A DNA stretch of 64,000 nt from Pirellulaceae bacterium (lineage in GTDB: Bacteria > Planctomycetota > Planctomycetia > Pirellulales > Pirellulaceae). The translations under genes and the position numbers were made by a program. A model generated the notes under the pieces. That model did no database searches, was not told the origin of the DNA, and saw nothing but the letters and a program-made list of their open reading frames with translations. Shown one piece after another: positions 1-64,000 of the stretch. Each line of letters starts with the position of its first letter. Positions within the stretch are counted from its first letter, which is position 1. The stretch covers positions 329,716 through 393,715 of the forward strand of contig CAWKOT010000011.1 in assembly GCA_963851305.1 (NCBI GenBank), written 5' to 3'.

Positions 1-16
1 TCGCTTTCGACGGGCG

Positions 17-1183
17 ATGCGACGTTCCCGAATTCGTACGACGCCGCGATACGAAGTCCAGTTGTTCAAGGACCGGATTGCATCGCAAATGTCCATCCAG
101 GAAGAGATCCTGTATTCGATTGAGGGCCAGCGTTTTGACAATCTTCCGGACGAATCAACGACCAGATCCAATTTGCTGCGATTCAATTACCAGCCCCGAC
201 GTTCGCGTTCAAATCACCTGACGGCCTACGATGCCCGGTCCGGACGACTGTTGTGGACGTTGCCGCCGCTGGATTCGGAGTCCGATCAGGTACCCGATCG
301 GGAGGTGGAGAGTCCCTGGCTACAGTCGGGAGGCTTCATGTCCGCGCCCATCCACTACGCAGGGTTGGCGATCGTACCGGTTAACCAGTCCGGTGCGATT
401 TTCATTTATGCCCTCGATCCGATGCAGGATGGAAAAACGGTCTGGAAGTCCTACCTGTGTGACGAATCGGATTCGGGTGCCAATCCTTACTCGCCAATCA
501 ACCTGTCTATCAATGGCAGCGATCTGTTTGCCAGTTGTGGCCTGGGGGCGGTGTTTATTCTGGATCCCGCCACAGGACTGATTCGTTTTGCCAAGCGTTA
601 CCCCCGGCGGGGCAAGATCAACATGACCACCGGTCGATTTGGCCGTGGCATGCAACAGATCCAGTTTGAATCCTGGTCCTCCGATACCGTGCTGGCCTAT
701 GGCCGGCAGATGATCTGTTTTTCCAGTGATGCCCGTAACATTGAAGCCCACGACAGGAATTCCGGCGAGTTGATCTGGCGAAGTGATGTTTCTCCTTTGG
801 AAGCCAAGGTTGATTACCTGCTGGGTCTGTACGACGGTGTGCTCTACGCGGCTGGTTCGGAAACGATCCTGGCATTCGATTTGCGACAGGAGGGAAGGAT
901 GGTGTGGGGCGGCAAGCGTCTGTTCGGTGGCAAGCTGAGCTATGGTCGAGGCATGTTGACGCCCGACGGGATCTACGTGCCGGTGGATGACAGCATCTGC
1001 AAGTACAGCCTGACGGGTCGCGGTGGCGACGCGGTGCTGTTGGGTAAAGTGAATGTCGATCTGGGAACCGGAGCACCGGTCGGGAACCTGTACAGCGACG
1101 GACAGAAAATCTGGGTGCATGGTGCCAACCGGATTTATGCACTGGCACGCGGGATGCGAAAAATCCGATCGGAATCGAATTGA
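17..1183 (+). CDS. PQQ-like beta-propeller repeat protein (BamB-like); probably partial at its 5' end
   Basis: 388-aa ORF with repeated beta-propeller blade motifs (GxxLWT, DGxLYA, GxIYV) typical of PQQ-repeat proteins. The ORF starts 17 nt from the window edge. Confidence 0.55.
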   Translation: MRRSRIRTTPRYEVQLFKDRIASQMSIQEEILYSIEGQRFDNLPDESTTRSNLLRFNYQPRRSRSNHLTAYDARSGRLLWTLPPLDSESDQVPDREVESPWLQSGGFMSAPIHYAGLAIVPVNQSGAIFIYALDPMQDGKTVWKSYLCDESDSGANPYSPINLSINGSDLFASCGLGAVFILDPATGLIRFAKRYPRRGKINMTTGRFGRGMQQIQFESWSSDTVLAYGRQMICFSSDARNIEAHDRNSGELIWRSDVSPLEAKVDYLLGLYDGVLYAAGSETILAFDLRQEGRMVWGGKRLFGGKLSYGRGMLTPDGIYVPVDDSICKYSLTGRGGDAVLLGKVNVDLGTGAPVGNLYSDGQKIWVHGANRIYALARGMRKIRSESN

Positions 1184-1230
1184 CAGGGACCAGACAAGGC
1201 CGATGCAGCTCGCGGCGGCAGTGAGAGAAT

Positions 1231-3814
1231 CATGAATCCAATGACACTACCTATCGCGACCTGGAACTGGCTGTTGGGTGACGATCCCGCTCGCTCGGGC
1301 ACGCCCCGGATGCAGTGGGCCAATCTGCCGGAATCGTGGGGCGTTTTCGTCCTGTTGGCCGCCCTCGGGCGCGATTGGATTCGCCGTCTTCTGGCTGTAT
1401 CGTCGTGAGCAGGATACCTGCCCCCGGCCGGTCAAGATCCTGCTGGCCTGTCTGCGGCTAAGCGTCCTGCTGCTGCTGGTGGCCATGCTGTTACGTCCTT
1501 CGATGTTTTACCAGCAGGTCAATCTGATCAAGCCCAACGTGGACCTGTTGCGGGACGCGTCACTCTCTTTGCGCGGGGCGATCGTTATCAGAGCCAACAG
1601 GATGCACAGCAGATCGCCGAGGCAACCGGTATCGATGTGCGAAAAATCGCCGACGGTGAAGTCAGTCGGGCGGAGCTGCTGAATCGAGCTCTGGCTGATC
1701 CTGCGTGGCTACCGTCGATCCGGGAGGCGGGCACCATTCGGGTCATCGATTTTGCCGACGGTTCGAAATCCGTAGCCGTGGTACCGGCTCGGATCGAACC
1801 TGACCCGTCCCAGCCGTCGAAGGAATCCACGCTACCGGACGCCGCGACCGACGAGGGGGAGGCGTCGTTGGCGGACGAATCGAAGAACCGTTTGATCCGA
1901 CAGTCGCTGCCCGATCTCGTACCGGCAGGACTGGGTACCGATATCTGGCAGGCGCTCCGCGAATCGCTGGAAGGTGCATCCAACCTGGCGGCGATCCTGC
2001 TGGTCAGCGATGGGCAGCACAATGGCTCGGAAGATCCCGTGGAGATGGCGGTCCGGGCACGGAATCTTGATATTCCAATTTATGTGGTCGGGATCGGAGA
2101 TCCGCATCCGCCTCGCAACGTGGCGGTTACCGAAGTGTTCGCCCGCAGTCGCAGCTATCCGGGCGAACCGTTCGAAGTCGAAGCGCTGGTGCAAATCAAC
2201 TCATTCGCCGATCTGGAACTGCCAGGCCAGCTGTCGGTTGATCTGATACAACAGCGAGTAAATCCGCGGACGGGCAAGCTGGAAGAACCTCAGACCGTGG
2301 CCAATCGGAAGCTCGATGTGCCACCAACGGGTGGTCGTATCCGCATTGATTTTGGGCACACGCTGCAGCAACCCGGTCGGTACATTTACACGGTCCGGGC
2401 GGAAACGCTTGACAACGAAATCAACATCGAAGACAACCAGCGCCGATCGGCAGAAGTGGAAGTAGTCGACGAAAAAATTCGGGTGTTGTTGATTGCCGGG
2501 CTTCCATCCTGGGACTACCAGCAGGTCCAACGCCTGTTGCAGCGGGATCCAGCGATTGCTTTGAGTTGCTGGCTGCAGTCGATGGATCAGTCGCGGCCAC
2601 AGGAGGGCGATCTGCCAATCAGCCGGCTGCCCAGAACGATCGAGGAGCTGGGAAAGTACAACGTGATCCTGATGATGGATCCCGACCCCCGGGAATTCGA
2701 CACCGCCTGGATTGAGACGCTGCGGGTGTTCTGCAAGAACAAGGCGGGCGGGTTGATGTACATGGCCGGTCCGCAATTCACCAGCGAATTCGTCACGCTC
2801 AATCGCCTCCGCGGCATTCGGGATATCCTGCCAGTCCGTATCGGCGATGCCCGTTATATCGATTCGTCAGACGCGTTGGCCTTTGCGGCCCCCAATACTC
2901 TGGCCGACATGTTGGTGGTTCGCCCCAATCTGGATCACCCGGTGCTGAGCTTCGATAGCGATGCGGATATGAATGAGCAGCTATGGTCCACGATGCCCGG
3001 TATCTACTGGAGTTTTCCGGCACTGGCGGCCAAACCGACGGCCCGGGTCCTGTTGGAACGCGGAGACCAGTTGGGTGCCGAAGGTAACATCCCGTTGTTG
3101 GTTTCCGGACGATACGGAGCGGGCACGGTCTTGTACCTTGGGTTCCCGGGGACATGGCGATGGCGACCGGTGGGCTTGCAGGCCCAGTTCTTCGACCGTT
3201 TCTGGATCCAGGTCGTCCGCTATCTGGTGGAAAACCGGTCGCTGCAGGGGTCTCGACGGGGTTTTGTCGATACCGACAGAACGGAATATGAACTTGGTGA
3301 TCGGATTACCCTGGTCGGTCGAGTTCTGGACGAACAGTTTCTGCCGACGTCTGAAGAAACCGTCACCGCCAGCATCAGCAGCCAGGATGGCCGGATTCAG
3401 AACGTCGAACTGCAGCGGTTGCCCGGGGATACCGGCCAGTTTGAAGGAAGCACGACGGCAACGCGAACCGGCACTTTTGAGGCGACGATCGCGCTGCAGG
3501 GGAACAACGACCAGCGATTGATCGAACCCATCAGTTATCGGGTTGTCCCACCACGCGTTGAATCCGGGTCGTTCTGGTTGAACGAAAAATTGCTACAGGA
3601 CATTGCACAGCAGTCTGGCGGTGCTTACTTTCGGCTGGACGAAGTGGGCTCGTTGCCGAAGGCGCTACCCAGGCGGGTTCAACGCGTGTCCTTCAAAAGC
3701 CCACCCCGACCGTTGTGGGACTGGAACACCCTTTTTCGATACGCGGCCTTCCTGTTGCCTGTGATTCTGTTGACTACCGAGTGGGCGGTACGAAAGTGGT
3801 ATAAACTGCTGTGA
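1231..3814 (+). pseudogene. BatA-like double-TM VWA-domain membrane protein; reading frame interrupted twice
   Basis: Three successive frames carry one protein. Frame 1 gives the N-terminal TM (MNPMTLPIATWNWLL...VFVLLAALG), frame 2 the second TM (AIGFAVFWLYRRE...LLLLVAMLLRP..VDLLRDAS), and frame 3 the VWA domain (ILLVSDGQHNGSED...IYVVGIGD) and a C-terminal TM. Shifts at about 1370 and 1575. Confidence 0.6.
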
Positions 3815-3829
3815 GGCTGATCCAGATTC

Positions 3830-6067
3830 ATGAACCATAAAAATCGCCAGCATCTTAAACTGCCTGCCGAGATCGCCGCGCAATTGCGCGAACTGCGTCG
3901 ACGCCTGAAACGCTGGGTGTTGATCCGCGGCCTGAGCCGGTGGCTTCTACTGGTGCTGGCCATTATCGGGTTCGACATCCTGCTGGATCGGTTCTTCAAG
4001 ATGGATTTCGCGCAGCGGGCGATCATGTTGACCGTCATGCTGCTGCTGTTTGCAGGACTGTTCCTGTGGCGCGTGGTACGACCCTTGATGTCGCGCATTT
4101 CCGATAACGGGCTGCTGCTGGAAATCGAAAACAGGCATCCCGAACTGAAAGAGAATCTGATTAGCGGAGCGCAGCTTGCCCAGCAATCGGATTTGGAATC
4201 CAAAGGCGTGTCCCTGGAATTGGCGAACGCGACCATTGAACGCAGCCTGGAACTGGCGCGGCGGTTGGACGTCAGCGATACCATCAATCAGGTGGAAAAC
4301 CGGAAAAATGCAGCGCTGCTGGGAACGGGTCTGTTGCTGGCCCTGGCGCTTGCGGCCGCGGTCGGACAGTCCAGCTTTTTTCGCACCTGGTTCAATCGCA
4401 ATATTCGGTTGACCTCAGATCAATGGCCCCAGGCAACCTACTTGCAGATTGTGGGCGCCCGGGATGGCGAATTGGTGCTGCCGCGGGGTGTGGACCATCG
4501 GTTGATCGTTGAAGTGACTGAAGATAGTCGAATCAGGGACGTCGACGTGTTTCTGGAAATCGATGGTGCCGCCGGGCAAACGGTGCATCAGATGAAACCC
4601 ACGGGCAAGCGGAATGGGCGTGAACATCTGTTTGTGATGCACAACGTGACCTCCGAAGCTCGATTGCGGGCCCGCGGCGGAGACGATATCACGTCGCAGG
4701 TTGCCATCCGGCTTGTGGAACCGCCGGCCATTATGGATTTGCAGCTGTCGGCGGTGTTGCCCTCGTATACCCGGATGCCGGACCGGCGGCTGGAAGGCCC
4801 GGGGCCGCACAGCTTGCTGGCCGGTAGCCGTGTCGATGGGATCGCCCGCGTCAACAAGAAGCTGCAGAAGTTTCAATTGACCAGTGAGGGCCAGGTCGTC
4901 AATTTGCAGCCAGCCGACCAGGAAGACGTTTACCAGTTTCAAATTCCAGGAACTGACCAGCGACTGGCCGGCGGTCGGTACGAATTCAGTCTGGTGGACG
5001 AAGCGGGGCTGGCCTCCACGCGCCCAAGTCGCTTTACGATCAATATCAAGGAAGACCAGCCGCCGCGTGTGCGGGCGACGTTGCTCGGCATCAGTGGACT
5101 GGCGGTCCCCCGCGCTCGCATCCCGCTGTCCTTTAATGCCCGGGACGAATATGGGCTGGCTACGGTCGGCTTTCAGGCCAACTGGAAAAATGCGGATCAG
5201 GAAGACAGCGATTCTGGTAAAGAACGTGCTTTGCCGATCAGGAAATTTCCCTCGGGGCAGGAACCGGTGTTACAGCATCAGGATGTGGCCGTGCTGGATC
5301 TTGAACCGCTGTTGCTGACGCCGGGTACCAGTTTCCGGCTGTTGATTCGCGCCACCGACACTCGTCCCGGTCAACCCAACGCGGGGGATTCCCCGGAATT
5401 TCTGCTCCGGATTGTGTCGGAAGAGGAACTTCGGGCAGACCTGTTGCGTCGAGAAATAGAGCAACGGAAGGCCTTTCAACGGGCTTACGATGCACAACTG
5501 GAAGCGATGGCTGAGTTGCAGGCGATTACGGCGACAGGAGCTTCGCCATTGGATCGGAACGACGCCGGCACCGACCGGCCGTCGCGGATGATTGGGCTGG
5601 TGCGAGACCAGAAACTGGTGGGAACCAGTCTGGCGGCCATCGCTGATCAATTTGAAGAGTTTCTCGTGGAGGTGCAAAACAATCGACTCGACGAAGAAAC
5701 ACAGAAGATCGCCGGCGCACAGACGATTACCGATCGCTTCGACAATCAGATTGTTCAACCGATTCGAGCTTTGGATGCGGAATTGATCGCGGTGGCGACC
5801 CGTGGACTGGATAATTGCCGCCGATTGCTAAACGACCAGACCGGACTGGCCGCGGCGGTCGAATCGACAACGTCGATTCAGCAACAGATTCTGGACGAAA
5901 TGCAGCGGATCATGGCGGCCATGGTTGACTCCGAAAATTACCAGGAAGTGGTCAACAAGCTGCTGGAGATCAAGCGGGGCGAAGACCGGATCAAGTCGGA
6001 AATCAACAGCCGGAAAGAGAAACGGAATGAAACGATCATCGAAGAAGATATTTTTGACGACGATTGA
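3830..6067 (+). CDS. membrane-anchored hypothetical protein (large extracytoplasmic domain, C-terminal coiled coil)
   Basis: 745-aa ORF. N-terminal TM helices (WLLLVLAIIGFDILL, IMLTVMLLLFAGLFLW) precede a long soluble region. It follows the VWA gene in the same orientation with a 16-nt gap. Confidence 0.5.
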   Translation: MNHKNRQHLKLPAEIAAQLRELRRRLKRWVLIRGLSRWLLLVLAIIGFDILLDRFFKMDFAQRAIMLTVMLLLFAGLFLWRVVRPLMSRISDNGLLLEIENRHPELKENLISGAQLAQQSDLESKGVSLELANATIERSLELARRLDVSDTINQVENRKNAALLGTGLLLALALAAAVGQSSFFRTWFNRNIRLTSDQWPQATYLQIVGARDGELVLPRGVDHRLIVEVTEDSRIRDVDVFLEIDGAAGQTVHQMKPTGKRNGREHLFVMHNVTSEARLRARGGDDITSQVAIRLVEPPAIMDLQLSAVLPSYTRMPDRRLEGPGPHSLLAGSRVDGIARVNKKLQKFQLTSEGQVVNLQPADQEDVYQFQIPGTDQRLAGGRYEFSLVDEAGLASTRPSRFTINIKEDQPPRVRATLLGISGLAVPRARIPLSFNARDEYGLATVGFQANWKNADQEDSDSGKERALPIRKFPSGQEPVLQHQDVAVLDLEPLLLTPGTSFRLLIRATDTRPGQPNAGDSPEFLLRIVSEEELRADLLRREIEQRKAFQRAYDAQLEAMAELQAITATGASPLDRNDAGTDRPSRMIGLVRDQKLVGTSLAAIADQFEEFLVEVQNNRLDEETQKIAGAQTITDRFDNQIVQPIRALDAELIAVATRGLDNCRRLLNDQTGLAAAVESTTSIQQQILDEMQRIMAAMVDSENYQEVVNKLLEIKRGEDRIKSEINSRKEKRNETIIEEDIFDDD

Positions 6068-6082
6068 AGTTCGACCTGGTTT

Positions 6083-8233
6083 ATGAAACTGCGAATGGAT
6101 CGGAAGAAACCCATGTTGGATCATCTCATGACAGCCCGGAACGCAACGTTTGTCGTGATCCTCTGGCTGGGTTACGGCTTGAATCTGTACGGGCAGCCGG
6201 ATGACGCGTTGCAGAAATCGGAACTGGGTGCACGGCAACGCCTGGTCGAACGAAAAATGGTCGAACTGGAAAACCGGTTTACGGCCATCGCGGAAAAGTT
6301 GAAGGACAAGGAACCGGAGCGTCATCAACGCTTGGTGGCAGCATACCAGCAGGCAAAAGAGGATCTGATCACCCGCAAGATGGCGGAGATTGGCCAGTTG
6401 CTGGACGCTGGACAACTGGAGCCGGCGGAAGAAAAACTGGGACAGGTTATTCAGGCATTGGACGACCTGGTCCGCTTGTTGCTGAACAATCAGTCGCAAA
6501 AACCCGATCGGCAGGAACAGATTGCGCAACTTGAGGCCTGGAAGAAAACCATTCAGCAGTTGCGGCAAGAGCAGGTTCAGCAACGTACCGAGACCCGCAA
6601 GGTATCCAATAAAGACGCTGAGATTGCGAAGCTGGACGAACAGCTGAAGAAACTGGATGGTCTCATTGACCGTCAACGAGGATTGATCGAACAGTCGCGA
6701 CAGGCCGGCAACGCGGGTTTGCGAGCCCTCGACAAGGTGGCTGATCGCCAATTTGAATTGAGACAGGACACCCGGAATCTGGCTCGGGATGTGGCGGGTG
6801 AAAAGCCGGCTGCGGGAGACGGTCGACCGTCCTCGCCGACAAATGCCGAGTCGTCGGATGCGGCGGCACCGGATCGCCGCGGCGAAAACCAGGCGCAACC
6901 CGCCGGCCAGGGACAGGAATCGGATGCTGACTCAAGCGGCGAGCCATCAGACGAAGCCGCGGAACAACCTTCGGACAAGCCGCCAGGCGACGCATCCGAT
7001 GATTTACCCCAGCAGTCGCAATCCGGCAAGGATCCCAGGTCGGGTGGAAAATCGGGCGGCGACGGGTCGCCTGCCGGCCAGGCCGGTCGATCGGACAATG
7101 GGAACCAGCCGCCCCAGCCGGGACAAGCGCCGCTGGAGAAGGCGGCCGAGTCCCAGGCACGAGCGGAAGAGGATCTGGGCAGTGGGCGACCAGCCGACGC
7201 GGAGCGTCAGCAGCAACAGGCCCTGCAACAGATGGAACAGGCTCGATCGGAGCTGAAGAAAGAGCGACGACGACTGGCTTCCCTGCCGCCTGAGGCGGTC
7301 AAATCCATGGCTCGCAAACAGCGCCGTACGCGTGACAAGGCGCTCGAACTGGTGGAACAGATGGCCGAGGCACCGACTCAGGAAACCGGGCAGGATGAAC
7401 AGCAGGTCAGCCAGCCCAATGCGCCCAGCCAACCTGGGCAACAACCGATGAAACAGGCCTCCGAATCGATGCAGGGGGCCGCCGACGATCTGGAACAGCA
7501 GGACACCAGGCGGGCAGAAAGAAAACAGCAGCAGGCGCAAGAGAAACTCGATGAAGCGTTGGAAGAACTGGAAGAGAGACTGAATCAGCTGCGGGAAGAA
7601 ACCCGCGAAGAGAAACTGCGGCGCCTGGAAGGTCGCTTTCGCGAAATGCTGGATCGACAACGTTCGGTCAGCATGACCACGATTGAAGTCGACGACAGAA
7701 AAGTCAACCTCGGCCAGTTGCAACGACGGGATCAACTGGTGGTCTTACGGATGGCAACGGAAGAACTTGAAATCGGTGAACTGGGCCAGCAGGCTTATGA
7801 TCTGTTGCTGGAAGACGGTACCAGCGAAGTCTTCCCGGAAATGGTTCAGGATTTGAGGAGCGATCTGATCCGAGCCGGTGATCTATTGCAGCAGGAGCGA
7901 ACGGATCAGTTGACGCAATTGTTACATCAGGAAATTGAGTATGCGTTGCTGGATCTGCTGGGTGCGCTGGCGGAATCCAAGGACGAAGGCGATCAACAAG
8001 GGGGCGGTGGAGGCGGTGGCGGTGGCGACCAACCGTTGCTCAAGCCATCAGCGGAACTTAAAATGTTAAGGGCGGCTCAACAGCGTTTGAATCGCAAGAC
8101 CACTCAGCTGGATAGCATCCGAAATGCACGCGCAGGTCAGGACGATTCGCTGCGTCGGGAAATCGAAGGCCTGTCCGCTCAGCAGTCGAAGCTTCAGGAA
8201 ATGGCGGAGCAGATCATGGAAAAGGAAAACTGA
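6083..8233 (+). CDS. hypothetical coiled-coil protein with acidic, Q/E-rich low-complexity region and a poly-Gly tract
   Basis: 716-aa ORF with an N-terminal hydrophobic segment, long heptad-like E/Q/R-rich stretches and a GGGGGGGGG tract near the C-terminus. Several long antisense ORFs inside it are artefacts of GC-rich low complexity. Confidence 0.5.
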   Translation: MKLRMDRKKPMLDHLMTARNATFVVILWLGYGLNLYGQPDDALQKSELGARQRLVERKMVELENRFTAIAEKLKDKEPERHQRLVAAYQQAKEDLITRKMAEIGQLLDAGQLEPAEEKLGQVIQALDDLVRLLLNNQSQKPDRQEQIAQLEAWKKTIQQLRQEQVQQRTETRKVSNKDAEIAKLDEQLKKLDGLIDRQRGLIEQSRQAGNAGLRALDKVADRQFELRQDTRNLARDVAGEKPAAGDGRPSSPTNAESSDAAAPDRRGENQAQPAGQGQESDADSSGEPSDEAAEQPSDKPPGDASDDLPQQSQSGKDPRSGGKSGGDGSPAGQAGRSDNGNQPPQPGQAPLEKAAESQARAEEDLGSGRPADAERQQQQALQQMEQARSELKKERRRLASLPPEAVKSMARKQRRTRDKALELVEQMAEAPTQETGQDEQQVSQPNAPSQPGQQPMKQASESMQGAADDLEQQDTRRAERKQQQAQEKLDEALEELEERLNQLREETREEKLRRLEGRFREMLDRQRSVSMTTIEVDDRKVNLGQLQRRDQLVVLRMATEELEIGELGQQAYDLLLEDGTSEVFPEMVQDLRSDLIRAGDLLQQERTDQLTQLLHQEIEYALLDLLGALAESKDEGDQQGGGGGGGGGDQPLLKPSAELKMLRAAQQRLNRKTTQLDSIRNARAGQDDSLRREIEGLSAQQSKLQEMAEQIMEKEN

Positions 8234-8289
8234 TCCATGCTGATCCGTCGGCGCAAGGACGCATTCATTGACGCATTGAAAGTACCAAC

Positions 8290-9348
8290 ATGTTTTTCAA
8301 AGCAGGGAACCGATTGATTGCCTTGCAGGTGGCCATCCTGGCGTCGTGCTTAGGTATCGGTTTTGCCGCGGCGGACGGGACTACCGACGAAGCGCTGGTC
8401 GATGCGTTTCTGGCTCATGTGGCTGACCTGGAAACGGTGGATGCTGACAAGTTGGAACAGGTTAACCGCATCGTGGCGGAATGGAGGTCGGACTCTCCGG
8501 CCGACGCCCTGACGGAATCAATGATCGCGATTTACGATGGTTACGCTGCCGCGATTGAAGCGTCCGATGGCACCGAATCGAGCGATGCCGCCAGCCTGCT
8601 GGCACCGTTTGCCGATTCGCCGGACAGCTATCTGGCGGCCGATGCGACCTTTTACCTGGCTCGCACCCTGATGAATCATGAAAAATTTGAAGACGCCCTG
8701 CCCTTGCTGGAAAAGGTCCTCGGACCCTTGTCCGATTACACGGTACACGTGGGACCGGCCCGTTTTTATCAGGGAGTGGCGTGGGCGGGACTACTGCAAT
8801 ATGACAAGGCGGTGGCCTCGTTGAAGGATTTCCTGCAGTCTTACCCCGATGCGCCGGAGCGGTTGCGTGTGGCGGCCTGGCGGCAAGTGCAGCAGCTACA
8901 GTCCATCCAGGAAGGGCAGATGGAAGACATCTACCAGCGAATGGACTATTCACGCCGTCGGTTGGCCCAGGTTAAATCCGGTGAACAGACGCAGGAACAA
9001 CAGGACCGGATTGTCCGCATGCTGAATCGCCTGATCAAGGAACAGGAAAAGAAAGAGGCAAGCAGTAAAAGCCAGAATCAGAAACAGCAGAATAAGCAGC
9101 AACAGCAGCAGCAACAGGCTAATCAGAAACGTCAGCCCAGCAAGAGCCAGACCGGCGGCCAGAGCAGTAATCCCAACGGAGAGGTCGTGAAGAAGTCCTA
9201 TAACGACGGACCGGCCAGTCCCTGGAGTCGTCTGCGAGATCGCAGCCGCGATCCGGCGAATAATGCCATCAAAGATAAATTGCCTGCTCGGTATCGCGAT
9301 ATCGTCGAACGTTACTACGAAGCGGCTAATGGGAATTCCGGGAAATAG
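8290..9348 (+). CDS. secreted TPR-like protein with a Q/N/K-rich tail
   Basis: 352-aa ORF with a signal-peptide-like N-terminus (LIALQVAILASCLGIGFAAA), TPR-like helical repeats and a QQNKQQQQQQQ tract. Confidence 0.45.
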   Translation: MFFKAGNRLIALQVAILASCLGIGFAAADGTTDEALVDAFLAHVADLETVDADKLEQVNRIVAEWRSDSPADALTESMIAIYDGYAAAIEASDGTESSDAASLLAPFADSPDSYLAADATFYLARTLMNHEKFEDALPLLEKVLGPLSDYTVHVGPARFYQGVAWAGLLQYDKAVASLKDFLQSYPDAPERLRVAAWRQVQQLQSIQEGQMEDIYQRMDYSRRRLAQVKSGEQTQEQQDRIVRMLNRLIKEQEKKEASSKSQNQKQQNKQQQQQQQANQKRQPSKSQTGGQSSNPNGEVVKKSYNDGPASPWSRLRDRSRDPANNAIKDKLPARYRDIVERYYEAANGNSGK

Positions 9349-9424
9349 TCGATTGCATTTACGCTCGGGTGGCATCACGACGGTGGTTTCGAGGTGGTCG
9401 GTAAACTACCTGCAAGTCATCCTG

Positions 9425-10606
9425 ATGGCATGGGCCGTCGGTATCGGCTGGTCCGCCAGCTTGCCCGCGGCAACGGATAATCTGGAAGACGTTCGTTTGC
9501 GACTGGTCAACGGATCCTCGATACGGGCCACGATCAATGCGATTGAGGAAGACGGTGCCGTCCTCGGCAGTCGGATCCTGCAGAACGTGACGCTGGAAGA
9601 AATTACCAATATCTCGACGGGAAGGTCGGCGAGGGAATTGGAATCGAAGCCGGTGGTGCGACTGGCTGCGGGCAGCCTGATTCCTTTCTCGCAGATCGCG
9701 GTGACCGGCGATTCGGCTCGGATGACCAGCGGTGATCAACAGCTGGATATCCCCCTGGAGTTGATTCGTGGGATCGTCTGGAAGCGTGGAGCGAACGTGG
9801 AAGCGGCCATGGTGGACCCGCCCAGCGACCAGGATTCCGTGATAGTGCAAACTCCCCAAGGGGATCGCACGGTAAATGGATTACTGGAATCGATCGACGC
9901 GACCCACGTCAGCATGGTTTATCAGGGAAAATCCAGAAGAATCCGGCTCGACAAGGTAAAAGCGGTCGTGCCCGCTGCATTGAAGCTTTCTCCCCCCGTG
10001 GGAACGTTGGCCACGATCCGGCTGGTCGACGGGGCAACGTTGGTGGGAGCCATTGAATCCTATCGCGAAAACGTGTTGACGCTGGCCCTGTCTGGACAGC
10101 AACCTTTCACGGTGATGGCGGCGAAAGTGTCCAGTATTTCCATCCAAACCGATCGAATTGCCTGGCTATCGGATCTGAATCCAGTTCGATCGGAGCAGCA
10201 GTCACAATTCGTGGCAGCCAGAAACTGGCAGCGGGATCGCAGTCTGCTCGGCAATCCGATCCGATTGAAATTCAACGCCAGCACGCGGATTCACGAATTC
10301 GAAAAAGGGATCGGCACGCGATCCTACACATCGCTTGTCTATGAAAACACCAAGGACTTCAGCCAGTTTCGGGCGGTCGTCGGAATTGATGTCGAAACGA
10401 ATGGTCATGGCGATTGTGAAATGGTGGTGGAAGGTGATGGAATTCGGTTGTGGTCGCAGCGCGTCCGGGCTACCGACGATCCGCTGCCGATCGTGGTCGA
10501 TATCGCCGGTATCCGGGAAATCGCCCTGATCGTTTTGCCGGGCGAGGATTTTGACCTTGCGGATCACGCCGACTGGGCGGATGCCCGGTTTACTCGAATT
10601 GACTGA
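9425..10606 (+). CDS. secreted protein with a C-terminal NPCBM-like (carbohydrate-binding-module-like) domain
   Basis: C-terminus GIGTRSYTSLVYENTKDFSQFRAVVGIDVE...DCEMVVEGDG..LW...PIVVDIAGIREIALIVLPGEDFDLADHADWADARF matches the NPCBM/NEW2 consensus. Start set at the internal Met preceding a signal peptide (MAWAVGIGWSASLPAA). Confidence 0.5.
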   Translation: MAWAVGIGWSASLPAATDNLEDVRLRLVNGSSIRATINAIEEDGAVLGSRILQNVTLEEITNISTGRSARELESKPVVRLAAGSLIPFSQIAVTGDSARMTSGDQQLDIPLELIRGIVWKRGANVEAAMVDPPSDQDSVIVQTPQGDRTVNGLLESIDATHVSMVYQGKSRRIRLDKVKAVVPAALKLSPPVGTLATIRLVDGATLVGAIESYRENVLTLALSGQQPFTVMAAKVSSISIQTDRIAWLSDLNPVRSEQQSQFVAARNWQRDRSLLGNPIRLKFNASTRIHEFEKGIGTRSYTSLVYENTKDFSQFRAVVGIDVETNGHGDCEMVVEGDGIRLWSQRVRATDDPLPIVVDIAGIREIALIVLPGEDFDLADHADWADARFTRID

Positions 10607-10625
10607 ACACAGGACGACCAACCCA

Positions 10626-12500
10626 ATGCGTGATTTGATGGGCCTTGGCAGTCTGGTTCGGCTGGCCGTTTTTTTTGCGGCCATGCTGACAGCGGCCAAC
10701 GCGGAAGATGACGTGGACCTGACGGACGACCAACGGTCCATCGTCAATCGTTTTCAGCAGCGTCGAATCGACACCATCGATCGTGTCATCGACAGTGTGA
10801 TTTCCATCTACGGCGAGCAGCGACAGGGTGGCGGTTCGGGTGTGATTATCTCACCGTCCGGTATCGGTTTGACCAACCACCACGTCATCATGGGTGCGGG
10901 CACTAGCGGATGGGGAGGACTGTCGGACGGAAAATTGTATTCCTGGAAGTTGATCGGAACCGATCCCGGAGGCGATGTGGCGATCATCCAGATGGAAGGC
11001 CGTGACGATTTTCCCTATACGCCGCTGGCCGATTCCGATCGCGTTCAGGTCGGCGACTGGGCGCTGGCCATGGGCAATCCGTTCTTACTGACGGAAGACC
11101 AGGTGCCCACGGTGACTCTGGGTATCGTCAGCGGCGTCAATCGCTACCAGGCGGGTGCTGGCATGAACCAGCTGGTGTATGGCAACTGTATTCAAACCGA
11201 CAGCTCGATCAATCCAGGCAATTCCGGTGGACCACTGTTCAACATGGACGCCCAGGTAATCGGCATCAACGGTCGCGGCAGCTTCAAGGAAAGAGACCGC
11301 GTCAATGTGGGCTTGGGCTACGCCATTTCAGCGAACCAGATCAAGAATTTCATCCCCGAATTACTGGCCACGAAACTGGTGGAACATGGCACGCTGGATG
11401 CCAGTTTTGAGGATCGCGACGGCAAAGTCGTGTGTGCCAGCCTGTTCGAAGATTCGCGTCTGTATCAACAGGGCGTCCGCCCGGGAGACGAGTTACTGGA
11501 GTTTGAAGGCCAGGTCATCTCGGCGGCCAATCAATTCACGAATTTGATCTGTACGTTGCCGGAAAACTGGCCGGCGTCCCTGTTATTGCGAAAGAACGAT
11601 GGCAGGACGTTGTCCGTCAACACGCGGCTATACGGTCTGCCCTACCCTACGCCACGACCGCCCAAGATACCGGAAAACGAAAAGGACTGGACGCCGGAGC
11701 AGCAGGAGCAGATGAAACGGGCCATGGCCATGATCGATCTGTTGTCCGCTCCGCCAGGCGAAATCCGGCTGGAGGATGTCAATCGACAGTATTGCCAGTA
11801 CATCATGGACCAATGGTTAGGTGATCGACCGGAACAGGATCAGCCGACTGAGTCGGACCGTGTCCGCATCTGGGAGATCCGGGATCAAGTCTCGCGGGAC
11901 GGTACCGACGTTGGGACTCAACGCATCCAGCTGGCCAGCGATGGTTCCTTTGCAATGAACACAACCATTGACGGTCGCGAAACCAGGCTGTTTGGTGACG
12001 ACGGCGTTGTTCGGGAGGTCAGGCAAGACCAGGCCAAATCGCTTTCGCCGGTGGAAGTCAAACTGAATCCGCTGGTGGTGCAGGCGTTGGGATTGCTGGC
12101 CGCCAACGATCTGCGTCGGTTTGATACGCTGGGCGAAACTCTGCTGGACGGCAGTGACAAGGCGTTATCGATGAACGCTTTTCGGCTCAAGGCCGTCGAT
12201 GACAAAGAAGATCCCTTTTATTTCTGGTTGTCGATGCCACGCGGCGGCGTGCATGGTCTCCCACAGTTGCTGAAGGCGGCCGCCGACATGAACTGTGAAT
12301 CCGAATCTGGCGGAGTGGTTTTTCAGGATTGGAAAACGGATCAGGGGCTACGAGTTTCCCGGTTGCGAAAACACGTTGCCGGCCTGGATGAAGCGGCACA
12401 GTTGGCTTTCCAGACCGTGAACGCGACTCATCGTTGGGTGGAAAGAGAACAGCTGCGGCAGGAGCTGGGGTTTCCTGAAACCATCGACGAACGACCATGA
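10626..12500 (+). CDS. HtrA/DegP-family trypsin-like serine protease with PDZ domain (catalytic triad intact)
   Basis: Signal peptide. His motif GIGLTNHHVI, Asp motif GDVAIIQMEG, Ser motif NPGNSGGPLF. PDZ-like segment GVRPGDELLEFEGQVISAANQF. Confidence 0.8.
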   Translation: MRDLMGLGSLVRLAVFFAAMLTAANAEDDVDLTDDQRSIVNRFQQRRIDTIDRVIDSVISIYGEQRQGGGSGVIISPSGIGLTNHHVIMGAGTSGWGGLSDGKLYSWKLIGTDPGGDVAIIQMEGRDDFPYTPLADSDRVQVGDWALAMGNPFLLTEDQVPTVTLGIVSGVNRYQAGAGMNQLVYGNCIQTDSSINPGNSGGPLFNMDAQVIGINGRGSFKERDRVNVGLGYAISANQIKNFIPELLATKLVEHGTLDASFEDRDGKVVCASLFEDSRLYQQGVRPGDELLEFEGQVISAANQFTNLICTLPENWPASLLLRKNDGRTLSVNTRLYGLPYPTPRPPKIPENEKDWTPEQQEQMKRAMAMIDLLSAPPGEIRLEDVNRQYCQYIMDQWLGDRPEQDQPTESDRVRIWEIRDQVSRDGTDVGTQRIQLASDGSFAMNTTIDGRETRLFGDDGVVREVRQDQAKSLSPVEVKLNPLVVQALGLLAANDLRRFDTLGETLLDGSDKALSMNAFRLKAVDDKEDPFYFWLSMPRGGVHGLPQLLKAAADMNCESESGGVVFQDWKTDQGLRVSRLRKHVAGLDEAAQLAFQTVNATHRWVEREQLRQELGFPETIDERP

Positions 12501-13531
12501 ATCACCAAACGATCACCGTCGTCACTTTCCTCATGGCCTGGATCGCCGGGCTGGTCCTTCTGCCCATCAACGATGCGGCGGTATCTGATACCGATGAGAA
12601 ACGCAATTTCCTGTCCGTGGTTGTCGAGCGGGCGCAACCAAGAATGGTCAAGGTTTATGGGGCGGCGGCAGGTCGGGTCGAAGGTTACGCCACGGGGATT
12701 ATCGTCAGCAATGACGGACAAGTCCTGACAACGCAGGGGGTCTTTCTGGATGGCAGCCAGATCCGGGTCATTACATCCGATGGAATCTCGCATCAGGCCA
12801 GCATCCTGCGGCGCGATCGGCAGCATCAGTTGGCCCTGCTGCAGATCTCGGCCCCAACGCCAGACTATTTTGATATCCGGGAATCCGATGTGGGCCGCCA
12901 GGGTGACTGGGTGATCGCCATCTGCAATGCCTTCAAAGTGGCCGATAAACAGGAGCCGTTATCGGCGACGTTGGGTGTGATTTCTTTGCGCACCAGTATG
13001 GAAGCGAGATTGAATGCCCGTGATGTGGCCTACCAGGGTGACTTGGTCCTGATTGATCAGATCACCAGTAATCCTGGCGCGGCCGGGGGAGCCGTCTTGA
13101 CCACCGACGGTCAGTTGGTCGGAGTGATTGGCAAGATCATCAACAGCTCGGAAACCAATACACGACTCAATTATGCCATCCCGAATTCGATTCTGGCCGC
13201 CTTTCTGGCCGAACGTCTCGATCAGCCGGCTGGTGCCGAACCGGAGCCAAAGCGGGCGGTTCAACTGGGGATCCGGATTTTTTCCCACGGGGGTCGCAAC
13301 AGTCCTGCCTATATCGACCGCGTGCAGCGTGGCAGTCCGGCATTCAAGGCGCGACTGAAACCCGACGATCTGTTGATCTCCATCGCCGGCGAAAAGATCG
13401 GCAATGTGCGCGAGTATCAGGCCGCGTTGAAGAAGCTGAAACCCGATCAGGAGACGATCATTGTGGTCAAACGGGGGGCGGAACTGAAGCGGGTGACAAT
13501 CATACCGGTAGCCAAGGGGTCCGTGCCATGA
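12497..13531 (+). CDS. HtrA-like pseudoprotease with PDZ domain (all three triad positions substituted)
   Basis: Start overlaps the upstream stop (ATGA). The protease fold is recognisable, but the His motif reads VLTTQGVFL (H to Q), the Ser motif reads NPGAAGGAVL (S to A) and the Asp position reads QLALLQI. A PDZ domain is retained (GSPAFKARLKPDDLLISIAGEKI). Confidence 0.75.
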   Translation: MNHQTITVVTFLMAWIAGLVLLPINDAAVSDTDEKRNFLSVVVERAQPRMVKVYGAAAGRVEGYATGIIVSNDGQVLTTQGVFLDGSQIRVITSDGISHQASILRRDRQHQLALLQISAPTPDYFDIRESDVGRQGDWVIAICNAFKVADKQEPLSATLGVISLRTSMEARLNARDVAYQGDLVLIDQITSNPGAAGGAVLTTDGQLVGVIGKIINSSETNTRLNYAIPNSILAAFLAERLDQPAGAEPEPKRAVQLGIRIFSHGGRNSPAYIDRVQRGSPAFKARLKPDDLLISIAGEKIGNVREYQAALKKLKPDQETIIVVKRGAELKRVTIIPVAKGSVP

Positions 13532-14643
13532 AGCATCCAACGTTAGAAAACGGGTTGAGCCGCATGACGATCTGCCTGGCGGTGCTGGTGTCATGCGGCG
13601 GACTGTTCGGTGCCGCATTGGCGACCGGGCAGGTCGCATCACCCAGCGATGATCTGGAAACGATGGCGTTGACGGCGCGAGCGTTTCGGCTGGCGGCTGA
13701 GAAAGTCCGGCCATCGCTGGTGGCCATTGAATCCTTCGGCGGTGTCGGTACCGTGCAAGGACAGATTGGCGGCATTCGGAAACAGGGCGAAGGTAATACC
13801 ACCGGTATACTGATCTCCGATGAAGGCCATATCGTCACCAGTACCTTCAACTTTATCCAGTCTCCTCCCGTCATCACCGTGATCACCAGCGATGGCGTGA
13901 GACGGTATGCCACATTGCTGGGGCGGGATGACACGCGAAAAATCTGTCTCTTGAAAATTGACCCGTTCGAGGGCCTGCGGTTGCCGGAGATTGCCGATGT
14001 CGATGCCGTGGTAGTCGGTCAATGGGCGATCTCGGTGGGAGTGGGGTATGGAGATGCCAATCCGGCGGTTTCCACGGGCATCATCAGTGCCAGGAATCGA
14101 ATTGGAGGCCGAGCCATACAAACCGATGCCAACATCAGCCCGGCCAACTACGGAGGCCCATTGCTGGACGTCGATGGCAAGATCATCGGCGTGTGTGTAC
14201 CCATGCATCCTCAATCCCAGGCCATTGGGGCGGGGGTGGAATGGTACGATTCGGGAATCGGATTCGCGATTCCGTTATCATCGGCCAAGAAGCTGATCGA
14301 GAGACTGAAAACGGGCGACCACATCTACCCCGCTTTTCTCGGCGTCCAGGTCGAACCGAATGCTCAGGGGGACGGCGTACGAATCAAGGAAGTCGTTTCC
14401 GATTCAGCGGCGGACAAAGCGGGGCTGGTCGCGACCGATGTGATTACCAGAATCAATGATAGGCCTGTCAATGATCTGATGGAATTGAGAGGCGTCTTGA
14501 ACCGGTTCGAGGCTGGGGACGAGATCACTGTCCATTTTCAACCCGGAGCCGACGCCACCGTCAAGAAAGTGACGGTCACGCTGGACCGAACACCCACGCC
14601 CCGGGATCAAACTCCACAGCTGGAACCGCCCGCCATTCGGTAG
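13528..14643 (+). CDS. HtrA-like pseudoprotease with PDZ domain (triad substituted)
   Basis: Start overlaps the upstream stop. The His motif reads IVTSTFNF and the Ser motif reads SPANYGGPLL (S to Y). A PDZ domain is retained (VRIKEVVSDSAADKAGLVATDVITRIN). Confidence 0.75.
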   Translation: MKHPTLENGLSRMTICLAVLVSCGGLFGAALATGQVASPSDDLETMALTARAFRLAAEKVRPSLVAIESFGGVGTVQGQIGGIRKQGEGNTTGILISDEGHIVTSTFNFIQSPPVITVITSDGVRRYATLLGRDDTRKICLLKIDPFEGLRLPEIADVDAVVVGQWAISVGVGYGDANPAVSTGIISARNRIGGRAIQTDANISPANYGGPLLDVDGKIIGVCVPMHPQSQAIGAGVEWYDSGIGFAIPLSSAKKLIERLKTGDHIYPAFLGVQVEPNAQGDGVRIKEVVSDSAADKAGLVATDVITRINDRPVNDLMELRGVLNRFEAGDEITVHFQPGADATVKKVTVTLDRTPTPRDQTPQLEPPAIR

Positions 14644-14746
14644 GTTGGCCCGGCCCGGGCTTGCAATAAACCAGCTCGCCCCTTGAGCCAAGTCCATTCG
14701 TTTCGAAGGCGCGGGATTGAAAGTAATTGCGGCATCCGTGCCTGGC

Positions 14747-15892
14747 TCAATTCCAACTCAAGCCTTCCGGCAATTCGTTCAGGGACTCGCAGCCATCGGC
14801 GCGTACAATCACCATGTCCTCGATGCGAATGCCGCCGACGGCTTTGGAGTAGAGTCCTGGTTCGATGGTGACCGCATCCCCTGCTACCAGTTCCGGGCCT
14901 TTGAAATCCAACAGCGGGGGTTCATGCACATCCAGGCCGACGCCGTGGCCAGTACCATGGACCATTCCACAGTAGTCGTCCGGCGCTGATTCGGCCGGTA
15001 GTCCGATTTGGAAACCAGGTTCCCTGATTTTTGCAATCACGGCCTGATGCACGGCTTCTCCCGTAACTCCGGCCCGTGTGGCCTGAATACCGCTGCGTTT
15101 GGCTTCAGCGACCGCCGTATGCATGCGGTTCACAACGTCGGAAATCGTACCGTGGACAACGGTACGTGTGCAGTCGCCATTGTAACCGGTGGATCGGTCC
15201 TTCGGAAAAATATCGACGATGACCGGTTCACCTGTTCTCAATGGTCCGCTGCCAATGTCGTGACAGTCTGCCCCTTGCGGACCGCCGGCAATGATTGCGG
15301 GACGAGGTTCAAATCCCTGGTTCAGCAGAAAGATATCCACCGCCGTTCGAACCCGTTCACTGGTCAGTGGCTGTCCATCATGCAGCAGACATCCATCGTC
15401 ATTCACCCGAGCCTGAGCAATCATTTCACAGGCCAGGCGGACGGCGTCTTCGGTCACGGACTGCGCTTTCCGTAGAAAGGCAACTTCCTCTGCGTCCTTG
15501 GCTCGCCGCTGGACAACGCCCATCTCAATATCGCAGGCGACTTCGATGCCCCGCTGACGAATCATTTCCGCAAAGATCAGGGGCAGCGTTCGGTCGGCGA
15601 CAACCGAGCGGACGCCCTGCCGCTCCAGGAACTCGGCCGCCGATTGTGCGGTCGCCGTTTCCCGATCTCCGGACAAGCCCTGTTCAGGTTCAAAATTTGC
15701 GGGACAGGCGATGTCGTCGGCACGGGCATGTTGTCGGGCCCGATGCATTTCGATGTCGCGCAGGATCAGCGTGGAACGATCGCCAACACGAATCAACGCG
15801 ACTGGATCGCCCACATTGAATCGAATGGCGTGGAATAACGCTGCGTTGGTTGCCGGGACCCCGGCCATAATCGTTGCAGAATTGGCAGGCAT
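14747..15892 (-). CDS. M24-family peptidase (Xaa-Pro aminopeptidase / creatinase-like)
   Basis: Creatinase-type N-terminal domain plus a C-terminal pita-bread fold with the HGTGHGVGLDVHEPP metal-binding motif. Start placed at the internal Met (MPANSATIMAG). Confidence 0.8.
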   Translation of the reverse strand: MPANSATIMAGVPATNAALFHAIRFNVGDPVALIRVGDRSTLILRDIEMHRARQHARADDIACPANFEPEQGLSGDRETATAQSAAEFLERQGVRSVVADRTLPLIFAEMIRQRGIEVACDIEMGVVQRRAKDAEEVAFLRKAQSVTEDAVRLACEMIAQARVNDDGCLLHDGQPLTSERVRTAVDIFLLNQGFEPRPAIIAGGPQGADCHDIGSGPLRTGEPVIVDIFPKDRSTGYNGDCTRTVVHGTISDVVNRMHTAVAEAKRSGIQATRAGVTGEAVHQAVIAKIREPGFQIGLPAESAPDDYCGMVHGTGHGVGLDVHEPPLLDFKGPELVAGDAVTIEPGLYSKAVGGIRIEDMVIVRADGCESLNELPEGLSWN

Positions 15893-16003
15893 ATCAGATA
15901 AGGCCGTTAGGAACTCAGATTGCAATAATATGACGGTATAACGGAAAATTATCATTGCAATCATCCCGAATTGCAACGAGTGACACGTTGCTCACAGGAT
16001 CGT

Positions 16004-17302
16004 TCAGGCGTCTTGCCGGCAATGCTGGAAACGCCGTTCCACGGACCGGGCATGTGCTGCCAGGCCTTCCAGTCGCCCCATCGCCTCGGCATCAGTCGCC
16101 AGGCCAGCTGCCGCGACAGGATCATCGATCTGGAGTTGCGTCTGCATTCTCAAGAAAGTGGCTACCGAAAGCGGGCTGTTGGCGCAGGCCGCGCCTCCGG
16201 TCGGCAACACGTGATTCGGCCCTGCTCCGTAATCTCCCAGGACCTCCGCCGCGTAAGAACCGACAAACAACGCCGCGCCCATGTCGAACGTCTCAGCGAC
16301 AGCTTCAAATTCAGCCCCTTGCAACGAGAGATGTTCCGGAGCGATTCGCCGACAACATTCGACCGCCTGTTCCAGGCCGTCCACCACGACGTATCCACCC
16401 GATTGCAAGGCCGTCCGGGCAACTTCTGCGGTGGGCAGGTCGGACAGCTGTTTCTCCAGTTCCGCAGTCACCGCGTCAACCAGTGCTGACGAATTCGTGA
16501 TCAGGATCGGGCGGGCGTCGACATCATGTTCGGCTTGAGCCAACAGGTCCGCGGCGACAAAACCCGCGTCGGCGTCGGCGGAAGCCACGACCACCAATTC
16601 TGACGGTCCCGCCAGCATATCGATTCGCGTCGATCGCGCGACGAGCGCCTTGGCTGCGGTGACAAACCGATTTCCTGGTCCCACAATCACGTCACATTTT
16701 GGCAGTCCGCTGTCCAGACCGGTGCTCATCGCGGCGATCGCCTGAGCGCCGCCCACCGAAATCAACCCGTCGGCGTCTGCGATGGCCGCCGCGGCCAGCG
16801 TCACCGCATCAGGTCGTGGTGAGGCGACCCAGACTTCCCTTACCCCCGCCACTCGAGCCGTCACGGCCGTCATCAGCACCGATGACGGCAACGGATAGCG
16901 ACCACCAGGTGCGTAACATCCGGCCGCCCGCAACGGAATCCAGCGATGGCCGACCGAACCACCCGGAATGTCGACGGAGCAATCGGTAAGTGTTGCCAAT
17001 TGGATTTCGGCAAAACGTCGAATGCGATCGGCAGTCCGCTGCAGCAGCGAACGGATGTCGACATCGACCGTTTGCAGCGCGTTCAACAAATCTGGGCGAT
17101 GTTGTACAAGCGTCGCGTCCTCGGACAGACCGTCAAACTTCGCCGCATACCGACGCACAGCGGCTTCGCCTTCGGCCTGCACATCAGCAACGATCTGGCC
17201 AGCGACGTGATACGTTTCGTCATCGATCGACGAGGTGATCTGGTGAAGTTCATCCGGTGGCAGCTGACGAAATGGAAACATCTTTCGGGATCCTGGGTTC
17301 AA
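16004..17302 (-). CDS. hisD: histidinol dehydrogenase
   Basis: 432-aa ORF. Motifs IPGGSVGHRWIPLRAAGCYAPGGRYPLPSSVLMTAVTARVAGV and AGPNHVLPTGG are characteristic of HisD. Last gene of the his operon. Confidence 0.9.
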   Translation of the reverse strand: MNPGSRKMFPFRQLPPDELHQITSSIDDETYHVAGQIVADVQAEGEAAVRRYAAKFDGLSEDATLVQHRPDLLNALQTVDVDIRSLLQRTADRIRRFAEIQLATLTDCSVDIPGGSVGHRWIPLRAAGCYAPGGRYPLPSSVLMTAVTARVAGVREVWVASPRPDAVTLAAAAIADADGLISVGGAQAIAAMSTGLDSGLPKCDVIVGPGNRFVTAAKALVARSTRIDMLAGPSELVVVASADADAGFVAADLLAQAEHDVDARPILITNSSALVDAVTAELEKQLSDLPTAEVARTALQSGGYVVVDGLEQAVECCRRIAPEHLSLQGAEFEAVAETFDMGAALFVGSYAAEVLGDYGAGPNHVLPTGGAACANSPLSVATFLRMQTQLQIDDPVAAAGLATDAEAMGRLEGLAAHARSVERRFQHCRQDA

Positions 17303-18579
17303 ACGGTATCTCTGCGTGTGACCTTGTCTGCACGTCGGTCGAGTTCGTGTTCGATTTCCGAGAGAGGGATCTGTTCTTTGGCCAAACGAGCCATCGTAAA
17401 GAAGATCACATCGGCGGCTTCGTGAATCACATCCTGCCGGGCAACGGCCTCGTTCAACTCTCTGGCTTCCTCGGCTATTTTTTCAGCCAACAACGCGGGC
17501 GATTGAAACAGGCGATGGGTATACGAAGATTCAGGGGCCGTCCGCATCCGGTCGGCCAGCGTCGTCTCCAACCGCTGAATGCCCTTCAAATCACCGAAAC
17601 AGGTCGGTCGCGACAGATGACAGAATCCGTGTCCCTGCTGGTTCACCGCAAACATCAACGTATCGCGATCGCAGTCACAATGGATCGACAACATTTCTTG
17701 AGTGGCACCCGATGTTTCCCCCTTTCGCCACAGACCCCGTTTCCGCGAAAAGTAGTGCGCGGTTCCGGTATCCAGACTTCTCTGCACGCTTTCCAGGTTG
17801 GAATAGGTCAAGCCCAACGTCTGGCCGGAGGCATTGCAAACCACGGTCGGCCAGAGGCCGTCGGTTCGATCCGAAACCAGCGGTGCACAAAAACACTCCG
17901 CCAAAGTCAACTGCTCCGTGTACAAAGCCATGCCGACCTGGGCATCGATACCAAGTCGATCCAGGGCTGCGATCTCATCGACAGTGGCAACTCCGCCGGC
18001 GATCGTCAGTTGGGCATCTCCGGCGGCGTCCAGATATCGCTTGATCTGTTCAAGATCGATGCCCGCCATTCTGCCTTCCCTTTCAACGAAAGTGATCAGG
18101 AAGCCACCCACGAGATCGCGAAGCACTTCGATCCGCTCCAGCACCGTCGCGCCCGTTTCACGTGTCCAGCCTTGATCGACAACTTGACCGGTCGATCGGG
18201 TTGGATCTTCGGCCGTTCCGGTATGGACTGCGTCGAGTGCGGCGATCAGTCTGTTCCGAGGTAACTGGCTGAGAATCTCAGGTGTGGCGGCGGTGCCCAG
18301 GATCACCTTTTTTGCGCCGGCATCTAACCAGGAGATGGCGGTCTGCGCATCGCGAATGCCACCGCCGACTCGGCAGGGTGCCAAGGCCAACAGCTCGCGA
18401 ATGCGCTCCGTGTTATGGCCCTGTCCTCGGGCCGCATCCAGATCGATCACCGCGATCTCGCCGACTCGGCCGAATTTCTCGGCCAACGGTGCCGGATGGC
18501 CTGCGTTGAGCGCCTGTTCGCGACCGCCAATCAATTGTACGGCATCGCCTGATGCCAGATCTATCGAGGGGATTATCAT
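17299..18579 (-). CDS. hisA/hisIE: trifunctional HisA-HisI-HisE fusion (ProFAR isomerase + PR-AMP cyclohydrolase + PR-ATP pyrophosphatase)
   Basis: The N-terminal 235 aa, starting MIIPSIDLASGDAVQLIGG, is a HisA (beta/alpha)8 barrel. The middle region GETSGATQEMLSIHCDCDRDTLMFAVNQQGHGFCH is HisI. The C-terminal region YTHRLFQSPALLAEKIAEEARELNEAV...EAADVIFFTMARL is HisE. Confidence 0.85.
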   Translation of the reverse strand: MIIPSIDLASGDAVQLIGGREQALNAGHPAPLAEKFGRVGEIAVIDLDAARGQGHNTERIRELLALAPCRVGGGIRDAQTAISWLDAGAKKVILGTAATPEILSQLPRNRLIAALDAVHTGTAEDPTRSTGQVVDQGWTRETGATVLERIEVLRDLVGGFLITFVEREGRMAGIDLEQIKRYLDAAGDAQLTIAGGVATVDEIAALDRLGIDAQVGMALYTEQLTLAECFCAPLVSDRTDGLWPTVVCNASGQTLGLTYSNLESVQRSLDTGTAHYFSRKRGLWRKGETSGATQEMLSIHCDCDRDTLMFAVNQQGHGFCHLSRPTCFGDLKGIQRLETTLADRMRTAPESSYTHRLFQSPALLAEKIAEEARELNEAVARQDVIHEAADVIFFTMARLAKEQIPLSEIEHELDRRADKVTRRDTV

Positions 18580-19328
18580 ATTCGGATCGCCTCTCCCATG
18601 GCTGCCAGTTCTCTTTTCAATTGACCGACCGTGGTCACGCCATCATGCAGAATCGAAGCCAGCAACACGGCGGCTGCGCCGGCCTGCAAACCAAGATGAA
18701 GGTGGTGTGCCGAATCGGCCCCTCCGGAAGCAATCACTGGAATCGCCAGCCGCTGCGTGACGGCGGCCAGCAATTCACAATCGTAGCCACGGCGAGTACC
18801 GTCCTGATCGAAGCTGGTCAGCAGGATTTCCCCGGCCCCGGCCGATTCGACGCGGGTCGCCCACTCGATGACATCCACACCAGTCATTTCTTTTCCGGCG
18901 TGCGTCAGAACATGCCAGCCATCTTCCGCTCGCCGGGCATCGATCGCCACAACGGTACACTGGCGACCGAAACGGTCGGCCATGGCCGTAATCAACTCCG
19001 GTTGCTGAAAAGCCGCGGTGTTGACGCTGACGCGGTCCGCGCCGGCATCGGTCAAACGTTGGACATCATCCATCGTCCTGACGCCGCCGCCAACGGTCAG
19101 CGGAATGGATAGCGATTGGCGAACGTCCTGTACCGTTTGCAATTGGGTCCGTCGGCGGTGATTGGTGGCGGAGATGTCCAGAACCACCAGTTCGTCCGCG
19201 CCCTGAGACTCATAGGCCGCCGCCAATTCGGCTGGGCTGCCGACATCTCTCAGTCCGGCAAACTTGACTCCCTTCACCACCCGATTGTCACTGACATCCA
19301 GGCAGGGGATGATCCGCGAGGTCAACAT
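18576..19328 (-). CDS. hisF: imidazole glycerol phosphate synthase cyclase subunit
   Basis: N-terminus RIIPCLDVSDNRVVKGVKF is a HisF hallmark. 250 aa. Overlaps neighbours by 4 nt. Confidence 0.9.
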   Translation of the reverse strand: MLTSRIIPCLDVSDNRVVKGVKFAGLRDVGSPAELAAAYESQGADELVVLDISATNHRRRTQLQTVQDVRQSLSIPLTVGGGVRTMDDVQRLTDAGADRVSVNTAAFQQPELITAMADRFGRQCTVVAIDARRAEDGWHVLTHAGKEMTGVDVIEWATRVESAGAGEILLTSFDQDGTRRGYDCELLAAVTQRLAIPVIASGGADSAHHLHLGLQAGAAAVLLASILHDGVTTVGQLKRELAAMGEAIRI

Positions 19329-19981
19329 AGTGAACTCTCCTGGTTGTCCGTCCGTATTCCCTGGCTATCTGGCTTCCTGCCCAACCAGCGGGCCAGTAGT
19401 TCCTGCCCTGCGCTGCCAGATAATTCGGGATGGAACTGGCAACCCACGAATCGCCCTTTCCGAACGGCCGCAACCAACGTGAGACCGTGTTCTGATGTGG
19501 CCACCTGCCAACCGCTGGCCGTCAGACGATCGACTTCGCTCAGGCAGTACGAATTTGCATAAAAGACATAACCCGGTTCAAAGAAACCCGTTGGACACTG
19601 CATCCAATTCCATCCGAATTGAGGTACCGAAACGTTACTGGGCAAACGTTCGACATGGACCGGTAACAGACCCAATCCGGCAATCCCCGGGCTTTCCTGA
19701 CTGTCAAGGCAAAGCAGCTGTAATCCAAGACAGATGGCCAGCGTCGGCAGATCGGATTCCAGTCTCGTCCTCAGGACCGATTCCCAGTTCTGTTCGCGAA
19801 GGGCGGCCATTCCTGCCTGGAACGCCCCGACACCGGGAAGGACCAGCGGATCATCCGGTTGCAATTCCGACGGAGCTTTCACGATATAGGATTGGATACC
19901 CAAACGATGGAAGGCGGCCCGCACGGAGGCCAAATTGGCCGTGCCGGTGCGAATGATGGCGACCTGTCGTGGCGAATTCAT
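19322..19981 (-). CDS. hisH: imidazole glycerol phosphate synthase glutamine amidotransferase subunit
   Basis: MNSPRQVAIIRTGTANLASV..LVLPGVGAF..; class-I GATase fold. Start trimmed to the internal Met at 19981, directly after hisB. Confidence 0.9.
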   Translation of the reverse strand: MNSPRQVAIIRTGTANLASVRAAFHRLGIQSYIVKAPSELQPDDPLVLPGVGAFQAGMAALREQNWESVLRTRLESDLPTLAICLGLQLLCLDSQESPGIAGLGLLPVHVERLPSNVSVPQFGWNWMQCPTGFFEPGYVFYANSYCLSEVDRLTASGWQVATSEHGLTLVAAVRKGRFVGCQFHPELSGSAGQELLARWLGRKPDSQGIRTDNQESSLC

Positions 19982-19983
19982 GA

Positions 19984-20585
19984 TTACAGTGAACCTTTGG
20001 TGCTGGGAATGGAGCCTTCGGCGTCGGCCAGCGGTACCGACTGCGAACAAGCGGTACGCATGGCAATCCCGCACGACTTGAATGCGGCCTCGGCACGGTG
20101 ATGATCGTTCGCTCCCCGCAGGACATCCAGATGCAAAGTCAAACGACCGGCCATCGCCAGTGACTGAAAGAAATGAGTCAGATTTTCACAGGCGACGTTA
20201 CCCAGCAACTCCCGTTGCAAACCCAGTTCAACCACCGGGAACGGTCGACCGGAAAGATCGATCACGCAACGCGCCAGGGCTTCATCCAGCGGTGCGTAAG
20301 CGTGTCCAAACCTGCGAATGCCCTGCTTGTTGCCGATGCCCGACCGAGCGCTTCCCCAATGACCAGGCCGCAGTCTTCGACCGTGTGGTGATCGTCGACG
20401 TGCAAGTCTCCATTGGCCTGGAGTGTCAGATCCCAATTGGCGTGAAAGGCCAGGGCCGTCAACATGTGATCGAAGAACCCCAGTCCGGTCGAAACATCAA
20501 TCCGCCGATTTCCTTCCAGATCGATCTCCATTTCGATTTGGGTTTCTCGCGTTTGTCGTTGCAAGCGGCAGCTACGTTCACTCAT
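19984..20585 (-). pseudogene. hisB: imidazoleglycerol-phosphate dehydratase, monofunctional, split by a 1-nt frameshift near 20340
   Basis: N-terminal half (ORF 20262..20585: GLGFFDHMLTALAFHANWDLTLQANGDLHVDDHHTVEDCGLVIGEAL) and C-terminal half (ORF 19984..20436: IGNKQGIRRFGHAYAPLDEALARCVIDLSGRPF...) are in different frames. Junction at CTCGGTCGGGCATCGGC. Confidence 0.8.
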
Positions 20586-22342
20586 GGCAGGTACCTGTCC
20601 AGCGTATTCAAACGGTCCAGAATCAGTGTGGCTCGGGCTTGTCTCAGTTTTTCCAGGGCGAATCGCGGTTCGTCTTTAGGTGCCAGAATACCAAACGGTA
20701 ATACGCCGGCCTGTCGTGCCGCGTTGACATCGTCGGGAGTGTCTCCCACCATCCAGGCTCGATTGGTACCCAACTGGTCCAGAGCGGTTCTGACATTTGC
20801 CGGGTTCGGCTTGGCAGGGCCGTCCTCCATGCAAACCACGGCTGAGAAAAACTGGCTCAGTTGCTGCGATTCCAGGAAGCGGACGGCATCACATCGAGGT
20901 CGGCCGGTCACAATACCCAGTTTGATCCGCCGGCTCAGGTTCTGCAGCCATTGACGGTCAACCAGTTGTTCTTCCGTTTTCCACAGGCCTTCTCGCGATT
21001 CGTCCCCCTGGTAATACCGTTCATAACGCTCCTTGACTTCGTCGAAGGGTCTGTCGATGCCCTTTTCGCGAAGCAGTCGATGCGTAAAAATCCAGTCGTT
21101 GTTGGCGTCGCCGCAGAGTTTCTTTTCCGCGATCTCCATCATCGTGACCGGCAAGCCATACTCTGCGCAAGTCAAACGAATGGCTTCGCGGAACGAACTG
21201 GATTCGTCGACCAGTACCCCATCCATGTCGAAAAGCATGGCCTCGGGACGCAGAATGGTTCGCAAGGAAGCCGCCAGCCGCTCGTACGACGCCCGGTCAC
21301 CAGGACAGGTTATTCGCAGAACGTCAGGTTCACTTTGGAAGGACCTGACCGCAATCCCCAGCGAATCCAGTGCTTTGCCAACGAACTCAGCCGAAGGTCC
21401 GGTCAAACCGAAACGGGCGTACACGAAATTGGCCTGGGAAGGCAATGCTTCGGCGCCGCAGTCATTCAATAGATCCGCCAGTTGCTTTCGCTCTGAACGC
21501 ACCTGTTTCAGATATTCGGTGTCACCTTTGGGACGAGTTTGCAGCATCATGCCGGCAAATTTAAGGGCAGGCCCGGAAACCGGGTACGGCCCCCCTGCCC
21601 GATTCAACAGGGAAATGATGCTGTGGTGACCCATGGCGTAACCGACACGCAGACCGGCCATGCCCCAGGCTTTCGAAAACGTCCTGACGACTACCGCGTT
21701 CGGCAATTCCGACAGGGCAACCGATGTCAAATTGCCCGCGAGTAAGGCGTGCTCGTCGTCTTCGAACTCCGCATAGGCTTGATCGACCAGCAACACGGCG
21801 TGGGGAACGGCCGTTCCAATGGCCAAAAGCTCGTCAGTACCAATCGTGGCACCGGTCGGGTTGTTGGGCGAAACCAGCGCAATCACACTGGTTTTGCTGT
21901 CCGAGATCCGGATCATGTGGTCAATCGGAATACTCCCCCCTGTCCAGGGAACCTGTCGTATCTGCCCGCCAGCCACACTGGCGAAGTGCGGAATCATGGG
22001 AAAGGTCGGATCGGTAACCACGATGTTTCGATCGGCCTGAAGAAAGGCACGACAGATGCGATCGATCGCGTCATCCGCTCCGCTGGTCACGATCACCTGT
22101 TCCGGCGCGATGCTGAACCGGGTGGCGAGCATCCGGGAAATTGAATTCCGCGAGGGGTACTGTCGAATGTCATCGGGCGTGAAGAAGTCGTGAGCCAGAC
22201 CCGACAGGAGCGGGCCTTCGTTCGCATCCAGTTTCAAGTCGATGTGCGATTTTTCGCCAGCCAGCTCGTCTGTGGGCAGCCGCTCGATGCGGTCGGCCGG
22301 TTGAACTTTGGGGTCCCTGGTCGGTTTCAAATCAATCTTCAT
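20582..22342 (-). CDS. hisC: histidinol-phosphate aminotransferase fused to a C-terminal HAD-family phosphatase domain (candidate histidinol-phosphatase)
   Basis: The N-terminal 350 aa are a class-II aminotransferase (LDANEGP..., PLP-fold). The C-terminal 230 aa carry HAD motifs I (LFDMDGVLVDES), II (GIVTGRP) and III/IV (K...MVGDTPDDVNAARQAG). Confidence 0.85.
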   Translation of the reverse strand: MKIDLKPTRDPKVQPADRIERLPTDELAGEKSHIDLKLDANEGPLLSGLAHDFFTPDDIRQYPSRNSISRMLATRFSIAPEQVIVTSGADDAIDRICRAFLQADRNIVVTDPTFPMIPHFASVAGGQIRQVPWTGGSIPIDHMIRISDSKTSVIALVSPNNPTGATIGTDELLAIGTAVPHAVLLVDQAYAEFEDDEHALLAGNLTSVALSELPNAVVVRTFSKAWGMAGLRVGYAMGHHSIISLLNRAGGPYPVSGPALKFAGMMLQTRPKGDTEYLKQVRSERKQLADLLNDCGAEALPSQANFVYARFGLTGPSAEFVGKALDSLGIAVRSFQSEPDVLRITCPGDRASYERLAASLRTILRPEAMLFDMDGVLVDESSSFREAIRLTCAEYGLPVTMMEIAEKKLCGDANNDWIFTHRLLREKGIDRPFDEVKERYERYYQGDESREGLWKTEEQLVDRQWLQNLSRRIKLGIVTGRPRCDAVRFLESQQLSQFFSAVVCMEDGPAKPNPANVRTALDQLGTNRAWMVGDTPDDVNAARQAGVLPFGILAPKDEPRFALEKLRQARATLILDRLNTLDRYLP

Positions 22343-22428
22343 GGCAATCTGGAGAAGGAGAGTTCAGTTACCGTTTGCAGCTATGACGCGGGTTCGGATT
22401 TTGAAACATGCGTCGTTGGTTTATGGCG

Positions 22429-23310
22429 TCAGGGTACGATCTGGCTCACCTTGGTAACCACAACGTCGCGTCCGCCCACCTGCTTTACTCGAGGGATCAC
22501 AAAGGGTAAATCGGTGCGCAGGATCGCCGCCCGAACAGCATACCCCGAATTGCCGGATAACGTTGCGACGGTCGGTTGTTGCATGGCGGGCAGCACGGAA
22601 ATCACGTCTTCCATCTGTTCCGCCGATACGTTGACTTCAATCATCAGTCGTTGCCGACCATCCAGTACCGCCTGCAACAACAGCTTCAGATCTTCGATCC
22701 GCGATCGTTTGGCGGCATCCTTAAAGGCTGCCTGACTGGCGTACAGTCGCGTGCTGGAACGCATGATCTCGTCAATGATTACCAGGCCGTTGTCACGCAG
22801 TGTACTTCCAGTCGCCGTATTGTCGACAATCAGGTCCGCGTCCTCTGGCGGAAAGACTTCGGTCGCACCATTGGATTTGACGAAACCGGCGTCCAGATTC
22901 TTTTCCCGGATCCAGTCTCTGGTAAGCCGCTCATATTCGGATGCGATTCGCAAACGTATTTCCGGCAGCTGCCCGTCGCACAACAGTGGCTGGGGGGCAG
23001 CGGCGACCAGACGGACGCCATTGAGTTGGGTGTCCAGCACTTCGATGATGCCGTCCTCGTCTGAATCGGCCTGCAACTCCGCCACCCAGTCGGCACCGGC
23101 AAATCCGATATCGCGTGATCCCAGATGCAACATCTCCACGATATTTTGCGGCTTCAGCAGTTTCACCTCCGTGCCAGGAAGAGAGAGCGTCGGGCGGTAG
23201 CCGCGGTCAGAACAGATCATGGAGATACCGGCTTCGGCCAGTAACGCCGTGACCGCGTCCTGCATGCGACCCTTCGGCAGTCCGATTCGAAGAATGGAAT
23301 TTGTGTTCAT
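22429..23310 (-). CDS. hisG: ATP phosphoribosyltransferase (long form with C-terminal regulatory domain)
   Basis: MNTNSILRIGLPKGRMQDAVTALLAEAGI...; 293 aa. First gene of the operon. Confidence 0.9.
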   Translation of the reverse strand: MNTNSILRIGLPKGRMQDAVTALLAEAGISMICSDRGYRPTLSLPGTEVKLLKPQNIVEMLHLGSRDIGFAGADWVAELQADSDEDGIIEVLDTQLNGVRLVAAAPQPLLCDGQLPEIRLRIASEYERLTRDWIREKNLDAGFVKSNGATEVFPPEDADLIVDNTATGSTLRDNGLVIIDEIMRSSTRLYASQAAFKDAAKRSRIEDLKLLLQAVLDGRQRLMIEVNVSAEQMEDVISVLPAMQQPTVATLSGNSGYAVRAAILRTDLPFVIPRVKQVGGRDVVVTKVSQIVP

Positions 23311-23361
23311 GTAAGTTTCGTATCAGAGAACGTCTGGAGAGTCGTGTGGTTTGACTGATAT

Positions 23362-23389
23362 AAAAAAACGCTGGCTTGAAGCCAGCGTT
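23362..23389 (-). terminator. intrinsic terminator-like hairpin followed by a U-tract on the minus strand, between the kinase gene and hisG
   Basis: On the plus strand, AAAAAAA precedes AACGCTGGC-ttgaa-GCCAGCGTT. On the minus strand this is a 9-bp GC-rich stem, a 5-nt loop, then UUUUUUU. Confidence 0.5.
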
Positions 23390-23696
23390 CAGAGATGCTT
23401 GTAGATTGAAAATCACACCATCAGCCGGCCGAGATACACCCGGAATGAGGAACCCGATGATGGAGGAGACAGTGAGTCATGCCAAAAATATCCGGCGTTC
23501 GATCGTGGTCGTCAAGGGCAGACGTGGTAGGGAGATCTGCCTTCAGCAATTAAGTCCGTCAGCGCAAGGAAATCATAACGTCAAATCGGTGAACATCTTT
23601 TCGAATTGTTGTTTTTGCTGTCAAACAAACGAAGCCCAGTCCCGACAACGGCTTCCGTATCGGAACGGCCAGGTATCGCTGGACGCTGTTGTTGAT

Positions 23697-25119
23697 CTAA
23701 AACACGAATCCAATCAGGACACCAATCAGGACACCCGTCAACAGACAGAGGATCCCGGTGACAAACAAGGTTTGAACCGAAACTACTGCGGTTTCGGCTG
23801 GAAGTCGTGCGGCGGCTCGATATTGTCCACTGATCGTTGGCGGTGGTGGTTTCTCGGAAGGAGATGAAATGAATGAACCGGTTTCCTGACCCGGGTCATG
23901 CATGCTGATGGTGGGGCTGGGGTAACCCGTATTGGACGTGTCGCTCAGTTCGCTCATGGCCATTTCCGCGATGTCTTCCGGGTCGGTATCCTGATCGTCG
24001 ACCGGTTCGACCGGAGCCGCCATCCAGCGAGGACGGGATTCCGACTCGTTTACCAACAGGCTGTCATCGCTGGCCCACGGTGCCAGCCGCTCGGCCACCT
24101 CCATGGCGGACTGGATTCGTTCGGCGGGATCCTTCTCCATCATGTCGCCAATCAAGTCAACGAATTCATCGCTGACTTCATCGTTGAAACGACGGGGATG
24201 CCAGGGCGTTTCATGCAGATGGCGTCGAGCCTTGCTCTTGGGCGTTCCACCCGGAAAGGGAACTTTGCCGGTGATCGCGTAGTACAGCGTGCAACCTAAC
24301 GAATAGATATCGCTGACCGTGGTCACCTGGGCTGGAGTTCGGATCTGTTCGGGCGACAGGTAATCCGCCGTGCCTACGATCTTCCCGATACGGGGATCGT
24401 TTTCGTCGTTCAGGTAGAACGCCAGACCCAGGTCGGAAACCTTGGCCACGCCTCCAGGGGTGACCATGATGTTTCCCGGTTTGACGTCCCGATGGATCAG
24501 GTTCCTTTCATGCGCATGAGAAAGCCCTTCCGCGGCCTGCTTGATGATGTTGGCCGCCTGCTGAACCGACAGTCGACCCGAAGTTCGGACTAGCCGTCTT
24601 AGATCGGTACCGGGAATGTACTCGACAACCAGGTAATGGACCTTGCCATCCTCACCAGCATCAAACGCCCGCACCAGGTTGGAGTGATCCAATTTGGCCT
24701 GCGCCACGGATTTCGCGTCGAAAATTGGCAATCGACTCGGGCGTATTCTTGTGCAACGGCAGTACCTTGATCGCACATTCCCGTCCCAACATCTCGTGAA
24801 CCGCTTTGAACACCTGCCCCATGCCACCCTGGCCAATCCAGTCGGTGATCACGTAGGCCCCCAGCTTCAGCCTTCTGCGACCAGACAATAACTGGTCGGC
24901 CTGATAGGCGGTGACGACTTTCATCTTCACCAGTTGAGAGGCCAGTTTTCGATCGGAGATTTCCAGGGAGGTGTCCGACCTGGAGCTGTTCTGCAGCAAT
25001 TCGGCCGCCGCCAGCCGTAACTGGTCTTCAGTAACCAGGCCGCTTTTCTTACAGGTTTCCCGGAATTTTCGATTGTCGCCCATGAAACCTTCACTTGCGG
25101 ATAGCCAAACTGCAGACAT
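23697..25119 (-). pseudogene. tail-anchored Ser/Thr protein kinase; kinase domain split by a frameshift near 24720
   Basis: ORF 24661..25119 holds the Gly loop and VAIK motif (IGQGGMGQVFKAVHEMLGRECAIKVLP...FRREI). ORF 23697..24836, in another frame, holds HRDVKPGNIM, DLG and APE motifs, a Pro-rich linker and a C-terminal TM (ILCLLTGVLIGVLIGFVF). Confidence 0.75.
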
Positions 25120-25207
25120 TTTACCCTGATTTCCACCCGAAGACTTTTTGTTTTCATCGTCATTGTGGTTTTACTGCCGTTCGCAAACGGAAATTGCGTC
25201 ACAGATT

Positions 25208-25908
25208 TCACGATCCGCGGCGATTCTTGCCGGCGACCAGAAAACGTTGGACATTCCAGTAACCGGGTGGATCGCAGGCAAACACCATCAATTCTTGCCT
25301 GGTCGGATGCCGGAGGGTCAGGCGGCGGCTGTGCAGGCCGATTCCGTGCGGGAATCCCGCGGAGCTTCCATATTTTCGGTCGCCCACGACGCCATAACCA
25401 CGCGACGAAAGCTGAACTCGAATCTGGTGTTTTCGACCGGTCAGCAGGCTGATTTCGAGCAGGCTGAGCGCCCGGATCGACCCATTCTGCGATAACGCAG
25501 AACCGCACGTTTTGCCCCCGGTCGATGTGGGTCCCTGGTCGTCAACATGCGATGCCGGGCTTCATCCTTGACCAGCCAGTCCTCCAGTTCTGCCGATTCG
25601 CGACAATTTCCACTGACGATTGCCCAGTATCTTTTGTCGACCGACCCGCCGGCAAACTGCGCATTCAATCGGGAAGCCGCTTTGGAAGTTCGTGCCAGGA
25701 CAATCACTCCGGATACGAAAGCATCCAACCGGCTGACAATGCCGATGTAAACATTGCCGGGTTTGTCGTATTTCTGTTTGAGGTACTCTTTGGCCAGGTC
25801 GACCAGGCTCGACTCGCCCTGCTTCGTTCCCATGGTGGGCAGCAAAGCGGGCTTGTTGACGACCAGTAAATGGTTATCTTCGAAAATGACCTCAAGCGGT
25901 TGCCGCAT
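25208..25908 (-). pseudogene. RluA-family pseudouridine synthase, split by a frameshift near 25480
   Basis: ORF 25441..26238 (from MRQPLEVIF...) carries VSRLDAFVSGVIVLART. The downstream frame carries ALSLLEISLLTGRKHQIRVQL...GLHSRRLTLRHPTRQELM. Junction in GAATGGGTCG. Confidence 0.7.
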
Positions 25909-25935
25909 AAGCCAGTGGTTCTTTAACGATGGAAG

Positions 25936-26547
25936 ATGATGGAAGAAATTGCCGATTTGCTTGCCGGCCGCGATATTGTCCTGGCCAGTGGATCGGCCCG
26001 TCGTCGCCAATTGCTGGAACAGCTGGGCCTGCAGTTCAACATCATCATACCTGATGAAGCCGTGGAAGCGGGAATCTGCTCGGGTCGATCTCCCGAGGAC
26101 TTCGTGCGAGAAGCTTCCTGGCAGAAAGCGGCGGTGATCGCCAGGACCCTGGAGCACGAATTGGTCATCGCCGCCGATACGGTGGCGGTTTGCGATGGTC
26201 AGATCATTGGCAAACCGCGCAATCGCGAGCACGCCCATCGGATTCTGTCGACGCTAAGCGGCAAGAGGCATTTCGTACTGACCGGTGTCACCCTCTGGGA
26301 TTGTCTTGGCCCCAAGCATCTCTCCCGCGTTGAATTTTCTCAGCTGCAGATGAAGCCGTTGTCCGAACAACAGTTGGAGCAATTTCTCGACACCGATCAG
26401 TGGATAGGAAAAGCGGGTGCCTTCGGGTATCAGGACGGTCTGGATTGGGTGGCCATTGAAGGCGGCTACGAATCGACGGTGGTCGGCTTGCCGATCGAGG
26501 TGCTGCCCAGCATGATCCGTGATCTGGAACGGCAGCCTAGCGGATAA
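25936..26547 (+). CDS. maf: Maf-like nucleoside-triphosphate pyrophosphatase
   Basis: IVLASGSARRRQLLEQLGL...VIAADTVAVCDGQIIGKP; 203 aa. Confidence 0.85.
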   Translation: MMEEIADLLAGRDIVLASGSARRRQLLEQLGLQFNIIIPDEAVEAGICSGRSPEDFVREASWQKAAVIARTLEHELVIAADTVAVCDGQIIGKPRNREHAHRILSTLSGKRHFVLTGVTLWDCLGPKHLSRVEFSQLQMKPLSEQQLEQFLDTDQWIGKAGAFGYQDGLDWVAIEGGYESTVVGLPIEVLPSMIRDLERQPSG

Positions 26548-27124
26548 ACTGCTGAAATTCAGGATCGTCGATTAATTTCCAGTATTGTGCATATTCGGTG
26601 AGCGCGTAGCGAGGGCGATACCCCGCCTCTCTGGCCAACCGCAGACAGTCGATGGCCTCTTGTTTATTGCCGGCCAGGGCGTGCAGCAGCGACAATTGGA
26701 ATCTGGCATTGGCGCGAAAATTGGCAAACTCCAACACATCTTCCCAGGCCTGGATTGCCTCGGCAGAAAAACGGTTCGCTTCGGCTGCGGCTTGCTCCAT
26801 GACCGCCTGGTCCGGGTCGCTTGACCGCAACTCGCGACGAAGCTGTATCAGTTGCGGTTGTTGAAGTTGGTAAATGCTCCAGGCGTAGGAAAACCGGGCG
26901 CCCCCATTCTCCGGATCGGTCTGGCAAAGCCGTTTATAGTATCGCGCGGCCGCCTGCCAGTTATTGCTGGCCAGATGGTTGTCGGCCGTCCGACGTTCGA
27001 AGGAGAATTCATGTTCGGGTCGCGTTTCCGCCTGGGCAAGCCAGTTGATGGCCATGGTGATTCCAAAGAAACCAGAGGCAAACAACAACAGGATGACCAG
27101 GTTGGAAAGAAAATGTCGTGACAT
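26537..27124 (-). CDS. membrane-anchored TPR-repeat protein
   Basis: N-terminal TM (LVILLLFASGFFGITMAI) followed by TPR-like helices. Confidence 0.55.
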   Translation of the reverse strand: MSRHFLSNLVILLLFASGFFGITMAINWLAQAETRPEHEFSFERRTADNHLASNNWQAAARYYKRLCQTDPENGGARFSYAWSIYQLQQPQLIQLRRELRSSDPDQAVMEQAAAEANRFSAEAIQAWEDVLEFANFRANARFQLSLLHALAGNKQEAIDCLRLAREAGYRPRYALTEYAQYWKLIDDPEFQQFIR

Positions 27125-27217
27125 CGCGATCGTGGTACGGTCGTTTGCGGCAAGTGGGCTGAGGATCTCTGGGAATGGCTGACCGAAGCGCTTGCCGCCC
27201 GGGAAGCTGGCTCAACG

Positions 27218-29020
27218 TCAATTGCCCCCCAGCTTGTTGAAATACTGCCTGGCATGTTCCCGTTGGGACCGAGGCAGTTTGTCCAGGGAGACCGGAGCCA
27301 CCTGTTTATTCATCGACGCCTGGATCGTCTCACGCAATTCCGACATGGACTGGCCACTCAGGTTCCGGCCATCGGCGCTGCCGGTAACCACCGTTTCACC
27401 CGGCTGCAGTTTGCCTTGTACTTTCGATTCGAACATTCCGGTTTCCGTTTCCTGTTTGTCTCGAAGGCCAGCGCCACGCCCTCCTCCTTGGGCGAAATCG
27501 ATCCGCCGTGGCTGGCCGTCCTGGTTGCCCTGGCAACCGTTGCAGGCATTCTTTGCATTCTCCAGGTCCTGCATGACATCTTCCAGATCTTGCAACTCCT
27601 GCATCTCGCTATCCAACTGTTCCATCATTCCTTCCAGATCCTCCAATGATTCCAGGGCTTCCTTCATTTGGGCGTCGGAAGGCTGATTGCCTGGTTGCCC
27701 CGATTTAGATTGTCCTCCACCCCGTTTCGGCTGCCCGTTACCCGGTTTCATGCAATCGGAACATTTCTGCAGTTTGTTGGCGGTTTCCTTCATTTTCTCA
27801 ATCTGTTGATCCTGCTGTTGCTTTTTTTCCAACTGCTGTTGCAGCTGAGCGGCTTTCTCCAGGTCACCATCCTGCATCGCCTTCTGGATTCTTTCCTGCA
27901 ATTCCTGTTTTTCCTGCTGGTGACGTTCGGCCATCTTCTGCAATTCTTCAGCAATCTTGGCCAGGTCCCTGGCCATCTTTCGTTTTTCGGATTCGCTCAG
28001 TTTTCCATTCTTCAGATCGTTGACCAGGTCGCGAATGGCCTTCTGCGCCTCCTTGAAATCACCTTCATTAATCGACTCCGACAGTTTCCTGGCTGGGCCA
28101 TCTACAATCCGTTTCAGCTGATTCAGCTTCTGTTTCATTTCCTTGGAATCGCCACCGATCTTCTGCTGCCGATCGGCAATCTGTTTCTTGGCATTATTCA
28201 ATTCAATCAGAGCCTGCTTTCTGTCGCTCTTCGTTTTGCTGGAGAGATTGTCAATTTTCTTCTGGATAGAGTTCAGAATATCCGCCGCGTCTTTCAGGCC
28301 TTTCGCTTCCAGCTCTTTCGCCTTCTGTTCGATCTTCTTCCGAGGTTGCTCCAAGGCGATCTTGATTTCCTCTGAGTCCCCTTCCGCGGACGCCGCCACC
28401 GCACTGGCTGACGCGTCGGGGAGCAGGAACATGACGGCCAGCAGCACCGCGGGGATGACGGGCAACAGCAGCAGGCGATTCGGTTGCCATCTGAATTGAT
28501 CCCGCACATCGATCAATTCGGCCCGCTCATTGGCGTCTCGAATCAACGCCTGCCCCGCCTCCGATTGTCGTTCTTCTTCCGTCAAGGCCAGTGCCGTGGA
28601 CAGCCGCTCCTTTAGCTCGAAACGCCGGTCGACTTCGATGGCGGAATCCAGTTGGCGGTTGCGCCGAACCCAGGTCCAAATGATGGCCAACAGGCAGCCC
28701 CACAGGATGCCTCCCAGTGGCCAGGACAAGAGCCACAATTGCTGTCGGGATGGAGACTCCAGGAACGGAAGGTGCCAGAACTTGGGTACGCCCAATCCAA
28801 TCACCGCCAGGCTCAGACCGATGCCCAATGACAGGCACAGCCGTTTGGCAAACTGGATCAAGAGCATTCGGCGATGGGCCCGATTGACCTGTAGATGGAT
28901 CTGATTCATCTTTGAACCTGCAATCAAATCATTGAATTCAATGCGGACTGGCTGCACGTATTTTAACGCCGCCCGGCGATTTGGTGACCTATTCTGACCA
29001 TTTTTTCGTTCTCTCGACAA
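27218..29020 (-). CDS. hypothetical membrane protein with a long coiled coil and an acidic C-terminal region
   Basis: 600-aa ORF with two to three TM helices near the N-terminus and a very K/E/Q-rich coiled coil. The antisense ORFs inside it are artefacts. Confidence 0.5.
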   Translation of the reverse strand: MSRERKNGQNRSPNRRAALKYVQPVRIEFNDLIAGSKMNQIHLQVNRAHRRMLLIQFAKRLCLSLGIGLSLAVIGLGVPKFWHLPFLESPSRQQLWLLSWPLGGILWGCLLAIIWTWVRRNRQLDSAIEVDRRFELKERLSTALALTEEERQSEAGQALIRDANERAELIDVRDQFRWQPNRLLLLPVIPAVLLAVMFLLPDASASAVAASAEGDSEEIKIALEQPRKKIEQKAKELEAKGLKDAADILNSIQKKIDNLSSKTKSDRKQALIELNNAKKQIADRQQKIGGDSKEMKQKLNQLKRIVDGPARKLSESINEGDFKEAQKAIRDLVNDLKNGKLSESEKRKMARDLAKIAEELQKMAERHQQEKQELQERIQKAMQDGDLEKAAQLQQQLEKKQQQDQQIEKMKETANKLQKCSDCMKPGNGQPKRGGGQSKSGQPGNQPSDAQMKEALESLEDLEGMMEQLDSEMQELQDLEDVMQDLENAKNACNGCQGNQDGQPRRIDFAQGGGRGAGLRDKQETETGMFESKVQGKLQPGETVVTGSADGRNLSGQSMSELRETIQASMNKQVAPVSLDKLPRSQREHARQYFNKLGGN

Positions 29021-29147
29021 ACGTCAGTAGTCAAACCGTATAATTTACAGCAAAAACACTCGAATTGCATAAAACTGGCAATGGCCAGTTAATCGTGCCG
29101 GTAGAAACCGGAGCCATTTTTATAGATCAAACCCCTTCGTTGCCGCC

Positions 29148-29630
29148 GTGCCGACGCTCAAGACAAAAACACCCCCCTCCCAGTCAAATGCTGGAAGAAC
29201 CGCAGCGCCGTTGAACCTGCCCGATATCGATGAACAGCCGGGCAGGGACGTAGTCATCTATGACGGCGAATGTAACTTCTGCCGGGCGCAGGTCCAGCGA
29301 TTGAACTGGTTCTCTGGTGGCCGGCTGACATTTGTTTCGCTGCACGACCCGCGAGTCGCCGATCGGTTTCCCGACCTCTCCCTGGAACAACTGATGAAGC
29401 AGATGTACGTCATTTCGCCCGGCGGAGATCAGTACGCCGGCGCGGCCGCCGTGCGCTACCTTTCCCGGCGGTTGCCACGATTGTGGCTGGCGGCACCCTT
29501 CCTGCACATCCCGTTTTCGCTCCCACTCTGGCAGGCCGCTTACGATTGGGTCGCCAGAAATCGTTACCGCATTGCCGGACGCAATTCCGCCTGCGACAGC
29601 GGCACCTGTCAAACCCATTTCGATCGTTAA
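29148..29630 (+). CDS. DCC-family thiol-disulfide oxidoreductase (DUF393)
   Basis: VVIYDGECNFCRAQVQ...W..AYDWVARNRYRIAG matches the DCC1-like family. Confidence 0.7.
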   Translation: MPTLKTKTPPSQSNAGRTAAPLNLPDIDEQPGRDVVIYDGECNFCRAQVQRLNWFSGGRLTFVSLHDPRVADRFPDLSLEQLMKQMYVISPGGDQYAGAAAVRYLSRRLPRLWLAAPFLHIPFSLPLWQAAYDWVARNRYRIAGRNSACDSGTCQTHFDR

Positions 29631-29761
29631 AATTCAGTCCAGTCTGGGAACCGATCTGGCAGCGAAGCTGAGGCAGGAGGCCGCCAGCCCCAGTCATCCC
29701 TCGGTTTTGTTCAATTCGATGCCGGGACAAGTGACGTAACGTGTAGGCATTTGAGGTAATC

Positions 29762-31369
29762 ATGATGCGATGTGCATTGGCGTGGTTTGTGATTGGACTG
29801 CTTACTCTCTGTCCACCGGCCTGTGCCCAGCTCCAATCGCATTTTGACATGGAGTTGGAAAAAGCCGCGCGAGAGAGCGTGTTGGCAAGGACTCCCGATG
29901 AGCGGCGAGATTCGTTTCAGCGCGTCACCGAACTGCTCGACGGCAATGAACGCCTTGCTTTTCAGATGGCAAGGTATTTCACCAGCGAGAATGGCCGATA
30001 TCAAAATTGGTGGGTAGTCGGTGACATCCTGGATGAGCATGGAGTGGCGGCACTGAAGATTGTTCCCACCGTTCTGGTAGACGGGGTGCCAGATACGAAG
30101 GGAGCTACGTTTCGCCGTTTTTCGGAGGAACTTGTGGCTTCCGAATCGCCGCCGACATTCCTGATTCAGATGACCGACCACCCACATTATCGGGTTCAGG
30201 AATACGCGTTCGGTTGGCTGAATCACTTTCAGTCCTCGCAAGCTTTGATCCAGCCGCAGCTGATCAAGATTCTCTCCCGGCCGGCCGTGGAGATTACCGA
30301 AGACCAGATGAAACTTCGAGGAATGGAGTTGGCACTTCTACAGGAACGCGATTTCACGCAGCGCCGCATGGCCCTGGATTTGCTTGCCCATTTTGGGCCG
30401 GCCGCTGAGCCCGCGATACCGGCGATCATGAGCAATTTTGACAACGATCGCCTGAGATATACATCGGGATGTATCGACAAAGCACTCAAAGCGATTGGAC
30501 CGGCCGCCGTACAACCGGTCATGAGGTTCTTGAATGATCCATCCCCCGGGATGCAGATCCGGGCGATTCGAACGTTGGGCTACCTGGGCGCGAATGCTGC
30601 CGCAGCGATTCCAGCGTTGGAAGAAAGGCTGCAGGATCAGAATCGTGCGATTGCCCATGCAGCGGCTTTCTCACATTGGCGGATTGCAGGCAACTCGGAA
30701 AAATCGCTGCCGTTAGCGTTGGATGCCCTGGCTTATTCGAAGGCCGCCTACCAGGCTGCTCGCACCATTAACGAAATGGGTGCCAAGGCGTCGCCCGGCA
30801 TAGAGAGAATCTGTCTGGCCATCGAGTCGCCATTCTCAAAGGACATTGTGAAACAGGAACTTGTCGAATCGTTAGGCAAGATGGAGTGCGATGGCCAATC
30901 GGCCACCAAACTACTCAGGGCACTTTGCAGCGATGGCTCACCTCGATTGCGAATGGAAGCGGCCTGCGCGTTGTGGCGGATCACCGGCGATGCTGCATAC
31001 TCGGTGGATGTGTTGAGCCACATTTTGCTGTTGGGCACGGACGAATCGCCGCCGGTTTTTTATCGTCAGGTCCAGCACGACGCGTTGAAAAGGCTGGGCA
31101 GCATGGGGGCGGACGCCAAGTTGGCCGTTCCTGGGATACTGGAGTTTTGCGAGCATTCGAAGGTGTCGTCGACTTCATTTATTTCCAAAAATTTGGCAAA
31201 GATTGGGCCGGTCGCGGTGCCGGCGCTTCAAACCGCGAGTCGCAGCGATAACGAACGGGTGCGAAAGATCGCGAAGCAGGCATTGAGCGAGATCGAACGG
31301 GCGAAGGCCAAATCGGAGTCGGATTCGTCAGCTGGTGGATCCTTGAGCTGTCCGGAGTTGCTCAATTAA
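29762..31369 (+). CDS. secreted HEAT/PBS-lyase-repeat protein
   Basis: Signal peptide (LAWFVIGLLTLCPPACAQ). Repeated HEAT-like units (IRAIRTLGYLG..AAAIPALEERLQD...). Confidence 0.65.
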   Translation: MMRCALAWFVIGLLTLCPPACAQLQSHFDMELEKAARESVLARTPDERRDSFQRVTELLDGNERLAFQMARYFTSENGRYQNWWVVGDILDEHGVAALKIVPTVLVDGVPDTKGATFRRFSEELVASESPPTFLIQMTDHPHYRVQEYAFGWLNHFQSSQALIQPQLIKILSRPAVEITEDQMKLRGMELALLQERDFTQRRMALDLLAHFGPAAEPAIPAIMSNFDNDRLRYTSGCIDKALKAIGPAAVQPVMRFLNDPSPGMQIRAIRTLGYLGANAAAAIPALEERLQDQNRAIAHAAAFSHWRIAGNSEKSLPLALDALAYSKAAYQAARTINEMGAKASPGIERICLAIESPFSKDIVKQELVESLGKMECDGQSATKLLRALCSDGSPRLRMEAACALWRITGDAAYSVDVLSHILLLGTDESPPVFYRQVQHDALKRLGSMGADAKLAVPGILEFCEHSKVSSTSFISKNLAKIGPVAVPALQTASRSDNERVRKIAKQALSEIERAKAKSESDSSAGGSLSCPELLN

Positions 31370-31448
31370 AACGGGTGCTGCACATCAAATTGCGAAGAGA
31401 TTGGCACAAAAAAACGGAGGTCGAGATGAGACTCGACCTCCGTGGTTT

Positions 31449-32627
31449 TCACAACAGGTTGACGACCCGGTCCGCCAGGCCCTGTTCACCGAGCACGACG
31501 TTCAGGTTACCGCTGGACGCGACCTTTTCCAGAACTTCCAGTTCTCGCAGTCGCATCAAGGTCGGGTTGTCCACCAACAGCCGGGCGGTATTCGACTGGC
31601 TGCGCATGGCTGCGGTTTCCTCGCGACGGGCAATCAGGTTGGCTTCGGCCGCCTTCCTGGCTTCGGTCACCTTGTTCATCAGGTCCTTCATTTCGCCCGG
31701 CAGGATGATGTCGCGGATACCCACCGATACGATCGCCAGTCCCAATTCACTCGCCCGCTGGTGTAGTTGTTGCTGGAATTCGTCAGTCACGGCATCCTTG
31801 TCGGTCAAGAACGAATCCAGATCACGGGTGCCCACCAACGCTCGCAGCGCCAACTGCGCCTGGCGGTACAGGGACTGCATCGCGCCATCGCTGACCATCA
31901 CGGCCTTGCAGGCATCGATTACCTTGTAGGTGACCAGTGCGTTCATCCGCAGGGTGACCTTGTCGGCGGTCATGATTTCCTGGCCCGCCACATCCAGGGT
32001 CTGTTCACGGGTGTCCACTTCGACCACCTTGGTATCCGCCACGTTCTTCCAGAACGCGTATTGTCCCGGTGACAGAGTTTCCACCAGGCGACCATCGCAA
32101 AAGGCCACGCCGACGTGGTTCCGCTGCACGGTGCAGACATCCAACAGGCCGGTGGCGCCGGATGAACGAACGATCGACATCAATTCGGCGTGATCAAATC
32201 GCACCTGGTGAGCGTCCACCAGTTCCACGCGGACGTCCTTGAAGCCGGTCCAGTAGGCGTACAGCCCCGGCGACAGCACGTGACTGAAACGACCGTCGAT
32301 CCAGACCAGACCACGCTGGTGATCCTTCAGATCGACAACTTCTGCCAGGCCCTTGAGCGCGCCACTCTTGATCATCACCTCCAGTTCGTCGTGGATGATC
32401 CATGCGTTTCGCTGTGAAACCACTTCCACGCGGACCTTCCACAGCGGATCGAACAGCCGGTGCTGACCGGCGGTCAGCACACGCTGGAATTCACCATCGC
32501 GGAAGTACAGACCGATTTCGTAACGGCGAATCTTTACTCGCTTGAAGATCATGGTCTTCCTCCCTTCGTCAAATAGACTTGAAAATTCACTCATAACACC
32601 AACCCAAATCAGCGACGGACCAGCCAT
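31449..32627 (-). CDS. SPFH/band-7 (stomatin/prohibitin-like) domain protein with an N-terminal threefold repeat
   Basis: The C-terminal SPFH core is TADKVTLRMNALVTYKVID...IVSVGIRDIILPGEMKDLMNKVTEARKAAEANLI. The N-terminal 200 aa hold three copies of a (F/W)xDGxF..L(S/T)xGxY motif. Confidence 0.7.
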   Translation of the reverse strand: MAGPSLIWVGVMSEFSSLFDEGRKTMIFKRVKIRRYEIGLYFRDGEFQRVLTAGQHRLFDPLWKVRVEVVSQRNAWIIHDELEVMIKSGALKGLAEVVDLKDHQRGLVWIDGRFSHVLSPGLYAYWTGFKDVRVELVDAHQVRFDHAELMSIVRSSGATGLLDVCTVQRNHVGVAFCDGRLVETLSPGQYAFWKNVADTKVVEVDTREQTLDVAGQEIMTADKVTLRMNALVTYKVIDACKAVMVSDGAMQSLYRQAQLALRALVGTRDLDSFLTDKDAVTDEFQQQLHQRASELGLAIVSVGIRDIILPGEMKDLMNKVTEARKAAEANLIARREETAAMRSQSNTARLLVDNPTLMRLRELEVLEKVASSGNLNVVLGEQGLADRVVNLL

Positions 32628-33052
32628 CCGGTTTGGATGGACGTCTCCGGTCCGATTTGGCTGCGTGATTGATTTACCATTTGGATGTCTGTTCTGGGTG
32701 CCGGTTCGCGTTTGTCTGAAAAACTCCCTCCGTCAGCAGAACCATCGTTCGATCACACGTCCGAAACGCGGAGTGCTGTTTGAGCGGTCATGTTCATGGA
32801 AGACGTGGGCAACTTTCGCGGCCGAAGCCAGGCAAGCTAATGCTTGTCTGACGTCATGCCGTTCCCGTTGCCGCGATCGACCACGCGCGTGAAGGCGGTA
32901 TCCACGCACTGCAGGGCGCCGGTAAGTGTTGCCGCGAATGTTCCACGGAACGACCAGGCGTCCGGGGTAATTCACGGCCGATCCAACGACGGTCTGCCGA
33001 CTTCGGGATTCAGGGAGGGACCTTGCGGTCCCGTGCAAGCTGCAAGACTTGC

Positions 33053-33125
33053 GGTGTGGTACGGGAATCGAACCCGTGACAACCAGGTTAACAGCCTGAT
33101 GCTCTGCCAACTGAGCTAACCAATG
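33053..33125 (-). tRNA. tRNA-Asn(GTT)-like; acceptor-stem halves mismatched at the top three pairs (possible pseudo or chimeric tRNA)
   Basis: D-arm GCTC/GAGC, anticodon arm TCAGG-CTGTTAA-CCTGG and T-arm ACGGG-TTCGATT-CCCGT are all good. The 3' acceptor ACCACAC does not pair with the 5' CATTGGT. Confidence 0.45.
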
Positions 33126-33340
33126 AAGGTTGGTTTCGCCATGCCAGTTCGAAGCCAATCACGGTACACTCAACACCAACCAGCTGAATGGGGTGCAGAA
33201 CGCCGCTGGCCATTCTGGCCAAACCTTGCCTGAAAATTCATGTGGATCATCTTCCGTTCAACCACGTCCGTGATGGCAGTGGCTTATTCTTGCCCGTCGT
33301 ACGCCAACCAGGTTAAACGTCAGTCCAACAGGGGACCAGG

Positions 33341-33411
33341 AGACGCCGATGGGAGTCGAACCCATTTCGACCGGGTTGCAACCGGTTGCCTGGCCGTCTG
33401 GCTCCAGCGCC
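33341..33411 (-). tRNA. tRNA-Cys(GCA)-like
   Basis: Anticodon arm ACCGG-TTGCAAC-CCGGT, T-arm ATGGG-TTCGACT-CCCAT. Acceptor GGCGCTG/CGGCGTC pairs with two G-U wobbles. G8, 3-bp D-stem. Confidence 0.5.
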
Positions 33412-33418
33412 CAAATAG

Positions 33419-33489
33419 TAGCCCGTCCAGGAATCGAACCTGGCCTGCGACCTTCGCACGGTCGCGTGCCTCCAACACACTCACAGGCT
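33419..33489 (-). tRNA. tRNA-Arg(GCG)-like
   Basis: Anticodon loop GTGCGAA between CGACC/GGTCG. T-arm CCAGG-TTCGATT-CCTGG. Acceptor AGCCTGT/ACGGGCT. G8 and GTGT D-stem. Confidence 0.5.
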
Positions 33490-33556
33490 ATCTTGTCTTT
33501 TCAGGTTTTCATTTTGATGGTCGGCTCCAACGATCTGTTTCCTTGGCCGTCATCAG

Positions 33557-33628
33557 TACCTCGCCAGGGAATCGAACCCCGTCCTGCAGATTCGAAGTCT
33601 GCCGTGCCATCCGTCACACTCGCAAGGC
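33557..33628 (-). tRNA. tRNA-Arg(TCG)
   Basis: Anticodon arm GCAGA-CTTCGAA-TCTGC. T-arm CGGGG-TTCGATT-CCCTG. Acceptor GCCTTGC/GCGAGGT with two G-U pairs. Confidence 0.55.
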
Positions 33629-33659
33629 ATCCGCATTGGCTTACCGCTGGCCGGTCGAG

Positions 33660-33730
33660 CAGGAGTGCCAGGAATCGAACCCTTTGGTGGCGGTTTTGGA
33701 GGCCGCCCGCTTGCCCAGAAGCACACTGCC
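33660..33730 (-). tRNA. tRNA-Trp(CCA)-like (weak T-stem)
   Basis: Anticodon loop CTCCAAA. T-loop TTCGATT, but the T-stem pairs poorly (AAGGG/CCTGG). Possibly affected by an indel. Confidence 0.4.
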
Positions 33731-33740
33731 GAAGGCGAAG

Positions 33741-33814
33741 GGTATCCGACGGGAATCGAACCCGTACTTCCTGCTTCACAGGCAGGCGTGCATGCCCGCT
33801 ACACTTCGGATACC
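33741..33814 (-). tRNA. tRNA-His(GTG) with G-1
   Basis: Acceptor GTATCCG/CGGATAC is perfect, with an extra 5' G pairing the C73 discriminator. Anticodon arm CCTGC-CTGTGAA-GCAGG. T-arm ACGGG-TTCGATT-CCCGT. A8. Confidence 0.75.
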
Positions 33815-33870
33815 ATGCCAGGGAGATGAAAAGTCGTCGATCCGAAACCGATACGGCCTGGACCAGACTG

Positions 33871-33951
33871 TTTTCATCAGTGGAACGTCGGGGAGTCGAA
33901 CCCCGATTGTCCGGTTGCAAACCAGAAGTCTTCCCGTTGGACCAACGTCCC
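33871..33951 (-). tRNA. tRNA-Ala(TGC) with the G3:U70 identity pair
   Basis: Acceptor GGGACGT/ACGTTCC gives G3-U70. Anticodon arm TCTGG-TTTGCAA-CCGGA. T-arm CGGGG-TTCGACT-CCCCG. U8. Confidence 0.7.
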
Positions 33952-33962
33952 CTGATTGCCCG

Positions 33963-34033
33963 AGGTCCGTCCGGGGTTCGAACCCGGTCTTCGTCGGTAC
34001 CATCAACGCGTGCTGCCGGAACACTTACAGACC
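33963..34033 (-). tRNA. tRNA-Thr(GGT)
   Basis: Anticodon arm CGTTG-ATGGTAC-CGACG. T-arm CCGGG-TTCGAAC-CCCGG. Acceptor GGTCTGT/ACGGACC. A8, GTGT/GCAC D-stem. Confidence 0.6.
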
Positions 34034-34069
34034 AATACAGGCGTCCCCATTTGCCGGGGCAACCTGAAG

Positions 34070-34138
34070 TAGCGGGACCGGGAGTCGCACCCGATGGTCA
34101 AGGCATATGAAACCTCGCTGAGCACTCGCTCGCCCGCT
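34070..34138 (-). tRNA. tRNA-Met(CAT)-like with a non-canonical T-loop (TGCGACT)
   Basis: Anticodon loop TTCATAT. The T-loop has G in place of T55. Acceptor has one mismatch. Possibly degenerate. Confidence 0.4.
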
Positions 34139-34337
34139 CGATTCTTCTTTTGCCGTCCTCCGTCCGTTGCGCTCGGCACGTTGGCAATCCGCTCTGGATC
34201 GGGTTTGTCAGGCCCCACCAGACAGCTGGCCAGATTGCCGTTAATACGAAGCACTGCAGCTTTGCGACTCCAGTAATCTCCAGCAATCTGTCAACGCTCC
34301 TGCGACGGATCCGCCGTACGGACCGTTGATTGTCGAG

Positions 34338-34417
34338 TAGCACGGGTGGGAGTCGAACCCACAGACAATCACGAAGGTTTGAGCTTCGCCGCTTTACCAT
34401 GATTTGCGCACCGTGCC
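34338..34417 (-). tRNA. tRNA-Leu(CAA)-like (extended variable region)
   Basis: Anticodon arm CGAAG-CTCAAAC-CTTCG. Variable region of about 9 nt. T-arm GTGGG-TTCGACT-CCCAC. Acceptor GGCACGG/CCGTGCT. Confidence 0.55.
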
Positions 34418-34424
34418 GCTTGAG

Positions 34425-34499
34425 CGCCCCCGATGGGATTTGAACCCACGACCTCCTGTGTGACAAACAGGCGAGCACTCCGGACTGCTCCACGAGGAC
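34425..34499 (-). tRNA. tRNA-Asp(GTC)
   Basis: Acceptor GTCCTCG/CGGGGGC. D-arm GAGC/GCTC. Anticodon arm CCTGT-TTGTCAC-ACAGG. T-arm GTGGG-TTCAAAT-CCCAT. Canonical U8. Confidence 0.75.
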
Positions 34500-34511
34500 A
34501 TTACATTGCAG

Positions 34512-34584
34512 TAGTCCTGGGTGGACTCGAACCACCGATCTGCTGCTTGTAAGGCAGTTGCCCTCGCCGCTGGGCCACAGGACC
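34512..34584 (-). tRNA. tRNA-Val(TAC)
   Basis: Acceptor GGTCCTG/CAGGACT. D-arm GCCC/GGGC. Anticodon loop CTTACAA. T-arm GGTGG-TTCGAGT-CCACC. Confidence 0.7.
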
Positions 34585-34593
34585 ATGGGTCAG

Positions 34594-34677
34594 CGGAAGC
34601 CGTGGGACTCGAACCCACAAGTCGCGGTACGACCGACTGTTTTCAAGACAGTTTCCTCATCCGGCCGGATGGCTTCC
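34594..34677 (-). tRNA. tRNA-Ser(TGA), type II with a long variable arm
   Basis: Acceptor GGAAGCC/GGCTTCC is perfect. Anticodon arm ACTGT-CTTGAAA-ACAGT. Variable arm of about 17 nt. T-arm GTGGG-TTCGAGT-CCCAC. Confidence 0.7.
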
Positions 34678-34688
34678 GTATTCGCCAG

Positions 34689-34759
34689 CTGCGGGAGTTG
34701 GAATCGAACCAACATCGAAACGTTCAGAGCGTTTCATCCTGCCATTAGAAGATCCCGCA
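34689..34759 (-). tRNA. tRNA-Gln(CTG)
   Basis: Acceptor TGCGGGA/TCCCGCA is perfect. Anticodon arm AAACG-CTCTGAA-CGTTT. T-arm GTTGG-TTCGATT-CCAAC. Confidence 0.65.
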
Positions 34760-34775
34760 GGAGTATTTGCGTCAG

Positions 34776-34848
34776 CTGCGGCGGCAGGAATCGAACCTGC
34801 GGCACGAAGATTAACAGTCCCCGCCCCGTACCAACACAGGACACCGCA
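34776..34848 (-). tRNA. tRNA-Asn(GTT)
   Basis: Acceptor TGCGGTG/CGCCGCA. Anticodon loop CTGTTAA. T-arm GCAGG-TTCGATT-CCTGC. Weak D-stem. Confidence 0.55.
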
Positions 34849-34933
34849 TCAATTTCGTCAATCACAATGGCGGTGTACCCACGCCGGTCTCAACGGATTG
34901 ATGACGAGCGCAGCGGTGCCACGTGTTCACGGA

Positions 34934-35004
34934 AGCGCCCAGCCGGAATCGAACCGACACATCCTGCATGGCAAGCAGGAAGGCTGCCACTACATCATGG
35001 GCGC
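34934..35004 (-). tRNA. tRNA-Gly(GCC)-like (degenerate D-arm)
   Basis: Acceptor GCGCCCA/TGGGCGC is perfect. Anticodon arm CCTGC-TTGCCAT-GCAGG. T-arm GTCGG-TTCGATT-CCGGC. The D-stem is not clearly paired. Confidence 0.5.
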
Positions 35005-35073
35005 GATACAACGCGAACCGAATTGTCAAAGATCAGGCGCGGGTTGTTCAGCATGGCCGAACTTTCCGTGCGT

Positions 35074-35146
35074 TTGTTTTCAGTGGGACCGGAGGGACTT
35101 GAACCCTCACCCGCCTGGGTAAGAACCAGGGATGCTGCCGTTAACA
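35074..35146 (-). tRNA. tRNA-Lys(CTT)
   Basis: Acceptor GGGACTG/CGGTCCC. Anticodon arm CCTGG-TTCTTAC-CCAGG. T-arm GAGGG-TTCAAGT-CCCTC. A8, GTGT D-stem. Confidence 0.6.
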
Positions 35147-35310
35147 CCTCAGTCCCCAATGGTCTGCCGTTGGCATGAAGGAATTGCATCTGGCGGTGTG
35201 ACTTGTCAGATCAACACGCTAAACACGAAGCTTCAGGCCTGCTGTGCGGTATTTCCAACACTCCAGCGGTGATTCATTTGAATTTCCGTTTCCCATTGGT
35301 TCTGGTTTCA

Positions 35311-35383
35311 GTGGTAGTCCTGGGAATCGAATCCTCGTCTGCAGTTTTTCAGACTGCCGCTAAACCGTCTCAGCTACCGGCCC
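35311..35383 (-). tRNA. tRNA-Phe(GAA)-like 5' half with a non-matching 3' half (probable pseudo or chimeric tRNA at the upstream end of the array)
   Basis: The 5' acceptor GGGCCGG, D-arm GCTG-AGACGGTT-TAGC and anticodon arm GCAGT-CTGAAAA-ACTGC are coherent. The T-stem does not pair, and the expected 3' acceptor CCGGCCC is absent. Confidence 0.4.
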
Positions 35384-36168
35384 GTTTCTGTTCTGATTCG
35401 TTTGCCTTTTCCTTTCTCGCCTGCGTTATTTCTTGAGCACGATTCATTTCAAGCGTTGAATGGGGATCGAGGCTGCTGACAAAACACCATGTCCAAAGGA
35501 AGTCTTGGCAGGAACCTCGACCTAGCCCATGAACAATCGAAGTTCAACCGGATCCACAAAAAAACCCGATGTCGCTTTGACACCGGGTCGTGTGGCTCGT
35601 GTGAGTCTCACTGCGTGTCAGAAGCGTGATCGTTGTTCGGCATGCGCACGACGACCCTGATTATTTGCCCGATGAGCAAACTGGATCGAGGGACAGCCGG
35701 TCAGCGATAACAATTTCATTTCTATGATTGATGACATGGCAAAGTTCTTATTGCGGTGTTCTACCCGTGAAGGGGGGCGAATCATGTTACACGTCTTTAG
35801 AGCAAGCCAACGACGAAGAGTTCGCCGGTTTTCAAAAAAAATCCGGATTTGTTTTCCGGCTGGTCACCCAGTCTACGCCCACCGCTGGATCGTTCCGGCA
35901 AGCAACCGCCGGCGTTCCTGTCTACGTTATTTGTCAGAATGAGGCCCTGGCACGGCCGCCTCGCAATACGGCCTGCACCGCGCTTGGATTGATCAGCGCC
36001 GAAGTCCATCCCGCACCAGGCTACCGCTGATCCGGATTGGGGGACGGCCGAAGGGGCAGCCGCGGGCCGGCGAAATCAGGCGAATTTTGCAAACTGTAAT
36101 TAGCGACAAAACCGTTGTGACCTGCCCTAATCGGCAGAAGTTTTCAATTTGAAGTTGAAAAAACCCCG

Positions 36169-37395
36169 TTGGCGGTCACATTCAATAGACGATGCCAATT
36201 AACGGATATATTTCAAAAGTGCCCCGTTAATTGCATAATCAGGAACTTGCGCACCGTGATTTTGCCTCGATTTAAAGCCTCCACCTTGTTCGGCATCTCC
36301 GCGATATCGATATTCCAACCTGACTGGACGTTGACCAACGACTGGTTTGATAACCTGCCGCGCAAATTTCTCAAACACACCGGCATCGAAAAGCGATCCG
36401 TGGCCGCGGTGGATGAAGTGGCCCTGGCGGTTAATGCGACCAACAAACTGATACGGGAAACCGACGCTGATATCAGCCGGTGTGCAGGGGTCGTTTTCAC
36501 CTCCCCTTCGTTTATTCCAGTGGCGTTAAGTCGCCAGCTTTATGGCCAAGCTCAGGCCAAGGAATATCAATTGAATCGGGCCGCCGCCCGGTTTGCGGAA
36601 TTGATGGGCATGCAACCTCGCCGGATTGCGGCGACCAATACCTTCTGCGCCGGATACGCGAAGGCCATGTCACTTGTGCTGGACCGAGTCGGACCGGCAG
36701 TGGACCTGCAAACAGACGAGTTTATCCTGCTGGTAACCACCAGCCGTATCAGCCATATCACCGACTACCAGTGTCCGGAAACCAGCGGACTGTTCGGCGA
36801 CATGGCGACCACCACCATGATTTCCCGTACTGATAGTCAACGTTATCCGGTCCGCTTGCAGTTGCTTGCCGCCCGCACCGATCGCTTACCCACCAATCGA
36901 CCCTTTTTCGACTTCGTTCGTCGACGCGACGTTCCCGTGCCGACCAGCGATGGTGGCAAACAGGTGCAACAGGAACGGATCGTTTTCACGTTGGATGGGA
37001 TGGGTGTGGCCGATTCGGCATCTCGTGCCATGGCCGGTTCGGCGCTGGAAATGGCTCACCAGCTTGGATTGAACCCGGGCGACATCGAGTTCATTATTCC
37101 GCATCAGGCCGGCTCCGCGATTGTCCGTCTGGCCGAAATGAAAATGCGGGACCAGGGATTCACGGGCGAAGTTGTCAATGGGATGGCGAATCAGATTGGC
37201 AATGTCAGTTCGGGCTCCATACCCTACGCGATCCATCGAAAATGGTCGCAACTGCAAGGCAATATTTTCTGCCCCGTTGCCAGCGTTGGTCGTCCTGGCA
37301 AGCCCTTTGTTACCGAAGGCTGCATTGCCCTTCGCTCGGTTGATTGTCCAGCTGATCTGACCACCGATGGCGTGGTCGCCTCCAGCCTCGTTTGA
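36169..37395 (+). CDS. FabH-like beta-ketoacyl-ACP synthase III family condensing enzyme
   Basis: Cys motif NTFCAGYAKAM, His motif FIIPHQAGSAI and Asn motif IGNVSSGSIP are in the order of the FabH family triad. The real start may be the in-frame GTG at 36256. Confidence 0.7.
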   Translation: MAVTFNRRCQLTDIFQKCPVNCIIRNLRTVILPRFKASTLFGISAISIFQPDWTLTNDWFDNLPRKFLKHTGIEKRSVAAVDEVALAVNATNKLIRETDADISRCAGVVFTSPSFIPVALSRQLYGQAQAKEYQLNRAAARFAELMGMQPRRIAATNTFCAGYAKAMSLVLDRVGPAVDLQTDEFILLVTTSRISHITDYQCPETSGLFGDMATTTMISRTDSQRYPVRLQLLAARTDRLPTNRPFFDFVRRRDVPVPTSDGGKQVQQERIVFTLDGMGVADSASRAMAGSALEMAHQLGLNPGDIEFIIPHQAGSAIVRLAEMKMRDQGFTGEVVNGMANQIGNVSSGSIPYAIHRKWSQLQGNIFCPVASVGRPGKPFVTEGCIALRSVDCPADLTTDGVVASSLV

Positions 37396-37552
37396 CCATC
37401 TCATCCCATGCTGGGCAAGGACGCCCCGGAAATGATTCAACGCAAAATGACCGACCGGAACCCGAAATCCGAGGCGGATGGTCTGCATGACTTCTGACAT
37501 CTCGCTCGCATCTGGTCACACCTGATCCAACGCCGCGTCCTGGTGCGAGAGA

Positions 37553-38068
37553 TTACTTCTGGATCCGAATCGATCGGCAGAATTTTGCGGTTTCTTGTTC
37601 GTTCGCGCCCGTCCCAAATCGGACGTTGGCGGTATAGATCGAATTCTTGTGAATAAGCAGGATAGCAACGCCCTGAGAGTCGTCATCCTGGCATTCGTAC
37701 CGCAGTAACCGCCCGACCACGCCGTCAACTTCGATTGGCTCAAGAGACTGTTCGTTGGCCGAGTACTTCTCCAGTAATCCGTTCTTTGCGCTGGTGTACA
37801 CTTTTTCATCGCTGGCAAATTGGCGGATCCAGCCCGACAGTTTCGTGCTGCTGACGGAATATTCGGCTTCTTCGATCTGACAGCCCCGGATGTTGGTAAC
37901 GATCGTGCCCATCACCGTATCTTCCCGATTGACGGATTCCTTGATCTCACCGGGAAACATGCCTTGCACCACGCCGTCACTGGTTTCCACCGTTTGCCAG
38001 CCATCTTCAGCGAAGGCTGCACATTCCATGGTCAACAACAAGAATACGAGCGTCCACACGCATTTCAT
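37553..38068 (-). CDS. small secreted hypothetical protein (signal peptide)
   Basis: MKCVWTLVFLLLTMECAAFA signal peptide. No recognisable domain. Confidence 0.4.
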   Translation of the reverse strand: MKCVWTLVFLLLTMECAAFAEDGWQTVETSDGVVQGMFPGEIKESVNREDTVMGTIVTNIRGCQIEEAEYSVSSTKLSGWIRQFASDEKVYTSAKNGLLEKYSANEQSLEPIEVDGVVGRLLRYECQDDDSQGVAILLIHKNSIYTANVRFGTGANEQETAKFCRSIRIQK

Positions 38069-38269
38069 ATGTTGGCTCCTTCCGAATTCAAGAATGAGGG
38101 CGTTCGTTTTGCGCAAGGTTTTACGCGAGGCAATTTTTCACTGCGGGCGGATACTACTGACAATCGGTTTATCCCTCCAGCCTGAATTCTAATCAATGAT
38201 AGCAATCGGCCGGCAGCTACCTGTTCTTGCAATCATGTGGAGCGTGGATCTTGTTATCTAGGTCGCGAT

Positions 38270-40171
38270 TCAGCCCCGCAGAGGCCAGATCCAGGGAATC
38301 AGGATCAGGCTGGTGATCGAAACCGCCAGCGAAATCGGCCAGCCCATACGGAAATAGTCACTGGGCCGGTAGCCGGCCGGACCCATAACCATCAAATTGG
38401 TCTGGTAACCAATGGGGGTCAGAAATGCCAGCGATGCCGCCATGGTGACTGCCATCACAAACGGCCGGGGATCACAACCGCTTTCCCAGGCAACCGACGC
38501 GGCCAGCGGCAACATCATCGCGGCCACGGCGGCATTGGAAATGGCTTCCGTACAGGCCATGGACAGCAGATAGACCACAACCAGCATAAGGTGTGGGTTA
38601 TTGCCCACCAGGTCGACAAACGTCTGAGCGATGGCGCGGGCCGCGCCGCTTTGATGAAGGGCGGCGCCCAGGCCAATCGAAGCGGCAATGGTAAACAACA
38701 TCTGCAGATCAATCGAGTTTCGTGCTTCGGAGATCCGCAAGCACCGCGTTCCGACCATCAGCCCCGCCATCGTCACGGCCGCCACGGCTACCGAGGAAAG
38801 ACTGGCGAAGGGCCCTTCACGATCAATAAAATTCGCGGCCACCAGCCACAGGATCATGATCGCGGACAGTGCCGCTGCCAACGGCAACTTGTGATATCGC
38901 AGGGGCTCGGATCCTTCGACGCCGCTGACCAGGTAGAAGTCGCGGTGATTCCGATACTGGGCAACAAAGTCGCTTCGCGTCTGCAATAACAGCGTATCGC
39001 CCGGCTCCAGTCGAATGCTTCCCAGCTTGGTCGTCACCCGTTGACCACTTCGATGTACGGCAACGACCGCCGCGTTGTACATCCGTCGAAAATTAGCTTC
39101 TCGCAGCGTGCGACCAATCAATGGTGAGGATCGGGAAAGAACGACTTCAGTCAATCGTCGCTGTTGACGGGAAACGGGATCGCTGTCGTACATCAAATCG
39201 GCCGTGGGAACGAGCCCCGGTATTTTCTCCAGATCGACGATCGTGTTGACGACGCCGGTGAATACCAGCCGGTCATCAATCTGAATCACGTGGTGCGGGG
39301 CCACCGGAGTCAACACGTCTCCCTCGCGATCGATTTCGATCAGAAATAAACCAGGCAATTGCCTCAAACCGGCACTCTCCACGGTCTTGCCGGCCAGTGG
39401 ACAGGTTGAGGTCACCTGCAATTCCACCAGGTACTCACGGCGGTGGATCCCAAAGTCCTCCACCACCTCTTTTCGTTCCGCAATCAATCGGCGCCCGACG
39501 AACCACAAGGCAATGCCGCCGGCGATCGCGCAGGGCAGGCCGACGTAGCCGGGTTCCAGAAAGGTCAGGGGTCGCAGACTTTCAATAAACGATGCGAAGG
39601 GTTGCTGACCCTTTTCGATAAGTGGAGCCAAATTCTGCTGTTCCACATAAAACGATTGCAGTTGCCGCAACTGTCCCTGGATGACGAGAGTCGTGCTGGT
39701 CCCAATCAAAGTGCAGACACCGCCCAGGATGGAAAGGTAGCTGATCGGCATCAACAACCGCGAAGGAGAAATGTTCCGGCGGCGGCACCAGTCCAGTACC
39801 ACCGGCATCAACATCGCCACCAATGCGGTATTCAATACGAACGCCGAGGCCGATATCAATACCGGCGTCAACCGTCGCAGCGCACTCCGTTCGTCGTTGG
39901 CCGATCCCAGTAATTTGCGTCCCAGCCAATCCAACACGCCCGCCGATCGCAACCCGGCTGATACCACCAACAATCCCGCGATGGCGATCACGGCTGGATT
40001 CGAAAAACCGCTAAATGCCGTTTCCGGACTGATAATTCCCGCCAAGGTCACCAACATCAGGCCGCCGAGAAAAATCAGATCCGACGGACCGCCCCGACTG
40101 TATTGCAAGGCAACAAAGACCGCGATGATGACCGCAACCGATATCCAGGGGTAAAAATCGACAGGGACCAT
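38270..40171 (-). CDS. SLC13/DASS-family anion permease with two central TrkA-C domains
   Basis: About 12 TM segments arranged as two inverted halves, flanking two cytoplasmic TrkA-C-like regions (EVVLSRSSPLIGRTLREANFRRMYNAAVVAVHRSGQRV and LVELQVTSTCPLAGKTVESAGL). Start trimmed to MVPVDFYPW. Confidence 0.7.
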   Translation of the reverse strand: MVPVDFYPWISVAVIIAVFVALQYSRGGPSDLIFLGGLMLVTLAGIISPETAFSGFSNPAVIAIAGLLVVSAGLRSAGVLDWLGRKLLGSANDERSALRRLTPVLISASAFVLNTALVAMLMPVVLDWCRRRNISPSRLLMPISYLSILGGVCTLIGTSTTLVIQGQLRQLQSFYVEQQNLAPLIEKGQQPFASFIESLRPLTFLEPGYVGLPCAIAGGIALWFVGRRLIAERKEVVEDFGIHRREYLVELQVTSTCPLAGKTVESAGLRQLPGLFLIEIDREGDVLTPVAPHHVIQIDDRLVFTGVVNTIVDLEKIPGLVPTADLMYDSDPVSRQQRRLTEVVLSRSSPLIGRTLREANFRRMYNAAVVAVHRSGQRVTTKLGSIRLEPGDTLLLQTRSDFVAQYRNHRDFYLVSGVEGSEPLRYHKLPLAAALSAIMILWLVAANFIDREGPFASLSSVAVAAVTMAGLMVGTRCLRISEARNSIDLQMLFTIAASIGLGAALHQSGAARAIAQTFVDLVGNNPHLMLVVVYLLSMACTEAISNAAVAAMMLPLAASVAWESGCDPRPFVMAVTMAASLAFLTPIGYQTNLMVMGPAGYRPSDYFRMGWPISLAVSITSLILIPWIWPLRG

Positions 40172-40639
40172 CAGCGTTACCGTTCCAGGGCGAATGAGCG
40201 CGGGTTTGTGACTTCTTTTTTCATCAGCGAATCCGATGCGGTGATTTTCGCGAAGAATATGCGGGTAGCAAGATGAGGCAGTCGGTTGGCAGCCACCAGG
40301 AATTGTTGGAGAATGAGGGCATGTGCGAATCAAATGATCAGAATTCCGGATCCCCACCACTGCCTCGGCCGCGGAAATTACCTGCCGAAAAGATTCAAAC
40401 CAGTATCGATTTGGAACGTTGGCTGGATCAGGAATTGAAGAATCTGGAATCCCGCTGGAGCAGCTTCTGCAGCCCTCAGTCGCTCCTCGACGCCCTTCCC
40501 GTAAATCAGCGTTGGAAGTGAGGGCGGGACTGGCGGGCATGATGGCTGGATTCCCGCAGTTAGCCTGCCAGAACTCGTTGCCATGAGACCAAAGCTGTCA
40601 TGTCGCGAGAATTACGTTCCGTGCCCGAAACGCTCTGGA

Positions 40640-41641
40640 TCAGCCGGCACCAGCAATCGGACCAATGTCGGACCGATTCACAATATGTTCGGGCAGACCG
40701 CCCTGCAGTCGAACCAACACCTGGGTTGCCACCCGCGTCCGCAATTGCTGAATGGATTCCCGGGAATAAAACGCGGCGTGCGGTGTCACGATGACCCGCG
40801 GATCGCGATACAAAGGCAAGCTCAGATCGGGCGGTTCCGGTTCCTGGACGTCCAACGCAGCGCCGGCAATTTCGTCTTCCGTCAGTGCCATCCAAAGCTC
40901 GTCGTGATTGATGATGCCACCTCGCGCGGTGTTGATCAGGTAAGCACTGCGTTTCATGGCTCTGAATTCGTTCAGGCCCAACAGGTGCCGGGTCGATTCG
41001 GTCAGCGGCACGTGTAGCGAGACGTAATCGCTGTCTCGCAATAACTGTGGCAGCGACACGTTGGCCACTCCCGGTAATGGATCCCGGACCGATCGCGAGC
41101 AGGCGACCACCTGCATGCCAATTCCCCGGCATTTTTCCGCCAGGCGACGCCCGATATGACCGAAGCCGACAATACCGACAGTCTGATCCTGAATACGTCG
41201 GAGCGACGGTCCGCTTTGCAGATCGTAGATGCCACCTTTGGTCTGTTCGTGATAGAACGCGATCTTCCGCCCCAGTGCCAGAATTAACGCCAACGCATGC
41301 TCCGCGACTTCCGTCACGCAATAGTCTGGAACATTGGTCACTGGAATGTTGTGGTTTGAGCAATAATCCACATCAATGTTATCCAGACCGACTCCGTATC
41401 TCGCCACGATCTGGCAACGGCCGGATGCGGAGATCACCCGGGATGTCGTCTGGGCCCAGTTGGTCATGATGGCATCCACGTCAGCGGCCAACGTGGCCAA
41501 TTCGTCCGGGTCACTATTTTGCGCAACGACCAATTCAATTCCATGTGGAGCAAGGATCTCACGCTCGACGTCCAGATCCGGCCAGGCATAATCGGTAATC
41601 AGTGCTTTTTTCGTCATGGCCTTCTTTGTCGGAAGTGTCAA
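40640..41641 (-). CDS. D-isomer-specific 2-hydroxyacid dehydrogenase (PGDH/glyoxylate-reductase-like)
   Basis: NAD-binding motif GIVGFGHIGRRLAEK. Catalytic R/E/H region (TARGGII...D...HAAFYS). Confidence 0.8.
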   Translation of the reverse strand: MTLPTKKAMTKKALITDYAWPDLDVEREILAPHGIELVVAQNSDPDELATLAADVDAIMTNWAQTTSRVISASGRCQIVARYGVGLDNIDVDYCSNHNIPVTNVPDYCVTEVAEHALALILALGRKIAFYHEQTKGGIYDLQSGPSLRRIQDQTVGIVGFGHIGRRLAEKCRGIGMQVVACSRSVRDPLPGVANVSLPQLLRDSDYVSLHVPLTESTRHLLGLNEFRAMKRSAYLINTARGGIINHDELWMALTEDEIAGAALDVQEPEPPDLSLPLYRDPRVIVTPHAAFYSRESIQQLRTRVATQVLVRLQGGLPEHIVNRSDIGPIAGAG

Positions 41642-41704
41642 CTAGCTGCCCATCGTAGGTGACACTTTGCGGCCACACAACAACCTGGTGTTTCGTTCTG
41701 GATT

Positions 41705-41815
41705 CGCACGACGATAGACAGCCGCAGCGCAAGCAAGTGCATCCTTCGAGTGGATCTGTCGTTAGGCCGTTGCCGCTGCATCGGGCTGGTACCAAGAACA
41801 TGAATGCTGAAAGTG
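41705..41815 (+). ncRNA. structured leader element, copy 1 (upstream of the DUF4105-like gene)
   Basis: A segment of about 110 nt (GCAGCGCAAGCAAGTGCATCCTTCGAGTGGATC...GCCGTTGCCGCTGCATCGGGCTGGTACCA...). It shares roughly 85% identity with 42958-43070 and has nested stems. Confidence 0.4.
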
Positions 41816-41953
41816 CTTTAAACGGACTCGCCTGAAGTATGCAGACGTTGTAAACCCAAATCGAGCTACAATCCGACCTGAAAACGGCATAACTTGAGGA
41901 CTCGCAGTAGTTCTCGGGGTGGGACCGGAGAGCGGTTTTCCTAAAATATCGGG

Positions 41954-42934
41954 ATGGAAATTCTGTTGTACCTGCTGTGGTTACTGTCCGTTGTCTATCT
42001 GTTGGTCATTGGCGTGTGGACTACCGGTGCTCTGTATTTTGATGCCGGGCACCGTGGGCTCGCCGGTTGGTTGTGGCTTATTACCTGGGTCGTAGTCGTG
42101 GTGGCGACGCTTACGTTCGTACAACCCTACTGGTTGGCGGTCGTCGTCATCACGATACTTTTCGTGTGTGTGTTGGCCTGGTGGCTGTCGCTGAAGCCTT
42201 CTCACCATCGAGCCTGGGATCCTAACTTTTCCGAGCTTCCGCGGATCGTGCTGGAGGGAGACCTGATCCAGGTGCAAAACGTCAGAAACACGAGATACCG
42301 ATCGCTGCAGGATTACGACGTACGTTACGAGGATCGCGAATACCGATTGTCGAATTTGAGAGGCGTGGACGGGTTGATTCTGTACTGGGGCAGCAATTTG
42401 ATGAGCCATCCCATGGTCATCTTCGATTTTGGCGACGATGGGCATCTCTGTTTTTCGATCGAGGTTCGTTATCGCGCGAACGGCAAATACGAATTGATCC
42501 CCAGTCTCTACCGCCAGAACGAATTGATGTACGTCGTCAGCGATGAAAGGGACGCCATCCTGCGTCGTTCCAAGTACTCGGCTAATCACGATTGCTACCT
42601 TTATCGGATGCAGACCCAGGACATTCACAATATCGAATTGTTGATGGACTACATTGATCAAGTGAATCAGATATTCGATCAGCCACGCTGGTACAACGCC
42701 GTCGCCGCCAACTGTACGACATCGATCTATCGTCAGAGAAACGAGCATTCGAACTGGGATTGGCGAATCCTCTTCAACGGGGCGATGGATCGGATGTTGT
42801 ACGAATGGGGTCGGTTTTACCAGGGGATGCCGTTCGATGAATTGAAACAGAAAAGCTGGATCAACGATCGCGCCAATTCGGCCGATGAAAATAATTTCAG
42901 CGAAACCATCCGCTCAGGCCTGCCGGGGTTCTAA
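41954..42934 (+). CDS. DUF4105-like (Lnb N-terminal periplasmic domain family) membrane protein
   Basis: Three N-terminal TM helices, then a conserved region (VQNVRNTRYRS..DYDVRYEDREYRLSNLRGVDGLILYWGS...CFSIEVRY...YELIPSLYRQNELMYVVSDERDAILRRS...NCTTSIYRQ). The family assignment is from memory. Confidence 0.5.
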   Translation: MEILLYLLWLLSVVYLLVIGVWTTGALYFDAGHRGLAGWLWLITWVVVVVATLTFVQPYWLAVVVITILFVCVLAWWLSLKPSHHRAWDPNFSELPRIVLEGDLIQVQNVRNTRYRSLQDYDVRYEDREYRLSNLRGVDGLILYWGSNLMSHPMVIFDFGDDGHLCFSIEVRYRANGKYELIPSLYRQNELMYVVSDERDAILRRSKYSANHDCYLYRMQTQDIHNIELLMDYIDQVNQIFDQPRWYNAVAANCTTSIYRQRNEHSNWDWRILFNGAMDRMLYEWGRFYQGMPFDELKQKSWINDRANSADENNFSETIRSGLPGF

Positions 42935-42957
42935 CGCCTTTCAATACTGTTTTGCAC

Positions 42958-43070
42958 GACCTACAAGCTCGCAGCGCAAGCAAGTGCATCCTTCGAGTGG
43001 ATCAGTCGGTAGGCCGTTGATGTTGCATCCGGCTGGTACCATGAACAGGAATTCTGAAAATGCTCAAAAC
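42958..43070 (+). ncRNA. structured leader element, copy 2 (upstream of cardiolipin synthase)
   Basis: Direct repeat of 41705-41815. Substitutions in the outer stem are compensatory (CGCTGC becomes TGTTGC, still pairing with GCAGCG via G-U). Confidence 0.4.
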
Positions 43071-43292
43071 CCCCGGTGGTGAGCCGTCAAAAGGTTATTT
43101 TGGTCGACGCTGGTGAATTATTCGGGAAGCCGAGACCCGCGTCTTGATTTGCAGCCTGAGCCTGAACTGGACAGGGCCCTGTCTGCAGGTCAACGATGCA
43201 GGATACCGGGCCGCAAACGTTGGGGGTGCAATCGCATTTGGATAGACTGAACGGTGATAAGTCGACTCGACGTGTGAAATGGTAAAGCGGTC

Positions 43293-44717
43293 ATGGCAAC
43301 TTTTCTTGGATTGACGTATCTGCTCCTGGAGATCGCATCGCTCGTGGCCGCCGGTCATGCCGTGTTATCCAGTCGGACGCCACAGGGCTCCATCGCCTGG
43401 GTGGTGGCGCTGCTCTCGTTGCCCCTCATCAGCCTGCCGCTATATCTGGTTTTCGGGCGGAGTCGATTCCACGGGCTGGTGAATCTGAGACGTGCGGACG
43501 ACGCTAAATTGGACGAGATCTTTGATGCGGCACAATCAAACGCCCGGGAATTCATTGATCGACGCGTCGACGAACTGGGGGATGCCCAGGTACTGACCAA
43601 GTTGTGCCATGTTCCATTCCTGCGTGCCAATGACACCCGACTTCTGGTCGACGGTGAACAGACGTTTGAAACCATCTTTGCAACGATTGGCCGAGCCGAA
43701 AGCTATGTGCTGGCCGAGTTTTTTATCGTCAAGGATGATCAGCTGGGGCGGGAGTTTCAAGCGGCGCTGATCGCCGCAGCACGTCGTGGCTGCCAGGTGT
43801 ATCTGCTGTTTGATGAAGTCGGGTCGCAGGGAATCAGTAAACGATATGTCAGGGAGTTGGAGGAAGCTGGAATTCGAGTCTCAGGCGTCAGATCGACGGG
43901 AGGAAGCTGGGTCAACCGATTCCAGTTGAATTTTCGTAATCATCGCAAGATTGTGGTCGTGGACGGCTTTGTCTCTTTCGTTGGTGGTCTGAATGTCGGT
44001 GATGAGTACGTACATCGTTCGCAACGATTGACCCCTTGGCGTGATACTCATATGCGGATTGAGGGGCCCGCGACTCTGGCCGTCCAGCTGGCTTTTGTCG
44101 AAGACTGGTTGTGGGCGACGCGCGAGATCCTGAAATTGAACTGGTTCGCCCGTGAAGCGGAGAACGCCGACCGCACGCTGCTGGTCCTGCCCAGCGGTCC
44201 GGATGATGACTTTGAAACCTGCGGCCTGTTTTTTAACCACGCCATCAATTCCGCCAGGTCGCGGATCTGGATCGCCAGCCCGTATTTTGTACCCGATGCC
44301 GGGATCATCAATGCACTGCAGCTGGCCGCCATGCGGGGGGTGGATGTTCGGATCCTGATTCCCGGTCTGGCGGACAAATGGTACGTCAAGGCCGCTGCCA
44401 TGACGTTCGTTCCCGAGGTCGGCCAGGCGGGAGTCAAGATGTACGAATACGGAGACGGCTTCCTGCATCAGAAGGTCGTGCTGGTGGACGATTTGGTTTC
44501 CGTGATCGGGACTGCGAATTTTGACAATCGTTCGTTTCGATTGAATTTCGAGATCTCGATTGTCACCATCGACAAGGCGTTCAATGGCGAAGTGGAACGG
44601 ATGCTGGAGAAAGACTTTGCCAAATCAAAACCGATCGACTTGGACGAATTGAAGACACGCGGTCTGTTCTTCAAGATCAAAAGTCGCGTTTCCCGCCTGT
44701 TTGCCCCGGTCCTTTAG
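43293..44717 (+). CDS. cls: cardiolipin synthase (PLD superfamily, two HKD motifs)
   Basis: N-terminal TM pair. HKD motifs HRKIVVVDG and HQKVVLVDD, each followed by GTANFDNRS-like segments. Confidence 0.85.
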   Translation: MATFLGLTYLLLEIASLVAAGHAVLSSRTPQGSIAWVVALLSLPLISLPLYLVFGRSRFHGLVNLRRADDAKLDEIFDAAQSNAREFIDRRVDELGDAQVLTKLCHVPFLRANDTRLLVDGEQTFETIFATIGRAESYVLAEFFIVKDDQLGREFQAALIAAARRGCQVYLLFDEVGSQGISKRYVRELEEAGIRVSGVRSTGGSWVNRFQLNFRNHRKIVVVDGFVSFVGGLNVGDEYVHRSQRLTPWRDTHMRIEGPATLAVQLAFVEDWLWATREILKLNWFAREAENADRTLLVLPSGPDDDFETCGLFFNHAINSARSRIWIASPYFVPDAGIINALQLAAMRGVDVRILIPGLADKWYVKAAAMTFVPEVGQAGVKMYEYGDGFLHQKVVLVDDLVSVIGTANFDNRSFRLNFEISIVTIDKAFNGEVERMLEKDFAKSKPIDLDELKTRGLFFKIKSRVSRLFAPVL

Positions 44718-44827
44718 GCGGTCCGATGTTCTTCGTTGACGATTGGCACCGAACCGACTTGTATTGGCTATAATTGGCCGGTGCGATAATCGTTCCTGAT
44801 CCAACTATCTGTTTCCTGGAGCCAATC

Positions 44828-45988
44828 ATGTTTCGTTTTTCGGCATCGATTTGTCTGTTGAGCGTCTTGTCACTTGCTGCCGTTTCCGTGGTTTGCGGAA
44901 TGCCAGGCAGTCCGATAATTCATGCTGGAATCCTGGCAGGTAGCGGGCAGCAGCAAGACGATTCGCAAAAGACATCCAAATCCGAATCCGTCGCTACGAT
45001 CCGTTTTGTTTCCGAGGACACGCAGCAGTTGTTCGTCATTCGACCCGCAAAAATTCTGGCCAGCAAGGATTACCGGGAACTGACCAGCAAGGCGGGCGAC
45101 GATTTGGGCCGGTTCGTCAATCGACTGAACAACAACTATTTCAAGTTCGGCCTTGCCAAACTGGAAGAAATTGACGCCATCGTGTTTGCGTCCTGGCCAA
45201 AAACGGAGGGGAGATACTGGCCGCGACACGACACGTTGATTCTCCGTACAGCGAAACGCCATGCGGATGGTTTCGACATGGCCACCCACGCGGTCAAGGA
45301 GGAGATTGAATTCCGGGGGGAAACGATTCTGGTCGTCAAGAAGCCTCTGAATCGTCAATTTGAATTCGCCTGGATCGCCGATGAGCAGACCATCGTCTGG
45401 GGTAACAGTCAGGAATCCGTCGCGGCCGCCATTTCGACCGGCGAGCGTGGTATTGAGTCGCAGCCCTGGTATCGATTCTGGAAGTCCGTGGCGGATGATT
45501 CCATCAGTTTCGTCTGGGTTGATCCGCAACAGGTCTTGCGGGGTGTGCCGCCGCAGTTCGCACCGCTGAAGAAGATTGAAATGGTGATCGGCGGAGTAAA
45601 GCCGGCCAGGAAAACCACGGCAATGGCCATCGGCGTCTGCCCGGATGACGAGTCGGCTCACCAGATCGTTGAAATTTCTCCGGACTTACTGAAAACGGCG
45701 AAGCAAGCTCTGGATTTGCAGCTGAAAGACACGCGTGCTTTCGAGAAGTTTCTTGTGCGCATTTTGATTGACGCCTTGGAACGAACCAAGGTAACCGCGT
45801 CAGGAAAGCTGGTGCGTGTTGAATCAACGATCACGTTTAGACCTGGACGCGTTGGTCAAGCCACTCAATGGAATGTATGCGGCTTCCAAGCGGACCGAGG
45901 CCGCCAACTACCTGCGGCAAAACGCACTTGCCTTCCACAATTTCCATTCGGCCATGGGAAAATTCCCCTCGCCGGTGATGGTGCATGA
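44828..45988 (+). CDS. secreted hypothetical protein
   Basis: Signal peptide MFRFSASICLLSVLSLAAVSVVCG. No recognisable domain. The 3' end overlaps the DUF1559 ORF in another frame. Confidence 0.4.
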   Translation: MFRFSASICLLSVLSLAAVSVVCGMPGSPIIHAGILAGSGQQQDDSQKTSKSESVATIRFVSEDTQQLFVIRPAKILASKDYRELTSKAGDDLGRFVNRLNNNYFKFGLAKLEEIDAIVFASWPKTEGRYWPRHDTLILRTAKRHADGFDMATHAVKEEIEFRGETILVVKKPLNRQFEFAWIADEQTIVWGNSQESVAAAISTGERGIESQPWYRFWKSVADDSISFVWVDPQQVLRGVPPQFAPLKKIEMVIGGVKPARKTTAMAIGVCPDDESAHQIVEISPDLLKTAKQALDLQLKDTRAFEKFLVRILIDALERTKVTASGKLVRVESTITFRPGRVGQATQWNVCGFQADRGRQLPAAKRTCLPQFPFGHGKIPLAGDGA

Positions 45989-46523
45989 AAGTGGGAAAAA
46001 GTACAGCTGGCGAATCGCCATCCTGCCCTATATCGAGCGACAGGATATCTACGACCGCTACGACTTCACTCAGGACTGGGACAGCCCCCACAATCTGGAA
46101 GTCACGTCGGAAATGCCGGATGTCTTCCGCAGTGATACCGATGACGAATCGAGCACCCATACTTCGTTTTTCATGCTCACCGGTCCCGGCGGGCTATTCG
46201 ATGGCGAAACCGCACTCGATTTTCCGCAGATCACCGACGGCAGCAGCAATACGATCATGGCAATCGAAGCCAGGCGGGACGTGCACTGGGCCAAACCGGA
46301 AGACATTGTGATTCAACCGGGTGAGCCACTACCCCCATTCGGCGGATTTCACGAAGGCGGCTTCAATGTCGCCATGGCGGACGGCTCGGTCCGGTTCATC
46401 AGCGAGGACGTGGCGGAAGAGGTGTTGAGGAAACTCTTCACAGCACAAGGAGGCGAGATCACGCAGCCGTCGGAATTGGTGCCGCCAGCGCAGCAGCTAG
46501 AGGAAGATGATCAGCTGCCGTGA
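45816..46523 (+). CDS. DUF1559 (H-X9-DG) domain protein lacking the prepilin-type N-terminal TM segment
   Basis: RTEAANYLRQNALAFHNFHSAMGKFP resembles the post-helix segment of DUF1559 proteins. The C-terminus reads HEGGFNVAMADGSVRFISEDV (H-X9-DG). No N-terminal GFTLIEL helix. Reading frame open only from 45795. Confidence 0.6.
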   Translation: MLNQRSRLDLDALVKPLNGMYAASKRTEAANYLRQNALAFHNFHSAMGKFPSPVMVHESGKKYSWRIAILPYIERQDIYDRYDFTQDWDSPHNLEVTSEMPDVFRSDTDDESSTHTSFFMLTGPGGLFDGETALDFPQITDGSSNTIMAIEARRDVHWAKPEDIVIQPGEPLPPFGGFHEGGFNVAMADGSVRFISEDVAEEVLRKLFTAQGGEITQPSELVPPAQQLEEDDQLP

Positions 46524-46775
46524 AAACGAACCTCTTCTCCGGGTTCAGGACTGATGAGTCGCCAGGCATTCCTGCCAGACAGATATTGCTCTTCAACATG
46601 TCATACCAAGTCGAAGTAGGTAGCATCCCGATACGATAGATCAGCCGACAATCCCACCAATTCCCTGCTCTCAAGTTCAATGAATTTCTGTCGTAGGTTC
46701 TTGCCGGCAAATACCGACCCATCCAATCCCGAAGTCTGGCATGAACCCGACTGGCGAAGTTGAGGCCCTTGCCGT

Positions 46776-47399
46776 CTAACGATTGTTGCCCGAACTGGAA
46801 CTGGCGAAGAAACTCTTGCCGTTGCCGACCAGCATTTCCGGGTTCCGTTCCAACTGTTGGCAGGTGATCAACGGATGGTTGATGGAAAACTGTTGATCCT
46901 GTCGGATTTGCTGGCGCGCGAATTCCTGGAACATGCGGCTGGGGTCAATGGATCCTCCCGACATGGTGCCGTTGATAGCTTGGCGGGCTGTAGACGGGTT
47001 GAGCGAACTGAACCGTTTGGCCATGTCGTCGAAAGCGGATGATCCGCCGAGTGCTTTCAGTCGTTCGCGATGGCTGTCGACCACCCGTTCGGCCCGTTCA
47101 TTCGTTTCCGCCTGTTTCAGCTCGCCAAACAACTGCACCGCATAACCCGCCTCGGCCAGCAAATCGTCGGCGGACAGAAATCCGGTGGCCGCATGAAATA
47201 TTTCGCCGGCGGGCGTCATGAAAATGGTCTGGATATTCTGTTTGCCATTGCCACGAATACATGTTCCGGCCGGTTCGCCGGGCCGGTGCCGAATCAATTG
47301 ACCGGCGGTTGGGTCCCCTTCGGTGTTGGTGTGGGTGTTGACGAATTGCTGATTGAAAAGTTGCTGAATGCGAGGATCGGAGAACGTCACGGTTCTCAT
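46776..47399 (-). CDS. hypothetical protein
   Basis: 207-aa ORF. Its frame is contiguous with the upstream 98-aa ORF and separated from it by a single in-frame TGA. Confidence 0.3.
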   Translation of the reverse strand: MRTVTFSDPRIQQLFNQQFVNTHTNTEGDPTAGQLIRHRPGEPAGTCIRGNGKQNIQTIFMTPAGEIFHAATGFLSADDLLAEAGYAVQLFGELKQAETNERAERVVDSHRERLKALGGSSAFDDMAKRFSSLNPSTARQAINGTMSGGSIDPSRMFQEFARQQIRQDQQFSINHPLITCQQLERNPEMLVGNGKSFFASSSSGNNR

Positions 47400-47414
47400 G
47401 GTGTGGCCCGCACT

Positions 47415-47925
47415 TCACATGAAACCGTTCAGGTCTCCCAGAACCCGCATCCACATTACCGGCCGATCATCCCGTTCGCCTTTAACACCGGCCGCGCTGC
47501 GGAGTGCTTGCCGGATATCCTGAGTCCAATCGATGCCATACCGTTGATAGGAAATCCGTCCGGGCTTGTATTCCCTTTTGTCGCGGGACCGAATCCTGGG
47601 GGTCTTTTCACTTTTTGAATCGTTGGATGTTTTGCTGTCCCGTTTTTTTCGGGCCACCCGCAGAACGTAACGCCTGTCAGCCGGGGACAACTGTCCCAAT
47701 TCGACATCCATGCTGGAATCATCCGCAAGAAGGATCGAGACGATTTTGTCAGCCGGTTCATACGCTGAAAAGGTCGCCTGAACCTGTTGCCCATCTTTGC
47801 TGGTCCAGGTGCGGGCTTTCGGTTGAGCCTGAACGACCTGGCAAACGCAGGCCGAGGCCGATGACGGCCAGCAGCTTACTGATCTGGACTGGATTCAACG
47901 TCGGAAACATCCTGGAGTTCGTCAT
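47415..47925 (-). pseudogene. secreted basic hypothetical protein with a frameshift between the signal peptide and the mature part
   Basis: MTNSRMFPTLNPVQISKLLAVIGLGL is a signal peptide in one frame. In the next frame, from about 47845, the ORF reads ...AQPKARTWTSKDGQQVQATFSAYEPADKIVSILLADDSSMDVELGQLSPADRRYVLRVARKKRD... down to 47415. Confidence 0.4.
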
Positions 47926-48179
47926 CTTTTTACCTCGATTCTGTTCTCTCCCTCTCCCAATTTCCAGGAGTTCGAAAGAACCTGTCGGCAGACCGAAATT
48001 GGGCTCGTTCAAGGACAAAGTCGAATGGAAACTCGTCGCGTCACCCAGGATTGATGCAAAATCGGGAATTTTTCATTTTCTTCCTGTTTGAAGCGCGAAT
48101 TCATGGCGTCCCGTTCGTTACAGACATGTGTAGTCACGATTTATGTCCTGGTCGCGTCCGATTGGAAAGGGAAAGAACC

Positions 48180-49001
48180 ATGAAACTGAAGGAAATGCTG
48201 CTGGTGTTCGCGTTGGTTGGTCTGGTCTGGTGTGATGGCGTTCAAAGCCAGAATGCTGAGCAAGCCGAAGATCCATCGGAACAAATGTACGAGATCGACT
48301 TTCCCGGCGGTTCGTTGGTCGAATATATCAATTTAATTCGAGACCTCGAGATTCCTCGCATTGATTTTGATGGACGGAGGCAACCGGCGAATATTTTCAT
48401 CGCTGATAGTGCTCGTAATTTGCAGGTTCCCCCGGTCCAGGTGACCACCAACATGCAGGGTGCGCTGGGAATTTTGGAGATGCTCTCCAATGGTTCCAAT
48501 GGGTTTCAACAGATTCTCGTCAACCTGGATCCCAGCGAAACGATTACGGTCATCAGCGTCGATGGCGTCGTCCCTTTGACGGTGGAAGTCATCAACAGCA
48601 GACAATTGCTGAACCATATGAAGAAAGAGAGCCTGTTGTCCGCCATTGAAATCGGCCTGCAGATGTTGGGTGATTCCGGGGGAATCGAATTGAAGTTGCA
48701 CGAAGAAACCGGGCTGCTGTTCGTCAAAGGTGTGGAACAGAAAACAGAACTGGTTAGAAGAATCATCGAACAACTTTACGTGGCGAACGCGCCTGTCCTT
48801 CAAGGTCGTGGCATGAGTGGCGGTGGAAGTGGTGGCGGTTTTCCTACTGGTTTCGGCGGTGGAAGTGGTGGCGGTGTCGGTGGTGGCGGTGTCGGTGATG
48901 ACGGTGGAAGTGGCGCCGAAATTGATCGTGGCGGTGTCGGCGGGGGCGTGTCTGATGGTGGAGCTCCCGGGAAAGGTAGTACTGGCCCCGGTAACAAATA
49001 G
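48180..49001 (+). CDS. secreted protein with a Gly-rich C-terminal tail
   Basis: RBS-like GGAAAGGGAAAG upstream. Signal peptide MKLKEMLLVFALVGLVWC. The C-terminal 60 aa are almost all Gly/Ser/Val (GGGSGGGFPTGFGGGSGGGVGGGGVGDDGGSG). Confidence 0.5.
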   Translation: MKLKEMLLVFALVGLVWCDGVQSQNAEQAEDPSEQMYEIDFPGGSLVEYINLIRDLEIPRIDFDGRRQPANIFIADSARNLQVPPVQVTTNMQGALGILEMLSNGSNGFQQILVNLDPSETITVISVDGVVPLTVEVINSRQLLNHMKKESLLSAIEIGLQMLGDSGGIELKLHEETGLLFVKGVEQKTELVRRIIEQLYVANAPVLQGRGMSGGGSGGGFPTGFGGGSGGGVGGGGVGDDGGSGAEIDRGGVGGGVSDGGAPGKGSTGPGNK

Positions 49002-49074
49002 GGAGAGCTTGGGCCGCTTCGCGGGGGCGTCTTCCCAAGCGCGAGGCGACCGTTTTGGTTACAATCCAGAAACC

Positions 49075-49723
49075 ATGGATACCACGTTGACGAAACCACG
49101 GATTGCAGCCATGTCGTCGGACCAGGAATCGCATGCCGATCCGTCGGCGGCTGTCTGTTGGTCCACCACGACCCGATCAATCGCCGCCGGGGATACGACC
49201 GCCTTGGCCATCTTCTACGAATTCGCGTTCGACATCATGTATCGCGAAGCGGCTCGAATATCCGGCCGGGATGAACCAACCTGTCTGGATATTGTTCATG
49301 ACGCCATGCTTAAAGCGATGCGGTGCATGAAGCGTCTTGACGACGCCCCATCGGTAGCGAGCTGGTCGCGGGCGGTGGCGAAATCGGTGACTTACGACTG
49401 GCTGCGGAACGAGGCGCGGAAACGAAGACTGGCCCAGCGGCGGCCTGCGGCAGATCCCGTGGAAGATTCTAACGCGTCTGACGAAACCGAACAGCCTGGA
49501 AGAGTTTGAATTACGCGACGTCCGTTTGCACTGGCTGGAACAGGAGCTGCAACAGCTGCCTGACGATTTGCGGGGCCTCATTTCACTCCGCTATCGGCTG
49601 GGCTGGTCGCTGCAGAAAATTGGTCAGCGGGTGGGTTTGAAAACGGGTGCCGTCGATGGGCGGCTGCGACGTGCTATTGAAAAACTGAAACAGAAAGCAG
49701 AATCCCAGTTCGATGAACGATAA
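49075..49723 (+). pseudogene. ECF (sigma-70 family) RNA polymerase sigma factor, region 2 and region 4 in different frames (shift near 49490)
   Basis: Region 2 (FYEFAFDIMYREAARISG...DIVHDAMLKAMR) lies in the ORF ending at 49509. The region-4 HTH (LRGLISLRYRLGWSLQKIGQRVGLKTGAVDGRLRRAIEKL) lies in ORF 49526..49723, whose frame is open upstream back to 49442. Confidence 0.7.
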
Positions 49724-50220
49724 CACGCGAAAATACGCCATGTCGAATCTCAGTCGCGAAGGCCGGAAACGACGTGCTGAGATGCTGCCACAACTACAGC
49801 AGCAGATGGAGGTCCTGCAGCGGAAACGAAGAATCCGCAGCCGCCTGGCCATCGCGGCGGTGGTTTTGATTGCGGCGGCGATTTTGTGGCCCAGCCTGGC
49901 AGGCAATCTCTCCACGATGGAATCGATGGCGACACGGGTGAATGATGCCTAACACAAACCCTGACTCAACGGCCACGTCGACGCCAACGGAGGCCTTTCC
50001 GAAGCATCCGTCCTCGTCGGAGCCGCGCGATACCGAACCGAACGTGGTTCATGACCGGCCGGGCGTTCTCGATCGTTTTCTGGTCAACGACACCTCGGTC
50101 GACGGCAGCCTGGAATTGGAAATGGTCTCCGACGACGAGTTGCCTGGTCTGCTCAGCGAGGCCGGCCAACCTGCTTTTCTCGGTAGAATCGACGGCCAGA
50201 TGGTTCTGATCCCTCGTAAA

Positions 50221-50229
<9 letters not shown>
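49713..50229 (+). CDS. putative anti-sigma factor (single TM), possibly frameshift-joined to the following 95-aa ORF
   Basis: The 79-aa ORF directly after the sigma factor has a basic N-terminus and one TM (LAIAAVVLIAAAILWP). Its stop overlaps the ATG of ORF 49942..50229 (GTGAATGATGCCTAA). Confidence 0.4.
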
Positions 50230-51586
<1,357 letters not shown>

Positions 51587-51658
51587 TTTCCGCCGGTGAC
51601 CAATCCGCCATCCGTTTCGAGCAGAGTCCAGGCAGGTTGTTCGGTGACCGTCAGGTAA

Positions 51659-52586
51659 TCATCGTCCGGTCGTATCGATTTCTGCTCTGCCGCTATCGAA
51701 TACGCTCTGGCACAGACGCAGACCGATCAGTGGAAACAGAACGGATAGTTCTGCGTCGGTCAACGGATGGACGTGGTGGTACCCGGCAACAACCTGGGCG
51801 GCATCCTCTGCCGGTTCGTCGCGGTCCAGCATCAGGTAGGCGCACGCGATTGCCAGATCATTGATGGCTGTTGCGTAAACGAGATCGCCGAAATCGATCA
51901 AGCCAACCGACTGGAAGGTCTGGTCCGGCGACGATTCAATGATCCAGTTGTAATCGTTGGGGTCATTATGAATGACGCCGACGTCCAGTTCAGCAATTCG
52001 ATGGGCGATGGCCTGGTAATTTTTCAGATAATGACCGACCAGTTCGCCCTGGCGGCGATCCAGTCGCGGCAGATTTGTCTGGACGATTTCCGGGCCGCGT
52101 GAGAGGTCCCAATTCAGCCTGCGGCGGGCACGCCGATCGTGATTCAAGAGTCTCAAGGCGTTATCGATCGTGGCCAGGCCAGAGCCGATGCGATGCAATA
52201 ACTGAGGGGTGCGAACCGGGCATTCCGCCAGAGGCTCTTCCCGGCACGAACGTTAAGCATCGTACGTAACAGGCTTTGCCCGATTCGCCGTCACGGACCT
52301 GGATGATGGGCTGCCGATCCGTCGATTTGATAACATTGGGCGTCACGACGCCATCCACGGCGAAACACAACTGCAGGGCCTGGTTCTCCAATTCAAGAAA
52401 ATCGAAGTCGGCGTGGTCGTTGGAAATCTTCAGAACGAATTGATCGTGATGCGATTCGATGCAGAAATTCTGGTCGCGTTCGCCGGTCAGCGGGCGGGCT
52501 TTCCCCAGGATGCCGAAATGATCGGCCGCAATCTGTTCGGCCTGAATGGTCGTAAACGCTGGCCGAGCCAGCAGAGGTTCCGGCAT
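51659..52586 (-). pseudogene. aminoglycoside-phosphotransferase-fold (APH/HYKK-like) kinase, frameshifted near 52180
   Basis: The N-terminal ORF 52161..52586 (FGILGKARPLTGERDQNFCIESHHDQFVLKI) and the C-terminal ORF 51659..52198 (VIHNDPNDYNWII...GLIDFGDLVYATAINDLAIA) together form an APH-type kinase fold. Confidence 0.65.
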
Positions 52587-52600
52587 AAGTTGTCGTCGAA

Positions 52601-53701
52601 TCAGGCGGCAGCGGCGGGTCGGGTATCGGCCACCCGATTGTAGACGTTTTCCACCGCATCGATCAAACGCCGCGGCGCGAAATTGTCCACGACCGAGAGT
52701 CGTCCCTGTTGGCCAAGTTGCGAACGCAATTTCTCGTCTCGTGCCAGGGATACGATGGCCTGAGCCAACTGCCCAGGGTTGGCCGGGGGAACCAGCAGCC
52801 CGTTTTCACGATGCCTGACGATTTCAGTAAGACCGCCGGTACGACTGGCAACGACGGGGGTTCCGGTCATCAGCGATTCGATCGCCACCAGGCCCAGAGG
52901 TTCTTCCAACGAGGGAACTACCGTCATCTCACTGGCGGCCATGTAATCGCAGACATTGGCCTGTCGGCCAACCCAACAGGTTCGCCCCGCCAGTCCGTTC
53001 CGCAGCAGGAAGCGGCGGATTTGTCGGGTGTGCGATTGGCGGCGTCCAAAGCGGCCGACGAACACGACTTTCAATTGCGGTAACTCGCGGACAATGTCGG
53101 GCAGCGCCCGAACCAGTTGCAGATGGCCTTTGCGAACAGAGATTTCGCCAATCATGCCAATCAGGAAGTCGTCCGGTCGCAGTCGCAGTTTTTGGCGAAC
53201 GGCCTGCACCGCCCGTTGGTTCCCCTTTGGTTGACGATCGGAATCAGTACAACAGTAGATCGTCTCCATACGCTGCGGCGATATCCGATTGACGCGGCGA
53301 TGATAGTCGAATGTGGCCTGGGAATTGGCAATCACGTAGTCATTGAAATTCCAGTGAAATTCAAGATGTCGATTATGAGCCGTTGCGACGACCGGCACGC
53401 CCGTCAGCCATTTCAGTCCCACACCGAAATTCTGTCCGCGGGTCATGTGCGAATGCATCAAATCAAATCGCTGGTCGCGAACGTAGCCGGCCATTCGTCT
53501 AAGTTCGGTCAGCGGAAGTCGTGTCATTTCAGATTCGACGACCCGCACCAACGAGGTATCGACGTGGGATTGAATCCACGAACCCGGCCGGCAGAGGATG
53601 GTGACCTGGTGGCCGCGACGAACCAGGTCTTCGCTGAGCACTTTGCAGTAGACCAGCGCGCCATTCACACCACGCCCGGAAATAATCTGCAAGATCTTCA
53701 A
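52601..53701 (-). CDS. GT4-family glycosyltransferase
   Basis: MKILQIISGRGVNGALVYCKVLSEDLVRRGHQV (GT-B N-terminal domain) and EPLGLVAIESLMTGTPVVASRTGGLTEIV (E-X7-E region). Confidence 0.8.
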   Translation of the reverse strand: MKILQIISGRGVNGALVYCKVLSEDLVRRGHQVTILCRPGSWIQSHVDTSLVRVVESEMTRLPLTELRRMAGYVRDQRFDLMHSHMTRGQNFGVGLKWLTGVPVVATAHNRHLEFHWNFNDYVIANSQATFDYHRRVNRISPQRMETIYCCTDSDRQPKGNQRAVQAVRQKLRLRPDDFLIGMIGEISVRKGHLQLVRALPDIVRELPQLKVVFVGRFGRRQSHTRQIRRFLLRNGLAGRTCWVGRQANVCDYMAASEMTVVPSLEEPLGLVAIESLMTGTPVVASRTGGLTEIVRHRENGLLVPPANPGQLAQAIVSLARDEKLRSQLGQQGRLSVVDNFAPRRLIDAVENVYNRVADTRPAAAA

Positions 53702-54239
53702 GAATCAGGTTCCCCTACGGCTTCGGCGTGACGGTCCAACCGGCCGTCTACGACGGTCATCGGCGCGGCTGTCCGAAGATCGGATTGCGTCGCGTGAGGG
53801 GGGATTATTTCAGAATCGACGGACTTCATGCAAGACAGCCTTGCATTGACCGAAACCTGCTTACCCGCCCATCGACTGCAAGCTACCGTAACAGGGCCGG
53901 CGCGCGTTCCCGGCCACGCTTTTCGAAACGGCGTTGATGTCGGCAGTCAAAATGCCATTCAACGTGGTCGACGATTCTGCTACCGTCCCCACAGCAACCC
54001 GGTGGGCGCATCAATACGGTGGGACAGGCTGCCAAGTTGTCAAAAGGTCGGAAACGACAGGCTGGCGGTCAGAGTCGAGAAAAATTTGCAGACCTAGGTG
54101 GTCTGTCAAAACTGAATTGACTGATAGCTGAATTCGCAAGCCTTCCGGGTTTCGAAGCATGGGCAGGCGGGCCGGATTTCATCTCGGGCCTGACTCAATG
54201 CGGTCGAATCCACAAAACGCTGGATGGAGTTACAGAAAA

Positions 54240-55610
54240 ATGGCAAGAAACGAACTTGTTTCGACTGTCTTGTTGGCTCTGTTGGTCGTGGCCCTGTCCG
54301 GCTGCGGAAAAAAAGAACCGACAGCAAATAAGGCGGCCGGCAACACAAACCGGTCGACTTTTACCAGCCCTGCCAGCGATTTTGCCGGCGAGATAACGGC
54401 ACTGACAGCAAATGCCCGGCAGTCGGAAGAGAATTTCGAATTCGACTTGGCCGTAAAGCGTTGGGAACAAATACGCCAGAAAATCGTGGCCCAACTTGGT
54501 CAGGATTCATGGCAAGCCCGGAATGCCGGTTACGCACTGGAAAGCGCGCGGGCCAAGTCGCAATTTTCCGCGGAACAGCGGCAACAGTTGCAGCGCCTCA
54601 GGCAAATCAATGATCAAGTCAAGCAGTCGTTTCAGGATAAGCAGTTCAGTCAGGCCCTTGGGCAAAGCGTACAGTTGTACAATTTGCAGGCTCAACTGAC
54701 CGGAAAAGAATCGATCGAAGTGGGGCAGCTGGCCATTCAGATCGCTACCCTCCAAAGTCAGTTGGGGCAAATCGACTCGGCAATTCATCATTTTCATCAA
54801 GGAATTGAGATTCTCAGACTGCGCGGCTATGGAGACCACCCCGAACTGCAGTTGGCGCATGCCGGGTTGGCCGCGGCGTACGCCCGCAAGGGGCAGTTGG
54901 CACCCGCGGTGGCCAACCAGAAGCACGCGACTCGAATCGCGGGGGTAATTGAAGGCATGCAGAGTACCGAATATGCCACGCAGGCGAATCAACTGGGGGT
55001 TCTCTATCATCAGGCGGGAAATCTACAGGTCGCGCATGACATACTGCACGCCACCAAGGCGATCCGTGGCCGCGCCCTGGGTCAACGCAGCACGGCCTTT
55101 GGCCACAGTTGTCTGAATCTGGGGATTGTCGCACTCGATCAGAAGCAATTGGATGAAGCGGAAGAGAATTTCACCGTGGCTGAACAGATCTTTGCAGCCG
55201 AATTCGGGGCAGGCAACTCACTCTCGTCCCGCTGCAATTCACACCTGGCGACGATTCAGATGCTTCGCAATCGACCCGACCTGGCAGAGCGATTTCTGCG
55301 GGATGTCGTCGATGACTTTACCGAAGGCGAATCGAGCGATCCGGAAGGCCTGCTGGCCCATCGATATCGGTTGGCGATTGCATTGGCCCGTCAAGGGAAA
55401 TACGAGGAAGCAGGTCCCTTGCTCGTTGCGGTCATCGATCAACAGCGGCAGCGTTTTGGCGAGTCGGATGCAAGAACAATGAAATCACTGAAAGCGTACG
55501 TTCTGCTATTGGAGAGTTCTCATCAGTACGATGCGGCGAAAGCGGTCCGGCAACAGATCAATCGTGTTGCGAAATCAGTTTCGGGCAACGAATTTCAGCC
55601 CCTGTACTGA
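54240..55610 (+). CDS. TPR-repeat lipoprotein
   Basis: Lipobox LLVVALSGCGKKE after the signal peptide. Multiple TPR units (LAHAGLAAAYARKGQ..., YRLAIALARQGKYEEA). Confidence 0.65.
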   Translation: MARNELVSTVLLALLVVALSGCGKKEPTANKAAGNTNRSTFTSPASDFAGEITALTANARQSEENFEFDLAVKRWEQIRQKIVAQLGQDSWQARNAGYALESARAKSQFSAEQRQQLQRLRQINDQVKQSFQDKQFSQALGQSVQLYNLQAQLTGKESIEVGQLAIQIATLQSQLGQIDSAIHHFHQGIEILRLRGYGDHPELQLAHAGLAAAYARKGQLAPAVANQKHATRIAGVIEGMQSTEYATQANQLGVLYHQAGNLQVAHDILHATKAIRGRALGQRSTAFGHSCLNLGIVALDQKQLDEAEENFTVAEQIFAAEFGAGNSLSSRCNSHLATIQMLRNRPDLAERFLRDVVDDFTEGESSDPEGLLAHRYRLAIALARQGKYEEAGPLLVAVIDQQRQRFGESDARTMKSLKAYVLLLESSHQYDAAKAVRQQINRVAKSVSGNEFQPLY

Positions 55611-55827
55611 TCCAATATTCGACATAACCGAATCGAGTGGAACCGACTATCCACCGCCGGACCCGTACCACCGTTTTAATTGACAGATTTTTGAATGGTA
55701 GTGAGAATGTGGGTAGAATGAATCGGAGGTACAGCGAGTCATACGATTCGCTCGACCGACGATCCCTTTCCGGCTCCTACCTGTTTGCCGATTCATTGTT
55801 TCCATCTGTGACCCGCAGGCTATCAAC

Positions 55828-56538
55828 ATGAAGAAATCGCTCAGCAAAAAACTTGGAATCTACTCAGCGCTCGGCGTTGCCGGAGGCATGACGTTTGGTA
55901 CGACGGCCTCTGAAGCTGACATTATCTTTACCGACTTCACGGGAAGTGCGACTTCCAGTGAACCCCTAAACATCGACATGGACGGTGACTCGGTCACGGA
56001 CTTCGTATTCGATTTTGCCGTTGCCGGTCCCAACGTGTACAACTCCTTCTCCAACTGGGCCCGGATGAGAGGGCTGAACGGGAACGCGTTCGTCAATACG
56101 GATCCTGCTCCTTACGCAGGTGGACAGCCATACGGTCCCAACAACCTGGCGTTTGGCGCCACGATTTCGGGTCAGTCTTTCTACGGTGGTCCCAACGGTG
56201 GACCCATGCAATTGGCCTACACAGCGACACTGGTCAGTACCGTTTGGGGGCCGTTTGGAGGATTGAATTTTCCGGACAATCCCGCCAACGGATTTGTCGG
56301 CGTTCAATTCGAAACGGGAGGTGGTGACCAGGTTTTCGGCTGGATTCGTGTGCGAGTTGAAGGGGACGTGACTAATGCGAACTTCGAGGATGCCCTGATC
56401 ACCGTCAATGGCTTTGCCTACGCTACGCCGGGTACGGAAATCCTGGCGGGACAGGTTCCAGAACCGAGTTCGGTCGGTCTGCTGGCACTGGGAGCCGCCG
56501 GACTCGCTTTTCGCCGCCGGAAGAAAGACGCTGCTTGA
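55828..56538 (+). CDS. PEP-CTERM sorting-domain protein
   Basis: Signal peptide. C-terminal VPEPSSVGLLALGAAGLAFRRRKKDAA is a PEP motif followed by a TM and a basic tail. Confidence 0.8.
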   Translation: MKKSLSKKLGIYSALGVAGGMTFGTTASEADIIFTDFTGSATSSEPLNIDMDGDSVTDFVFDFAVAGPNVYNSFSNWARMRGLNGNAFVNTDPAPYAGGQPYGPNNLAFGATISGQSFYGGPNGGPMQLAYTATLVSTVWGPFGGLNFPDNPANGFVGVQFETGGGDQVFGWIRVRVEGDVTNANFEDALITVNGFAYATPGTEILAGQVPEPSSVGLLALGAAGLAFRRRKKDAA

Positions 56539-56602
56539 AATCAGTTGCCAAGACCTGCGTTTCAATAATTGCCAAGAGTTGTCATATTAGACAGCTCTTT
56601 TT

Positions 56603-59383
56603 TTGTGCAATGGGGAACGCCGGATGAATAAGCGACTGGCCAGGAAGGTGCTGTTGATCGGTTGGGACGCCGCCGACTGGCAGCACATCAATCCACTGTT
56701 GGACGAAGGTTTGCTACCCGGTCTGGAGAGTCTGATCAATCGAGGCGTGATGGGAAACCTCGCCACGTTGCATCCGGTACTCTCACCCATGCTCTGGAAT
56801 TCCATTGCGACCGGCAAGACGGCCGATAAGCACGGCGTGTTGGGATTCACCGAACCCCTTCCCTCAGGCCGGGGCGTGCGCCCCTTTGCCAGCACGCGAC
56901 GAAAGGTCAAAGCCCTCTGGAACATCTGCCATCAAAACCAACTGCGGAGCAACGTCGTAGGTTGGTGGGCCAGTCATCCGGCGGAACCGATCCGGGGCTG
57001 CATGGTATCGAACCTGTTCAACGGTCTGCAACGCGGTCCCGATGGCAGGTTGAAGATCACACCGGGCACATTCCATCCTCCCGAAAAATCGCCGCAATTG
57101 GCGGAATTGAAGATTCACGCGGATGAAATTACCGGCCAGGATATCCTGCCCTTTATTCCCAGGGCTGCGAAAATCGATCAGTCATCGGATCAGCGACTGG
57201 CCACGGCCTGCAAGTTGCTCTCCGATTGTGCTTCCATTCAGTCGATTACGACGCATCTTATCGAACACGAAGCCTGGGATCTGACGGCCGTCTACTTTGA
57301 CGCCATCGATCATTTCTGTCATGCATTCATGTATTACCATCCTCCTCAGATGCAAAATGTAAAGGATGAAGATTTCCAGCTGTACAAGGACGTGATCCGG
57401 GGAGCGTACCAGTTTCACGACATGATCCTGCAACGGTTGATGAATCTGGCCGGGGACGATACGACGATCGTGCTCTGTTCAGATCATGGTTTTCAGTCGG
57501 GTCGTACGCGACCGCTGTCGACACCGATTGAACCAGCTGGACCCGCTGCCTGGCACCGTGACCTGGGCATCATCGTGATGGCGGGCCCCGGTATCAAGCA
57601 GGACGAACGCATCTACGGCGCCAACATCATCGACATCACACCCACCATTCTGTACCAGTTTGGCCTGCCGGTAGGCGACGATATGGACGGCCGAGTATTG
57701 ATGGATGCCTTTCAGGACCCCGCGCCTCCCCAGACCATTCCCAGTTGGGATGAGGTTCCCGGGTCGTGCGGGATGCACCCAACTGACGTGGACGAAAACA
57801 ATGAGAACTTGAGCGATGAACAATCGCAGGAGTTGCTCAAGCAGTTTGTCGCACTGGGGTATATCGAAGATCCGGGAGAAGATCTGGAGAAGGCCGCGAC
57901 CAATTGTCAGTTGGAATTGGATTATAACCTGGCGCGGGTCTATCTCTCCACGAATCGCTACCGGCAAGCGGTTCAGGTCTTGCGTGATCTGGTCGATCGC
58001 GCTCCCTGGGACGACCGGTTCTGGAAAAACCTGGCGCACTGCTACTTCGAAATGGGCTATTTTCGCCAGGCGCAGAAAATCATGGAGGCCCTGTATCGGG
58101 ATATCCAGAATCCACCGGTATTTTCCCGGGTTTTTCTGGCCAAAACCTGCTTTGAATTGGGCGAATATGAGCAGGCCGAGGAGCATTTGAATATCGCGCT
58201 GGCGCTCAATCCGCGGCAACCCATGATCTATGTGATGACGGGCCGGATTCTGTTGCGAAACAACCGCTTGTTCGAAGCGGAATCCATGTTCCAGAAGACC
58301 CTCGATGTGGATCCGGACAACGCCCATGCCTGGGTGGGCATGGGCGAAACCTATTTGCGACTCAACCGCCATGAAATGGCTGCCGATGCCGCCCTGTCGG
58401 CGCTGGCGTTGTTGTACCGGTTGGAGCAAGCCCACTGGATATTGGGTGTGGCGATGCTGCGGATGAAGCAACTGCCGCGGGCGAAGCGGGCGTTTCAGAC
58501 CCTGTTGAAATTCAAATCCAGCCGTTACGAAGTTGCTGCCCGCCGTCAGCTGCAGAAAATCAGCCTGTTGCAGGGACAGACCGTGGAAGCTGAACGGCAG
58601 GGCCAGCAGGCTCGTCAGAAACTTGCCCGTCGGCGAACCCAACGACTGGCCGATCAGGAACGAAAAGAGGAACTGCTCGAACTGCCGACCATCCCGTCGA
58701 TTCCAGACAGGATCCAGGCGCTCCAGCTGGAACGCCCCCGCTCTCAGGACAAGGCCAGGCAATCGGCGCGTCGTTGCTCTGGCCGTACGTTAACCATCGT
58801 GTCCGGACTGCCCCGTTCCGGAACATCGCTGATGATGCAGATGCTGGCTGCCGGGGGCTTGCCCGCCCGGACCGATGGCCAGCGGACGGCGGACGACGAC
58901 AATCCACAAGGTTATCTGGAATGGGAAGCCGTCAAACGGTTGCACAAACATCCCGAGCTGTTTGACGACGAATCGCTGGATGGCAAGGCGATCAAAGTCA
59001 TTTCGATGCTGTTGACCGGACTGCCCAGCCAACATCGTTACCGCCTGATCTTCATGTCGCGGCCGACGATTGAGATTGCCGCGTCCCAGCGGAAGATGAT
59101 CGAGCGACTGGAATCGGAAGGTGCCAGCGGTGACCTCGATGCCATCGCCGAGAAGCTCGCACGGCATCGTGACCAGTCATTGCAGTGGCTTCGTTCCCAG
59201 GCTGCAATCGACCTGCTGGTCGTCGAATATCCCAATCTGATTGCCCAGCCAGAAGCGGAGGCTCGGCGAGTCGCGGAATTCCTGGGCCCGGACCTGATCC
59301 AGCATCCGGCGCGAATGGCTTCGGTCATTCAGCCTGATCTGTATCGTCAGAAACGATCCGTTGCGGATACGAAGGCACGTTGA
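56603..59383 (+). CDS. tripartite fusion: NPP-type (alkaline-phosphatase-superfamily) phosphodiesterase/pyrophosphatase + TPR repeats + sulfotransferase domain
   Basis: The N-terminal 400 aa (KVLLIGWDAADWQHI..., HPVLSPMLWNSIATGKTADKHGV, DAIDHFCHAF, TIVLCSDHGF) match the type-I phosphodiesterase/NPP family. The middle 280 aa are TPR repeats. The C-terminal 230 aa carry the sulfotransferase PAPS 5'-phosphosulfate-binding loop TIVSGLPRSGTS. Confidence 0.7.
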   Translation: MCNGERRMNKRLARKVLLIGWDAADWQHINPLLDEGLLPGLESLINRGVMGNLATLHPVLSPMLWNSIATGKTADKHGVLGFTEPLPSGRGVRPFASTRRKVKALWNICHQNQLRSNVVGWWASHPAEPIRGCMVSNLFNGLQRGPDGRLKITPGTFHPPEKSPQLAELKIHADEITGQDILPFIPRAAKIDQSSDQRLATACKLLSDCASIQSITTHLIEHEAWDLTAVYFDAIDHFCHAFMYYHPPQMQNVKDEDFQLYKDVIRGAYQFHDMILQRLMNLAGDDTTIVLCSDHGFQSGRTRPLSTPIEPAGPAAWHRDLGIIVMAGPGIKQDERIYGANIIDITPTILYQFGLPVGDDMDGRVLMDAFQDPAPPQTIPSWDEVPGSCGMHPTDVDENNENLSDEQSQELLKQFVALGYIEDPGEDLEKAATNCQLELDYNLARVYLSTNRYRQAVQVLRDLVDRAPWDDRFWKNLAHCYFEMGYFRQAQKIMEALYRDIQNPPVFSRVFLAKTCFELGEYEQAEEHLNIALALNPRQPMIYVMTGRILLRNNRLFEAESMFQKTLDVDPDNAHAWVGMGETYLRLNRHEMAADAALSALALLYRLEQAHWILGVAMLRMKQLPRAKRAFQTLLKFKSSRYEVAARRQLQKISLLQGQTVEAERQGQQARQKLARRRTQRLADQERKEELLELPTIPSIPDRIQALQLERPRSQDKARQSARRCSGRTLTIVSGLPRSGTSLMMQMLAAGGLPARTDGQRTADDDNPQGYLEWEAVKRLHKHPELFDDESLDGKAIKVISMLLTGLPSQHRYRLIFMSRPTIEIAASQRKMIERLESEGASGDLDAIAEKLARHRDQSLQWLRSQAAIDLLVVEYPNLIAQPEAEARRVAEFLGPDLIQHPARMASVIQPDLYRQKRSVADTKAR

Positions 59384-59444
59384 CGAAGGCGCGTTGATTC
59401 GGCGGACCCGCAAATGGAAGCAGAACAAAAGCTGGCCAATTCGG

Positions 59445-60242
59445 TCAGTTCCCGGCGGACCCGTTTTTCAGAAAGCTCGTCAGGAATTCGCGGGTCCTTG
59501 GCTGAACGGGGGCAGTGAAAATCTGACGGGGGTGGCCTTCTTCGGCGATCACACCCCGGTCGAAAAAAAGAACGCGGTCGGAGATCTCGCGGGCAAAGCT
59601 CATTTCGTGGGTCACGATCAGCATCGTCATATCCGATTCGGTGGCAATTTTCCGCAGCACGCCCAATACTTCGTCTACCAGTTCAGGATCCAGAGCGGAC
59701 GTGACTTCATCGAATAACATGATCTTTGGCTGCAGCGCCAGTGCCCGGGCGATCGCGACGCGTTGCTGCTGACCGCCAGACAACTGGGCAGGGTAGGATG
59801 TCTTTTTGTCCTGCAGTCCCACCAGTTCCAGCAAACGCAGGGCCAGTTCTTCTGCCTCGTCTTTCGATTTTCCCTGCACTTTACATGGAGCCAATGTCAG
59901 GTTGTCCAGAACATTCTTGTGGGGAAACAGATTGAAGTGTTGAAAAACCATCCCCAATTTGTTGCGGATCAGTCGCAGGTGCGCTTCGTCGGCGGGCCGT
60001 GTTCGCCCGTTCCTGACAGACGACCACATTCGTAACCGATCCACCTCAATCGTGCCCCGGTCCGGTAATTCCAGCGTCATCAGCAGTCGCAGCAGGGTCG
60101 ATTTCCCGGAACCACTCGAGCCAATAATGGACACTTTTTCACCGGCAAACACGTCCAGATCGAGTGATCTCAGGACTTGCAGATCGCCGTACGATTTGCA
60201 GAGATCACGGATCGAGATGATGGGCTTCGGATTCTCGTTCAT
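59445..60242 (-). CDS. polar-amino-acid ABC transporter ATP-binding protein
   Basis: Walker A GSSGSGKST, signature LSGGQQQRVAIARAL, Walker B MLFDEVTSALD. Start trimmed to MNENPKPI. Confidence 0.85.
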   Translation of the reverse strand: MNENPKPIISIRDLCKSYGDLQVLRSLDLDVFAGEKVSIIGSSGSGKSTLLRLLMTLELPDRGTIEVDRLRMWSSVRNGRTRPADEAHLRLIRNKLGMVFQHFNLFPHKNVLDNLTLAPCKVQGKSKDEAEELALRLLELVGLQDKKTSYPAQLSGGQQQRVAIARALALQPKIMLFDEVTSALDPELVDEVLGVLRKIATESDMTMLIVTHEMSFAREISDRVLFFDRGVIAEEGHPRQIFTAPVQPRTREFLTSFLKNGSAGN

Positions 60243-60901
60243 CGTCCCACCGGTTTCAAATGACGTTCCAGCCACCGAATGATCGCGCTGGCAATCAGAC
60301 TCAACAGTAGAAAAATGCATCCGACGATGGTCAGCGGCTCAAGGTAGCGAAACGATTCGTTACCGATGATCTTGGCCCGTTCCAGCATTTCCAGCACCGT
60401 GATTGCCGATAACAGTGGCGTCTCCTTGAACATGGCGATCAGGTAGTTGCCCAGCGCGGGTATGATCGGAGGAATCGCCTGCGGCAGGATCACGTATCGC
60501 CACGTCTGCACTCGCGAAAAGTTCAGTGCCTGACTTGCCTCCCACTGGCCATTGGAAATCGAATTAATGCCCGCGCGATATACCTCGGATGTGTAACAGC
60601 TGTAATGCAGTCCGAGGGCCATGATGCCGCAGGCTAAAGGAGAAAGTGTTAATCCAAAGTTTGGCAGGACATAAAACAGAAAATAGACCTGAACCAGTAA
60701 CGGTGTGCTGCGAACGAATTCGACGATACCCAAGACGGGCAAGGCAATAATTGGCTGCCGGGAACGTCGGCACAGCGCCCACACCAGCCCCAGAATGAGA
60801 CTGATGGCAGTTCCGGCAAATACGGCCGACAACGTGACCCCCAGGCCCCGCAGGATGTCGGGCAACGATTCGAGCGCAAATTGCCAATCCCACATCATCA
60901 T
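60239..60901 (-). CDS. polar-amino-acid ABC transporter permease (HisM/EhuD-like)
   Basis: 220 aa, five TM segments, an EAA-like loop. Overlaps neighbours by 4 nt. Confidence 0.8.
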   Translation of the reverse strand: MMMWDWQFALESLPDILRGLGVTLSAVFAGTAISLILGLVWALCRRSRQPIIALPVLGIVEFVRSTPLLVQVYFLFYVLPNFGLTLSPLACGIMALGLHYSCYTSEVYRAGINSISNGQWEASQALNFSRVQTWRYVILPQAIPPIIPALGNYLIAMFKETPLLSAITVLEMLERAKIIGNESFRYLEPLTIVGCIFLLLSLIASAIIRWLERHLKPVGR

Positions 60902-61563
60902 CCTCGGGATTGCTCCAGGCCATGGGAAAATCGCCTTTCCAGCCAGCGGACGATCGCGGTGATAACCAGCGACAGGACAAAATAGATCACCAACAACACG
61001 CCAAAGATCTCGATGGTGCGATGGGTTTCATCTCGCAGAAACAGGCCCGCTCGAGTCAGATCGGTTACCGTGATCATGGACACCAGTGAAGTGCTCTTGA
61101 GCAATTCGATCATCAGGTTACCAAAGGGGGGCAGCATCATGACGATCGCTTGTGGCAAAATGACAAATCGCATTCTTTGCCATTTGGACATGTTCAGTGC
61201 AATGGCTGCTTCATGTTGTTCACGGGGGACGGCTCCGATCGCCGAGCGTACGACTTCGGCACCGTACGCGCCGATATTCAGTCCCAATACCAGGATGCCA
61301 ACCGTGATCGCGTCCAGTCGAATTCCCAATATCAGCGGCAACGCAAAATAAAACCAGAACAGCTGGACGAGGGCCGACGTACCCCGAAATAACTCGATAT
61401 AGCCGATCGTCAAGAAACGCACGATTACATCGGGCGAGTTGCGACTCAGGCCGGCGACAAGGGACATCAGTAATGCCAGCAGGCAACCTCCGAACGTAAT
61501 CAATAGCGTATTGCCAAGTCCGCGAGCGAACCATGGAGCCGAATCTACCAGGAACTCAAACAT
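60898..61563 (-). CDS. polar-amino-acid ABC transporter permease (HisQ/EhuC-like)
   Basis: 221 aa paralogous permease. Ends ...RWLERRFSHGLEQSRG. Confidence 0.8.
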   Translation of the reverse strand: MFEFLVDSAPWFARGLGNTLLITFGGCLLALLMSLVAGLSRNSPDVIVRFLTIGYIELFRGTSALVQLFWFYFALPLILGIRLDAITVGILVLGLNIGAYGAEVVRSAIGAVPREQHEAAIALNMSKWQRMRFVILPQAIVMMLPPFGNLMIELLKSTSLVSMITVTDLTRAGLFLRDETHRTIEIFGVLLVIYFVLSLVITAIVRWLERRFSHGLEQSRG

Positions 61564-61609
61564 TTTGGCGTCCTCGCCACGCGGCGAATCAGATTGAAGC
61601 AGCTCTCGA

Positions 61610-62562
61610 CTAACGGGCTGTGGTGCTTTCGTGAGCCGTTGGTCCGCTCTCGTCGGTATTCCCTGCTGCGCTCAAAATATCCTCAACGGAAACGTCTCCC
61701 GGCAACATCTCTGGGGAGAATCCGAACGGTCTGACCAGTGCCAGATGTTCTGGCGTGCCGATGAAATTGGCCAGCTCGCGATTGAAGGCATCACGCAGTT
61801 GAGCATCCTGCTGACGAAAACCGAAAGCGCCAGAATCCCTTGACCGATCGGCCATCGATCACCGGATCGGTGAAGGGGTCCGCCTTTTCGATGGAGCCAC
61901 TTGCTGCCTTCTGCAGCAGTTCATTGGCCGTCAAGGTTGTCGCTGCCAGCGCGTCGACGCGATCGGTTTTCAGTCCCTCGATTCCGCTGGGGTAGTCCGG
62001 GAAAATGACGATTCGATCATCCGGCACACCCAACGCCTTCGCGTAACCGTGTTCTACGCTGCCTCCCATGACTCCGATTCGCGCCGTGGAATGTTGCGCG
62101 ATGTCTTCAAAGCTGTGCAGTTCCAGAGGATTGTCCGCAGCCACGATAAACGACTCCCCGACGGCATAAGTCGGGTTGGAAAAACTGATTTCCTCCGCCC
62201 TGGCAGGCGTGATGTACATGCCGGCTGCAATCACATCAAATCGACCTGCTTTCAGTCCCGGGATCAGCGAACCAAATTCGGTCAATACCGGTTCAATCTG
62301 TCTTGCGCCCAACCTTTTCAGGATCAGCCGGGCAATCTCTGGAGCTTCGCCAGTGATTTGACCGCTGGAGCTGCTCAGGTAACCATACGGCGCTTCGTTG
62401 GCATATCCAATTCGGACGTGTCCCGTCGTCCGGATTTTTTCCAGCGCAGGATCCCGCGGGTCCATTACGGGATTGCGAAACGAAAAAAAAGGTCACGCCT
62501 GCCGCGACCATCAAAAGCAGGCCCAATCCCCACGGTCCAACTTTGTTCTGTTGATCTAGCAA
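61610..62562 (-). pseudogene. family-3 periplasmic substrate-binding protein of the ABC system, split over three frames
   Basis: Three pieces in three frames: the signal peptide (ORF 62293..62562, MLDQQNKVGPWGLGLLLMVAAGV), the main lobe (ORF 61791..62465, HVRIGYANEAPYGY...AGMYITPARAEEISFSNPTY) and the C-terminus (ORF 61610..61855, FGFRQQDAQLRDAFNRELANFIGTPEHLALVRPFGF). Confidence 0.65.
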
Positions 62563-62950
62563 AACTTGATCCCGCTGCCTTGCCTGTGTTGATGAGGGTA
62601 TCTCGGATTTCGAAGGTCAGCGTGTCTGACAGCAAACAATCAGAACCGTGCGACGGGAAATCGACGGCCTACCGATGCCGATAGTTTCGTATAAAATAGT
62701 TTCAGCTGCAAGTGTTCGACGTCCTGTCGCGCGGTCGACAGGATGATTGCGGTTCGGTCGATCGTGACCTGGAATGAAGACATAGAGTCAATCGTTCGGC
62801 GTTTTCGATGGACGCAAGGATTGCCCCGCCAAGGGATAACGCCCCGCGAATCTGGGAAATCGGAATTTTGAGCGAACGACTTTTGACCGTTCATCAGTGG
62901 GCCACGGTTGGCCCGACTCACCCCGCCAGCCTGTCTTGGAAAGTACTGTT

Positions 62951-64000
62951 TTGAAAATCGTACCGATCTCGGAAACGAAACTCGCCGGTGTCCCTCTGCG
63001 GCGGAGTTCGAAAAACATCGTGATTCTCAAGTTTGGAGGGACGACGGTGGGGGCGACCCGAGAACAGGCCAGAATCAGGCTGGCCCGGAAGACGATTGCC
63101 GATCTGATCGACAGTGGAAAGTTCGTCGTTCCCGTTTTTTCCGCTTACCGTCGAGGCCGGGGCGGTTCCAAGACCAAGCTCAGCGTGACTGATCTGCTCG
63201 AAAAACATCAGTCTTTCATCAGCAAACACGATTCGCTGGCAGCTGGTATGGACTGGCTGGGAAAGCAGTTGTTTGAGGCTCATTTCAACCTGATCGACGA
63301 TCTGGGCCTGAGTGATGACGATGGCTTGAACACGGAAATCCGTTGCGACCTTGACTGGCTGAACAACTTGATCACGATGTCCTGTACAGCTTACGAAACC
63401 ACGCCCAGCCTGAACGACATGATCATTACGGCGGGCGAACGGTTGGCCGTCAAAATCATGTCGGCCTACCTGAACCGGAAGCACGAGGAAAACAAGTTTC
63501 CGTTGACGACGGCGCCGGTGACCGCGATGGAGCTGGGGATCTATACCGACAATCGTTTTGGATCGGCGACGATCAACTGGGTCCGGGCGGTCGAGCACAG
63601 CCGTGAAGTCATCGTCGGTCAATTTCTCGAACGCGAGGTGATGCCCGTGGTCACCGGTTTTGATGGAATCTATGATCCAGGTAACGAGTTCAAGGAAATC
63701 ATGCAGTCGTCCGCCCCGGATCAACAGAAATTTGATACGCATTATTCGAAGGTCTATCGAACCAGTCTGGGCCGGGGCGGATCTGACTTGACGGCTACCT
63801 TCCTCGGGTTCGCCCTGGATGCCGAATACGTCGGATTCTGTAAGGAAACGGCCGGCGTGCTGACGGGTGACGATCTGCTCGTCGGGCAGTCCGCCAGGAC
63901 CGTTCCCCAGCTGAATTACGAATTGGCCACCGAGGCCGGCAATATCTACGCACGGGCGGTGGAACCGGTAAGGTACGGCCAGATAGACGTCCATATATTC
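62951..64000 (+). CDS. aspartate kinase (amino-acid-kinase family), 3' end beyond the window; probable TTG start
   Basis: The frame is open from 62840 to the window end. Aspartokinase N-terminal motifs NIVILKFGGTTVG, VVPVFSAY and ITAGERLAVKIMSAYL are present. There is no ATG; TTG at 62951 or 62936. Not in the ORF track because no stop lies in the window. Confidence 0.55.
   Translation, partial: MKIVPISETKLAGVPLRRSSKNIVILKFGGTTVGATREQARIRLARKTIADLIDSGKFVVPVFSAYRRGRGGSKTKLSVTDLLEKHQSFISKHDSLAAGMDWLGKQLFEAHFNLIDDLGLSDDDGLNTEIRCDLDWLNNLITMSCTAYETTPSLNDMIITAGERLAVKIMSAYLNRKHEENKFPLTTAPVTAMELGIYTDNRFGSATINWVRAVEHSREVIVGQFLEREVMPVVTGFDGIYDPGNEFKEIMQSSAPDQQKFDTHYSKVYRTSLGRGGSDLTATFLGFALDAEYVGFCKETAGVLTGDDLLVGQSARTVPQLNYELATEAGNIYARAVEPVRYGQIDVHIF

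Follow-up and report, generated by a model that had tools for sequence, protein, structure and literature searches.

Does the unusual number of broken genes in this 64,000-nucleotide stretch of a Pirellulaceae contig (the window) reflect gene loss in the organism, or were the genes broken during assembly? The window contains 19 single-base shifts spread over 10 genes, out of roughly 50 genes in total, where a finished genome would be expected to show none or one, and this frameshift density is far above chance. The organism itself most likely carries intact copies of all 10 genes, and it is highly probable that the shifts arose as consensus errors when long metagenomic reads were assembled rather than by mutation. 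The platform was very probably of the Nanopore/Flye type, judging from the 1.16 Mb contig, Flye-style contig names, and the behavior of the errors. Because the broken genes are almost certainly assembly mistakes, the finding is a data-quality warning rather than biology.

Single-base shifts in ten genes

A Pfam search indicated that adjacent ORF pieces in different frames match consecutive parts of one Pfam model. The initial annotation had counted 12-14 split genes. The single-base shifts are real in the deposited sequence, and a shift was found within about 50 nt of all 13 coordinates it had listed, but the number of genes is 10, carrying 19 shifts. Its "APH-like kinase" and "class-III aminotransferase" are one 785-aa gene, and its "secreted basic protein" and "DUF1559 gene" are one 564-aa gene. 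The aminotransferase, said to be shifted at least three times, is indeed multiply broken, with eight shifts in the fused gene rather than about four. The DUF1559 gene and the possible anti-sigma gene, which it listed as possibly affected, each carry a +1 (at 45836 and 49953, respectively). An HMM frame tracker run over the rest of the window did not find further mid-ORF shifts. In the list below, inserted bases are in square brackets and missing bases in parentheses.

1232..3814, plus strand: BatA-like/VWA membrane protein, 860 aa after repair, with shifts at 1369 and ~1572
1369, plus strand: +1 insertion, CTCGG[G]CGCGATT, inside GCGC (distance 0)
1571..1574 (~1572), plus strand: -1 deletion, TT(G)GCGCGGGG, inside or adjacent to GCGC
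19984..20585, minus strand: hisB (imidazoleglycerol-phosphate dehydratase), 200 aa after repair
20337..20338, minus strand: -1 deletion in hisB, an Ala codon minus its third base (cgg gc- atc)
23697..25119, minus strand: Ser/Thr protein kinase, 473 aa when intact
24705, minus strand: +1 insertion in the kinase, coding strand CCGT[G]GCGCAGG, 1 nt from GCGC
25208..25908, minus strand: RluA-family pseudouridine synthase (rluA), 233 aa after repair
25471, minus strand: -1 deletion in rluA, CCGGG(G)CGCTC, GGGG to GGG, abutting GCGC
44828..46523, plus strand: 564-aa secreted protein with a C-terminal DUF1559 domain
45836, plus strand: +1 insertion in the DUF1559 gene, ACGTTTA in the window, ACGTTA in the relative, AGTTTA in the read contig
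47415..47925, minus strand: 169-aa hypothetical secreted protein, +1 insertion at 47846, plus strand GGCAAA[C]GCAGG
49111..49723, plus strand: ECF sigma factor, 203 aa when intact, +1 insertion at 49495, CAG[C]CTGG
49713..50229, plus strand: 171-aa gene downstream of the sigma factor (possible anti-sigma), +1 insertion at 49953
50221..52586, minus strand: APH-kinase/class-III aminotransferase fusion, 785 aa, eight single-base insertions
50507, 50673, 50997, 51360, 51555, 51619, 51701 and 52235, minus strand: the +1 insertions in this fusion, called against the relative
61610..62562, minus strand: EhuB-like ectoine/hydroxyectoine ABC substrate-binding protein, 316 aa after repair
61832, minus strand: +1 insertion in the EhuB-like gene, coding strand GGATTC[T]GGCGCTTT, 2 nt from GCGC
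62448, minus strand: +1 insertion in the EhuB-like gene, coding strand GGATCC[T]GCGCTGG, 1 nt from GCGC

Every event is 1 nt, with 15 insertions and 4 deletions. Natural indels are deletion-biased and driven by slippage, and given the excess of insertions and the 13 of 19 events that lie in no run of identical bases, the spectrum here is the opposite. Multi-base indels and IS elements were not seen.

In the BatA-like gene, a three-frame reading shows a transmembrane helix and a DASLS (DxSxS-like) motif running on across frames, and removal of base 1369 with one base added after 1571 gives a single 860-aa ORF. Both junctions were placed by the continuity of helix and motif together with the HMM. 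The second was located to 1569-1580, with the HMM switching at 1558. The VWA match of the gene is weak, and its repaired N-terminus is not confirmed by any model in Pfam or NCBIfam. The hisB pieces match IGPD 1-56 and 51-144, and the repaired protein covers IGPD 1-144 of 144 at 205 bits, colinear with PDB homologs. The residue at its junction is Ala in 77 of 80 homologs. The kinase pieces match Pkinase 2-50 and 53-255. For rluA, the N-terminal piece matches PseudoU_synth_2 1-126 and the repaired protein 1-152 of 152, aligning with RluD. The ORF at 24927-25508 was considered as the C-terminal part of rluA and rejected; the true C-terminal frame is 25208-25561. The repaired EhuB-like protein matches TIGR02995 at 265.6 bits (cut-off 190.9) in a single stretch, 33-284.

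A dense cluster at 45.8-52.3 kb contains 12 of the shifts, and every one is a +1. The sigma factor has its Sigma70_r2 and r4 domains in different frames, and the 171-aa gene is divided into 79-aa and 95-aa pieces, with a TAA next to the 49953 insertion. The class-III aminotransferase lies in five pieces (model positions 10-44, 47-164, 192-273, 275-330, and 328-403), and APH also matches. Once repaired, the fusion has no stops and matches PRK06148 at 919 bits; thousands of homologs are also about 785 aa long. The insertion at 47846 is the least certain event, since the region is only ~74% identical to the relative described below.

Repaired frames and independent sequence

Removing or adding one base per site restored a continuous full-length ORF in all 10 genes. 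Five of them gained full-length or single-stretch family matches (IGPD, PseudoU_synth_2, TIGR02995, PRK06148, and the kinase), and the kinase has the same length as an intact copy found in the reads. That copy comes from a set of short Logan contigs assembled straight from run ERR11523668; these match the window at 99.6-100%. Two broken genes are intact in these read contigs: the 473-aa kinase, where L004 does not have the extra G at 24705, and the DUF1559 gene, where L010 is in frame at 45836. The window has one extra base at each site. The 45836 sequence of the window exceeds each of the two observed alleles by one base, as though they had been merged into a chimera.

At two other sites the read contigs reproduce the window exactly. 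L001 is 100% identical to the window at the hisB shift at 20338, L007 is identical at 61832 in the binding protein gene, and neither site has an independent intact copy. Scanning JGI metagenomes for the hisB junction with a flexible gap gave no match; a protein-based JGI scan recovered only relatives at 60% identity or below, which showed the junction residue as Ala. At 62448, L007 differs from the window (GC-ATGG) but is not in frame either, and neither version is correct at this GCGC. Two read contigs flank the rluA site and end there, L008 at 25471 and L004 at 25465. The read contigs are also broken at two places where the window is intact, a DCC1-like gene with a CxxC motif (29284) and the binding-protein segment IGYANEAPYGY (62395), which indicates noise in the data rather than one lineage. 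Outside GCGC sites the read contigs still diverge from the window by 0.1-0.4%, and therefore more than one haplotype is present. Independent sequence from the same population was not found for the other 13 sites. Over 48-52.3 kb no read contig was found, no near-identical protein from the reads turned up when the sigma factor of the relative or a repaired 230-aa stretch of the aminotransferase was used as query, and the exact fragment proteins of this part of the cluster are present in NCBI/ENA only.

Within the cluster, comparison was possible with contig_86667 of another assembly, ERZ25039603, which is 92-96% identical to the window and in which each of the five genes broken there has an intact ortholog, including the 564-aa DUF1559 protein (98% identical, dN/dS 0.19), the 203-aa sigma factor, the 171-aa gene, and the 785-aa fusion. 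This relative is in turn split at seven places where the window is intact (47080, 54235, 54366, 54712, 54818, 57933, and 58201), two of them at GCGC, and a 469-aa Mariniblastus homolog supports the window's 483-aa ORF. A scan of GTDB representative genomes, using a neighboring GT4 gene as query, yielded only a Mariniblastus MAG at 68% identity, and its synteny was of no use.

Repaired genes covered by the relative contain no nonsense codons except for the TAA abutting the 49953 insertion. Across 35-59 kb, the region compared, dN/dS is 0.19-0.51 for repaired genes and 0.07-0.32 for intact neighbors; the ranges overlap, with repaired genes reaching higher, and the two highest repaired values come from fewer than 20 substitutions each. 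These values suggest purifying selection comparable to that on the intact neighbors. Relaxed selection (dN/dS near 1) was not seen in the broken genes, and the APH-aminotransferase fusion, with its eight shifts, has a dN/dS of 0.23.

Sequence context and competing explanations

Outside the cluster, 6 of 7 events lie within 2 nt of a GCGC (P ~2e-9); the exception is hisB, where the nearest GCGC is 10 nt away. Disagreements between the read contigs and the assembly also concentrate at this motif (8 of 20, P = 1.6e-8), including GCGC/GTGC calls. GCGC itself is under-represented, with an observed/expected ratio of 0.64 in the window and 0.61 in the relative. None of the 12 clustered insertions falls at this motif. 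A search for GATC, GANTC, CCWGG, and GCGC found no motif shared among them, and their position beside SNPs relative to contig_86667 (~7-8 of 12, against ~46% expected) is not significant.

Two error modes can be seen. In the one, a base, usually G, is gained or lost immediately 5' of GCGC, which covers both BatA-like shifts, the kinase, rluA, and both binding-protein shifts. Methylated GCGC in this lineage may disturb basecalling here, and such methylation is likely, judging from the error pattern and the under-representation of the motif. In the other, the 12 context-free +1 insertions at 45.8-52.3 kb would probably stem from a poorly resolved consensus in which co-occurring strains were piled up, as the one direct example at 45836 suggests. 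An insertion-only cluster is unlike the textbook nanopore error profile.

The initial annotation had favored assembly indels over old pseudogenes, a preference that the independent sequence and evolutionary tests now back, and had named systematic homopolymer-length errors as the mechanism, which the data do not bear out. Generic errors of this kind, from long-read or flow chemistry, are very unlikely to account for the shifts. Three of the 19 events do touch and alter a run of three (GGG at 1369, GGG at 25471, and TTT at 45836), and several GCGC events alter the number of Gs before CGC. However, none is in a longer run, 13 of 19 are in no run, 15 of 19 are insertions, the inserted base equals its neighbor in 5 of 15 cases against ~44% expected by chance, and longer runs in the window, such as the G6 at 53798, leave genes unbroken. 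The three junctions that had been assigned to homopolymers fare unevenly: rluA is at its GGG, the hisB Ala codon (GC-N) loses its third base just after GGG rather than within it, and the sigma factor has an extra C in CAG[C]CTGG rather than a change in AAA. A genuine recent inactivation, in which hisB, the kinase, rluA, the ECF sigma module, the APH-aminotransferase, and the ectoine-type binding protein are being lost, appears highly improbable. The public record does contain all ten genes in broken form, and the hisB and 61832 shifts occur in the assembly and in read-built contigs alike. Against this, two of the genes have intact alleles in the same read set; eight insertions fall in one gene that is nonetheless stop-free after repair and constrained; unambiguous nonsense mutations, multi-base indels, and IS elements are absent; the spectrum is insertion-biased and outside homopolymers; and the neighboring his genes and transporter permease genes are intact. 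We know of no mutational basis that would tie indels to GCGC, so the association with this motif also counts against inactivation. The earlier argument from essential-looking genes (hisB and the binding protein) is reasonable but is not evidence in itself. The read contigs reproduce the hisB shift and the binding-protein shift at 61832.

Strain polymorphism, with frameshifted and intact alleles segregating and the assembler taking the broken ones, would draw on the presence of more than one haplotype, yet it is extremely unlikely: it would need broken alleles in ten genes at once, the window at 45836 appears merged rather than allelic, and the two sequences available for 62448, assembly and read contig, each lose the frame in their own way. 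Programmed ribosomal frameshifting or transcriptional slippage that restores the frames has a negligible probability and nothing specific in its favor. The shifts go in both directions with up to eight per gene, long A/T or slippery tracts were not seen at the sites, and the intact orthologs contradict it; since the close relative and homologs have uninterrupted ORFs, the shift sites are not conserved.

Comparison with known systems and consequences

Pseudogene-rich, decaying genomes such as those of Mycobacterium leprae and recently host-restricted bacteria show nonsense mutations, larger deletions, IS expansion, relaxed selection, and a deletion bias. The window resembles them in its high fraction of frameshifted genes but has none of these other features. 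Closer parallels are found among assemblies. Methylation-linked C/T and A/G miscalls have been documented in Oxford Nanopore R10.4.1 assemblies (Lohde et al. 2024, PMC11610573; also PMC11610603), and the window shares with them the concentration at a short motif, the C/T-type ambiguity (GCGC vs GTGC), and the disagreement of different sequences of the same DNA exactly at the motif. The published cases are mainly substitutions (R/Y ambiguity), whereas the window has +/-1 indels beside a motif whose methylation is presumed. Residual indels and lowered coding density have also been described in Nanopore-only MAGs assembled with Flye plus Medaka (Sereika et al. 2025, PMC12313526), with low coding density tied to low coverage and to homopolymers longer than 6 (PMC12313526). 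Like these MAGs, the window comes from a megabase metagenome contig with frameshift-split genes in otherwise conserved operons, and the related ENA assembly has Flye-style contig names; unlike them, its error contexts are GCGC and non-repetitive sequence.

Annotating the window as deposited would turn about 1 in 5 of its genes into pseudogenes or into at least two hypothetical fragments each. Pathway calls for histidine synthesis and compatible-solute uptake would be wrong, and the conserved 785-aa kinase-aminotransferase fusion would be missed. ORF-breaking assembly errors need not be in homopolymers; worse trouble can come from a motif-specific hotspot such as GCGC or from regions where strains are mixed, and polishing or filtering designed around homopolymers misses both. 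The error pattern may also serve as an indirect readout of a GCGC-specific methyltransferase in this lineage and its relative. It is unlikely that a minority of the shifts (hisB at 20338 and the EhuB-like gene at 61832) are genuine. Were those two shifts genuine, this uncultured Pirellulales-like planctomycete would have become a histidine auxotroph recently, with an ectoine-type uptake protein lost as well.

Split genes and their counterparts in a related contig

The window (G+C about 57%) belongs to a contig of 1,161,145 bp in both NCBI and ENA, and among GTDB representative genomes its best match, at 68% amino-acid identity, is a Mariniblastus MAG, which makes the organism an uncultured Pirellulales-like planctomycete. 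Neighbouring stop-to-stop ORF pieces, on the same strand and in different frames, match consecutive parts of single Pfam models.

Pfam matches of split genes
hisB: IGPD 1-56 and 51-144
kinase: Pkinase 2-50 and 53-255
ECF sigma factor: regions 2 and 4, each in its own frame
class-III aminotransferase: five pieces
APH and SBP_bac_3: additional matches among split pieces

A frame tracker (three-periodic Markov/Viterbi, trained on the long ORFs) recovered these switches too and, wherever the window was well behaved, detected no further mid-ORF ones. The frameshifts are therefore genuinely present in the sequence where the initial annotation had placed them, and the gene calls in the public record are the fragment proteins themselves. 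The observation stands, though the estimate of at least 12-14 affected genes put the number of genes too high and the number of shifts too low.

Comparison material was obtained through exact-protein look-ups. The related contig, contig_86667 of ENA assembly ERZ25039603 (39 kb; its name is of Flye style), shares 92-96% identity with window 33986-59383 and carries five genes unbroken.

Genes unbroken in contig_86667
DUF1559-domain protein, 564 aa
169-aa gene
ECF sigma factor, 203 aa
171-aa gene
APH-plus-Aminotran_3 fusion, 785 aa (window 50221-52586, minus strand; relative, handle L006, 16952-19309)

Compared with the relative, the window has 12 single-base insertions and no deletions within these genes, the insertions spanning 45836-52235 and eight of the 12 lying in the fusion gene alone. 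The APH and class-III aminotransferase domains belong to a single conserved gene of about 785 aa; this architecture recurs in thousands of homologs, some of which add an M23 peptidase domain. The similarity of the aminotransferase half to ethanolamine-phosphate phospho-lyases points to a putative kinase/phospho-lyase pair joined in a single protein.

The relative has ORF-breaking single-base indels of its own, at window equivalents 47080, 54235-54818 and 57933-58201.

Genes split in contig_86667
113+82 aa: 207-aa ORF in the window, also on a read contig
171+271 aa: 483-aa TPR protein in the window; Mariniblastus homolog, 469 aa
521+386 aa: 926-aa phosphodiesterase-TPR-sulfotransferase ORF in the window

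Such indels occur at comparable density in both sequences and at different places, as expected from a data-quality problem and not from lineage-specific gene loss.

When the window was projected onto the relative's frame with inserted bases dropped, the 20 genes compared contained no stop codons except one TAA, which adjoins the ambiguously aligned insertion at 49953. Against the relative, dN/dS is 0.23 for the eight-shift fusion gene and 0.19 for the DUF1559 gene, with intact neighbours at 0.07-0.32. Eight neutral indels normally come with many tens of unconstrained substitutions, and by dN/dS against the relative these are not seen in the fusion gene. Beyond the relative's coverage, one-base edits give back full-length proteins.

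Proteins restored by one-base edits
hisB: IGPD 1-144/144, 205 bits
pseudouridine synthase: family match 1-152/152
binding protein: TIGR02995 (EhuB), 265.6 bits, a single stretch spanning both mended junctions
BatA-like gene: 860-aa ORF

At the hisB junction 77/80 homologs have Ala and lengths agree, so that one GCN codon must have lost its third base.

Read-derived contigs

Six Logan contigs (2.0-3.8 kb), built straight from the reads of ERR11523668, agree with the window at 99.6-100%. The 473-aa kinase is intact on L004, from which the window differs by an additional G at 24705 plus two SNPs. At 45836 L010 stays in frame; the window (ACGTTTA) is one base longer than either the L010 allele (AGTTTA) or that of the relative (ACGTTA), and resembles a merge of both. 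The rluA junction is flanked by the ends of L008 (25471) and L004 (25465).

Read contigs and window also share lesions. The hisB shift (20338, within an otherwise intact his operon) is identical in L001, and the binding-protein shift at 61832, which sits at GCGC, is identical in L007; neither junction has an independent intact copy among the sequences compared. At 62448 the window and L007 are each out of frame, but differently. L007 is broken at 62395 and L009 at 29284; at these sites a conserved IGYANEAPYGY segment and a CxxC DCC1-like gene, respectively, stay open in the window. The read-level data are thus noisy at certain sites, and neither the window nor the read contigs are correct throughout.

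The initial annotation had preferred assembly error to gene decay, and this is right. The intact kinase in L004, the unbroken orthologs in contig_86667, the low dN/dS and the repairable ORFs all argue for error; for the hisB and 61832 shifts, which are reproduced in read contigs, error is only probable. The broken genes are no biological feature.

Error contexts

The spectrum comprises 15 insertions and 4 deletions, every event being one base. Three events touch three identical bases, none a longer run, and 13 lie outside any run; the inserted base equals an adjacent one in 5/15 cases, against a chance expectation of 44%. The homopolymer mechanism originally proposed therefore fails. Outside the 45.8-52.3 kb cluster, 6/7 events lie within 2 nt of a GCGC (binomial P 2e-9, against a background of 2.6% of positions that close). 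Usually the number of Gs is altered, or a T added, just 5' of the motif.

Contexts of GCGC events (inserted base in square brackets, deleted base in parentheses)
CTCGG[G]CGCG
TT(G)GCGCGG
CCGT[G]GCGC
CCGGG(G)CGC
TTC[T]GGCGC
TCC[T]GCGC

Disagreements between read contigs and assembly also fall at GCGC (8/20 events, P = 1.6e-8), several as GCGC versus GTGC, as do 2/7 errors of contig_86667 itself. Among G+C-rich 4-bp palindromes GCGC is the most depleted, in window and relative alike (observed/expected 0.64 and 0.61 under a second-order Markov expectation; CGCG, 0.99), a pattern compatible with a long-standing GCGC-specific restriction-modification system in the lineage. For Nanopore R10.4.1, miscalls at motifs owing to DNA methylation have been described (PMC11610573; PMC11610603), and leftover indels are acknowledged in Flye plus Medaka nanopore MAGs (PMC12313526). 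We infer that the contig probably derives from nanopore data and that GCGC is probably methylated.

The twelve +1 insertions of the cluster have no common motif that we could find, and none is at GCGC. Away from GCGC, read contigs and window are 0.1-0.4% apart, and the sample therefore contains more than one haplotype. Position 45836, apparently a chimera of two alleles, is the sole cluster site with raw-read evidence; no read contigs covering 48-52.3 kb were found. Our best guess, and the weakest link of this account, is that the cluster insertions would be errors of the consensus in a stretch where strains are mixed and resolution is poor. In practical terms, errors tied to a motif, and probably those from strain mixture, dominate here, and homopolymers do not.

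The tRNA array and other local differences

33057-35383, minus strand: dense tRNA array, 14 genes called by ARAGORN (Cys, Arg x2, His, Ala, Thr, Leu, Asp, Val, Ser, Gln, Asn, Gly, Lys)

Two further tRNA matches (33057-33122 and 35315-35383) come from Rfam. For several tRNAs of the array the model match is weak or truncated, and indel errors may be behind this too. The large ORFs at 33240-34067 and 33349-34110 overlie the array and are spurious.

Identity to the relative is 98-99.4% at 44000-47400 versus about 92% at 35300-43000 and 50500-59400, which suggests that the two lineages recombined recently or that the consensus is locally chimeric. At 36254 and 36358, both in CCC/CC runs, window and relative differ by 1 nt; these differences, near the 5' end of a 349/408-aa ACP_syn_III_C-like gene, alter its apparent start and N-terminal extension. 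Upstream of the sigma factor lies a 273-aa secreted protein with a Gly-rich (GGTGGN) repeat (48865-48903); compared with the relative it lacks 27+9 nt, length changes that stay in frame and cause no frameshift. A 101-nt direct repeat (41723-41823 and 42970-43070; 88% identity, 28-nt exact core) flanks an Lnb_N-like gene, and its copies are mostly missing from the relative (alignment gaps of 31 nt and 134 nt).

Follow-up and report, generated by a model that had tools for sequence, protein, structure and literature searches.

The closest precedents for the locus described here are the MamE/MamO pair of magnetotactic bacteria and the plant protease DEG7. In magnetotactic bacteria a catalytically dead HtrA paralog promotes an active HtrA protease by non-catalytic means, and duplication followed by triad loss has happened repeatedly (PMC4794232). 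Plant DEG7 and yeast Nma111 carry tandem active and degenerate HtrA domains in one chain; DEG7, a eukaryotic protein made as one polypeptide, has one degenerate domain alongside four PDZ domains and forms a homotrimer through its degenerate domains. Chloroplast Deg5 and Deg8 are two different HtrA paralogs in a defined 1:1 complex (PMC4877387), which is built from two homotrimers with both triads kept and without dedicated dead subunits.

The window analyzed here, a 64,000-nucleotide stretch of Pirellulaceae DNA, contains three consecutive trypsin-fold genes on the forward strand: P1 (10626-12500, 624 aa from the ATG; Pfam Trypsin_2 E 1e-28), an intact HtrA-family serine protease, and two HtrA-like pseudoproteases, P2 (12497-13531, 344 aa; Trypsin_2 6.4e-18, PDZ_2 6.4e-9) and P3 (13528-14643, 371 aa; Trypsin_2 9.2e-22, PDZ_2 4.2e-13). 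The original prediction described such a run of genes with ATGA overlaps at both junctions, and both observations stand: the Trypsin_2 match is present in all three proteins, the P1 stop and P2 start codons overlap at 12497-12500, and the P2 stop and P3 start codons at 13528-13531. A TTG at 10551 is an alternative start of P1, the ATG at 10626 being likelier. Among 75 related loci, a -4 overlap is possible at the P1/P2 junction in 30, with mostly -1, -8 or -11 overlaps in the remainder, and at the P2/P3 junction in 17, with the other gaps mostly <25 nt.

None of the three proteins reaches the NCBIfam equivalog cutoffs for DegP, DegQ, DegS, HhoA, MamE or MamO. The 'Do family serine endopeptidase' model TIGR02037, which covers the DegP/DegQ type with a protease and two PDZ domains, gives 195.5, 114.6 and 157.1 bits for P1, P2 and P3 against a cutoff of 416.2. 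Scores for the MamE model also fall far short (44-92 bits against 800). We rejected a MamO-type assignment for P2 (43.4 bits) and P3 (37 bits) against a cutoff of 800; neither has the C-terminal TauE domain. The locus resembles MamE/MamO in combining an active HtrA protease and a dead paralog within one gene cluster, with the dead copy retained by selection. It differs in having two distinct dead paralogs with a PDZ domain in each; MamO instead carries a TauE transporter domain and a di-histidine metal site. The settings are also unrelated in gene context, one being the magnetosome and the other the planctomycetotal envelope.

Catalytic positions were assigned residue by residue from phmmer alignments to the solved structures of DegP, DegQ and HtrA, and the codons were checked. 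This structure-based placement, suggested together with the original prediction, locates the substitutions on the true catalytic positions and agrees that only the first protein has an intact triad: His86 (10881-10883), Asp117 (10974-10976) and Ser200 (11223-11225). In alignments with T. maritima HtrA and E. coli DegP (E 1e-34 to 1e-35), the TNHHV, GDVAII and GNSGGP motifs of P1 coincide with the catalytic residues, and P1 displays the trypsin fold, triad and GNSGG oxyanion loop of the HtrA/DegP family (MEROPS S1C). All complete orthologs preserve the triad (H 71/71, D 72/72, S 74/74). Aligned to DegQ, P2 has Gly81 (12737-12739), Gln111 (12827-12829) and Ala196 (13082-13084) at the three positions. 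The substitutions had been read as Gln, Gln and Ala; the latter two are correct, but the first was off by one, the His position being the Gly of TTQ-G-V. Across the family this Gly is present in 120/120 and 82/82 sequences, and Gln occupies the Asp position in 118/120 and 79/82; the Ser position holds A, G or S. P2 of one distant lineage keeps the Asp. In P3 the corresponding residues, again from the DegQ alignment, are Phe107 (13846-13848), Lys138 (13939-13941) and Tyr208 (14149-14151). Here Tyr had been correctly assigned to the Ser position, whereas the His position is the Phe of TST-F-NF rather than Ser/Thr, and the loss of Asp to Lys138 had gone unremarked. P3 orthologs have Phe in 80/80, Lys or Arg in 76/80 and Tyr in 79/80 cases, and the P3-type modules in almost all of the best 150 50%-identity cluster representatives combine a hydrophobic residue, mostly Phe, at the His position with Tyr at the Ser position. 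P2 and P3 therefore lack the His-Asp-Ser triad of HtrA/DegP family (MEROPS S1C) peptidases, while each has a Trypsin_2 domain followed by a PDZ domain with a hydrophobic-Gly-hydrophobic carboxylate-binding loop. Judged by sequence, they are homologs of the family in fold and PDZ, not peptidases.

P1, P2 and P3 are only 22-26% identical to one another, so the paralogs are ancient, and the recurrence of the genes and their substitutions in ~80 independent species-level genomes puts the pattern far beyond chance. Decay into redundant, functionless duplicates would account for the loss of catalytic residues and for nothing else. Given the age of the paralogs, ORFs intact in ~80 species, dead protease domains with 65-71% mean identity and replacement residues that have become fixed, this explanation can be practically discounted, and the earlier judgment against simple redundancy was sound. 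Mean identity of the protease domain exceeds that of the protein's own PDZ domain in both P2 (0.65 vs 0.54) and P3 (0.71 vs 0.39); the P1 protease domain reaches a mean pairwise identity of 0.83 (76 species), whereas the P1 C-terminal domain, at 0.31, is far less conserved than the dead protease domains. The L1/L2/L3-equivalent stretches of the dead protease domains are nearly invariant, as are the L3-like stretch SLRT..RDVAY..ITSNPG and the motif SSETNTRLNYA in P2. At the sequence level, the dead protease domains of P2 and P3 bear the mark of strong purifying selection.

P2 consists of a signal peptide, the dead protease domain and a PDZ domain (~13265-13501) with an intact QLGI loop. P3 has the same order, with an intact FLGV loop in its PDZ domain (~14335-14577) and a conserved C-terminal tail. 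Pfam identifies no further domain after the PDZ in either protein, and PDZ_2 scores above the cutoff in each, in line with the claim that the dead paralogs retain their PDZ domains. The domain order of P1 is a signal peptide, the protease domain (10833-11267; Pfam Trypsin_2 envelope, aa 70-214), a divergent PDZ and a LolA-fold C-terminal domain. A PDZ domain had been ascribed to all three proteins; for P1 this requires qualification, as the Pfam search returned no PDZ match in the window protein, with PDZ_2 recorded for some orthologs. The divergent PDZ-like domain (11394-11630) is indicated by the phmmer alignment of P1 residues ~257-335 to DegP PDZ1. Its carboxylate-binding loop is HGTLDA, where the TLDA has Asp in place of the Gly of the usual hydrophobic-Gly-hydrophobic pattern. 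The sequence VEHGTLDA is nearly invariant in Pirellulaceae orthologs of P1, but the alteration is not universal: two distant lineages have TLQA (L085) and TLGA (L088), the latter keeping the Gly.

The 280-aa C-terminal domain of P1 (11658-12497, aa 345-624) was absent from the earlier description. It has the unclosed antiparallel beta-barrel and helical plug that characterize the LolA superfamily, as in LolA, LolB, RseB and LprG, and RseB and MucB are among its structural matches. Lipoprotein carriers and sorting proteins are included in this superfamily. A comparable pairing is found in DegS/RseB (AlgW/MucB), where an HtrA protease is controlled by PDZ-bound peptides together with a LolA-fold lipid/LPS sensor (RseB, MucB).

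The P3 tail, LEPPAIR in the window (14620-14640), has the family consensus [QP][LM]EPPKIR-COOH; its columns are conserved in the ortholog alignment, and 98/120 homologs end in KIR. As a guess, it might be a docking element or a PDZ ligand. Docking of the conserved -EPPKIR on a partner would also suit a protease-inhibitor or antagonist arrangement, the alternative offered in the original prediction. P2 and/or P3 would then bind P1, or poison P1 trimers, and hold it inactive until a signal releases it; the former active site of P3 is indeed filled by bulky Phe, Lys and Tyr. We nonetheless consider an inhibitor highly improbable: the conserved canonical PDZ loops of P2 and P3 suggest ligand reception, and the permanent covalent fusions described below are hard to square with an inhibitor that has to be released.

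We examined synteny in ~75 loci long enough to be informative, drawn from 194 matching species-level genomes. In essentially all of them, P1, P2 and P3 sit next to one another in unchanged order. With the NPCBM gene in front, the arrangement NPCBM-P1-P2-P3 is found in ~75 species-level genomes, and also in clusters that share only 25-47% identity with the one in the window; this comparison with relatives, proposed earlier as a check, shows that P2 and P3 are not lineage-specific recent duplicates. The upstream neighbor (9263-10606) is, as anticipated, an NPCBM-like protein, predicted to be secreted and to carry a C-terminal NPCBM/NEW2 carbohydrate-binding domain (Pfam NPCBM E 3.4e-28, aa 300-444). 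Its ORF overlaps the preceding gene, and the true start is therefore probably an internal ATG. In most loci, among them the distant L084, L085, L086 and L088, the NPCBM gene immediately precedes P1. Further upstream, the region 1278-9348 encodes a BatA/VWA-like membrane protein split here into two frames (1278-1682 and 1637-3814; weak VWA match), a 745-aa membrane protein (3830-6067), a 716-aa coiled-coil, low-complexity protein (6083-8233) and a TPR protein (8290-9348; weak TPR match), all on the forward strand. Most related loci, as well as the distant L085 and L088, have these genes in this order ahead of NPCBM-P1-P2-P3. In the window, the gene upstream of the cluster is PQQ/BamB-like. The weak VWA/BatA-like and TPR matches in the window invite comparison with the Bat/MoxR-VWA 'aerotolerance-like' operon, which unites a MoxR AAA+ ATPase, DUF58, BatA/BatB VWA membrane proteins and TPR proteins; no MoxR or DUF58 gene was seen at window positions 1-19,000, and the relative L086 has MoxR, DUF58 and BatA nearby on the opposite strand. 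P1, P2 and P3 thus close a conserved envelope gene cluster of Planctomycetota that also comprises the VWA/BatA-like protein, the two large membrane/coiled-coil proteins, the TPR protein and the NPCBM protein, and the role of this terminal module is probably in envelope protein quality control or processing. Across Planctomycetota, P2 and P3 are, by all sequence indications, catalytically dead, ancient, strongly conserved and kept together with P1.

P2 and P3 could be independent periplasmic holdase or adaptor pseudoenzymes that share the pathway and clients of P1 and are not its stable subunits. Catalytically dead HtrA variants keep chaperone-like binding, DegP S210A still binding clients, and at least one P3-type gene stands alone, away from any P1 or P2 (L087). 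MamO, moreover, promotes MamE proteolysis without detectable physical interaction (PMC4794232). Such independence is at odds with the strict gene order and overlapping junctions, with the very strong conservation of the protease-like cores and not of the PDZ domains alone, and with fusions that recur in several lineages with loss of the downstream signal peptides; we regard it as quite unlikely.

Natural fusions join every adjacent pair, P1-P2 and P2-P3, as well as all three modules. P1-P2 fusions are represented by P0278 and by P0312 and P0517 (6 contigs from independent sources), and P2-P3 fusions by the P0367 cluster (7 members, including an NCBI MAG protein) and the divergent P0409. The P1-P2-P3 fusion P0375 (1071 aa) comes from a single metagenomic contig, and its three triads read H/D/S, S/Q/P and F/K/Y. 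The ORFs of the fusions are clean, their downstream modules have no signal peptides of their own, and the linkers of the triple fusion are short. An AlphaFold2 model of the natural triple fusion, built from a verified but shallow block alignment of 34 rows, has a pLDDT of 74.8 and a pTM of 0.66, against ~0.34 by our own estimate if the three modules floated independently; low confidence is confined to linkers and loops. As evidence for assembly, the pTM is indirect. The fusions show functional or physical linkage, compatible with a mixed trimer or with stacked homotrimers. In the latter case, P1, P2 and P3 homotrimers would stack into mixed hexamers or cages in the style of Deg5/Deg8, with the dead trimers acting on the P1 trimer as lids, as platforms for substrate binding or as regulators. 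Conserved synteny and coupling fit this arrangement as well as they fit a mixed trimer. A single chain with short linkers and a pTM of 0.66, however, is more naturally one intramolecular pseudo-trimer, and stacked trimers need no equal dosage by translational coupling, which makes homotrimer stacking an unlikely alternative. MamE-MamO contact was not detected, whereas the natural fusions at this locus point to direct assembly. They are architecturally similar to DEG7 and Nma111; unlike DEG7, the locus by default yields three separate co-translated proteins, of which two are dead and which most likely form one mixed trimer.

Considering the fusions, the short or overlapping junctions, the purifying selection and the pTM of 0.66, we infer that the heteromeric protease with non-catalytic subunits put forward in the original prediction is the best-supported reading. 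We propose, with a probability of roughly 0.55, that P1, P2 and P3 form a periplasmic, ligand-switched HtrA-type heterotrimer of 1:1:1 stoichiometry, with a single catalytic site and two non-catalytic, PDZ-bearing subunits. Each protein would be exported to the periplasm by its own predicted signal peptide, and the tightly coupled genes would supply them in near-equal amounts. The basic oligomer of the HtrA/DegP family is a trimer built by the protease domains; here the trypsin-fold domains would assemble one copy each of P1, P2 and P3, P1 contributing the sole catalytic site. The protease-like cores of P2 and P3 would form the scaffold of the trimer and supply the loops for activation between subunits, and their canonical PDZ domains would recognize ligands or substrates. 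P1, with its altered PDZ loop, would instead rely on the LolA-fold domain, which could bind a hydrophobic or lipidated ligand. In DegS, DegP and HtrA1, the L3 loop of a subunit acts on the LD loop of the neighboring one; by analogy, P2 or P3 would, once ligand-bound, activate the one catalytic site, that of P1, in trans. Such trans-subunit allostery in DegS has been studied with engineered trimers mixing active and dead subunits, and the trio would do naturally what those trimers do by design.

We know of no description, for the HtrA family, of a protease that mixes three subunits and has only one active site. More tentatively, and at somewhat less than even odds, the planctomycetotal complex may be an obligately asymmetric HtrA heterotrimer, a natural counterpart of the engineered mixed DegS trimers in which a single catalytic subunit is joined by two different subunits, both anciently dead and acting as sensors or scaffolds. 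If so, it would be the first natural HtrA protease with a heteromeric basic trimer. One active site would receive two distinct PDZ inputs as well as that of a fused LolA-fold sensor of lipids or lipoproteins, in a complex that would serve a phylum-wide envelope gene cluster.

The three adjacent HtrA-like genes P1, P2 and P3 lie on the forward strand at 10626-12500, 12497-13531 and 13528-14643 and encode proteins of 624 (counted from the ATG), 344 and 371 aa; a database copy of P1, P0241, has the identical length of 624 aa. These coordinates bear out the ATGA overlap originally predicted at both junctions of the trio. All three proteins match the Pfam family Trypsin_2, P2 and P3 also match PDZ_2, and matches to solved DegP, DegQ, DegS and HtrA structures reach E-values of 1e-35 for P1, 1e-18 for P2 and 1e-28 for P3. 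A Sec-type signal peptide is found at the N-terminus of each protein and likewise in the orthologs. The signal peptide of the window P3 contains an LVSC lipobox-like motif (13564-13596, aa 13-23). A lipobox as a conserved feature of P2 and P3 was rejected, as LVSC-like motifs occur in 3 of 120 homologs, and lipidation is probably not a trait of the family. The next gene downstream of P3, coding for an M24 metallopeptidase (14747-15976), is convergent on the minus strand, which makes P3 the final gene of its transcription unit. An M24 gene also adjoins the trio, in either orientation, in the related loci L002, L003, L005, L019 and L063. Just downstream of the cluster, long minus-strand ORFs (16004-19328) look hisD-, hisA/hisIE- and hisF-like by eye, from translations alone, and appear unrelated to the trio. 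No useful promoter or terminator signal emerged from window positions 1-16,000, where hits were no more frequent than in shuffled sequence, and an exact look-up of the window P2 in the contig index returned no match.

The triad positions were placed by residue-level alignments to solved structures together with a codon check. P1 is intact, with His86, Asp117 and Ser200 (TNHHV, GDVAII, GNSGGP). The corresponding residues are Gly81, Gln111 and Ala196 in P2 (TTQGV, HQLALL, GAAGGA) and Phe107, Lys138 and Tyr208 in P3 (TSTFNF, RKICLL, ANYGGP). The original prediction was therefore right in calling P2 and P3 both catalytically dead, but it placed the His-equivalent one residue off in both proteins and missed that P3 has lost the Asp as well. 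All complete P1 orthologs retain H/D/S. P2 orthologs have Gly in 82 of 82 and 120 of 120 sequences and Gln in 79 of 82, with a variable Ser position (A, G, S), while P3 orthologs have Phe in 80 of 80, Lys or Arg in 76 of 80 and Tyr in 79 of 80. An exhaustive HMMER search with P3 over 1.84 billion 50%-identity cluster representatives yielded 674 hits at E<=1e-30. In almost all of the best 150 of these 674 representatives, the P3-type module has a hydrophobic residue at the His position (mostly Phe, sometimes Tyr or Ile), and the Ser position holds Tyr or, in rare cases, Phe, with the surrounding motifs S-S-x-F-N-F and P-x-N-Y-G-G-P. In source databases P2 and P3 simply carry the label 'S1C family serine protease' or that of 'serine protease Do'.

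The identity between P1, P2 and P3 is only 22-26%, and they are about as distant from one another as each is from the E. coli HtrAs. This divergence, together with the fixed triad states and the conservation of the dead domains, led us to reject the explanation that P2 and P3 are recent duplicates or decaying pseudogenes. Close homologs of P2 and of P3 number in the hundreds each, at 56-76% identity. A scan of species-representative genomes found a P2 relative encoded in 194 genomes, the best 80 of which all belong to Pirellulaceae, Mariniblastus or other Planctomycetota MAGs. In the loci of these best 80 of 194 genomes the order P1-P2-P3 is retained wherever the contig is long enough, confirming that the three-gene arrangement is conserved in relatives. 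A gene for a secreted NPCBM-domain protein usually lies upstream of the trio in the related loci, and the whole VWA, 745-aa, coiled-coil and TPR set is often present. Many representatives from the P3 search are 640-700 aa long, with a second PDZ domain and a C-terminal extension. One related locus, L088, holds a complete eight-gene cluster with such a long-form P3, only 25-46% identical to that of the window, and a third cluster, L085, is likewise distant. Since these distant clusters keep the trio, sequence comparison indicates that the arrangement is old and widespread in Planctomycetota.

P3 is a long form in more distant Planctomycetota, as seen in L088 (P0418, 10001-12025) and many of the 640-700-aa representatives: its dead protease domain (F/M/Y) is followed by two PDZ domains and ~220 aa of C-terminal sequence. 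By eye this long-form region looks alpha/beta-hydrolase-like, with a G-x-S-x-G-like 'AGSGA', and it has no Pfam match. P3-type proteins are not always part of a trio: P0388, a 672-aa P3-type pseudoprotease (F/K/Y) in locus L087 (10001-12019), stands on its own, with no P1 or P2 within 10 kb. Its neighbours are flagellar genes and genes for a GGDEF protein and a pyridoxal-phosphate enzyme (PALP).

Conservation of the individual domains was expressed as mean pairwise identity among 76 species. In P1 it amounts to 0.83 for the protease domain, 0.65 for the PDZ domain and 0.31 for the quickly evolving C-terminal domain. The protease-like domains of P2 and P3 reach 0.65 and 0.71, against 0.54 and 0.39 for their respective PDZ domains, and their equivalents of loops L3, L1 and L2 are near-invariant. 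The dead cores are thus more constrained than the PDZ domains attached to them, a pattern that fits a putative structural or allosteric role rather than ligand capture alone. P3 also ends in a strongly conserved motif, [QP][LM]EPPKIR-COOH, with 98 of 120 homologs terminating in KIR; the LEPPAIR tail of the window (14620-14640, forward strand) is a member of this motif. A role for the tail in docking, or as a PDZ ligand, is possible.

Among 75 related loci an ATGA junction is possible for P1/P2 in 30, most others having spacings of -1, -8 or -11, and for P2/P3 in 17, most gaps being <25 nt. Natural fusions exist for each adjacent pair as well as for all three genes. P1 is fused to P2 in P0278 and in P0312/P0517; six contigs, the longest of 142 kb, carry the P0312/P0517 fusion and come from JGI, NCBI, ENA and Logan. 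P2-P3 fusions include the P0367 cluster, with seven members (NCBI MBL8855770.1 among them), and P0409 (MHC4695131.1), which has diverged much further. The triple fusion P0375 (1071 aa, triads H/D/S, S/Q/P and F/K/Y) is found on one contig only, and it lacks the C-terminal [QP][LM]EPPKIR tail. Fused downstream modules carry Pro/Ala/Glu-rich linkers where signal peptides would be. The fusion ORFs are clean, free of Ns and internal stops, and have the expected neighbours—the NPCBM gene upstream and the remaining trio partner adjoining. We folded P0375 on a block alignment of nine fusions and 5, 10 and 10 single P1, P2 and P3 proteins, verified to place the homologs of each on their own module. 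The model has a mean pLDDT of 74.8 and a pTM of 0.66, with low confidence only in the signal peptide, linkers and some loops. By our own estimate from the pTM formula, three folded, mutually unconstrained modules with ~187 disordered residues would be expected to score ~0.34, so the modules are predicted to pack confidently together; we regard this inter-module packing as supportive, not decisive.

P1 had been described as a trypsin fold followed by a PDZ domain, which holds in part. Its PDZ domain aligns to DegP PDZ1, yet is too divergent to match Pfam, and an additional domain follows. The P1 carboxylate-binding loop is TLDA instead of the usual hydrophobic-Gly-hydrophobic; it is near-invariant in Pirellulaceae orthologs and becomes TLQA or TLGA in more distant lineages, while the loops of P2 (QLGI) and P3 (FLGV) are canonical. 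The additional C-terminal domain (aa 345-624, 11658-12497) has no match in Pfam or NCBIfam. AlphaFold2 modelled it from an alignment of 61 homologs with a pLDDT of 91.5 and a pTM of 0.85, and Foldseek assigned the model to the LolA fold, with MucB, RseB and LprG also among the matches. On this model and these matches, P1 joins an HtrA protease to a domain whose LolA fold (LolA/LolB-like) is confidently assigned. The domain is missing from P0375. RseB, a LolA-fold regulator in the DegS pathway of E. coli, is a protein of its own. The HtrA-LolA-fold fusion hints that periplasmic proteolysis may be tied to the sensing of lipids or lipoproteins.

Further upstream, the 745-aa and 716-aa proteins of the cluster and their distant counterparts gave no match to any Pfam or NCBIfam family. 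The BatA/VWA-like gene is seemingly split by a frameshift (1278-1682 and 1637-3814, forward strand), so that a 725-aa VWA-like ORF is overlapped, in another frame, by one of 134 aa that encodes two transmembrane helices. Together the two ORFs span ~859 aa, compared with a single gene of 860-861 aa in relatives; either misassembly or a genuine pseudogene lies behind the split. In one relative, L086, genes for a MoxR AAA+ ATPase, a DUF58 protein and BatA/VWA proteins (1-5834, minus strand) lie a few kb from NPCBM, a P1-P2 fusion and P3, which hints at a possible relationship of the eight-gene cluster to Bat/MoxR-VWA systems. The partner genes—VWA/BatA-like, large membrane and coiled-coil, TPR and NPCBM—suggest that the cluster may serve an envelope-associated process.

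Several independent comparative lines (synteny, fusions, junctions and conservation) support the heteromer with non-catalytic subunits proposed in the original prediction, and we infer that P1, P2 and P3 assemble in the periplasm as a 1:1:1 heterotrimer that has only one catalytic site. Activation in DegS, DegP and HtrA1 is relayed between subunits, the PDZ domain or L3 of one acting on LD, L1 and L2 of the next. Because activation in the family crosses between subunits, P2 and P3 could by analogy be dedicated sensor and scaffold subunits of a mixed trimer. P1 would provide catalysis and its LolA-fold domain, perhaps binding a hydrophobic or lipidated ligand, and the P3 tail would be a possible docking element.

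By the textbook account HtrA proteases are homo-oligomers. The sole documented hetero-oligomer, Deg5-Deg8, is assembled from two active homotrimers (PMC4877387). The closest bacterial precedent for the trio is MamE/MamO, where an active HtrA works with a retained pseudoprotease and duplication followed by triad loss has occurred repeatedly; MamO, however, carries a TauE domain plus a metal site, and contact between it and MamE went undetected (PMC4794232). In plant DEG7 an active protease domain shares its chain with a degenerate one, through which the protein trimerizes (PMC3194040). The trio is an HtrA protease with pseudoprotease partners, and in none of these known systems is one live protease co-translated with two different dead paralogs. 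A literature search on HtrA pseudoproteases, hetero-oligomers and Planctomycetes returned no account of the trio or the cluster, which is weak evidence given its incomplete coverage. If true, an intrinsically heteromeric HtrA trimer would run counter to the accepted rule that these proteases are homo-oligomers; the idea is directly testable. If real, the P1-P2-P3 module would offer a natural system for trans-subunit allostery and for the division of catalysis and sensing in HtrA. P2 and P3 would then represent two very large unannotated pseudoenzyme families for which the present 'S1C family serine protease' label is misleading, and the trio would provide a way into a conserved, uncharacterised envelope gene cluster of Planctomycetota.

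Follow-up and report, generated by a model that had tools for sequence, protein, structure and literature searches.

Within a histidine biosynthesis operon of the window (the whole 64,000-nucleotide stretch of DNA that was analyzed), a single minus-strand gene, hisA·I·E, very probably encodes a genuine trifunctional enzyme predicted to carry out steps 2-4 of the pathway; we assign this reading a probability of roughly 85%. The gene is one ATG-started open reading frame (ORF) of 426 amino acids with zero internal stops in the ORF listing. It joins an N-terminal HisA-type (βα)8 barrel, a central HisI domain, and a C-terminal HisE domain, all complete and in one frame. The first-pass annotation had described the ORF in these terms, as three consecutive steps (2, 3, and 4) on one polypeptide, and the domain content, predicted fold, and active-site residues agree with that description. 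The gene and its parts are as follows:

17299..18579 (stop codon included), minus strand: hisA·I·E, predicted trifunctional ORF (ORF list and Pfam; a database protein is 100% identical).
17884..18579, minus strand: HisA-type (βα)8 barrel, residues 1-232, predicted ProFAR isomerase, step 4 (PF00977, TIGR00007, AF2, and Foldseek).
18190..18222, minus strand: insertion TGTAEDPTRST within the barrel (alignment; residues 122-128 are the sole stretch of the model with pLDDT < 50).
17872..17883, minus strand: four-residue junction PLVS between barrel and HisI (colinear and conserved in homologues).
17590..17871, minus strand: HisI domain, residues 237-330, predicted PR-AMP cyclohydrolase, step 3 (PF01502; matches to PDB 6j2l and 1zps).
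17326..17583, minus strand: HisE domain, residues 333-418, predicted PR-ATP pyrophosphatase, step 2 (PF01503 and TIGR03188).
17302..17325, minus strand: C-terminal tail KVTRRDTV (K-V-T-R-R is conserved in the family).

Pfam profiles match all three domains without mutual overlap, each far above its gathering score: His_biosynth (PF00977) at residues 1-224 (E 2.4e-37, 129 bits against a gathering score of 23.6), PRA-CH (PF01502) at residues 257-328 (E 4.7e-26), and PRA-PH (PF01503) at residues 335-416 (E 1.3e-17). Against equivalog models, the barrel reaches 131.6 bits with TIGR00007 (HisA; trusted cut-off 228.95) and 124.9 bits with PRK13585 (cut-off 243), which places it below all bacterial HisA equivalog cut-offs, and the fused protein reaches 140.2 bits with NF002747 (HisIE; cut-off 187). 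Because these HisA and HisIE scores fall below the trusted cut-offs, we consider the domains divergent. The HisE model TIGR03188 scores 63.1 bits, above its cut-off of 42.7. HisA is the best-matching model for the barrel, which scores only 40.9 bits with the HisF model; the neighboring HisF protein scores 133.3 bits with the HisA model, about equal to the barrel, and 302.9 bits with the HisF model.

An AF2 model of the fused protein, built from a 70-homologue alignment, has a pLDDT of 89.7 and a pTM of 0.86. It contains a complete barrel of eight β/α units (residues 1-232, pLDDT mostly > 85), followed by the HisI and HisE folds. Foldseek aligns the barrel with ProFAR/PRFAR-bound HisA/PriA (3zs4, 5a5w) at a TM of 0.84 and an rmsd of 2.2 Å, and the C-terminal half with Shigella HisIE at a TM of 0.80. 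The 11-residue insertion (residues 120-130), which most relatives lack, adjoins strand β5 of the model.

Stand-alone HisA and PriA proteins (5ahe/5a5w, 3zs4, 2agk) share with the window barrel the (βα)8 fold, the β1 and β5 aspartates, the hairpin Gly-Trp, and both phosphate glycine motifs. The window barrel differs from stand-alone bacterial HisA in its Glu168 acid (as in eukaryotic His6), in T-F for T-D, and in its covalently attached HisIE. Bifunctional HisIE proteins (E. coli/Shigella 6j22/6j2l; plant HISN2, 7bgm) have the same I-then-E order, metal-site residues, and acidic HisE motifs as the window I-E module (E 2e-26, ~35% identity), but lack an N-terminal barrel. The window module is nearer to fungal HIS4 (46% identity to a yeast HIS4 sequence) than to enterobacterial HisIE.

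We scored residue conservation over 70 aligned homologues. Three barrel positions are central to the predicted chemistry:

18559..18561, minus strand: Asp7, catalytic base position (equivalent to S. enterica HisA D7 and S. coelicolor PriA D11; at least 90% of the 70 homologues).
18232..18234, minus strand: Asp116 (equivalent to S. enterica HisA D129; invariant in the 70 homologues).
18076..18078, minus strand: Glu168, general-acid position (equivalent to S. enterica D176 and S. coelicolor D171; invariant Glu in the family).

D176 and D171 of the reference proteins (numbered from the PDB sequences) are the Asp of a “DG” motif that aligns to Glu168. The window barrel reads T-F-V-E-R-E-G where HisA has T-D-I-x-x-D-G, with T-D replaced by T-F; yeast His6 (PDB 2agk), an active ProFAR isomerase, likewise has Glu at the general-acid position. 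The phosphate-binding glycine motifs G72-G74, G95-T96, G195-G196, and G216 (S. enterica counterparts G81, G102-S103; G203-G204, G225) are invariant or nearly so, and G137-W138, the Gly-Trp of the substrate-covering hairpin, is conserved. The cyclohydrolase motif quoted in the first-pass annotation is present as D302-C303-D304-R305-D306, C320-H321, and C327, and the HisI metal-site residues D302, C303, D304, D306, C320, H321, and C327 are all invariant across the 70 homologues. So too are the HisE acidic residues E370, E371, E374, E387, and D390 (E-E-x-x-E, E-x-x-D). Judged from the alignment, the key residues appear conserved across all three domains, the sole change being Asp to Glu168 in HisA, which retains the carboxylate.

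We infer three enzyme activities for the fusion protein, with the domain order A-I-E being the reaction order reversed. In step 2, the all-helical HisE domain at the C-terminus would hydrolyze phosphoribosyl-ATP, releasing pyrophosphate and leaving phosphoribosyl-AMP. Step 3 would fall to the central HisI domain, which has a Cys/His metal site and a D-C-D-x-D motif and would produce ProFAR by opening the adenine ring. In step 4, ProFAR would undergo an Amadori rearrangement in the N-terminal (βα)8 barrel, yielding PRFAR. In the barrel, Asp7 would serve as base and Glu168 as acid, while Asp116 and two glycine-rich phosphate sites would hold the substrate. PRFAR would then pass to HisF/HisH, encoded directly upstream. 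Solved structures of HisI, HisE, and HisIE are dimers through HisI/HisE, and by analogy the fused protein may dimerize through the same domains. Any gain from the fusion may lie in a fixed 1:1:1 stoichiometry or in hand-over of ProFAR between domains. A fusion of three reactions around ProFAR is a natural test case for channelling versus merely fixed stoichiometry.

The operon is compact and complete, and it runs in the order hisG, hisC·HAD, hisB, hisH, hisF, hisA·I·E, hisD, and its genes other than hisA·I·E are:

22429..23310, minus strand: hisG, long form with C-terminal regulatory domain, first gene of the operon (TIGR00070 and TIGR03455, above cut-offs).
20582..22342, minus strand: hisC fused to a TIGR01548-type HAD hydrolase, a candidate histidinol-phosphate phosphatase (profile matches).
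19984..20585, minus strand: hisB (IGP dehydratase), in two frames with a break at ~20337-20346 (ORF list; tblastn with the intact HisB of related locus L014).
19322..19981, minus strand: hisH (glutamine amidotransferase subunit), likely start ATG at 19981 (Pfam GATase).
18576..19328, minus strand: hisF (cyclase subunit), directly upstream of hisA·I·E (TIGR00735, 302.9 bits, above cut-off).
16004..17302, minus strand: hisD (histidinol dehydrogenase), directly downstream, a separate ORF in another frame (Pfam Histidinol_dh, 410 bits).

Within the window, the operon has no other hisA, hisI, or hisE, and these functions come from the hisA·I·E gene only; the statement that this is the sole hisA covers the operon and window, that is, the 64 kb of the genome that are visible. 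hisF and hisH, first annotated as remaining separate, indeed have their own ORFs (18576-19328 and 19322-~19981). The start codon of hisA·I·E shares ATGA with the stop codon of hisF; its own stop codon likewise shares TTGA with TTG, the first codon at which hisD could start. These stop/start overlaps on both sides of the gene suggest translational coupling. As separate observations on the locus, the nearest named relatives of the HisC-HAD protein are labeled “Planctomycetota bacterium” (~48% identity), hisB shows an apparent 1-nt frame break beside a short G run, and a nearby kinase also seems to be divided between two ORFs. Pfam searches of ten large ORFs yielded no lineage-diagnostic domain, and the Planctomycetota named in the first-pass annotation is a plausible assignment. 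If the hisB frame break is real, the histidine pathway would be non-functional in the source organism.

An indel introduced in sequencing or assembly could have deleted a hisA stop codon and so merged adjacent hisA and hisIE genes, and the hisB break by the G run and the seemingly split kinase imply that the assembly is not indel-free. Earlier reasoning had taken the 4-nt overlaps elsewhere in the operon as an argument against such an indel; this argument fails, because hisB in the same operon is frame-broken and tidy overlaps therefore do not exclude one. We nonetheless regard an artefact as exceedingly improbable. The merge is real because the HisA/HisI junction is colinear with that of independent homologues: the segment L-T-L-A-E-C-F-C-A-P-L-V-S-D-R-T-D-G-L-W-P-T-V is conserved and colinear in hundreds of homologues from independent assemblies (35-65% identity), and the junction is also found in 16 related loci from at least six phyla by label. 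These results in practice dispose of the indel merge that the first-pass annotation had named as a possible refutation. In all 16 loci, moreover, hisA·I·E comes after hisF. The canonical operon has hisF separating hisA from hisIE, an order from which a single indel could not have yielded the fusion.

The barrel itself might be dead or a non-HisA domain, structural or regulatory, as its fungal HIS4 homologue seems to be, with the ProFAR isomerase encoded elsewhere. Its score under the HisA equivalog cut-off would fit this reading, as would the change of Asp to Glu at the acid position and the missing Asp of T-D; the homologous region is clearly decayed in HIS4-type relatives, so such decay does happen, and only 64 kb of the genome are visible. 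Yet all positions for catalysis and phosphate binding are conserved or invariant in 70 relatives, which is unexpected for a decayed domain, whereas HIS4-type proteins no longer have G-G-G, D116, and E168. Yeast His6, furthermore, works with Glu at the acid position, and none of the 17 operons, which otherwise have one gene per step, contains another hisA. We therefore consider a dead barrel quite unlikely, and the conserved catalytic and binding residues argue against the catalytic inactivity that had been raised as a concern at the outset.

The barrel could alternatively be a PriA-like dual-substrate isomerase serving both histidine (HisA) and tryptophan (TrpF) biosynthesis. Among solved structures, actinobacterial PriA/HisAp match its sequence best (4u28, 4tx9; ~69 bits versus 53 for Salmonella HisA), and M. 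tuberculosis PriA tops its Foldseek list. The Foldseek gap to Salmonella HisA is negligible, however, with both at a TM of 0.84, and the hisA-trpF equivalog TIGR01919 gives 74.1 bits against a cut-off of 306.45, under the score of the plain HisA model. The barrel's G-G-G-I-R also resembles G-G-G-V-R of Salmonella HisA and not S-G-G-I-R of S. coelicolor PriA, which makes dual specificity very unlikely in our estimation. A trifunctional enzyme with an active HisA barrel is thus our preferred reading.

Database searching with the fused protein returned 7573 matches at E<=1e-10, the best 120 of which are all three-domain proteins with 97-100% query coverage. The nearest relative found is 65% identical, and colinear full-length family members extend from 35% to 65% identity, with the junction A-P-L-x-S-D-R-x-D-G-L-W-P-T-V conserved and colinear. 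More than half of the top representatives, chosen as one per 50%-identity cluster, have the A-I-E architecture (78/150), and a second group of 120 proteins surrounds a Treponema member. An equivalent operon with no separate hisA, hisI, or hisE is found in 16 related loci (L001-L011, L014-L017, and L018, the last from cultured Persicimonas caeni, CP042468.1, with the orthologue at L018 10730-11992); in these and in the window, the operon holds exactly one copy per his function. The 16 genomes are labeled with at least six phyla, and labels of fusion-bearing genomes include Planctomycetota, Acidimicrobiia, Ignavibacteria, Armatimonadota (Fimbriimonadales), Treponema, and Bradymonadales (Persicimonas). 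hisA·I·E is placed between hisF and hisD in the window, L001-L011, L014, and L018, and in L015-L017 hisD is joined to its 3′ end.

Larger fusions in the family are A-I-E-D, A-I-E-G, and A-I-E-D-C-HAD, with up to seven pathway steps per chain; one fusion protein (P0124) is 1501 amino acids long. The window protein shares domain order, operon position, and invariant residues, including Glu at the acid position, with other HisA-HisI-HisE proteins, and differs from them in its own 11-residue insertion and its short K-V-T-R-R-D-T-V tail. In longer relatives and in HIS4-type proteins, the tail motif continues as K-V-T-R-R-x-G-D/N-A-K-P. The family would constitute a bacterial HisA clade with Glu as the predicted general acid.

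The first-pass annotation had called the N-terminal HisA unusual. This holds relative to model organisms, but the architecture is abundant in metagenomes and metagenome-assembled genomes (MAGs) and has been noted in print: A-I-E was mentioned in a 2021 sequence-network paper (PMC8102479), and a 2024 survey of archaeal fusions reported “HisA/F fusions with HisIE” in four archaeal MAGs (PMC11237513). A HisA-HisI-HisE fusion is absent from the fusion lists of the reviews PMC1963479, PMC10138114, PMC8305728, and PMC7284861, and our literature search found no experimental study of any A-I-E family member. The window protein is a further member of this recorded and widespread architecture. Databases name such proteins “phosphoribosyl-ATP diphosphatase” (NCBI) or “PR-ATP pyrophosphohydrolase/PR-AMP cyclohydrolase” (JGI). 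Name-based pathway reconstruction would consequently miss hisA, and under the NCBI names also hisI, so that fusion-bearing genomes could be miscalled as histidine auxotrophs.

Fungal HIS4 (N-terminal region, HisI, HisE, and HisD), considered here together with S. pombe-type split forms, is colinear with the window protein from M-I-I-P-S-I onwards. HIS4-type proteins and the window protein have in common L-D-A-G-A-x-K, L-P-x-x-R, the S-D-R-x-D-G-L junction, HisI, and HisE, and a K-V-T-R-R-x-G-x-A-K-P tail is a further feature shared by the HIS4 type and the fused family. In the window hisD has its own ORF, so the window protein is a homologue of the HIS4 type and not a member of it. According to Fani et al (2007; PMC1963479), the N-terminal region of fungal HIS4 spans 160-220 residues with no known domain, no PSI-BLAST relatives, and a function then unknown; the authors did not find HIS4-like proteins in prokaryotes. 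In our hhalign comparison, the HIS4-type N-terminal region matches the fused HisA barrel with 98.9% probability (E 1.1e-17, 181 columns), against 34% for a HisF control and 0.1% for a reversed alignment. Modeled with AF2 from its sequence alone, a HIS4-type protein reached a pLDDT of 40.9, too low for use.

The HIS4-type barrel has lost G-G-G-I-R, D116, E168, and often D7, whereas the window barrel is intact; with these residues gone, the HIS4-type barrel is presumably without activity. Fungi rely on a separate HIS6. We think it likely that the N-terminal region of fungal HIS4 is a HisA barrel that has decayed and that HIS4 descended from a bacterial-type HisA-I-E-D arrangement, of the kind seen in the window, where hisD comes straight after hisA·I·E; this would give the region a concrete, testable origin. 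Within the literature library searched, we found no paper stating such a decayed-HisA origin. HisA-I-E-D fusions of ~860 amino acids do exist in bacteria, and in bacterial locus L017 such a fusion adjoins a HIS7-like hisH-hisF fusion, providing bacterial counterparts for the “eukaryotic” architectures of both HIS4 and HIS7.

We analyzed the fused gene within its his operon, in which all genes lie on the same strand.

Genes of the his operon (window coordinates, strand, product)
22429-23310, minus, hisG, long form
20582-22342, minus, hisC fused to a TIGR01548-type HAD hydrolase
19984-20585, minus, hisB (imidazoleglycerol-phosphate dehydratase), in two frames
19322-~19981, minus, hisH
18576-19328, minus, hisF
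17299-18579, minus, fused gene
16004-17302, minus, hisD

The fused gene begins with ATG and runs for 426 codons in a single frame with no internal stop in our ORF listing. A Pfam search found three non-overlapping domains in the order HisA-HisI-HisE (A-I-E), bearing out the first-pass annotation's claim of one polypeptide with all three.

Pfam domains of the fused protein
Residues 1-224, His_biosynth, E 2.4e-37
Residues 257-328, PRA-CH, E 4.7e-26
Residues 335-416, PRA-PH, E 1.3e-17

NCBIfam gives the same domain assignment. The fused protein scores below the equivalog cut-offs of the HisIE model NF002747 (140.2 bits; cut-off 187) and the HisA model TIGR00007 (131.6 bits; cut-off 228.95), and passes only the HisE domain model TIGR03188 (63.1; cut-off 42.7); the domains are thus real but divergent. 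The adjacent, genuine HisF scores about as well on the HisA model as the fused barrel (133.3 bits), but on the HisF model it reaches 302.9 bits versus only 40.9, so the barrel is HisA-like rather than HisF-like. These HMM scores by themselves would not prove the barrel's function.

We next examined residue conservation across 70 homologues, which also served for an AlphaFold2 model. Reference numbering was checked against PDB entries 5ahe (S. enterica HisA), 5dn1/1vzw (S. coelicolor PriA) and 2agk (yeast His6). Asp7 of the barrel aligns with the catalytic base (D7 in S. enterica, D11 in S. coelicolor) and Asp116 with S. enterica D129. Conservation extends to the Gly137-Trp138 pair and to the two glycine motifs that bind phosphate (G72-G74, G95-T96, G195-G196, G216). 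At the general-acid position (D176 and D171, respectively) the fused barrel has Glu168, invariant in the family within T-F-V-E-R-E-G, versus T-D-I-x-x-D-G. Glu also occupies this position in yeast His6 (A-A-D-V-E-G), which is active as a ProFAR isomerase, so the Asp-to-Glu change is compatible with activity. Invariant residues also mark HisI (D302-C303-D304-x-D306, C320-H321, C327) and HisE (E370-E371-x-x-E374, E387-x-x-D390). The model (mean pLDDT 89.7, pTM 0.86) shows eight β/α units followed by HisI β-structure and HisE helices; its sole disordered stretch, residues 122-128, falls within 11 inserted residues that only this protein and a few relatives share. In Foldseek comparisons with the PDB, the barrel matched ProFAR/PRFAR-bound HisA and PriA (TM 0.84, r.m.s.d. 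2.2 Å) and the C-terminal half matched Shigella HisIE (TM 0.80), and no solved chain covered more than half of the model.

A trifunctional enzyme is the best-supported reading, and a very probable one, given the domain content, the fold, the conserved residues and the logic of the operon. The HisE domain would produce PR-AMP, the HisI domain would carry out the ring opening to ProFAR, and the HisA barrel would isomerize ProFAR to PRFAR for HisF/HisH. By analogy with solved HisI, HisE and HisIE structures, the protein may dimerize through HisI/HisE; ProFAR might be channelled within it, if at all. A catalytically dead N-terminal barrel, which would have undercut the first-pass annotation, is disfavoured by the invariant catalytic residues and by the lack of any other hisA in the operons examined. 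Dual specificity of the PriA type is weakly suggested by the top PDB matches, but the hisA-trpF model gives just 74 bits versus 306.

The alternative that an indel artificially merged hisA and hisIE bears on the assembly itself. The first-pass annotation had argued against it from 4-nt overlaps in the operon. These exist: the start of the fused gene overlaps the hisF stop (ATGA), and the first possible hisD start codon overlaps the stop of the fused gene (TTGA). However, hisB is broken at ~20337-20346, adjoining a short G run, with residues 1 to ~80 in one frame and the remainder in another; one added G at 'cgggcatcgg' would restore R-G-I-G-N-K. The break is either a sequencing error in the homopolymer or a genuine mutation that inactivates the gene; it means that the assembly is not guaranteed free of indels and that tidy overlaps are insufficient alone.

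The homologues exclude an artefact. A word-indexed search over 5.8 billion proteins (E<=1e-10) returned 7573 matches, and each of the best 120 contains all three Pfam domains, with 97-100% query coverage, 57-65% identity and lengths of 405-459 aa. A search from a Treponema member (36% identical) added at least 120 further three-domain proteins. Exhaustive phmmer against 1.84 billion sequences, each representing a 50%-identity cluster (E<=1e-30), found 422 proteins; among the best 150, 78 show the complete A-I-E arrangement (median 418 aa), and the remainder are mostly fragments or proteins with the layout of fungal HIS4. The fusion occurs in genome records labelled Fimbriimonadales, Phycisphaerae/Phycisphaerales, Ignavibacteria, Acidimicrobiia and Treponema, and in the cultured Persicimonas caeni. 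The 17 operons examined follow the order hisG-(hisC[·HAD])-hisB-hisH-hisF-hisA·I·E-hisD, with hisC between hisA·I·E and hisD in Treponema loci L009-L011 and hisD joined to hisA·I·E in L015-L017; none contains a separate hisA, hisI or hisE. Because hisF precedes hisA in these operons, a single indel in the canonical order hisB-H-A-F-IE, seen in Chloroflexi loci L012 and L013, could not yield the fusion. Moreover, the HisA/HisI junction of ~4 residues (P-L-V-S) is conserved in sequence family-wide. The hisA·I·E fusion is genuine and conserved.

The addition of HisA to HisIE is not unusual, as first thought, but widespread and already recorded. Reviews of his gene fusions cover hisIE, hisNB, hisHF (HIS7), hisIED (HIS4) and the hisA/hisF internal elongation, and their fusion lists lack hisA-hisIE (PMC1963479, PMC10138114, PMC8305728, PMC7284861). 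It is mentioned in passing by Witek et al (PMC8102479), and a 2024 survey briefly notes 'HisA/F fusions with HisIE' in four archaeal MAGs (PMC11237513). Our literature search found no experimental study of the A-I-E fusion; the window protein adds a member to a recorded, experimentally uncharacterized architecture. Annotation pipelines name A-I-E proteins after HisE or HisIE only, and in practice the fusion is useful as a caution for annotation.

Larger fusions that contain the A-I-E module also emerged from the exhaustive search.

Larger fusions, by Pfam domain order
A-I-E-HisG, 777 aa
A-I-E-HisD, ~860 aa
A-I-E-HisD-HisC-HAD, 1501 and 1586 aa

The A-I-E-HisG and A-I-E-HisD-HisC-HAD fusions are database representatives P0123, P0124 and P0135; the latter architecture places 7 of 10 pathway steps on a single chain. 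The A-I-E-HisD forms are bacterial and lie in the same operon type as the fused gene. One, P0143, occurs on six contigs as an 860-aa gene (L015, L016). Another, P0125 (862 aa), in assembly GCA_964590885.1 (CAZPWW010000010.1; L017, 6544-10589), resembles fungal HIS4 but with HisA intact, and in the same locus hisH and hisF are joined as a 487-aa gene, like eukaryotic HIS7.

A possible wider value of the fusion is its link to fungal HIS4. Fani et al (2007) described in HIS4 an N-terminal region of 160-220 residues, of unknown function and suggested to be structural rather than catalytic, in which they recognized no domain and for which PSI-BLAST gave no relatives; nor did they detect a HIS4-like protein in prokaryotes (PMC1963479). 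Our exhaustive search yielded 33 further representatives of HIS4 type (including P0194, P0252 and P0272, and the shorter P0202 and P0206), with ~200 N-terminal residues lacking a Pfam match, then PRA-CH, PRA-PH and usually histidinol dehydrogenase. Against a yeast HIS4 sequence (799 aa), these are 52-63% identical and the window I-E module 46%. The phmmer alignments to them start within the HisA barrel, and we compared the regions by hhalign.

HIS4-type N-terminal region, hhalign profile-profile comparisons (probability, E-value, aligned columns)
28 representatives versus fused HisA barrel: 98.9%, E 1.1e-17, 181 columns, whole barrel
10 representatives >600 aa (HisD present in those tested) versus fused HisA barrel: 96.2%, E 2.4e-9, 162 columns
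28 representatives versus HisF: 34%, E 4.2e-4, 22 columns
28 representatives, reversed, versus fused HisA barrel: 0.1%, E 0.71, 7 columns

In a joint alignment the two protein types are colinear from M-I-I-P-S-I through L-D-A-G-A-x-K, L-P-x-x-R and an S-D-R-x-D-G-L junction, and onward via HisI and HisE to a common tail, K-V-T-R-R-x-G-D/N-A-K-P. G-G-G-I-R, D116 and E168, present in the fused barrel, are lost from the HIS4-type proteins. Homology of the HIS4-type N-terminal region to the fused HisA barrel is well supported by these alignments. The fungal region is probably a decayed HisA barrel, and HIS4 may derive from a HisA-I-E-D arrangement of the type seen here, as a proposed direction of descent. 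The idea may be new: among the openly available papers searched, none was found to state that the HIS4 N-terminal region is a decayed HisA.

In the window operon, HisA, HisI and HisE functions reside in the fused gene alone, and hisF and hisH are indeed separate ORFs. The HAD hydrolase on hisC (TIGR01548, 115 bits; cut-off 140) is a candidate for the histidinol-phosphate phosphatase that the pathway otherwise lacks; if it is that enzyme, each step is represented once. More than 100 homologues have the same HisC-HAD fusion, at 570-600 aa (under the source names Planctomycetota, Phycisphaerales, Myxococcota and Persicimonas caeni), and it accompanies hisA·I·E in most related loci examined.

Elsewhere in the window, a Ser/Thr protein kinase is apparently split over two overlapping ORFs (23697-25119, minus strand): one (24661-25119) carries the glycine loop and the A-I-K motif, the other (23697-24836) the catalytic H-R-D-V-K-P-G-N part. 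The assembly may have a frame error here besides the possible one in hisB. A Pfam search at E<=1e-5 matched none of three successive ORFs of 725, 745 and 716 aa (1637-8233, plus strand). A dense 1.8-kb array at 33339-35156 (minus strand) holds 14 tRNA genes, each with an anticodon of its own (Cys, Arg x2, His, Ala, Thr, Leu, Asp, Val, Ser, Gln, Asn, Gly and Lys), several just over the Rfam tRNA threshold.

What the first reader, a model, noticed from the sequence alone, without database searches (positions are those of the whole stretch)
20582..22342. HisC fused to a HAD phosphatase domain, a candidate for the otherwise missing histidinol-phosphatase
hisB in this operon is a 200-aa monofunctional IGP dehydratase, with no HolPase domain. 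No PHP-type or IMPase-type HolPase lies in the operon. The aminotransferase HisC (step 7) instead carries a C-terminal 230-aa HAD-superfamily domain with all four motifs: DMDGV, T, K and GDxxxD. Fusing the enzyme that makes histidinol-phosphate to the one that hydrolyses it would channel consecutive steps. It would also solve the common missing-HolPase problem for this lineage.
Basis: inference. Interest (0 to 1): 0.65.

Follow-up and report, generated by a model that had tools for sequence, protein, structure and literature searches.

The report
HisC fused to histidinol-phosphate phosphatase
One gene in this histidine operon joins the enzyme that makes histidinol phosphate to a phosphatase domain that very probably removes that phosphate, and this fusion, common in many bacterial phyla but still named generically, would supply the one step the operon otherwise lacks.

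Summary
ORF 20582-22342 (-) encodes 586 aa: a HisC-type aminotransferase (about residues 30-364, PLP lysine K224) joined by a three-residue link to a HAD-IA phosphatase (365-586) with all four catalytic motifs.

It is not a frameshift artefact. More than 100 proteins of 560-590 aa share the architecture, and a second assembly of the same organism has the same junction.

The HAD domain fits NCBIfam TIGR01548, a family with no assigned function. In 42 of 49 family loci the HAD lies directly upstream of hisB in a his operon, and in 35 it is fused to hisC. It stays in the operon where the HisC part was lost. It is fused to IGP dehydratase on eukaryote-like contigs, and to HisA-I-E-D-C in one 1501-aa protein.

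A profile comparison links the family to the Thermococcales HAD gene that follows hisC (E 8e-33). A 2024 paper reports that group as verified histidinol-phosphate phosphatases.

Channelling is untested, and another phosphatase elsewhere in the genome cannot be excluded. hisB carries a one-base frameshift in this assembly. I call it a new fusion variant of a known enzyme kind, of moderate interest.

The parts
20582..22342 (-). hisC~hisN fusion gene: 586 aa plus stop
   Evidence: Intact ORF. Two Pfam domains. More than 100 homologues of 560-590 aa share the architecture.
21251..22342 (-). HisC (histidinol-phosphate aminotransferase) part, residues 1-364. The PLP lysine K224 is at 21671-21673.
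   Evidence: The best solved relative is E. coli HisC 1fg3 (E 1.2e-31). K224 aligns to K214 and R232 to R222. S223, K224, R232, R333 and R343 are invariant in 46 fused homologues.
20585..21250 (-). HAD-IA phosphatase part, residues 365-586 (TIGR01548-like). Proposed histidinol-phosphate phosphatase.
   Evidence: Family matches. The AF2 model has pLDDT 95.2 and a Rossmann-like core with an all-helical C1 cap. Its fold matches HAD-IA phosphatases.
21215..21229 (-). HAD motif I, DMDGV (D372 nucleophile, D374 acid/base)
   Evidence: Translation. D372 and D374 are 100% conserved.
21092..21193 (-). Cap segment F384-W417. It carries the positions that align with the specificity fingerprint of the archaeal HolPases: F384 (Tyr in 97% of fused members), R385, K408, D416.
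   Evidence: The fingerprint itself comes from PMC10804674.
20906..20908 (-). HAD motif II, T479 (within VTGRPR)
20810..20812 (-). HAD motif III, K511
20729..20746 (-). HAD motif IV, GDTPDD (D534, D537, D538)
22429..23310 (-). hisG, long form with the C-terminal regulatory domain. First gene of the operon.
   Evidence: Pfam HisG and HisG_C
19984..20585 (-). hisB, IGP dehydratase only. Its ATG overlaps the fusion gene's TGA (ATGA). The frame is broken by one missing base at about 20337/20338.
19322..19981 (-). hisH (glutaminase subunit)
   Evidence: Pfam GATase. ATG at 19981, two bases after the hisB stop.
18576..19328 (-). hisF
   Evidence: Pfam His_biosynth, E 3.5e-78
17299..18579 (-). hisA~hisI~hisE triple fusion, 426 aa
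   Evidence: Pfam His_biosynth, PRA-CH and PRA-PH. The fusion is conserved in the related operons.
16004..17302 (-). hisD, last gene of the operon
   Evidence: Pfam Histidinol_dh, E 1.5e-122

Best explanation
The gene encodes a bifunctional enzyme for steps 7 and 8 of histidine biosynthesis.

The N-terminal HisC part uses PLP, bound to K224, to transaminate imidazole-acetol phosphate to L-histidinol phosphate. The C-terminal HAD-IA part then hydrolyses that phosphate ester through an aspartyl-phosphate intermediate. D372 is the nucleophile, D374 the acid/base, T479 and K511 hold the phosphate, and D534/D538 hold Mg2+. The helical cap selects the substrate. The product, histidinol, goes to HisD, which the same operon encodes.

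The fusion most likely arose from adjacent hisC and hisN genes in the order hisC-hisN-hisB, which still exists unfused in some lineages.

Shown here: the domain make-up, intact catalytic residues in both halves, the wide conservation of the fusion, and its fixed place in his operons.

Inferred: the substrate of the HAD part.

Not shown: any advantage of the fusion beyond co-expression at a 1:1 ratio and proximity.
For: 1. Both halves look catalytically intact.

2. The operon encodes HisG, HisI/E, HisA, HisH/F, HisB, HisC and HisD. The phosphatase is the only activity with no gene of its own.

3. I examined 49 loci from a scan of species-representative genomes. In 35 the HAD is fused to hisC, and 34 of those have hisB next. 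In 8 more the HAD is not seen fused but lies directly upstream of hisB. The phyla include Planctomycetota, Myxococcota, Gemmatimonadota, Acidobacteriota, Actinomycetota (Acidimicrobiia), Krumholzibacteriia, Aminicenantes, Microgenomates, Woesearchaeota and Methanosarcinales.

4. A Longimicrobiales genome has hisG-HAD-hisB with no hisC. Its HAD keeps only the last HisC helix. So the HAD stays with the his genes in its own right.

5. There are independent fusions of the same HAD family. One is HAD+IGPD on eukaryote-like contigs. Another is a 1501-aa HisA-HisI-HisE-HisD-HisC-HAD protein.

6. The family profile's best PDB match is 6iah, Tt82 of Thermococcus thioreducens (identified). That gene and its T. 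kodakarensis orthologue lie immediately after hisC in the his operon.

7. hhalign of the two families gives probability 99.9 and E 8e-33 over 198 columns. The cap positions align as SYR/SYD, K408/R48 and D416/D56.

8. PMC10804674 reports the Thermococcales enzymes, and the related Nitrosopumilus nmHisN between hisC and hisB, as verified and specific HolPases. It also reports Euryarchaeota and delta-proteobacterial homologues with a Y-R-K-D fingerprint. That fingerprint is found in 187 of 228 members here.

9. A transposon insertion in a Haloferax HAD hydrolase gene, HVO_0431, causes histidine auxotrophy (PMC8305020).
Against: - No member of the bacterial fused (Y-R-K-D) group has been assayed. 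I could not align the domain directly with nmHisN because I could not obtain its sequence.

- The window protein has Phe at the fingerprint Tyr (F384). Y24A in nmHisN lowered kcat/KM about 300-fold. Phe occurs in only 7 of 228 members.

- Other fused members have Gln at that position, or Val/Ile at the Lys position. The archaeal fingerprint is therefore not strictly kept.

- Position 25 is Arg here, not Asp.

- Bathyarchaeia members of the family lie next to cobamide genes, not his genes. Two Salinibacteraceae members have no his context.

- IMPase-type HisN is reported as common in Planctomycetia and Myxococcales. This genome may therefore hold a second HolPase.
Confidence: 0.82

Rival explanations
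1. The HAD domain is a phosphatase for some other metabolite, such as phosphoglycolate, a sugar phosphate, phosphoserine or phosphothreonine, or pyrophosphate. It rides with HisC for reasons unrelated to step 8, and the true HolPase (IMPase-type or PHP-type) is encoded elsewhere in the genome.
For: - The next-best family models are phosphoglycolate phosphatase and PpaX.
- The closest folds are generic HAD-IA enzymes.
- IMPase-type HisN is reported as general in Planctomycetia and Myxococcales (PMC5516325).
- The cap fingerprint departs from that of nmHisN.
Against: - TIGR01548 outscores the next model by 60 bits.
- The gene is tied to hisB/hisC in 43 of 49 loci across many phyla. It persists in the operon without HisC and is fused independently to IGPD.
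- No comparable link to any other pathway appears in the bacterial members.
- nmHisN hydrolysed none of nine other phosphoesters tested.
Confidence: 0.1
2. The protein works in cobamide biosynthesis rather than histidine biosynthesis. The aminotransferase-like half would be a CobD-type L-threonine-O-3-phosphate decarboxylase, and the HAD half would act on a phosphorylated cobamide intermediate.
For: - TIGR01140 (CobD) is the second-best NCBIfam model for the N-terminal half, at 162 bits.
- Bathyarchaeia homologues of the HAD lie beside CbiB, a HisC/CobD-like aminotransferase and a CobQ-like gene.
Against: - The hisC model scores higher (211 bits) and E. coli HisC is the best solved relative.
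- The gene sits between hisG and hisB in a complete his operon that has no other hisC. The same holds in 34 other loci.
- The window has no cobamide genes nearby.
Confidence: 0.03
3. The fusion is an assembly or frameshift artefact that joins two separate genes, hisC and a downstream HAD gene.
For: - This assembly has at least one indel, in hisB.
- A second assembly of the same organism has its own indel in hisC.
- Unfused hisC-HAD-hisB arrangements exist in other lineages.
Against: - The junction aligns without a gap to 45 fused homologues. P366, at the junction, is invariant.
- 110 of the best 150 cluster representatives are at least 500 aa with the HAD at the C-terminus.
- The independent Logan assembly L091 is identical across the junction.
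- The model runs from the last HisC helix (350-364) straight into the first HAD strand (368-371).
Confidence: 0.01

Closest known systems
Archaeal monofunctional HAD-type HolPases: toHisN of Thermococcus onnurineus (Lee et al. 2008, as summarised in PMC10804674) and nmHisN (Nmar_1556) of Nitrosopumilus maritimus (Kinateder et al. 2024, PMC10804674). The solved relative is Tt82 of T. thioreducens (PDB 6iah).
   Same: - HAD subfamily IA, with a single helical cap inserted after motif I.
- The gene lies right next to hisC in a his operon.
- Shared cap motifs: S-Y-[R/D], [K/R] followed eight residues later by D, GLW..E and VTGR.
- Profile-profile E 8e-33.
   Different: - Here the phosphatase is covalently fused to HisC.
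- The cap is shorter than in Tt82 and, by the paper's description, than in nmHisN.
- Arg replaces the fingerprint Asp.
- The window copy has Phe for the fingerprint Tyr.
- No bacterial or fused member has been assayed.
NCBIfam TIGR01548 (HAD-SF-IA-hyp1), 'TIGR01548 family HAD-type hydrolase', a hypothetical equivalog with no assigned function
   Same: It is the best model for the HAD domain and for every relative tested. NCBI already names some fused Planctomycetota proteins this way.
   Different: The window copy scores 115-118 bits, below the 140-bit cut-off. The model says nothing about substrate and nothing about the HisC fusion.
E. coli / Salmonella bifunctional HisB (HisNB): a HolPase domain fused to IGP dehydratase
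   Same: A HAD-superfamily HolPase is fused to another enzyme of the histidine pathway. The likely benefit is a fixed ratio of pathway enzymes (PMC1963479).
   Different: - The HAD there is a different branch (DDDD type, without this cap; weak match to TIGR01656 only).
- It is fused to step 6, not to step 7, the step that supplies the phosphatase's substrate.
- It lies at the N-terminus rather than the C-terminus.
PSP-like HAD-IB HolPases of Pseudomonas and Burkholderia (paHisN; PMC5764234, PMC10804674), IMPase-like HisN (PMC5516325) and PHP-type HolPases
   Same: They catalyse the same reaction and fill the same pathway gap.
   Different: Their folds or cap types are unrelated. None is present in the operon or in the window ORFs I scanned.

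Membership tests
HAD superfamily, subfamily IA phosphatase | Four catalytic motifs: DxDx[TV], a Thr/Ser, a Lys, and an acidic GDxxxD-type motif | tested here: met
   D372-M-D-G-V, T479, K511 and G533-D-T-P-D-D538. All are invariant in the homologues.
HAD superfamily, subfamily IA phosphatase | Rossmann-like core with one all-helical C1 cap inserted between motifs I and II | tested here: met
NCBIfam TIGR01548 | Score at or above the curated cut-off of 140.2 bits | tested here: not met
   The window domain scores 115-118 bits. Relatives such as P0234 pass at 155 bits, and NCBI names fused homologues TIGR01548. This is the best model by 60 bits, so I treat the window copy as a divergent relative rather than a formal member.
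toHisN / nmHisN-type HolPases (PMC10804674) | Sequence homology that extends through the cap | tested here: met
   For the Thermococcales branch: hhalign probability 99.9, E 8e-33, 198 columns including the cap, and 6iah is the top PDB sequence hit. For nmHisN itself I could not test, because I could not obtain its sequence.
toHisN / nmHisN-type HolPases (PMC10804674) | Cap fingerprint Y24-D25-K56-E64. Variants the authors accept or discuss are Y-D-R-D and Y-R-K-D. | tested here: inconclusive
   The family consensus is Y-R-K-D (187 of 228). That matches the Euryarchaeota and delta-proteobacterial clusters the authors call 'likely HolPases'. The window copy reads F-R-K-D. Some fused members have Gln for Tyr or Val/Ile for Lys.
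toHisN / nmHisN-type HolPases (PMC10804674) | The gene lies in a his cluster next to hisC and/or hisB | tested here: met
   In the window it is fused to hisC and overlaps the hisB start. Of 49 family loci, 43 have the HAD fused to hisC, directly upstream of hisB, or both. In Thermococcales it follows hisC.
toHisN / nmHisN-type HolPases (PMC10804674) | Specific Mg2+-dependent hydrolysis of L-histidinol phosphate | not testable with these tools
   This needs an enzyme assay or a complementation experiment.
HisC, histidinol-phosphate aminotransferase (class II aminotransferase) | PLP lysine in an S-K motif, the Asn/Asp/Tyr PLP ligands, and the Arg residues that bind the substrate phosphate | tested here: met
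   The alignment to E. coli HisC 1fg3 pairs SPNNPTG, D187/Y190, S223-K224 (= S213-K214), R232 (= R222), and R333 and R343 in the 'VRSF' and 'LRIT' segments. All are invariant in the fused homologues. That the two Arg residues bind the phosphate rests on my knowledge of the E. coli structure.
HisC, histidinol-phosphate aminotransferase (class II aminotransferase) | Score above the curated cut-off of the equivalog model TIGR01141 (276.55 bits) | tested here: not met
   It scores 211 bits. This is still the best model, and it is the only hisC candidate in a complete his operon.
E. coli-type HisB-N (DDDD / HAD-IIIA HolPase, TIGR01656) | Match to the histidinol-phosphatase domain model above its cut-off of 84 bits | tested here: not met
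   It scores 42 bits, over the motif III-IV region only.

The most novel reading that the evidence does not exclude
The HisC~HAD protein would be a true channelling bienzyme. The rigid three-residue junction would hold the HAD active site close enough to the PLP site of the HisC dimer that histidinol phosphate passes across without mixing into the cytosol. More broadly, the function-less TIGR01548 family as a whole would be the 'missing' histidinol-phosphate phosphatase of many bacterial phyla and of some eukaryotes. That would close the gap that an automated tool for annotating amino-acid biosynthesis most often leaves at low confidence: HisN, in 28% of 148 prototrophs (PMC7311316).
Probability: 0.2. 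Interest if true: 0.65.

Novelty: new variant of a known kind. Interest (0 to 1): 0.5.

Why it matters
Histidinol-phosphate phosphatase is the one step of histidine biosynthesis that different lineages carry out with unrelated enzymes. It is also the step that automated pathway reconstruction most often fails to find (PMC7311316).

This work ties a large group of generically named proteins to a biochemically verified archaeal HolPase group and to a fixed position in his operons. The group has about 700 clusters at 50% identity, most of them HisC fusions.

This gives a concrete and cheap experiment: assay or complementation of one protein. A positive result would allow thousands of genes in Planctomycetota, Myxococcota, Gemmatimonadota, Acidobacteriota and other phyla to be re-annotated.

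In the literature I could search, no fusion of a histidine-pathway enzyme to the phosphatase that takes its product has been described. That makes it a clean case for asking whether such fusions channel their intermediate or only fix the ratio of the two enzymes.

Tried and rejected
**Frameshift-artefact origin of the fusion.** Rejected.

**Obtaining the nmHisN (Nmar_1556) sequence for a direct alignment.** The paper's supplements are not held, no other paper holds it, and Lee et al. 2008 is not held. I used the last homologue search on the 6iah sequence. It reached the Thermococcales group but not the Thaumarchaeota.

**Literature searches for a described HisC-HAD fusion or a function for TIGR01548.** Nothing relevant.

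**Programmed frameshifting in hisB.** The site (T CGG GCA TCG) is not a slippery sequence. A sequencing error or a recent one-base loss is more likely.

**A regulatory RNA upstream of hisG.** Rfam finds only tRNAs in the window. The one strong hairpin, at 23366-23390, looks like the terminator of the upstream kinase gene.

**Another HolPase in the window.** None among the 39 ORFs scanned. A 64-kb window says little about the whole genome.
Full report
**What is in the sequence**

The minus-strand ORF 20582-22342 is intact and encodes 586 aa. Pfam finds a class I/II aminotransferase domain (residues 75-360, E 2.4e-47) followed by a HAD_2 domain (370-547, E 8.6e-22).

In NCBIfam the N-terminal half fits hisC best (TIGR01141, 211 bits, below the 276-bit cut-off). 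CobD (TIGR01140, 162 bits) is second. The C-terminal half fits TIGR01548, a 'hypothetical equivalog' HAD-IA family with no assigned function. It scores 115-118 bits against a cut-off of 140, and the next HAD model scores 58 bits.

The HisC half aligns best to E. coli HisC (1fg3, E 1.2e-31). The PLP lysine is kept (K224 = K214), as are R232 (= R222), the SPNNPTG and D..Y segments, and two C-terminal arginines. All of these are invariant in 46 fused homologues.

**The operon**

The order on the minus strand is hisG (22429-23310), hisC~HAD, hisB (19984-20585), hisH (19322-19981), hisF (18576-19328), a hisA~hisI~hisE triple fusion (17299-18579) and hisD (16004-17302). Most junctions overlap or nearly touch. 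The fusion's TGA overlaps the hisB ATG (ATGA).

Every histidine step has a gene here except the histidinol-phosphate phosphatase (HolPase).

It is IGP dehydratase only, but in this assembly it is split between two frames by a missing base at about 20337/20338 (CGG GC[N] ATC). Homologues read G.AL..ALG.R.GI.RFG across that point, and restoring one base gives 200 aa. The site is not a slippery sequence, so I take it for a sequencing error or a very recent lesion.

**Is the fusion real?**

Yes.

- The full-length search returned at least 120 proteins of about 545-660 aa, 43-56% identical, all carrying PF00155 plus PF13419.
- A profile of the HAD domain, run against 1.84 billion cluster representatives, found 700 clusters at E <= 1e-30. 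Of the best 150, 110 are at least 500 aa with the HAD at the C-terminus.
- The junction aligns without gaps, and P366 is invariant.
- An independent Logan assembly of the same organism (L091, 99.93% identical over 2946 nt) has the same junction. It carries its own indel elsewhere in hisC.
- AlphaFold2 models the whole protein confidently (pLDDT 91.6, pTM 0.89). The last HisC helix (350-364) runs into the first HAD strand (368-371).

**What the HAD domain does: genomic evidence**

I scanned one genome per species with the HAD-family alignment. I annotated the loci with the window's own His proteins.

Of 49 family loci:

- **35** have the HAD fused to hisC. In 34 of them hisB is the next gene, in the order hisG - hisC~HAD - hisB - hisH - hisF - hisA~IE - hisD. 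They come from Planctomycetota (including Brocadiaceae, Phycisphaerales and Planctomycetaceae), Myxococcota, Gemmatimonadota/Longimicrobiales, Acidobacteriota, Acidimicrobiia, Krumholzibacteriia, Aminicenantes and Microgenomates.
- **8** have a HAD not seen fused to hisC that still lies directly upstream of hisB. Two of these are cut by a contig end. The others include hisC-HAD-hisB in Woesearchaeota, Acidobacteriia and a Eubacteriales MAG, and HAD-hisB in Methanosarcinales.
- **6** have no his context: 4 Bathyarchaeia and 2 Salinibacteraceae.

Three further observations separate the HAD from a mere passenger role.

- In a Longimicrobiales chromosome the operon is hisG-HAD-hisB-hisHF-hisA~IE-hisD with no hisC. 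The stand-alone HAD still begins with the last HisC helix (VEELERLRAGLGTVLAP). In a rough neighbour-joining tree it nests beside a fused relative. The HisC body was therefore lost while the HAD was kept in the operon.
- The same HAD family is fused to IGP dehydratase on eukaryote-like contigs. The neighbours are cofilin and PAC4, and the IGPD part is split by an intron.
- One 1501-aa protein strings together HisA-HisI-HisE-HisD-HisC-HAD.

**Link to characterised enzymes**

The family profile's best hit among PDB sequences is 6iah (E 7e-21), only slightly ahead of a putative phosphoglycolate phosphatase. 6iah is phosphatase Tt82 of Thermococcus thioreducens.

Its gene, and the T. kodakarensis orthologue (57% identical), lie immediately after hisC at the end of the operon hisZ-G-D-B-H-A-F-IE-C.

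Profile-profile comparison of the two families gives probability 99.9 and E 8e-33 over 198 columns. The cap is aligned: S-Y-R with S-Y-D, K408 with R48, D416 with D56, and the GLW..E and VTGR motifs.

Kinateder et al. 2024 (PMC10804674) state the following:

[quoted passage not shown] 2008).
- Nmar_1556 of Nitrosopumilus, a HAD gene between hisC and hisB, is a specific HolPase. Its kcat is 0.79 s-1 and its KM 73 uM, and it shows no activity on nine other phosphoesters.
- The cap residues Y24, D25, K56 and E64 determine activity.
- Euryarchaeota and delta-proteobacterial homologues carry Y-R-K-D and are 'likely HolPases'.

Y-R-K-D is the fingerprint of 187 of 228 members collected here. The paper does not mention a fusion with HisC.

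A transposon insertion in a Haloferax HAD hydrolase gene, HVO_0431, causes histidine auxotrophy (PMC8305020). I could not show that this protein belongs to the same family.

**Caveats**

- No fused or bacterial member has been assayed.
- I could not obtain the nmHisN sequence, so homology is shown only to the Thermococcales branch.
- The window copy has Phe at the fingerprint Tyr (7 of 228 members). Other fused members have Gln there, or Val/Ile at the Lys. The archaeal fingerprint is therefore not strictly kept.
- Bathyarchaeia members lie next to CbiB, a CobD-like aminotransferase and a CobQ-like gene. The family may not be uniform in function.
- Kulis-Horn et al. 2017 report IMPase-type HisN as general in Planctomycetia and Myxococcales. 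A second HolPase in this genome cannot be excluded. The 39 window ORFs I scanned contain none.

**Comparison with what is known, and novelty**

The reaction and the enzyme kind are known. HAD-type HolPases exist as E. coli HisB-N, as the PSP-like paHisN, and as the archaeal toHisN/nmHisN group to which this domain is related.

What I did not find described in any paper I could search is the covalent fusion of this phosphatase to HisC, the enzyme that makes its substrate, or any function for TIGR01548. NCBI names these proteins 'TIGR01548 family HAD-type hydrolase' or 'aminotransferase class I/II-fold PLP-dependent enzyme', and JGI names them 'histidinol-phosphate aminotransferase'.

I therefore class it as a new variant (a new fusion architecture) of a known kind.

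**Verdict**

- The interpretation as the operon's HolPase is supported, with a probability of about 0.8.
- Channelling, and the claim of a 'missing HolPase in this lineage', remain untested.
- Interest is moderate (0.5). A specialist would not be astonished. But one enzyme assay could justify re-annotating a large, multi-phylum protein family and help close a common gap in pathway reconstruction.

Noticed in passing
window 19984-20585 (-), break at about 20337/20338: hisB is split into two reading frames by one missing base (CGG GC[N] ATC). Both halves are otherwise well conserved. This is either a sequencing error or a very recent inactivation.
   Followed up: partly
window 17299-18579 (-): A single 426-aa protein fuses HisA, HisI and HisE. 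The same triple fusion is present in nearly all the hisC~HAD operons from other phyla. Apart from a brief mention of HisA/F-HisIE fusions in four archaeal assemblies (PMC11237513), I found no description of it in the papers I read.
   Followed up: partly
window 33339-35156 (-): A dense array of 14 tRNA genes: Cys, Arg x2, His, Ala, Thr, Leu, Asp, Val, Ser, Gln, Asn, Gly and Lys (ARAGORN). Rfam lists 12 in 33057-35383.
   Followed up: no
window 23366-23390 (-): A strong 11-bp hairpin followed by a T-run lies between the Ser/Thr kinase gene (23697-24836) and hisG. It is probably the kinase gene's terminator. A role in his regulation was not tested.
   Followed up: no
protein P0308 (1501 aa): A single polypeptide carries HisA, HisI, HisE, HisD, HisC and the TIGR01548-like HAD domain.
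   Followed up: partly
loci L001-L004 (proteins P0223, P0224): A TIGR01548-like HAD is fused to IGP dehydratase on eukaryote-like contigs (neighbours cofilin and PAC4; the IGPD part is split by an intron). This resembles E. coli HisB but is built from a different HAD branch.
   Followed up: partly
L013 / L005-L007 (Longimicrobiales, OZ252109.1), gene at 8001-8744 of L007: A stand-alone HAD in a hisG-HAD-hisB arrangement keeps only the last helix of HisC. Related Longimicrobiales (L027, L017, L038) have the full fusion. This looks like a natural deletion of the HisC body.
   Followed up: yes
L053 9819-10418 and L080 5376-5744 (Woesearchaeota): These his operons carry a second, unrelated generic HAD-IA gene next to hisH (between hisH and hisF in L053). 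In L080 it is the only HAD. It may be yet another HolPase type.
   Followed up: no
L008-L010, L044, L049 (Bathyarchaeia): Family members 36-42% identical to the window domain lie near cobamide genes (CbiB, a CobD/HisC-like aminotransferase, CobQ-like, CobT-like) rather than his genes. This hints at a different or additional substrate in that lineage.
   Followed up: partly
L091 (Logan assembly of run ERR11523668), aligned to window 20500-23445: A second public assembly of the same organism is 99.93% identical. It has its own one-base indel in hisC at window position about 21878, which truncates the called protein to 431 aa.
   Followed up: yes
L028, L032, L033, L035, L039, L045 (Gemmatimonadales, Acidobacteriota, Acidimicrobiia): In these his-operon members the cap Tyr that nmHisN needs is Gln (SQR, SQV, SQT and similar). 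All are fused to hisC except L028, which is cut by a contig end. In the Gemmatimonadales/Longimicrobiales members (including stand-alone L013) the cap Lys is Val or Ile. Substrate recognition may therefore differ from the archaeal enzymes.
   Followed up: no
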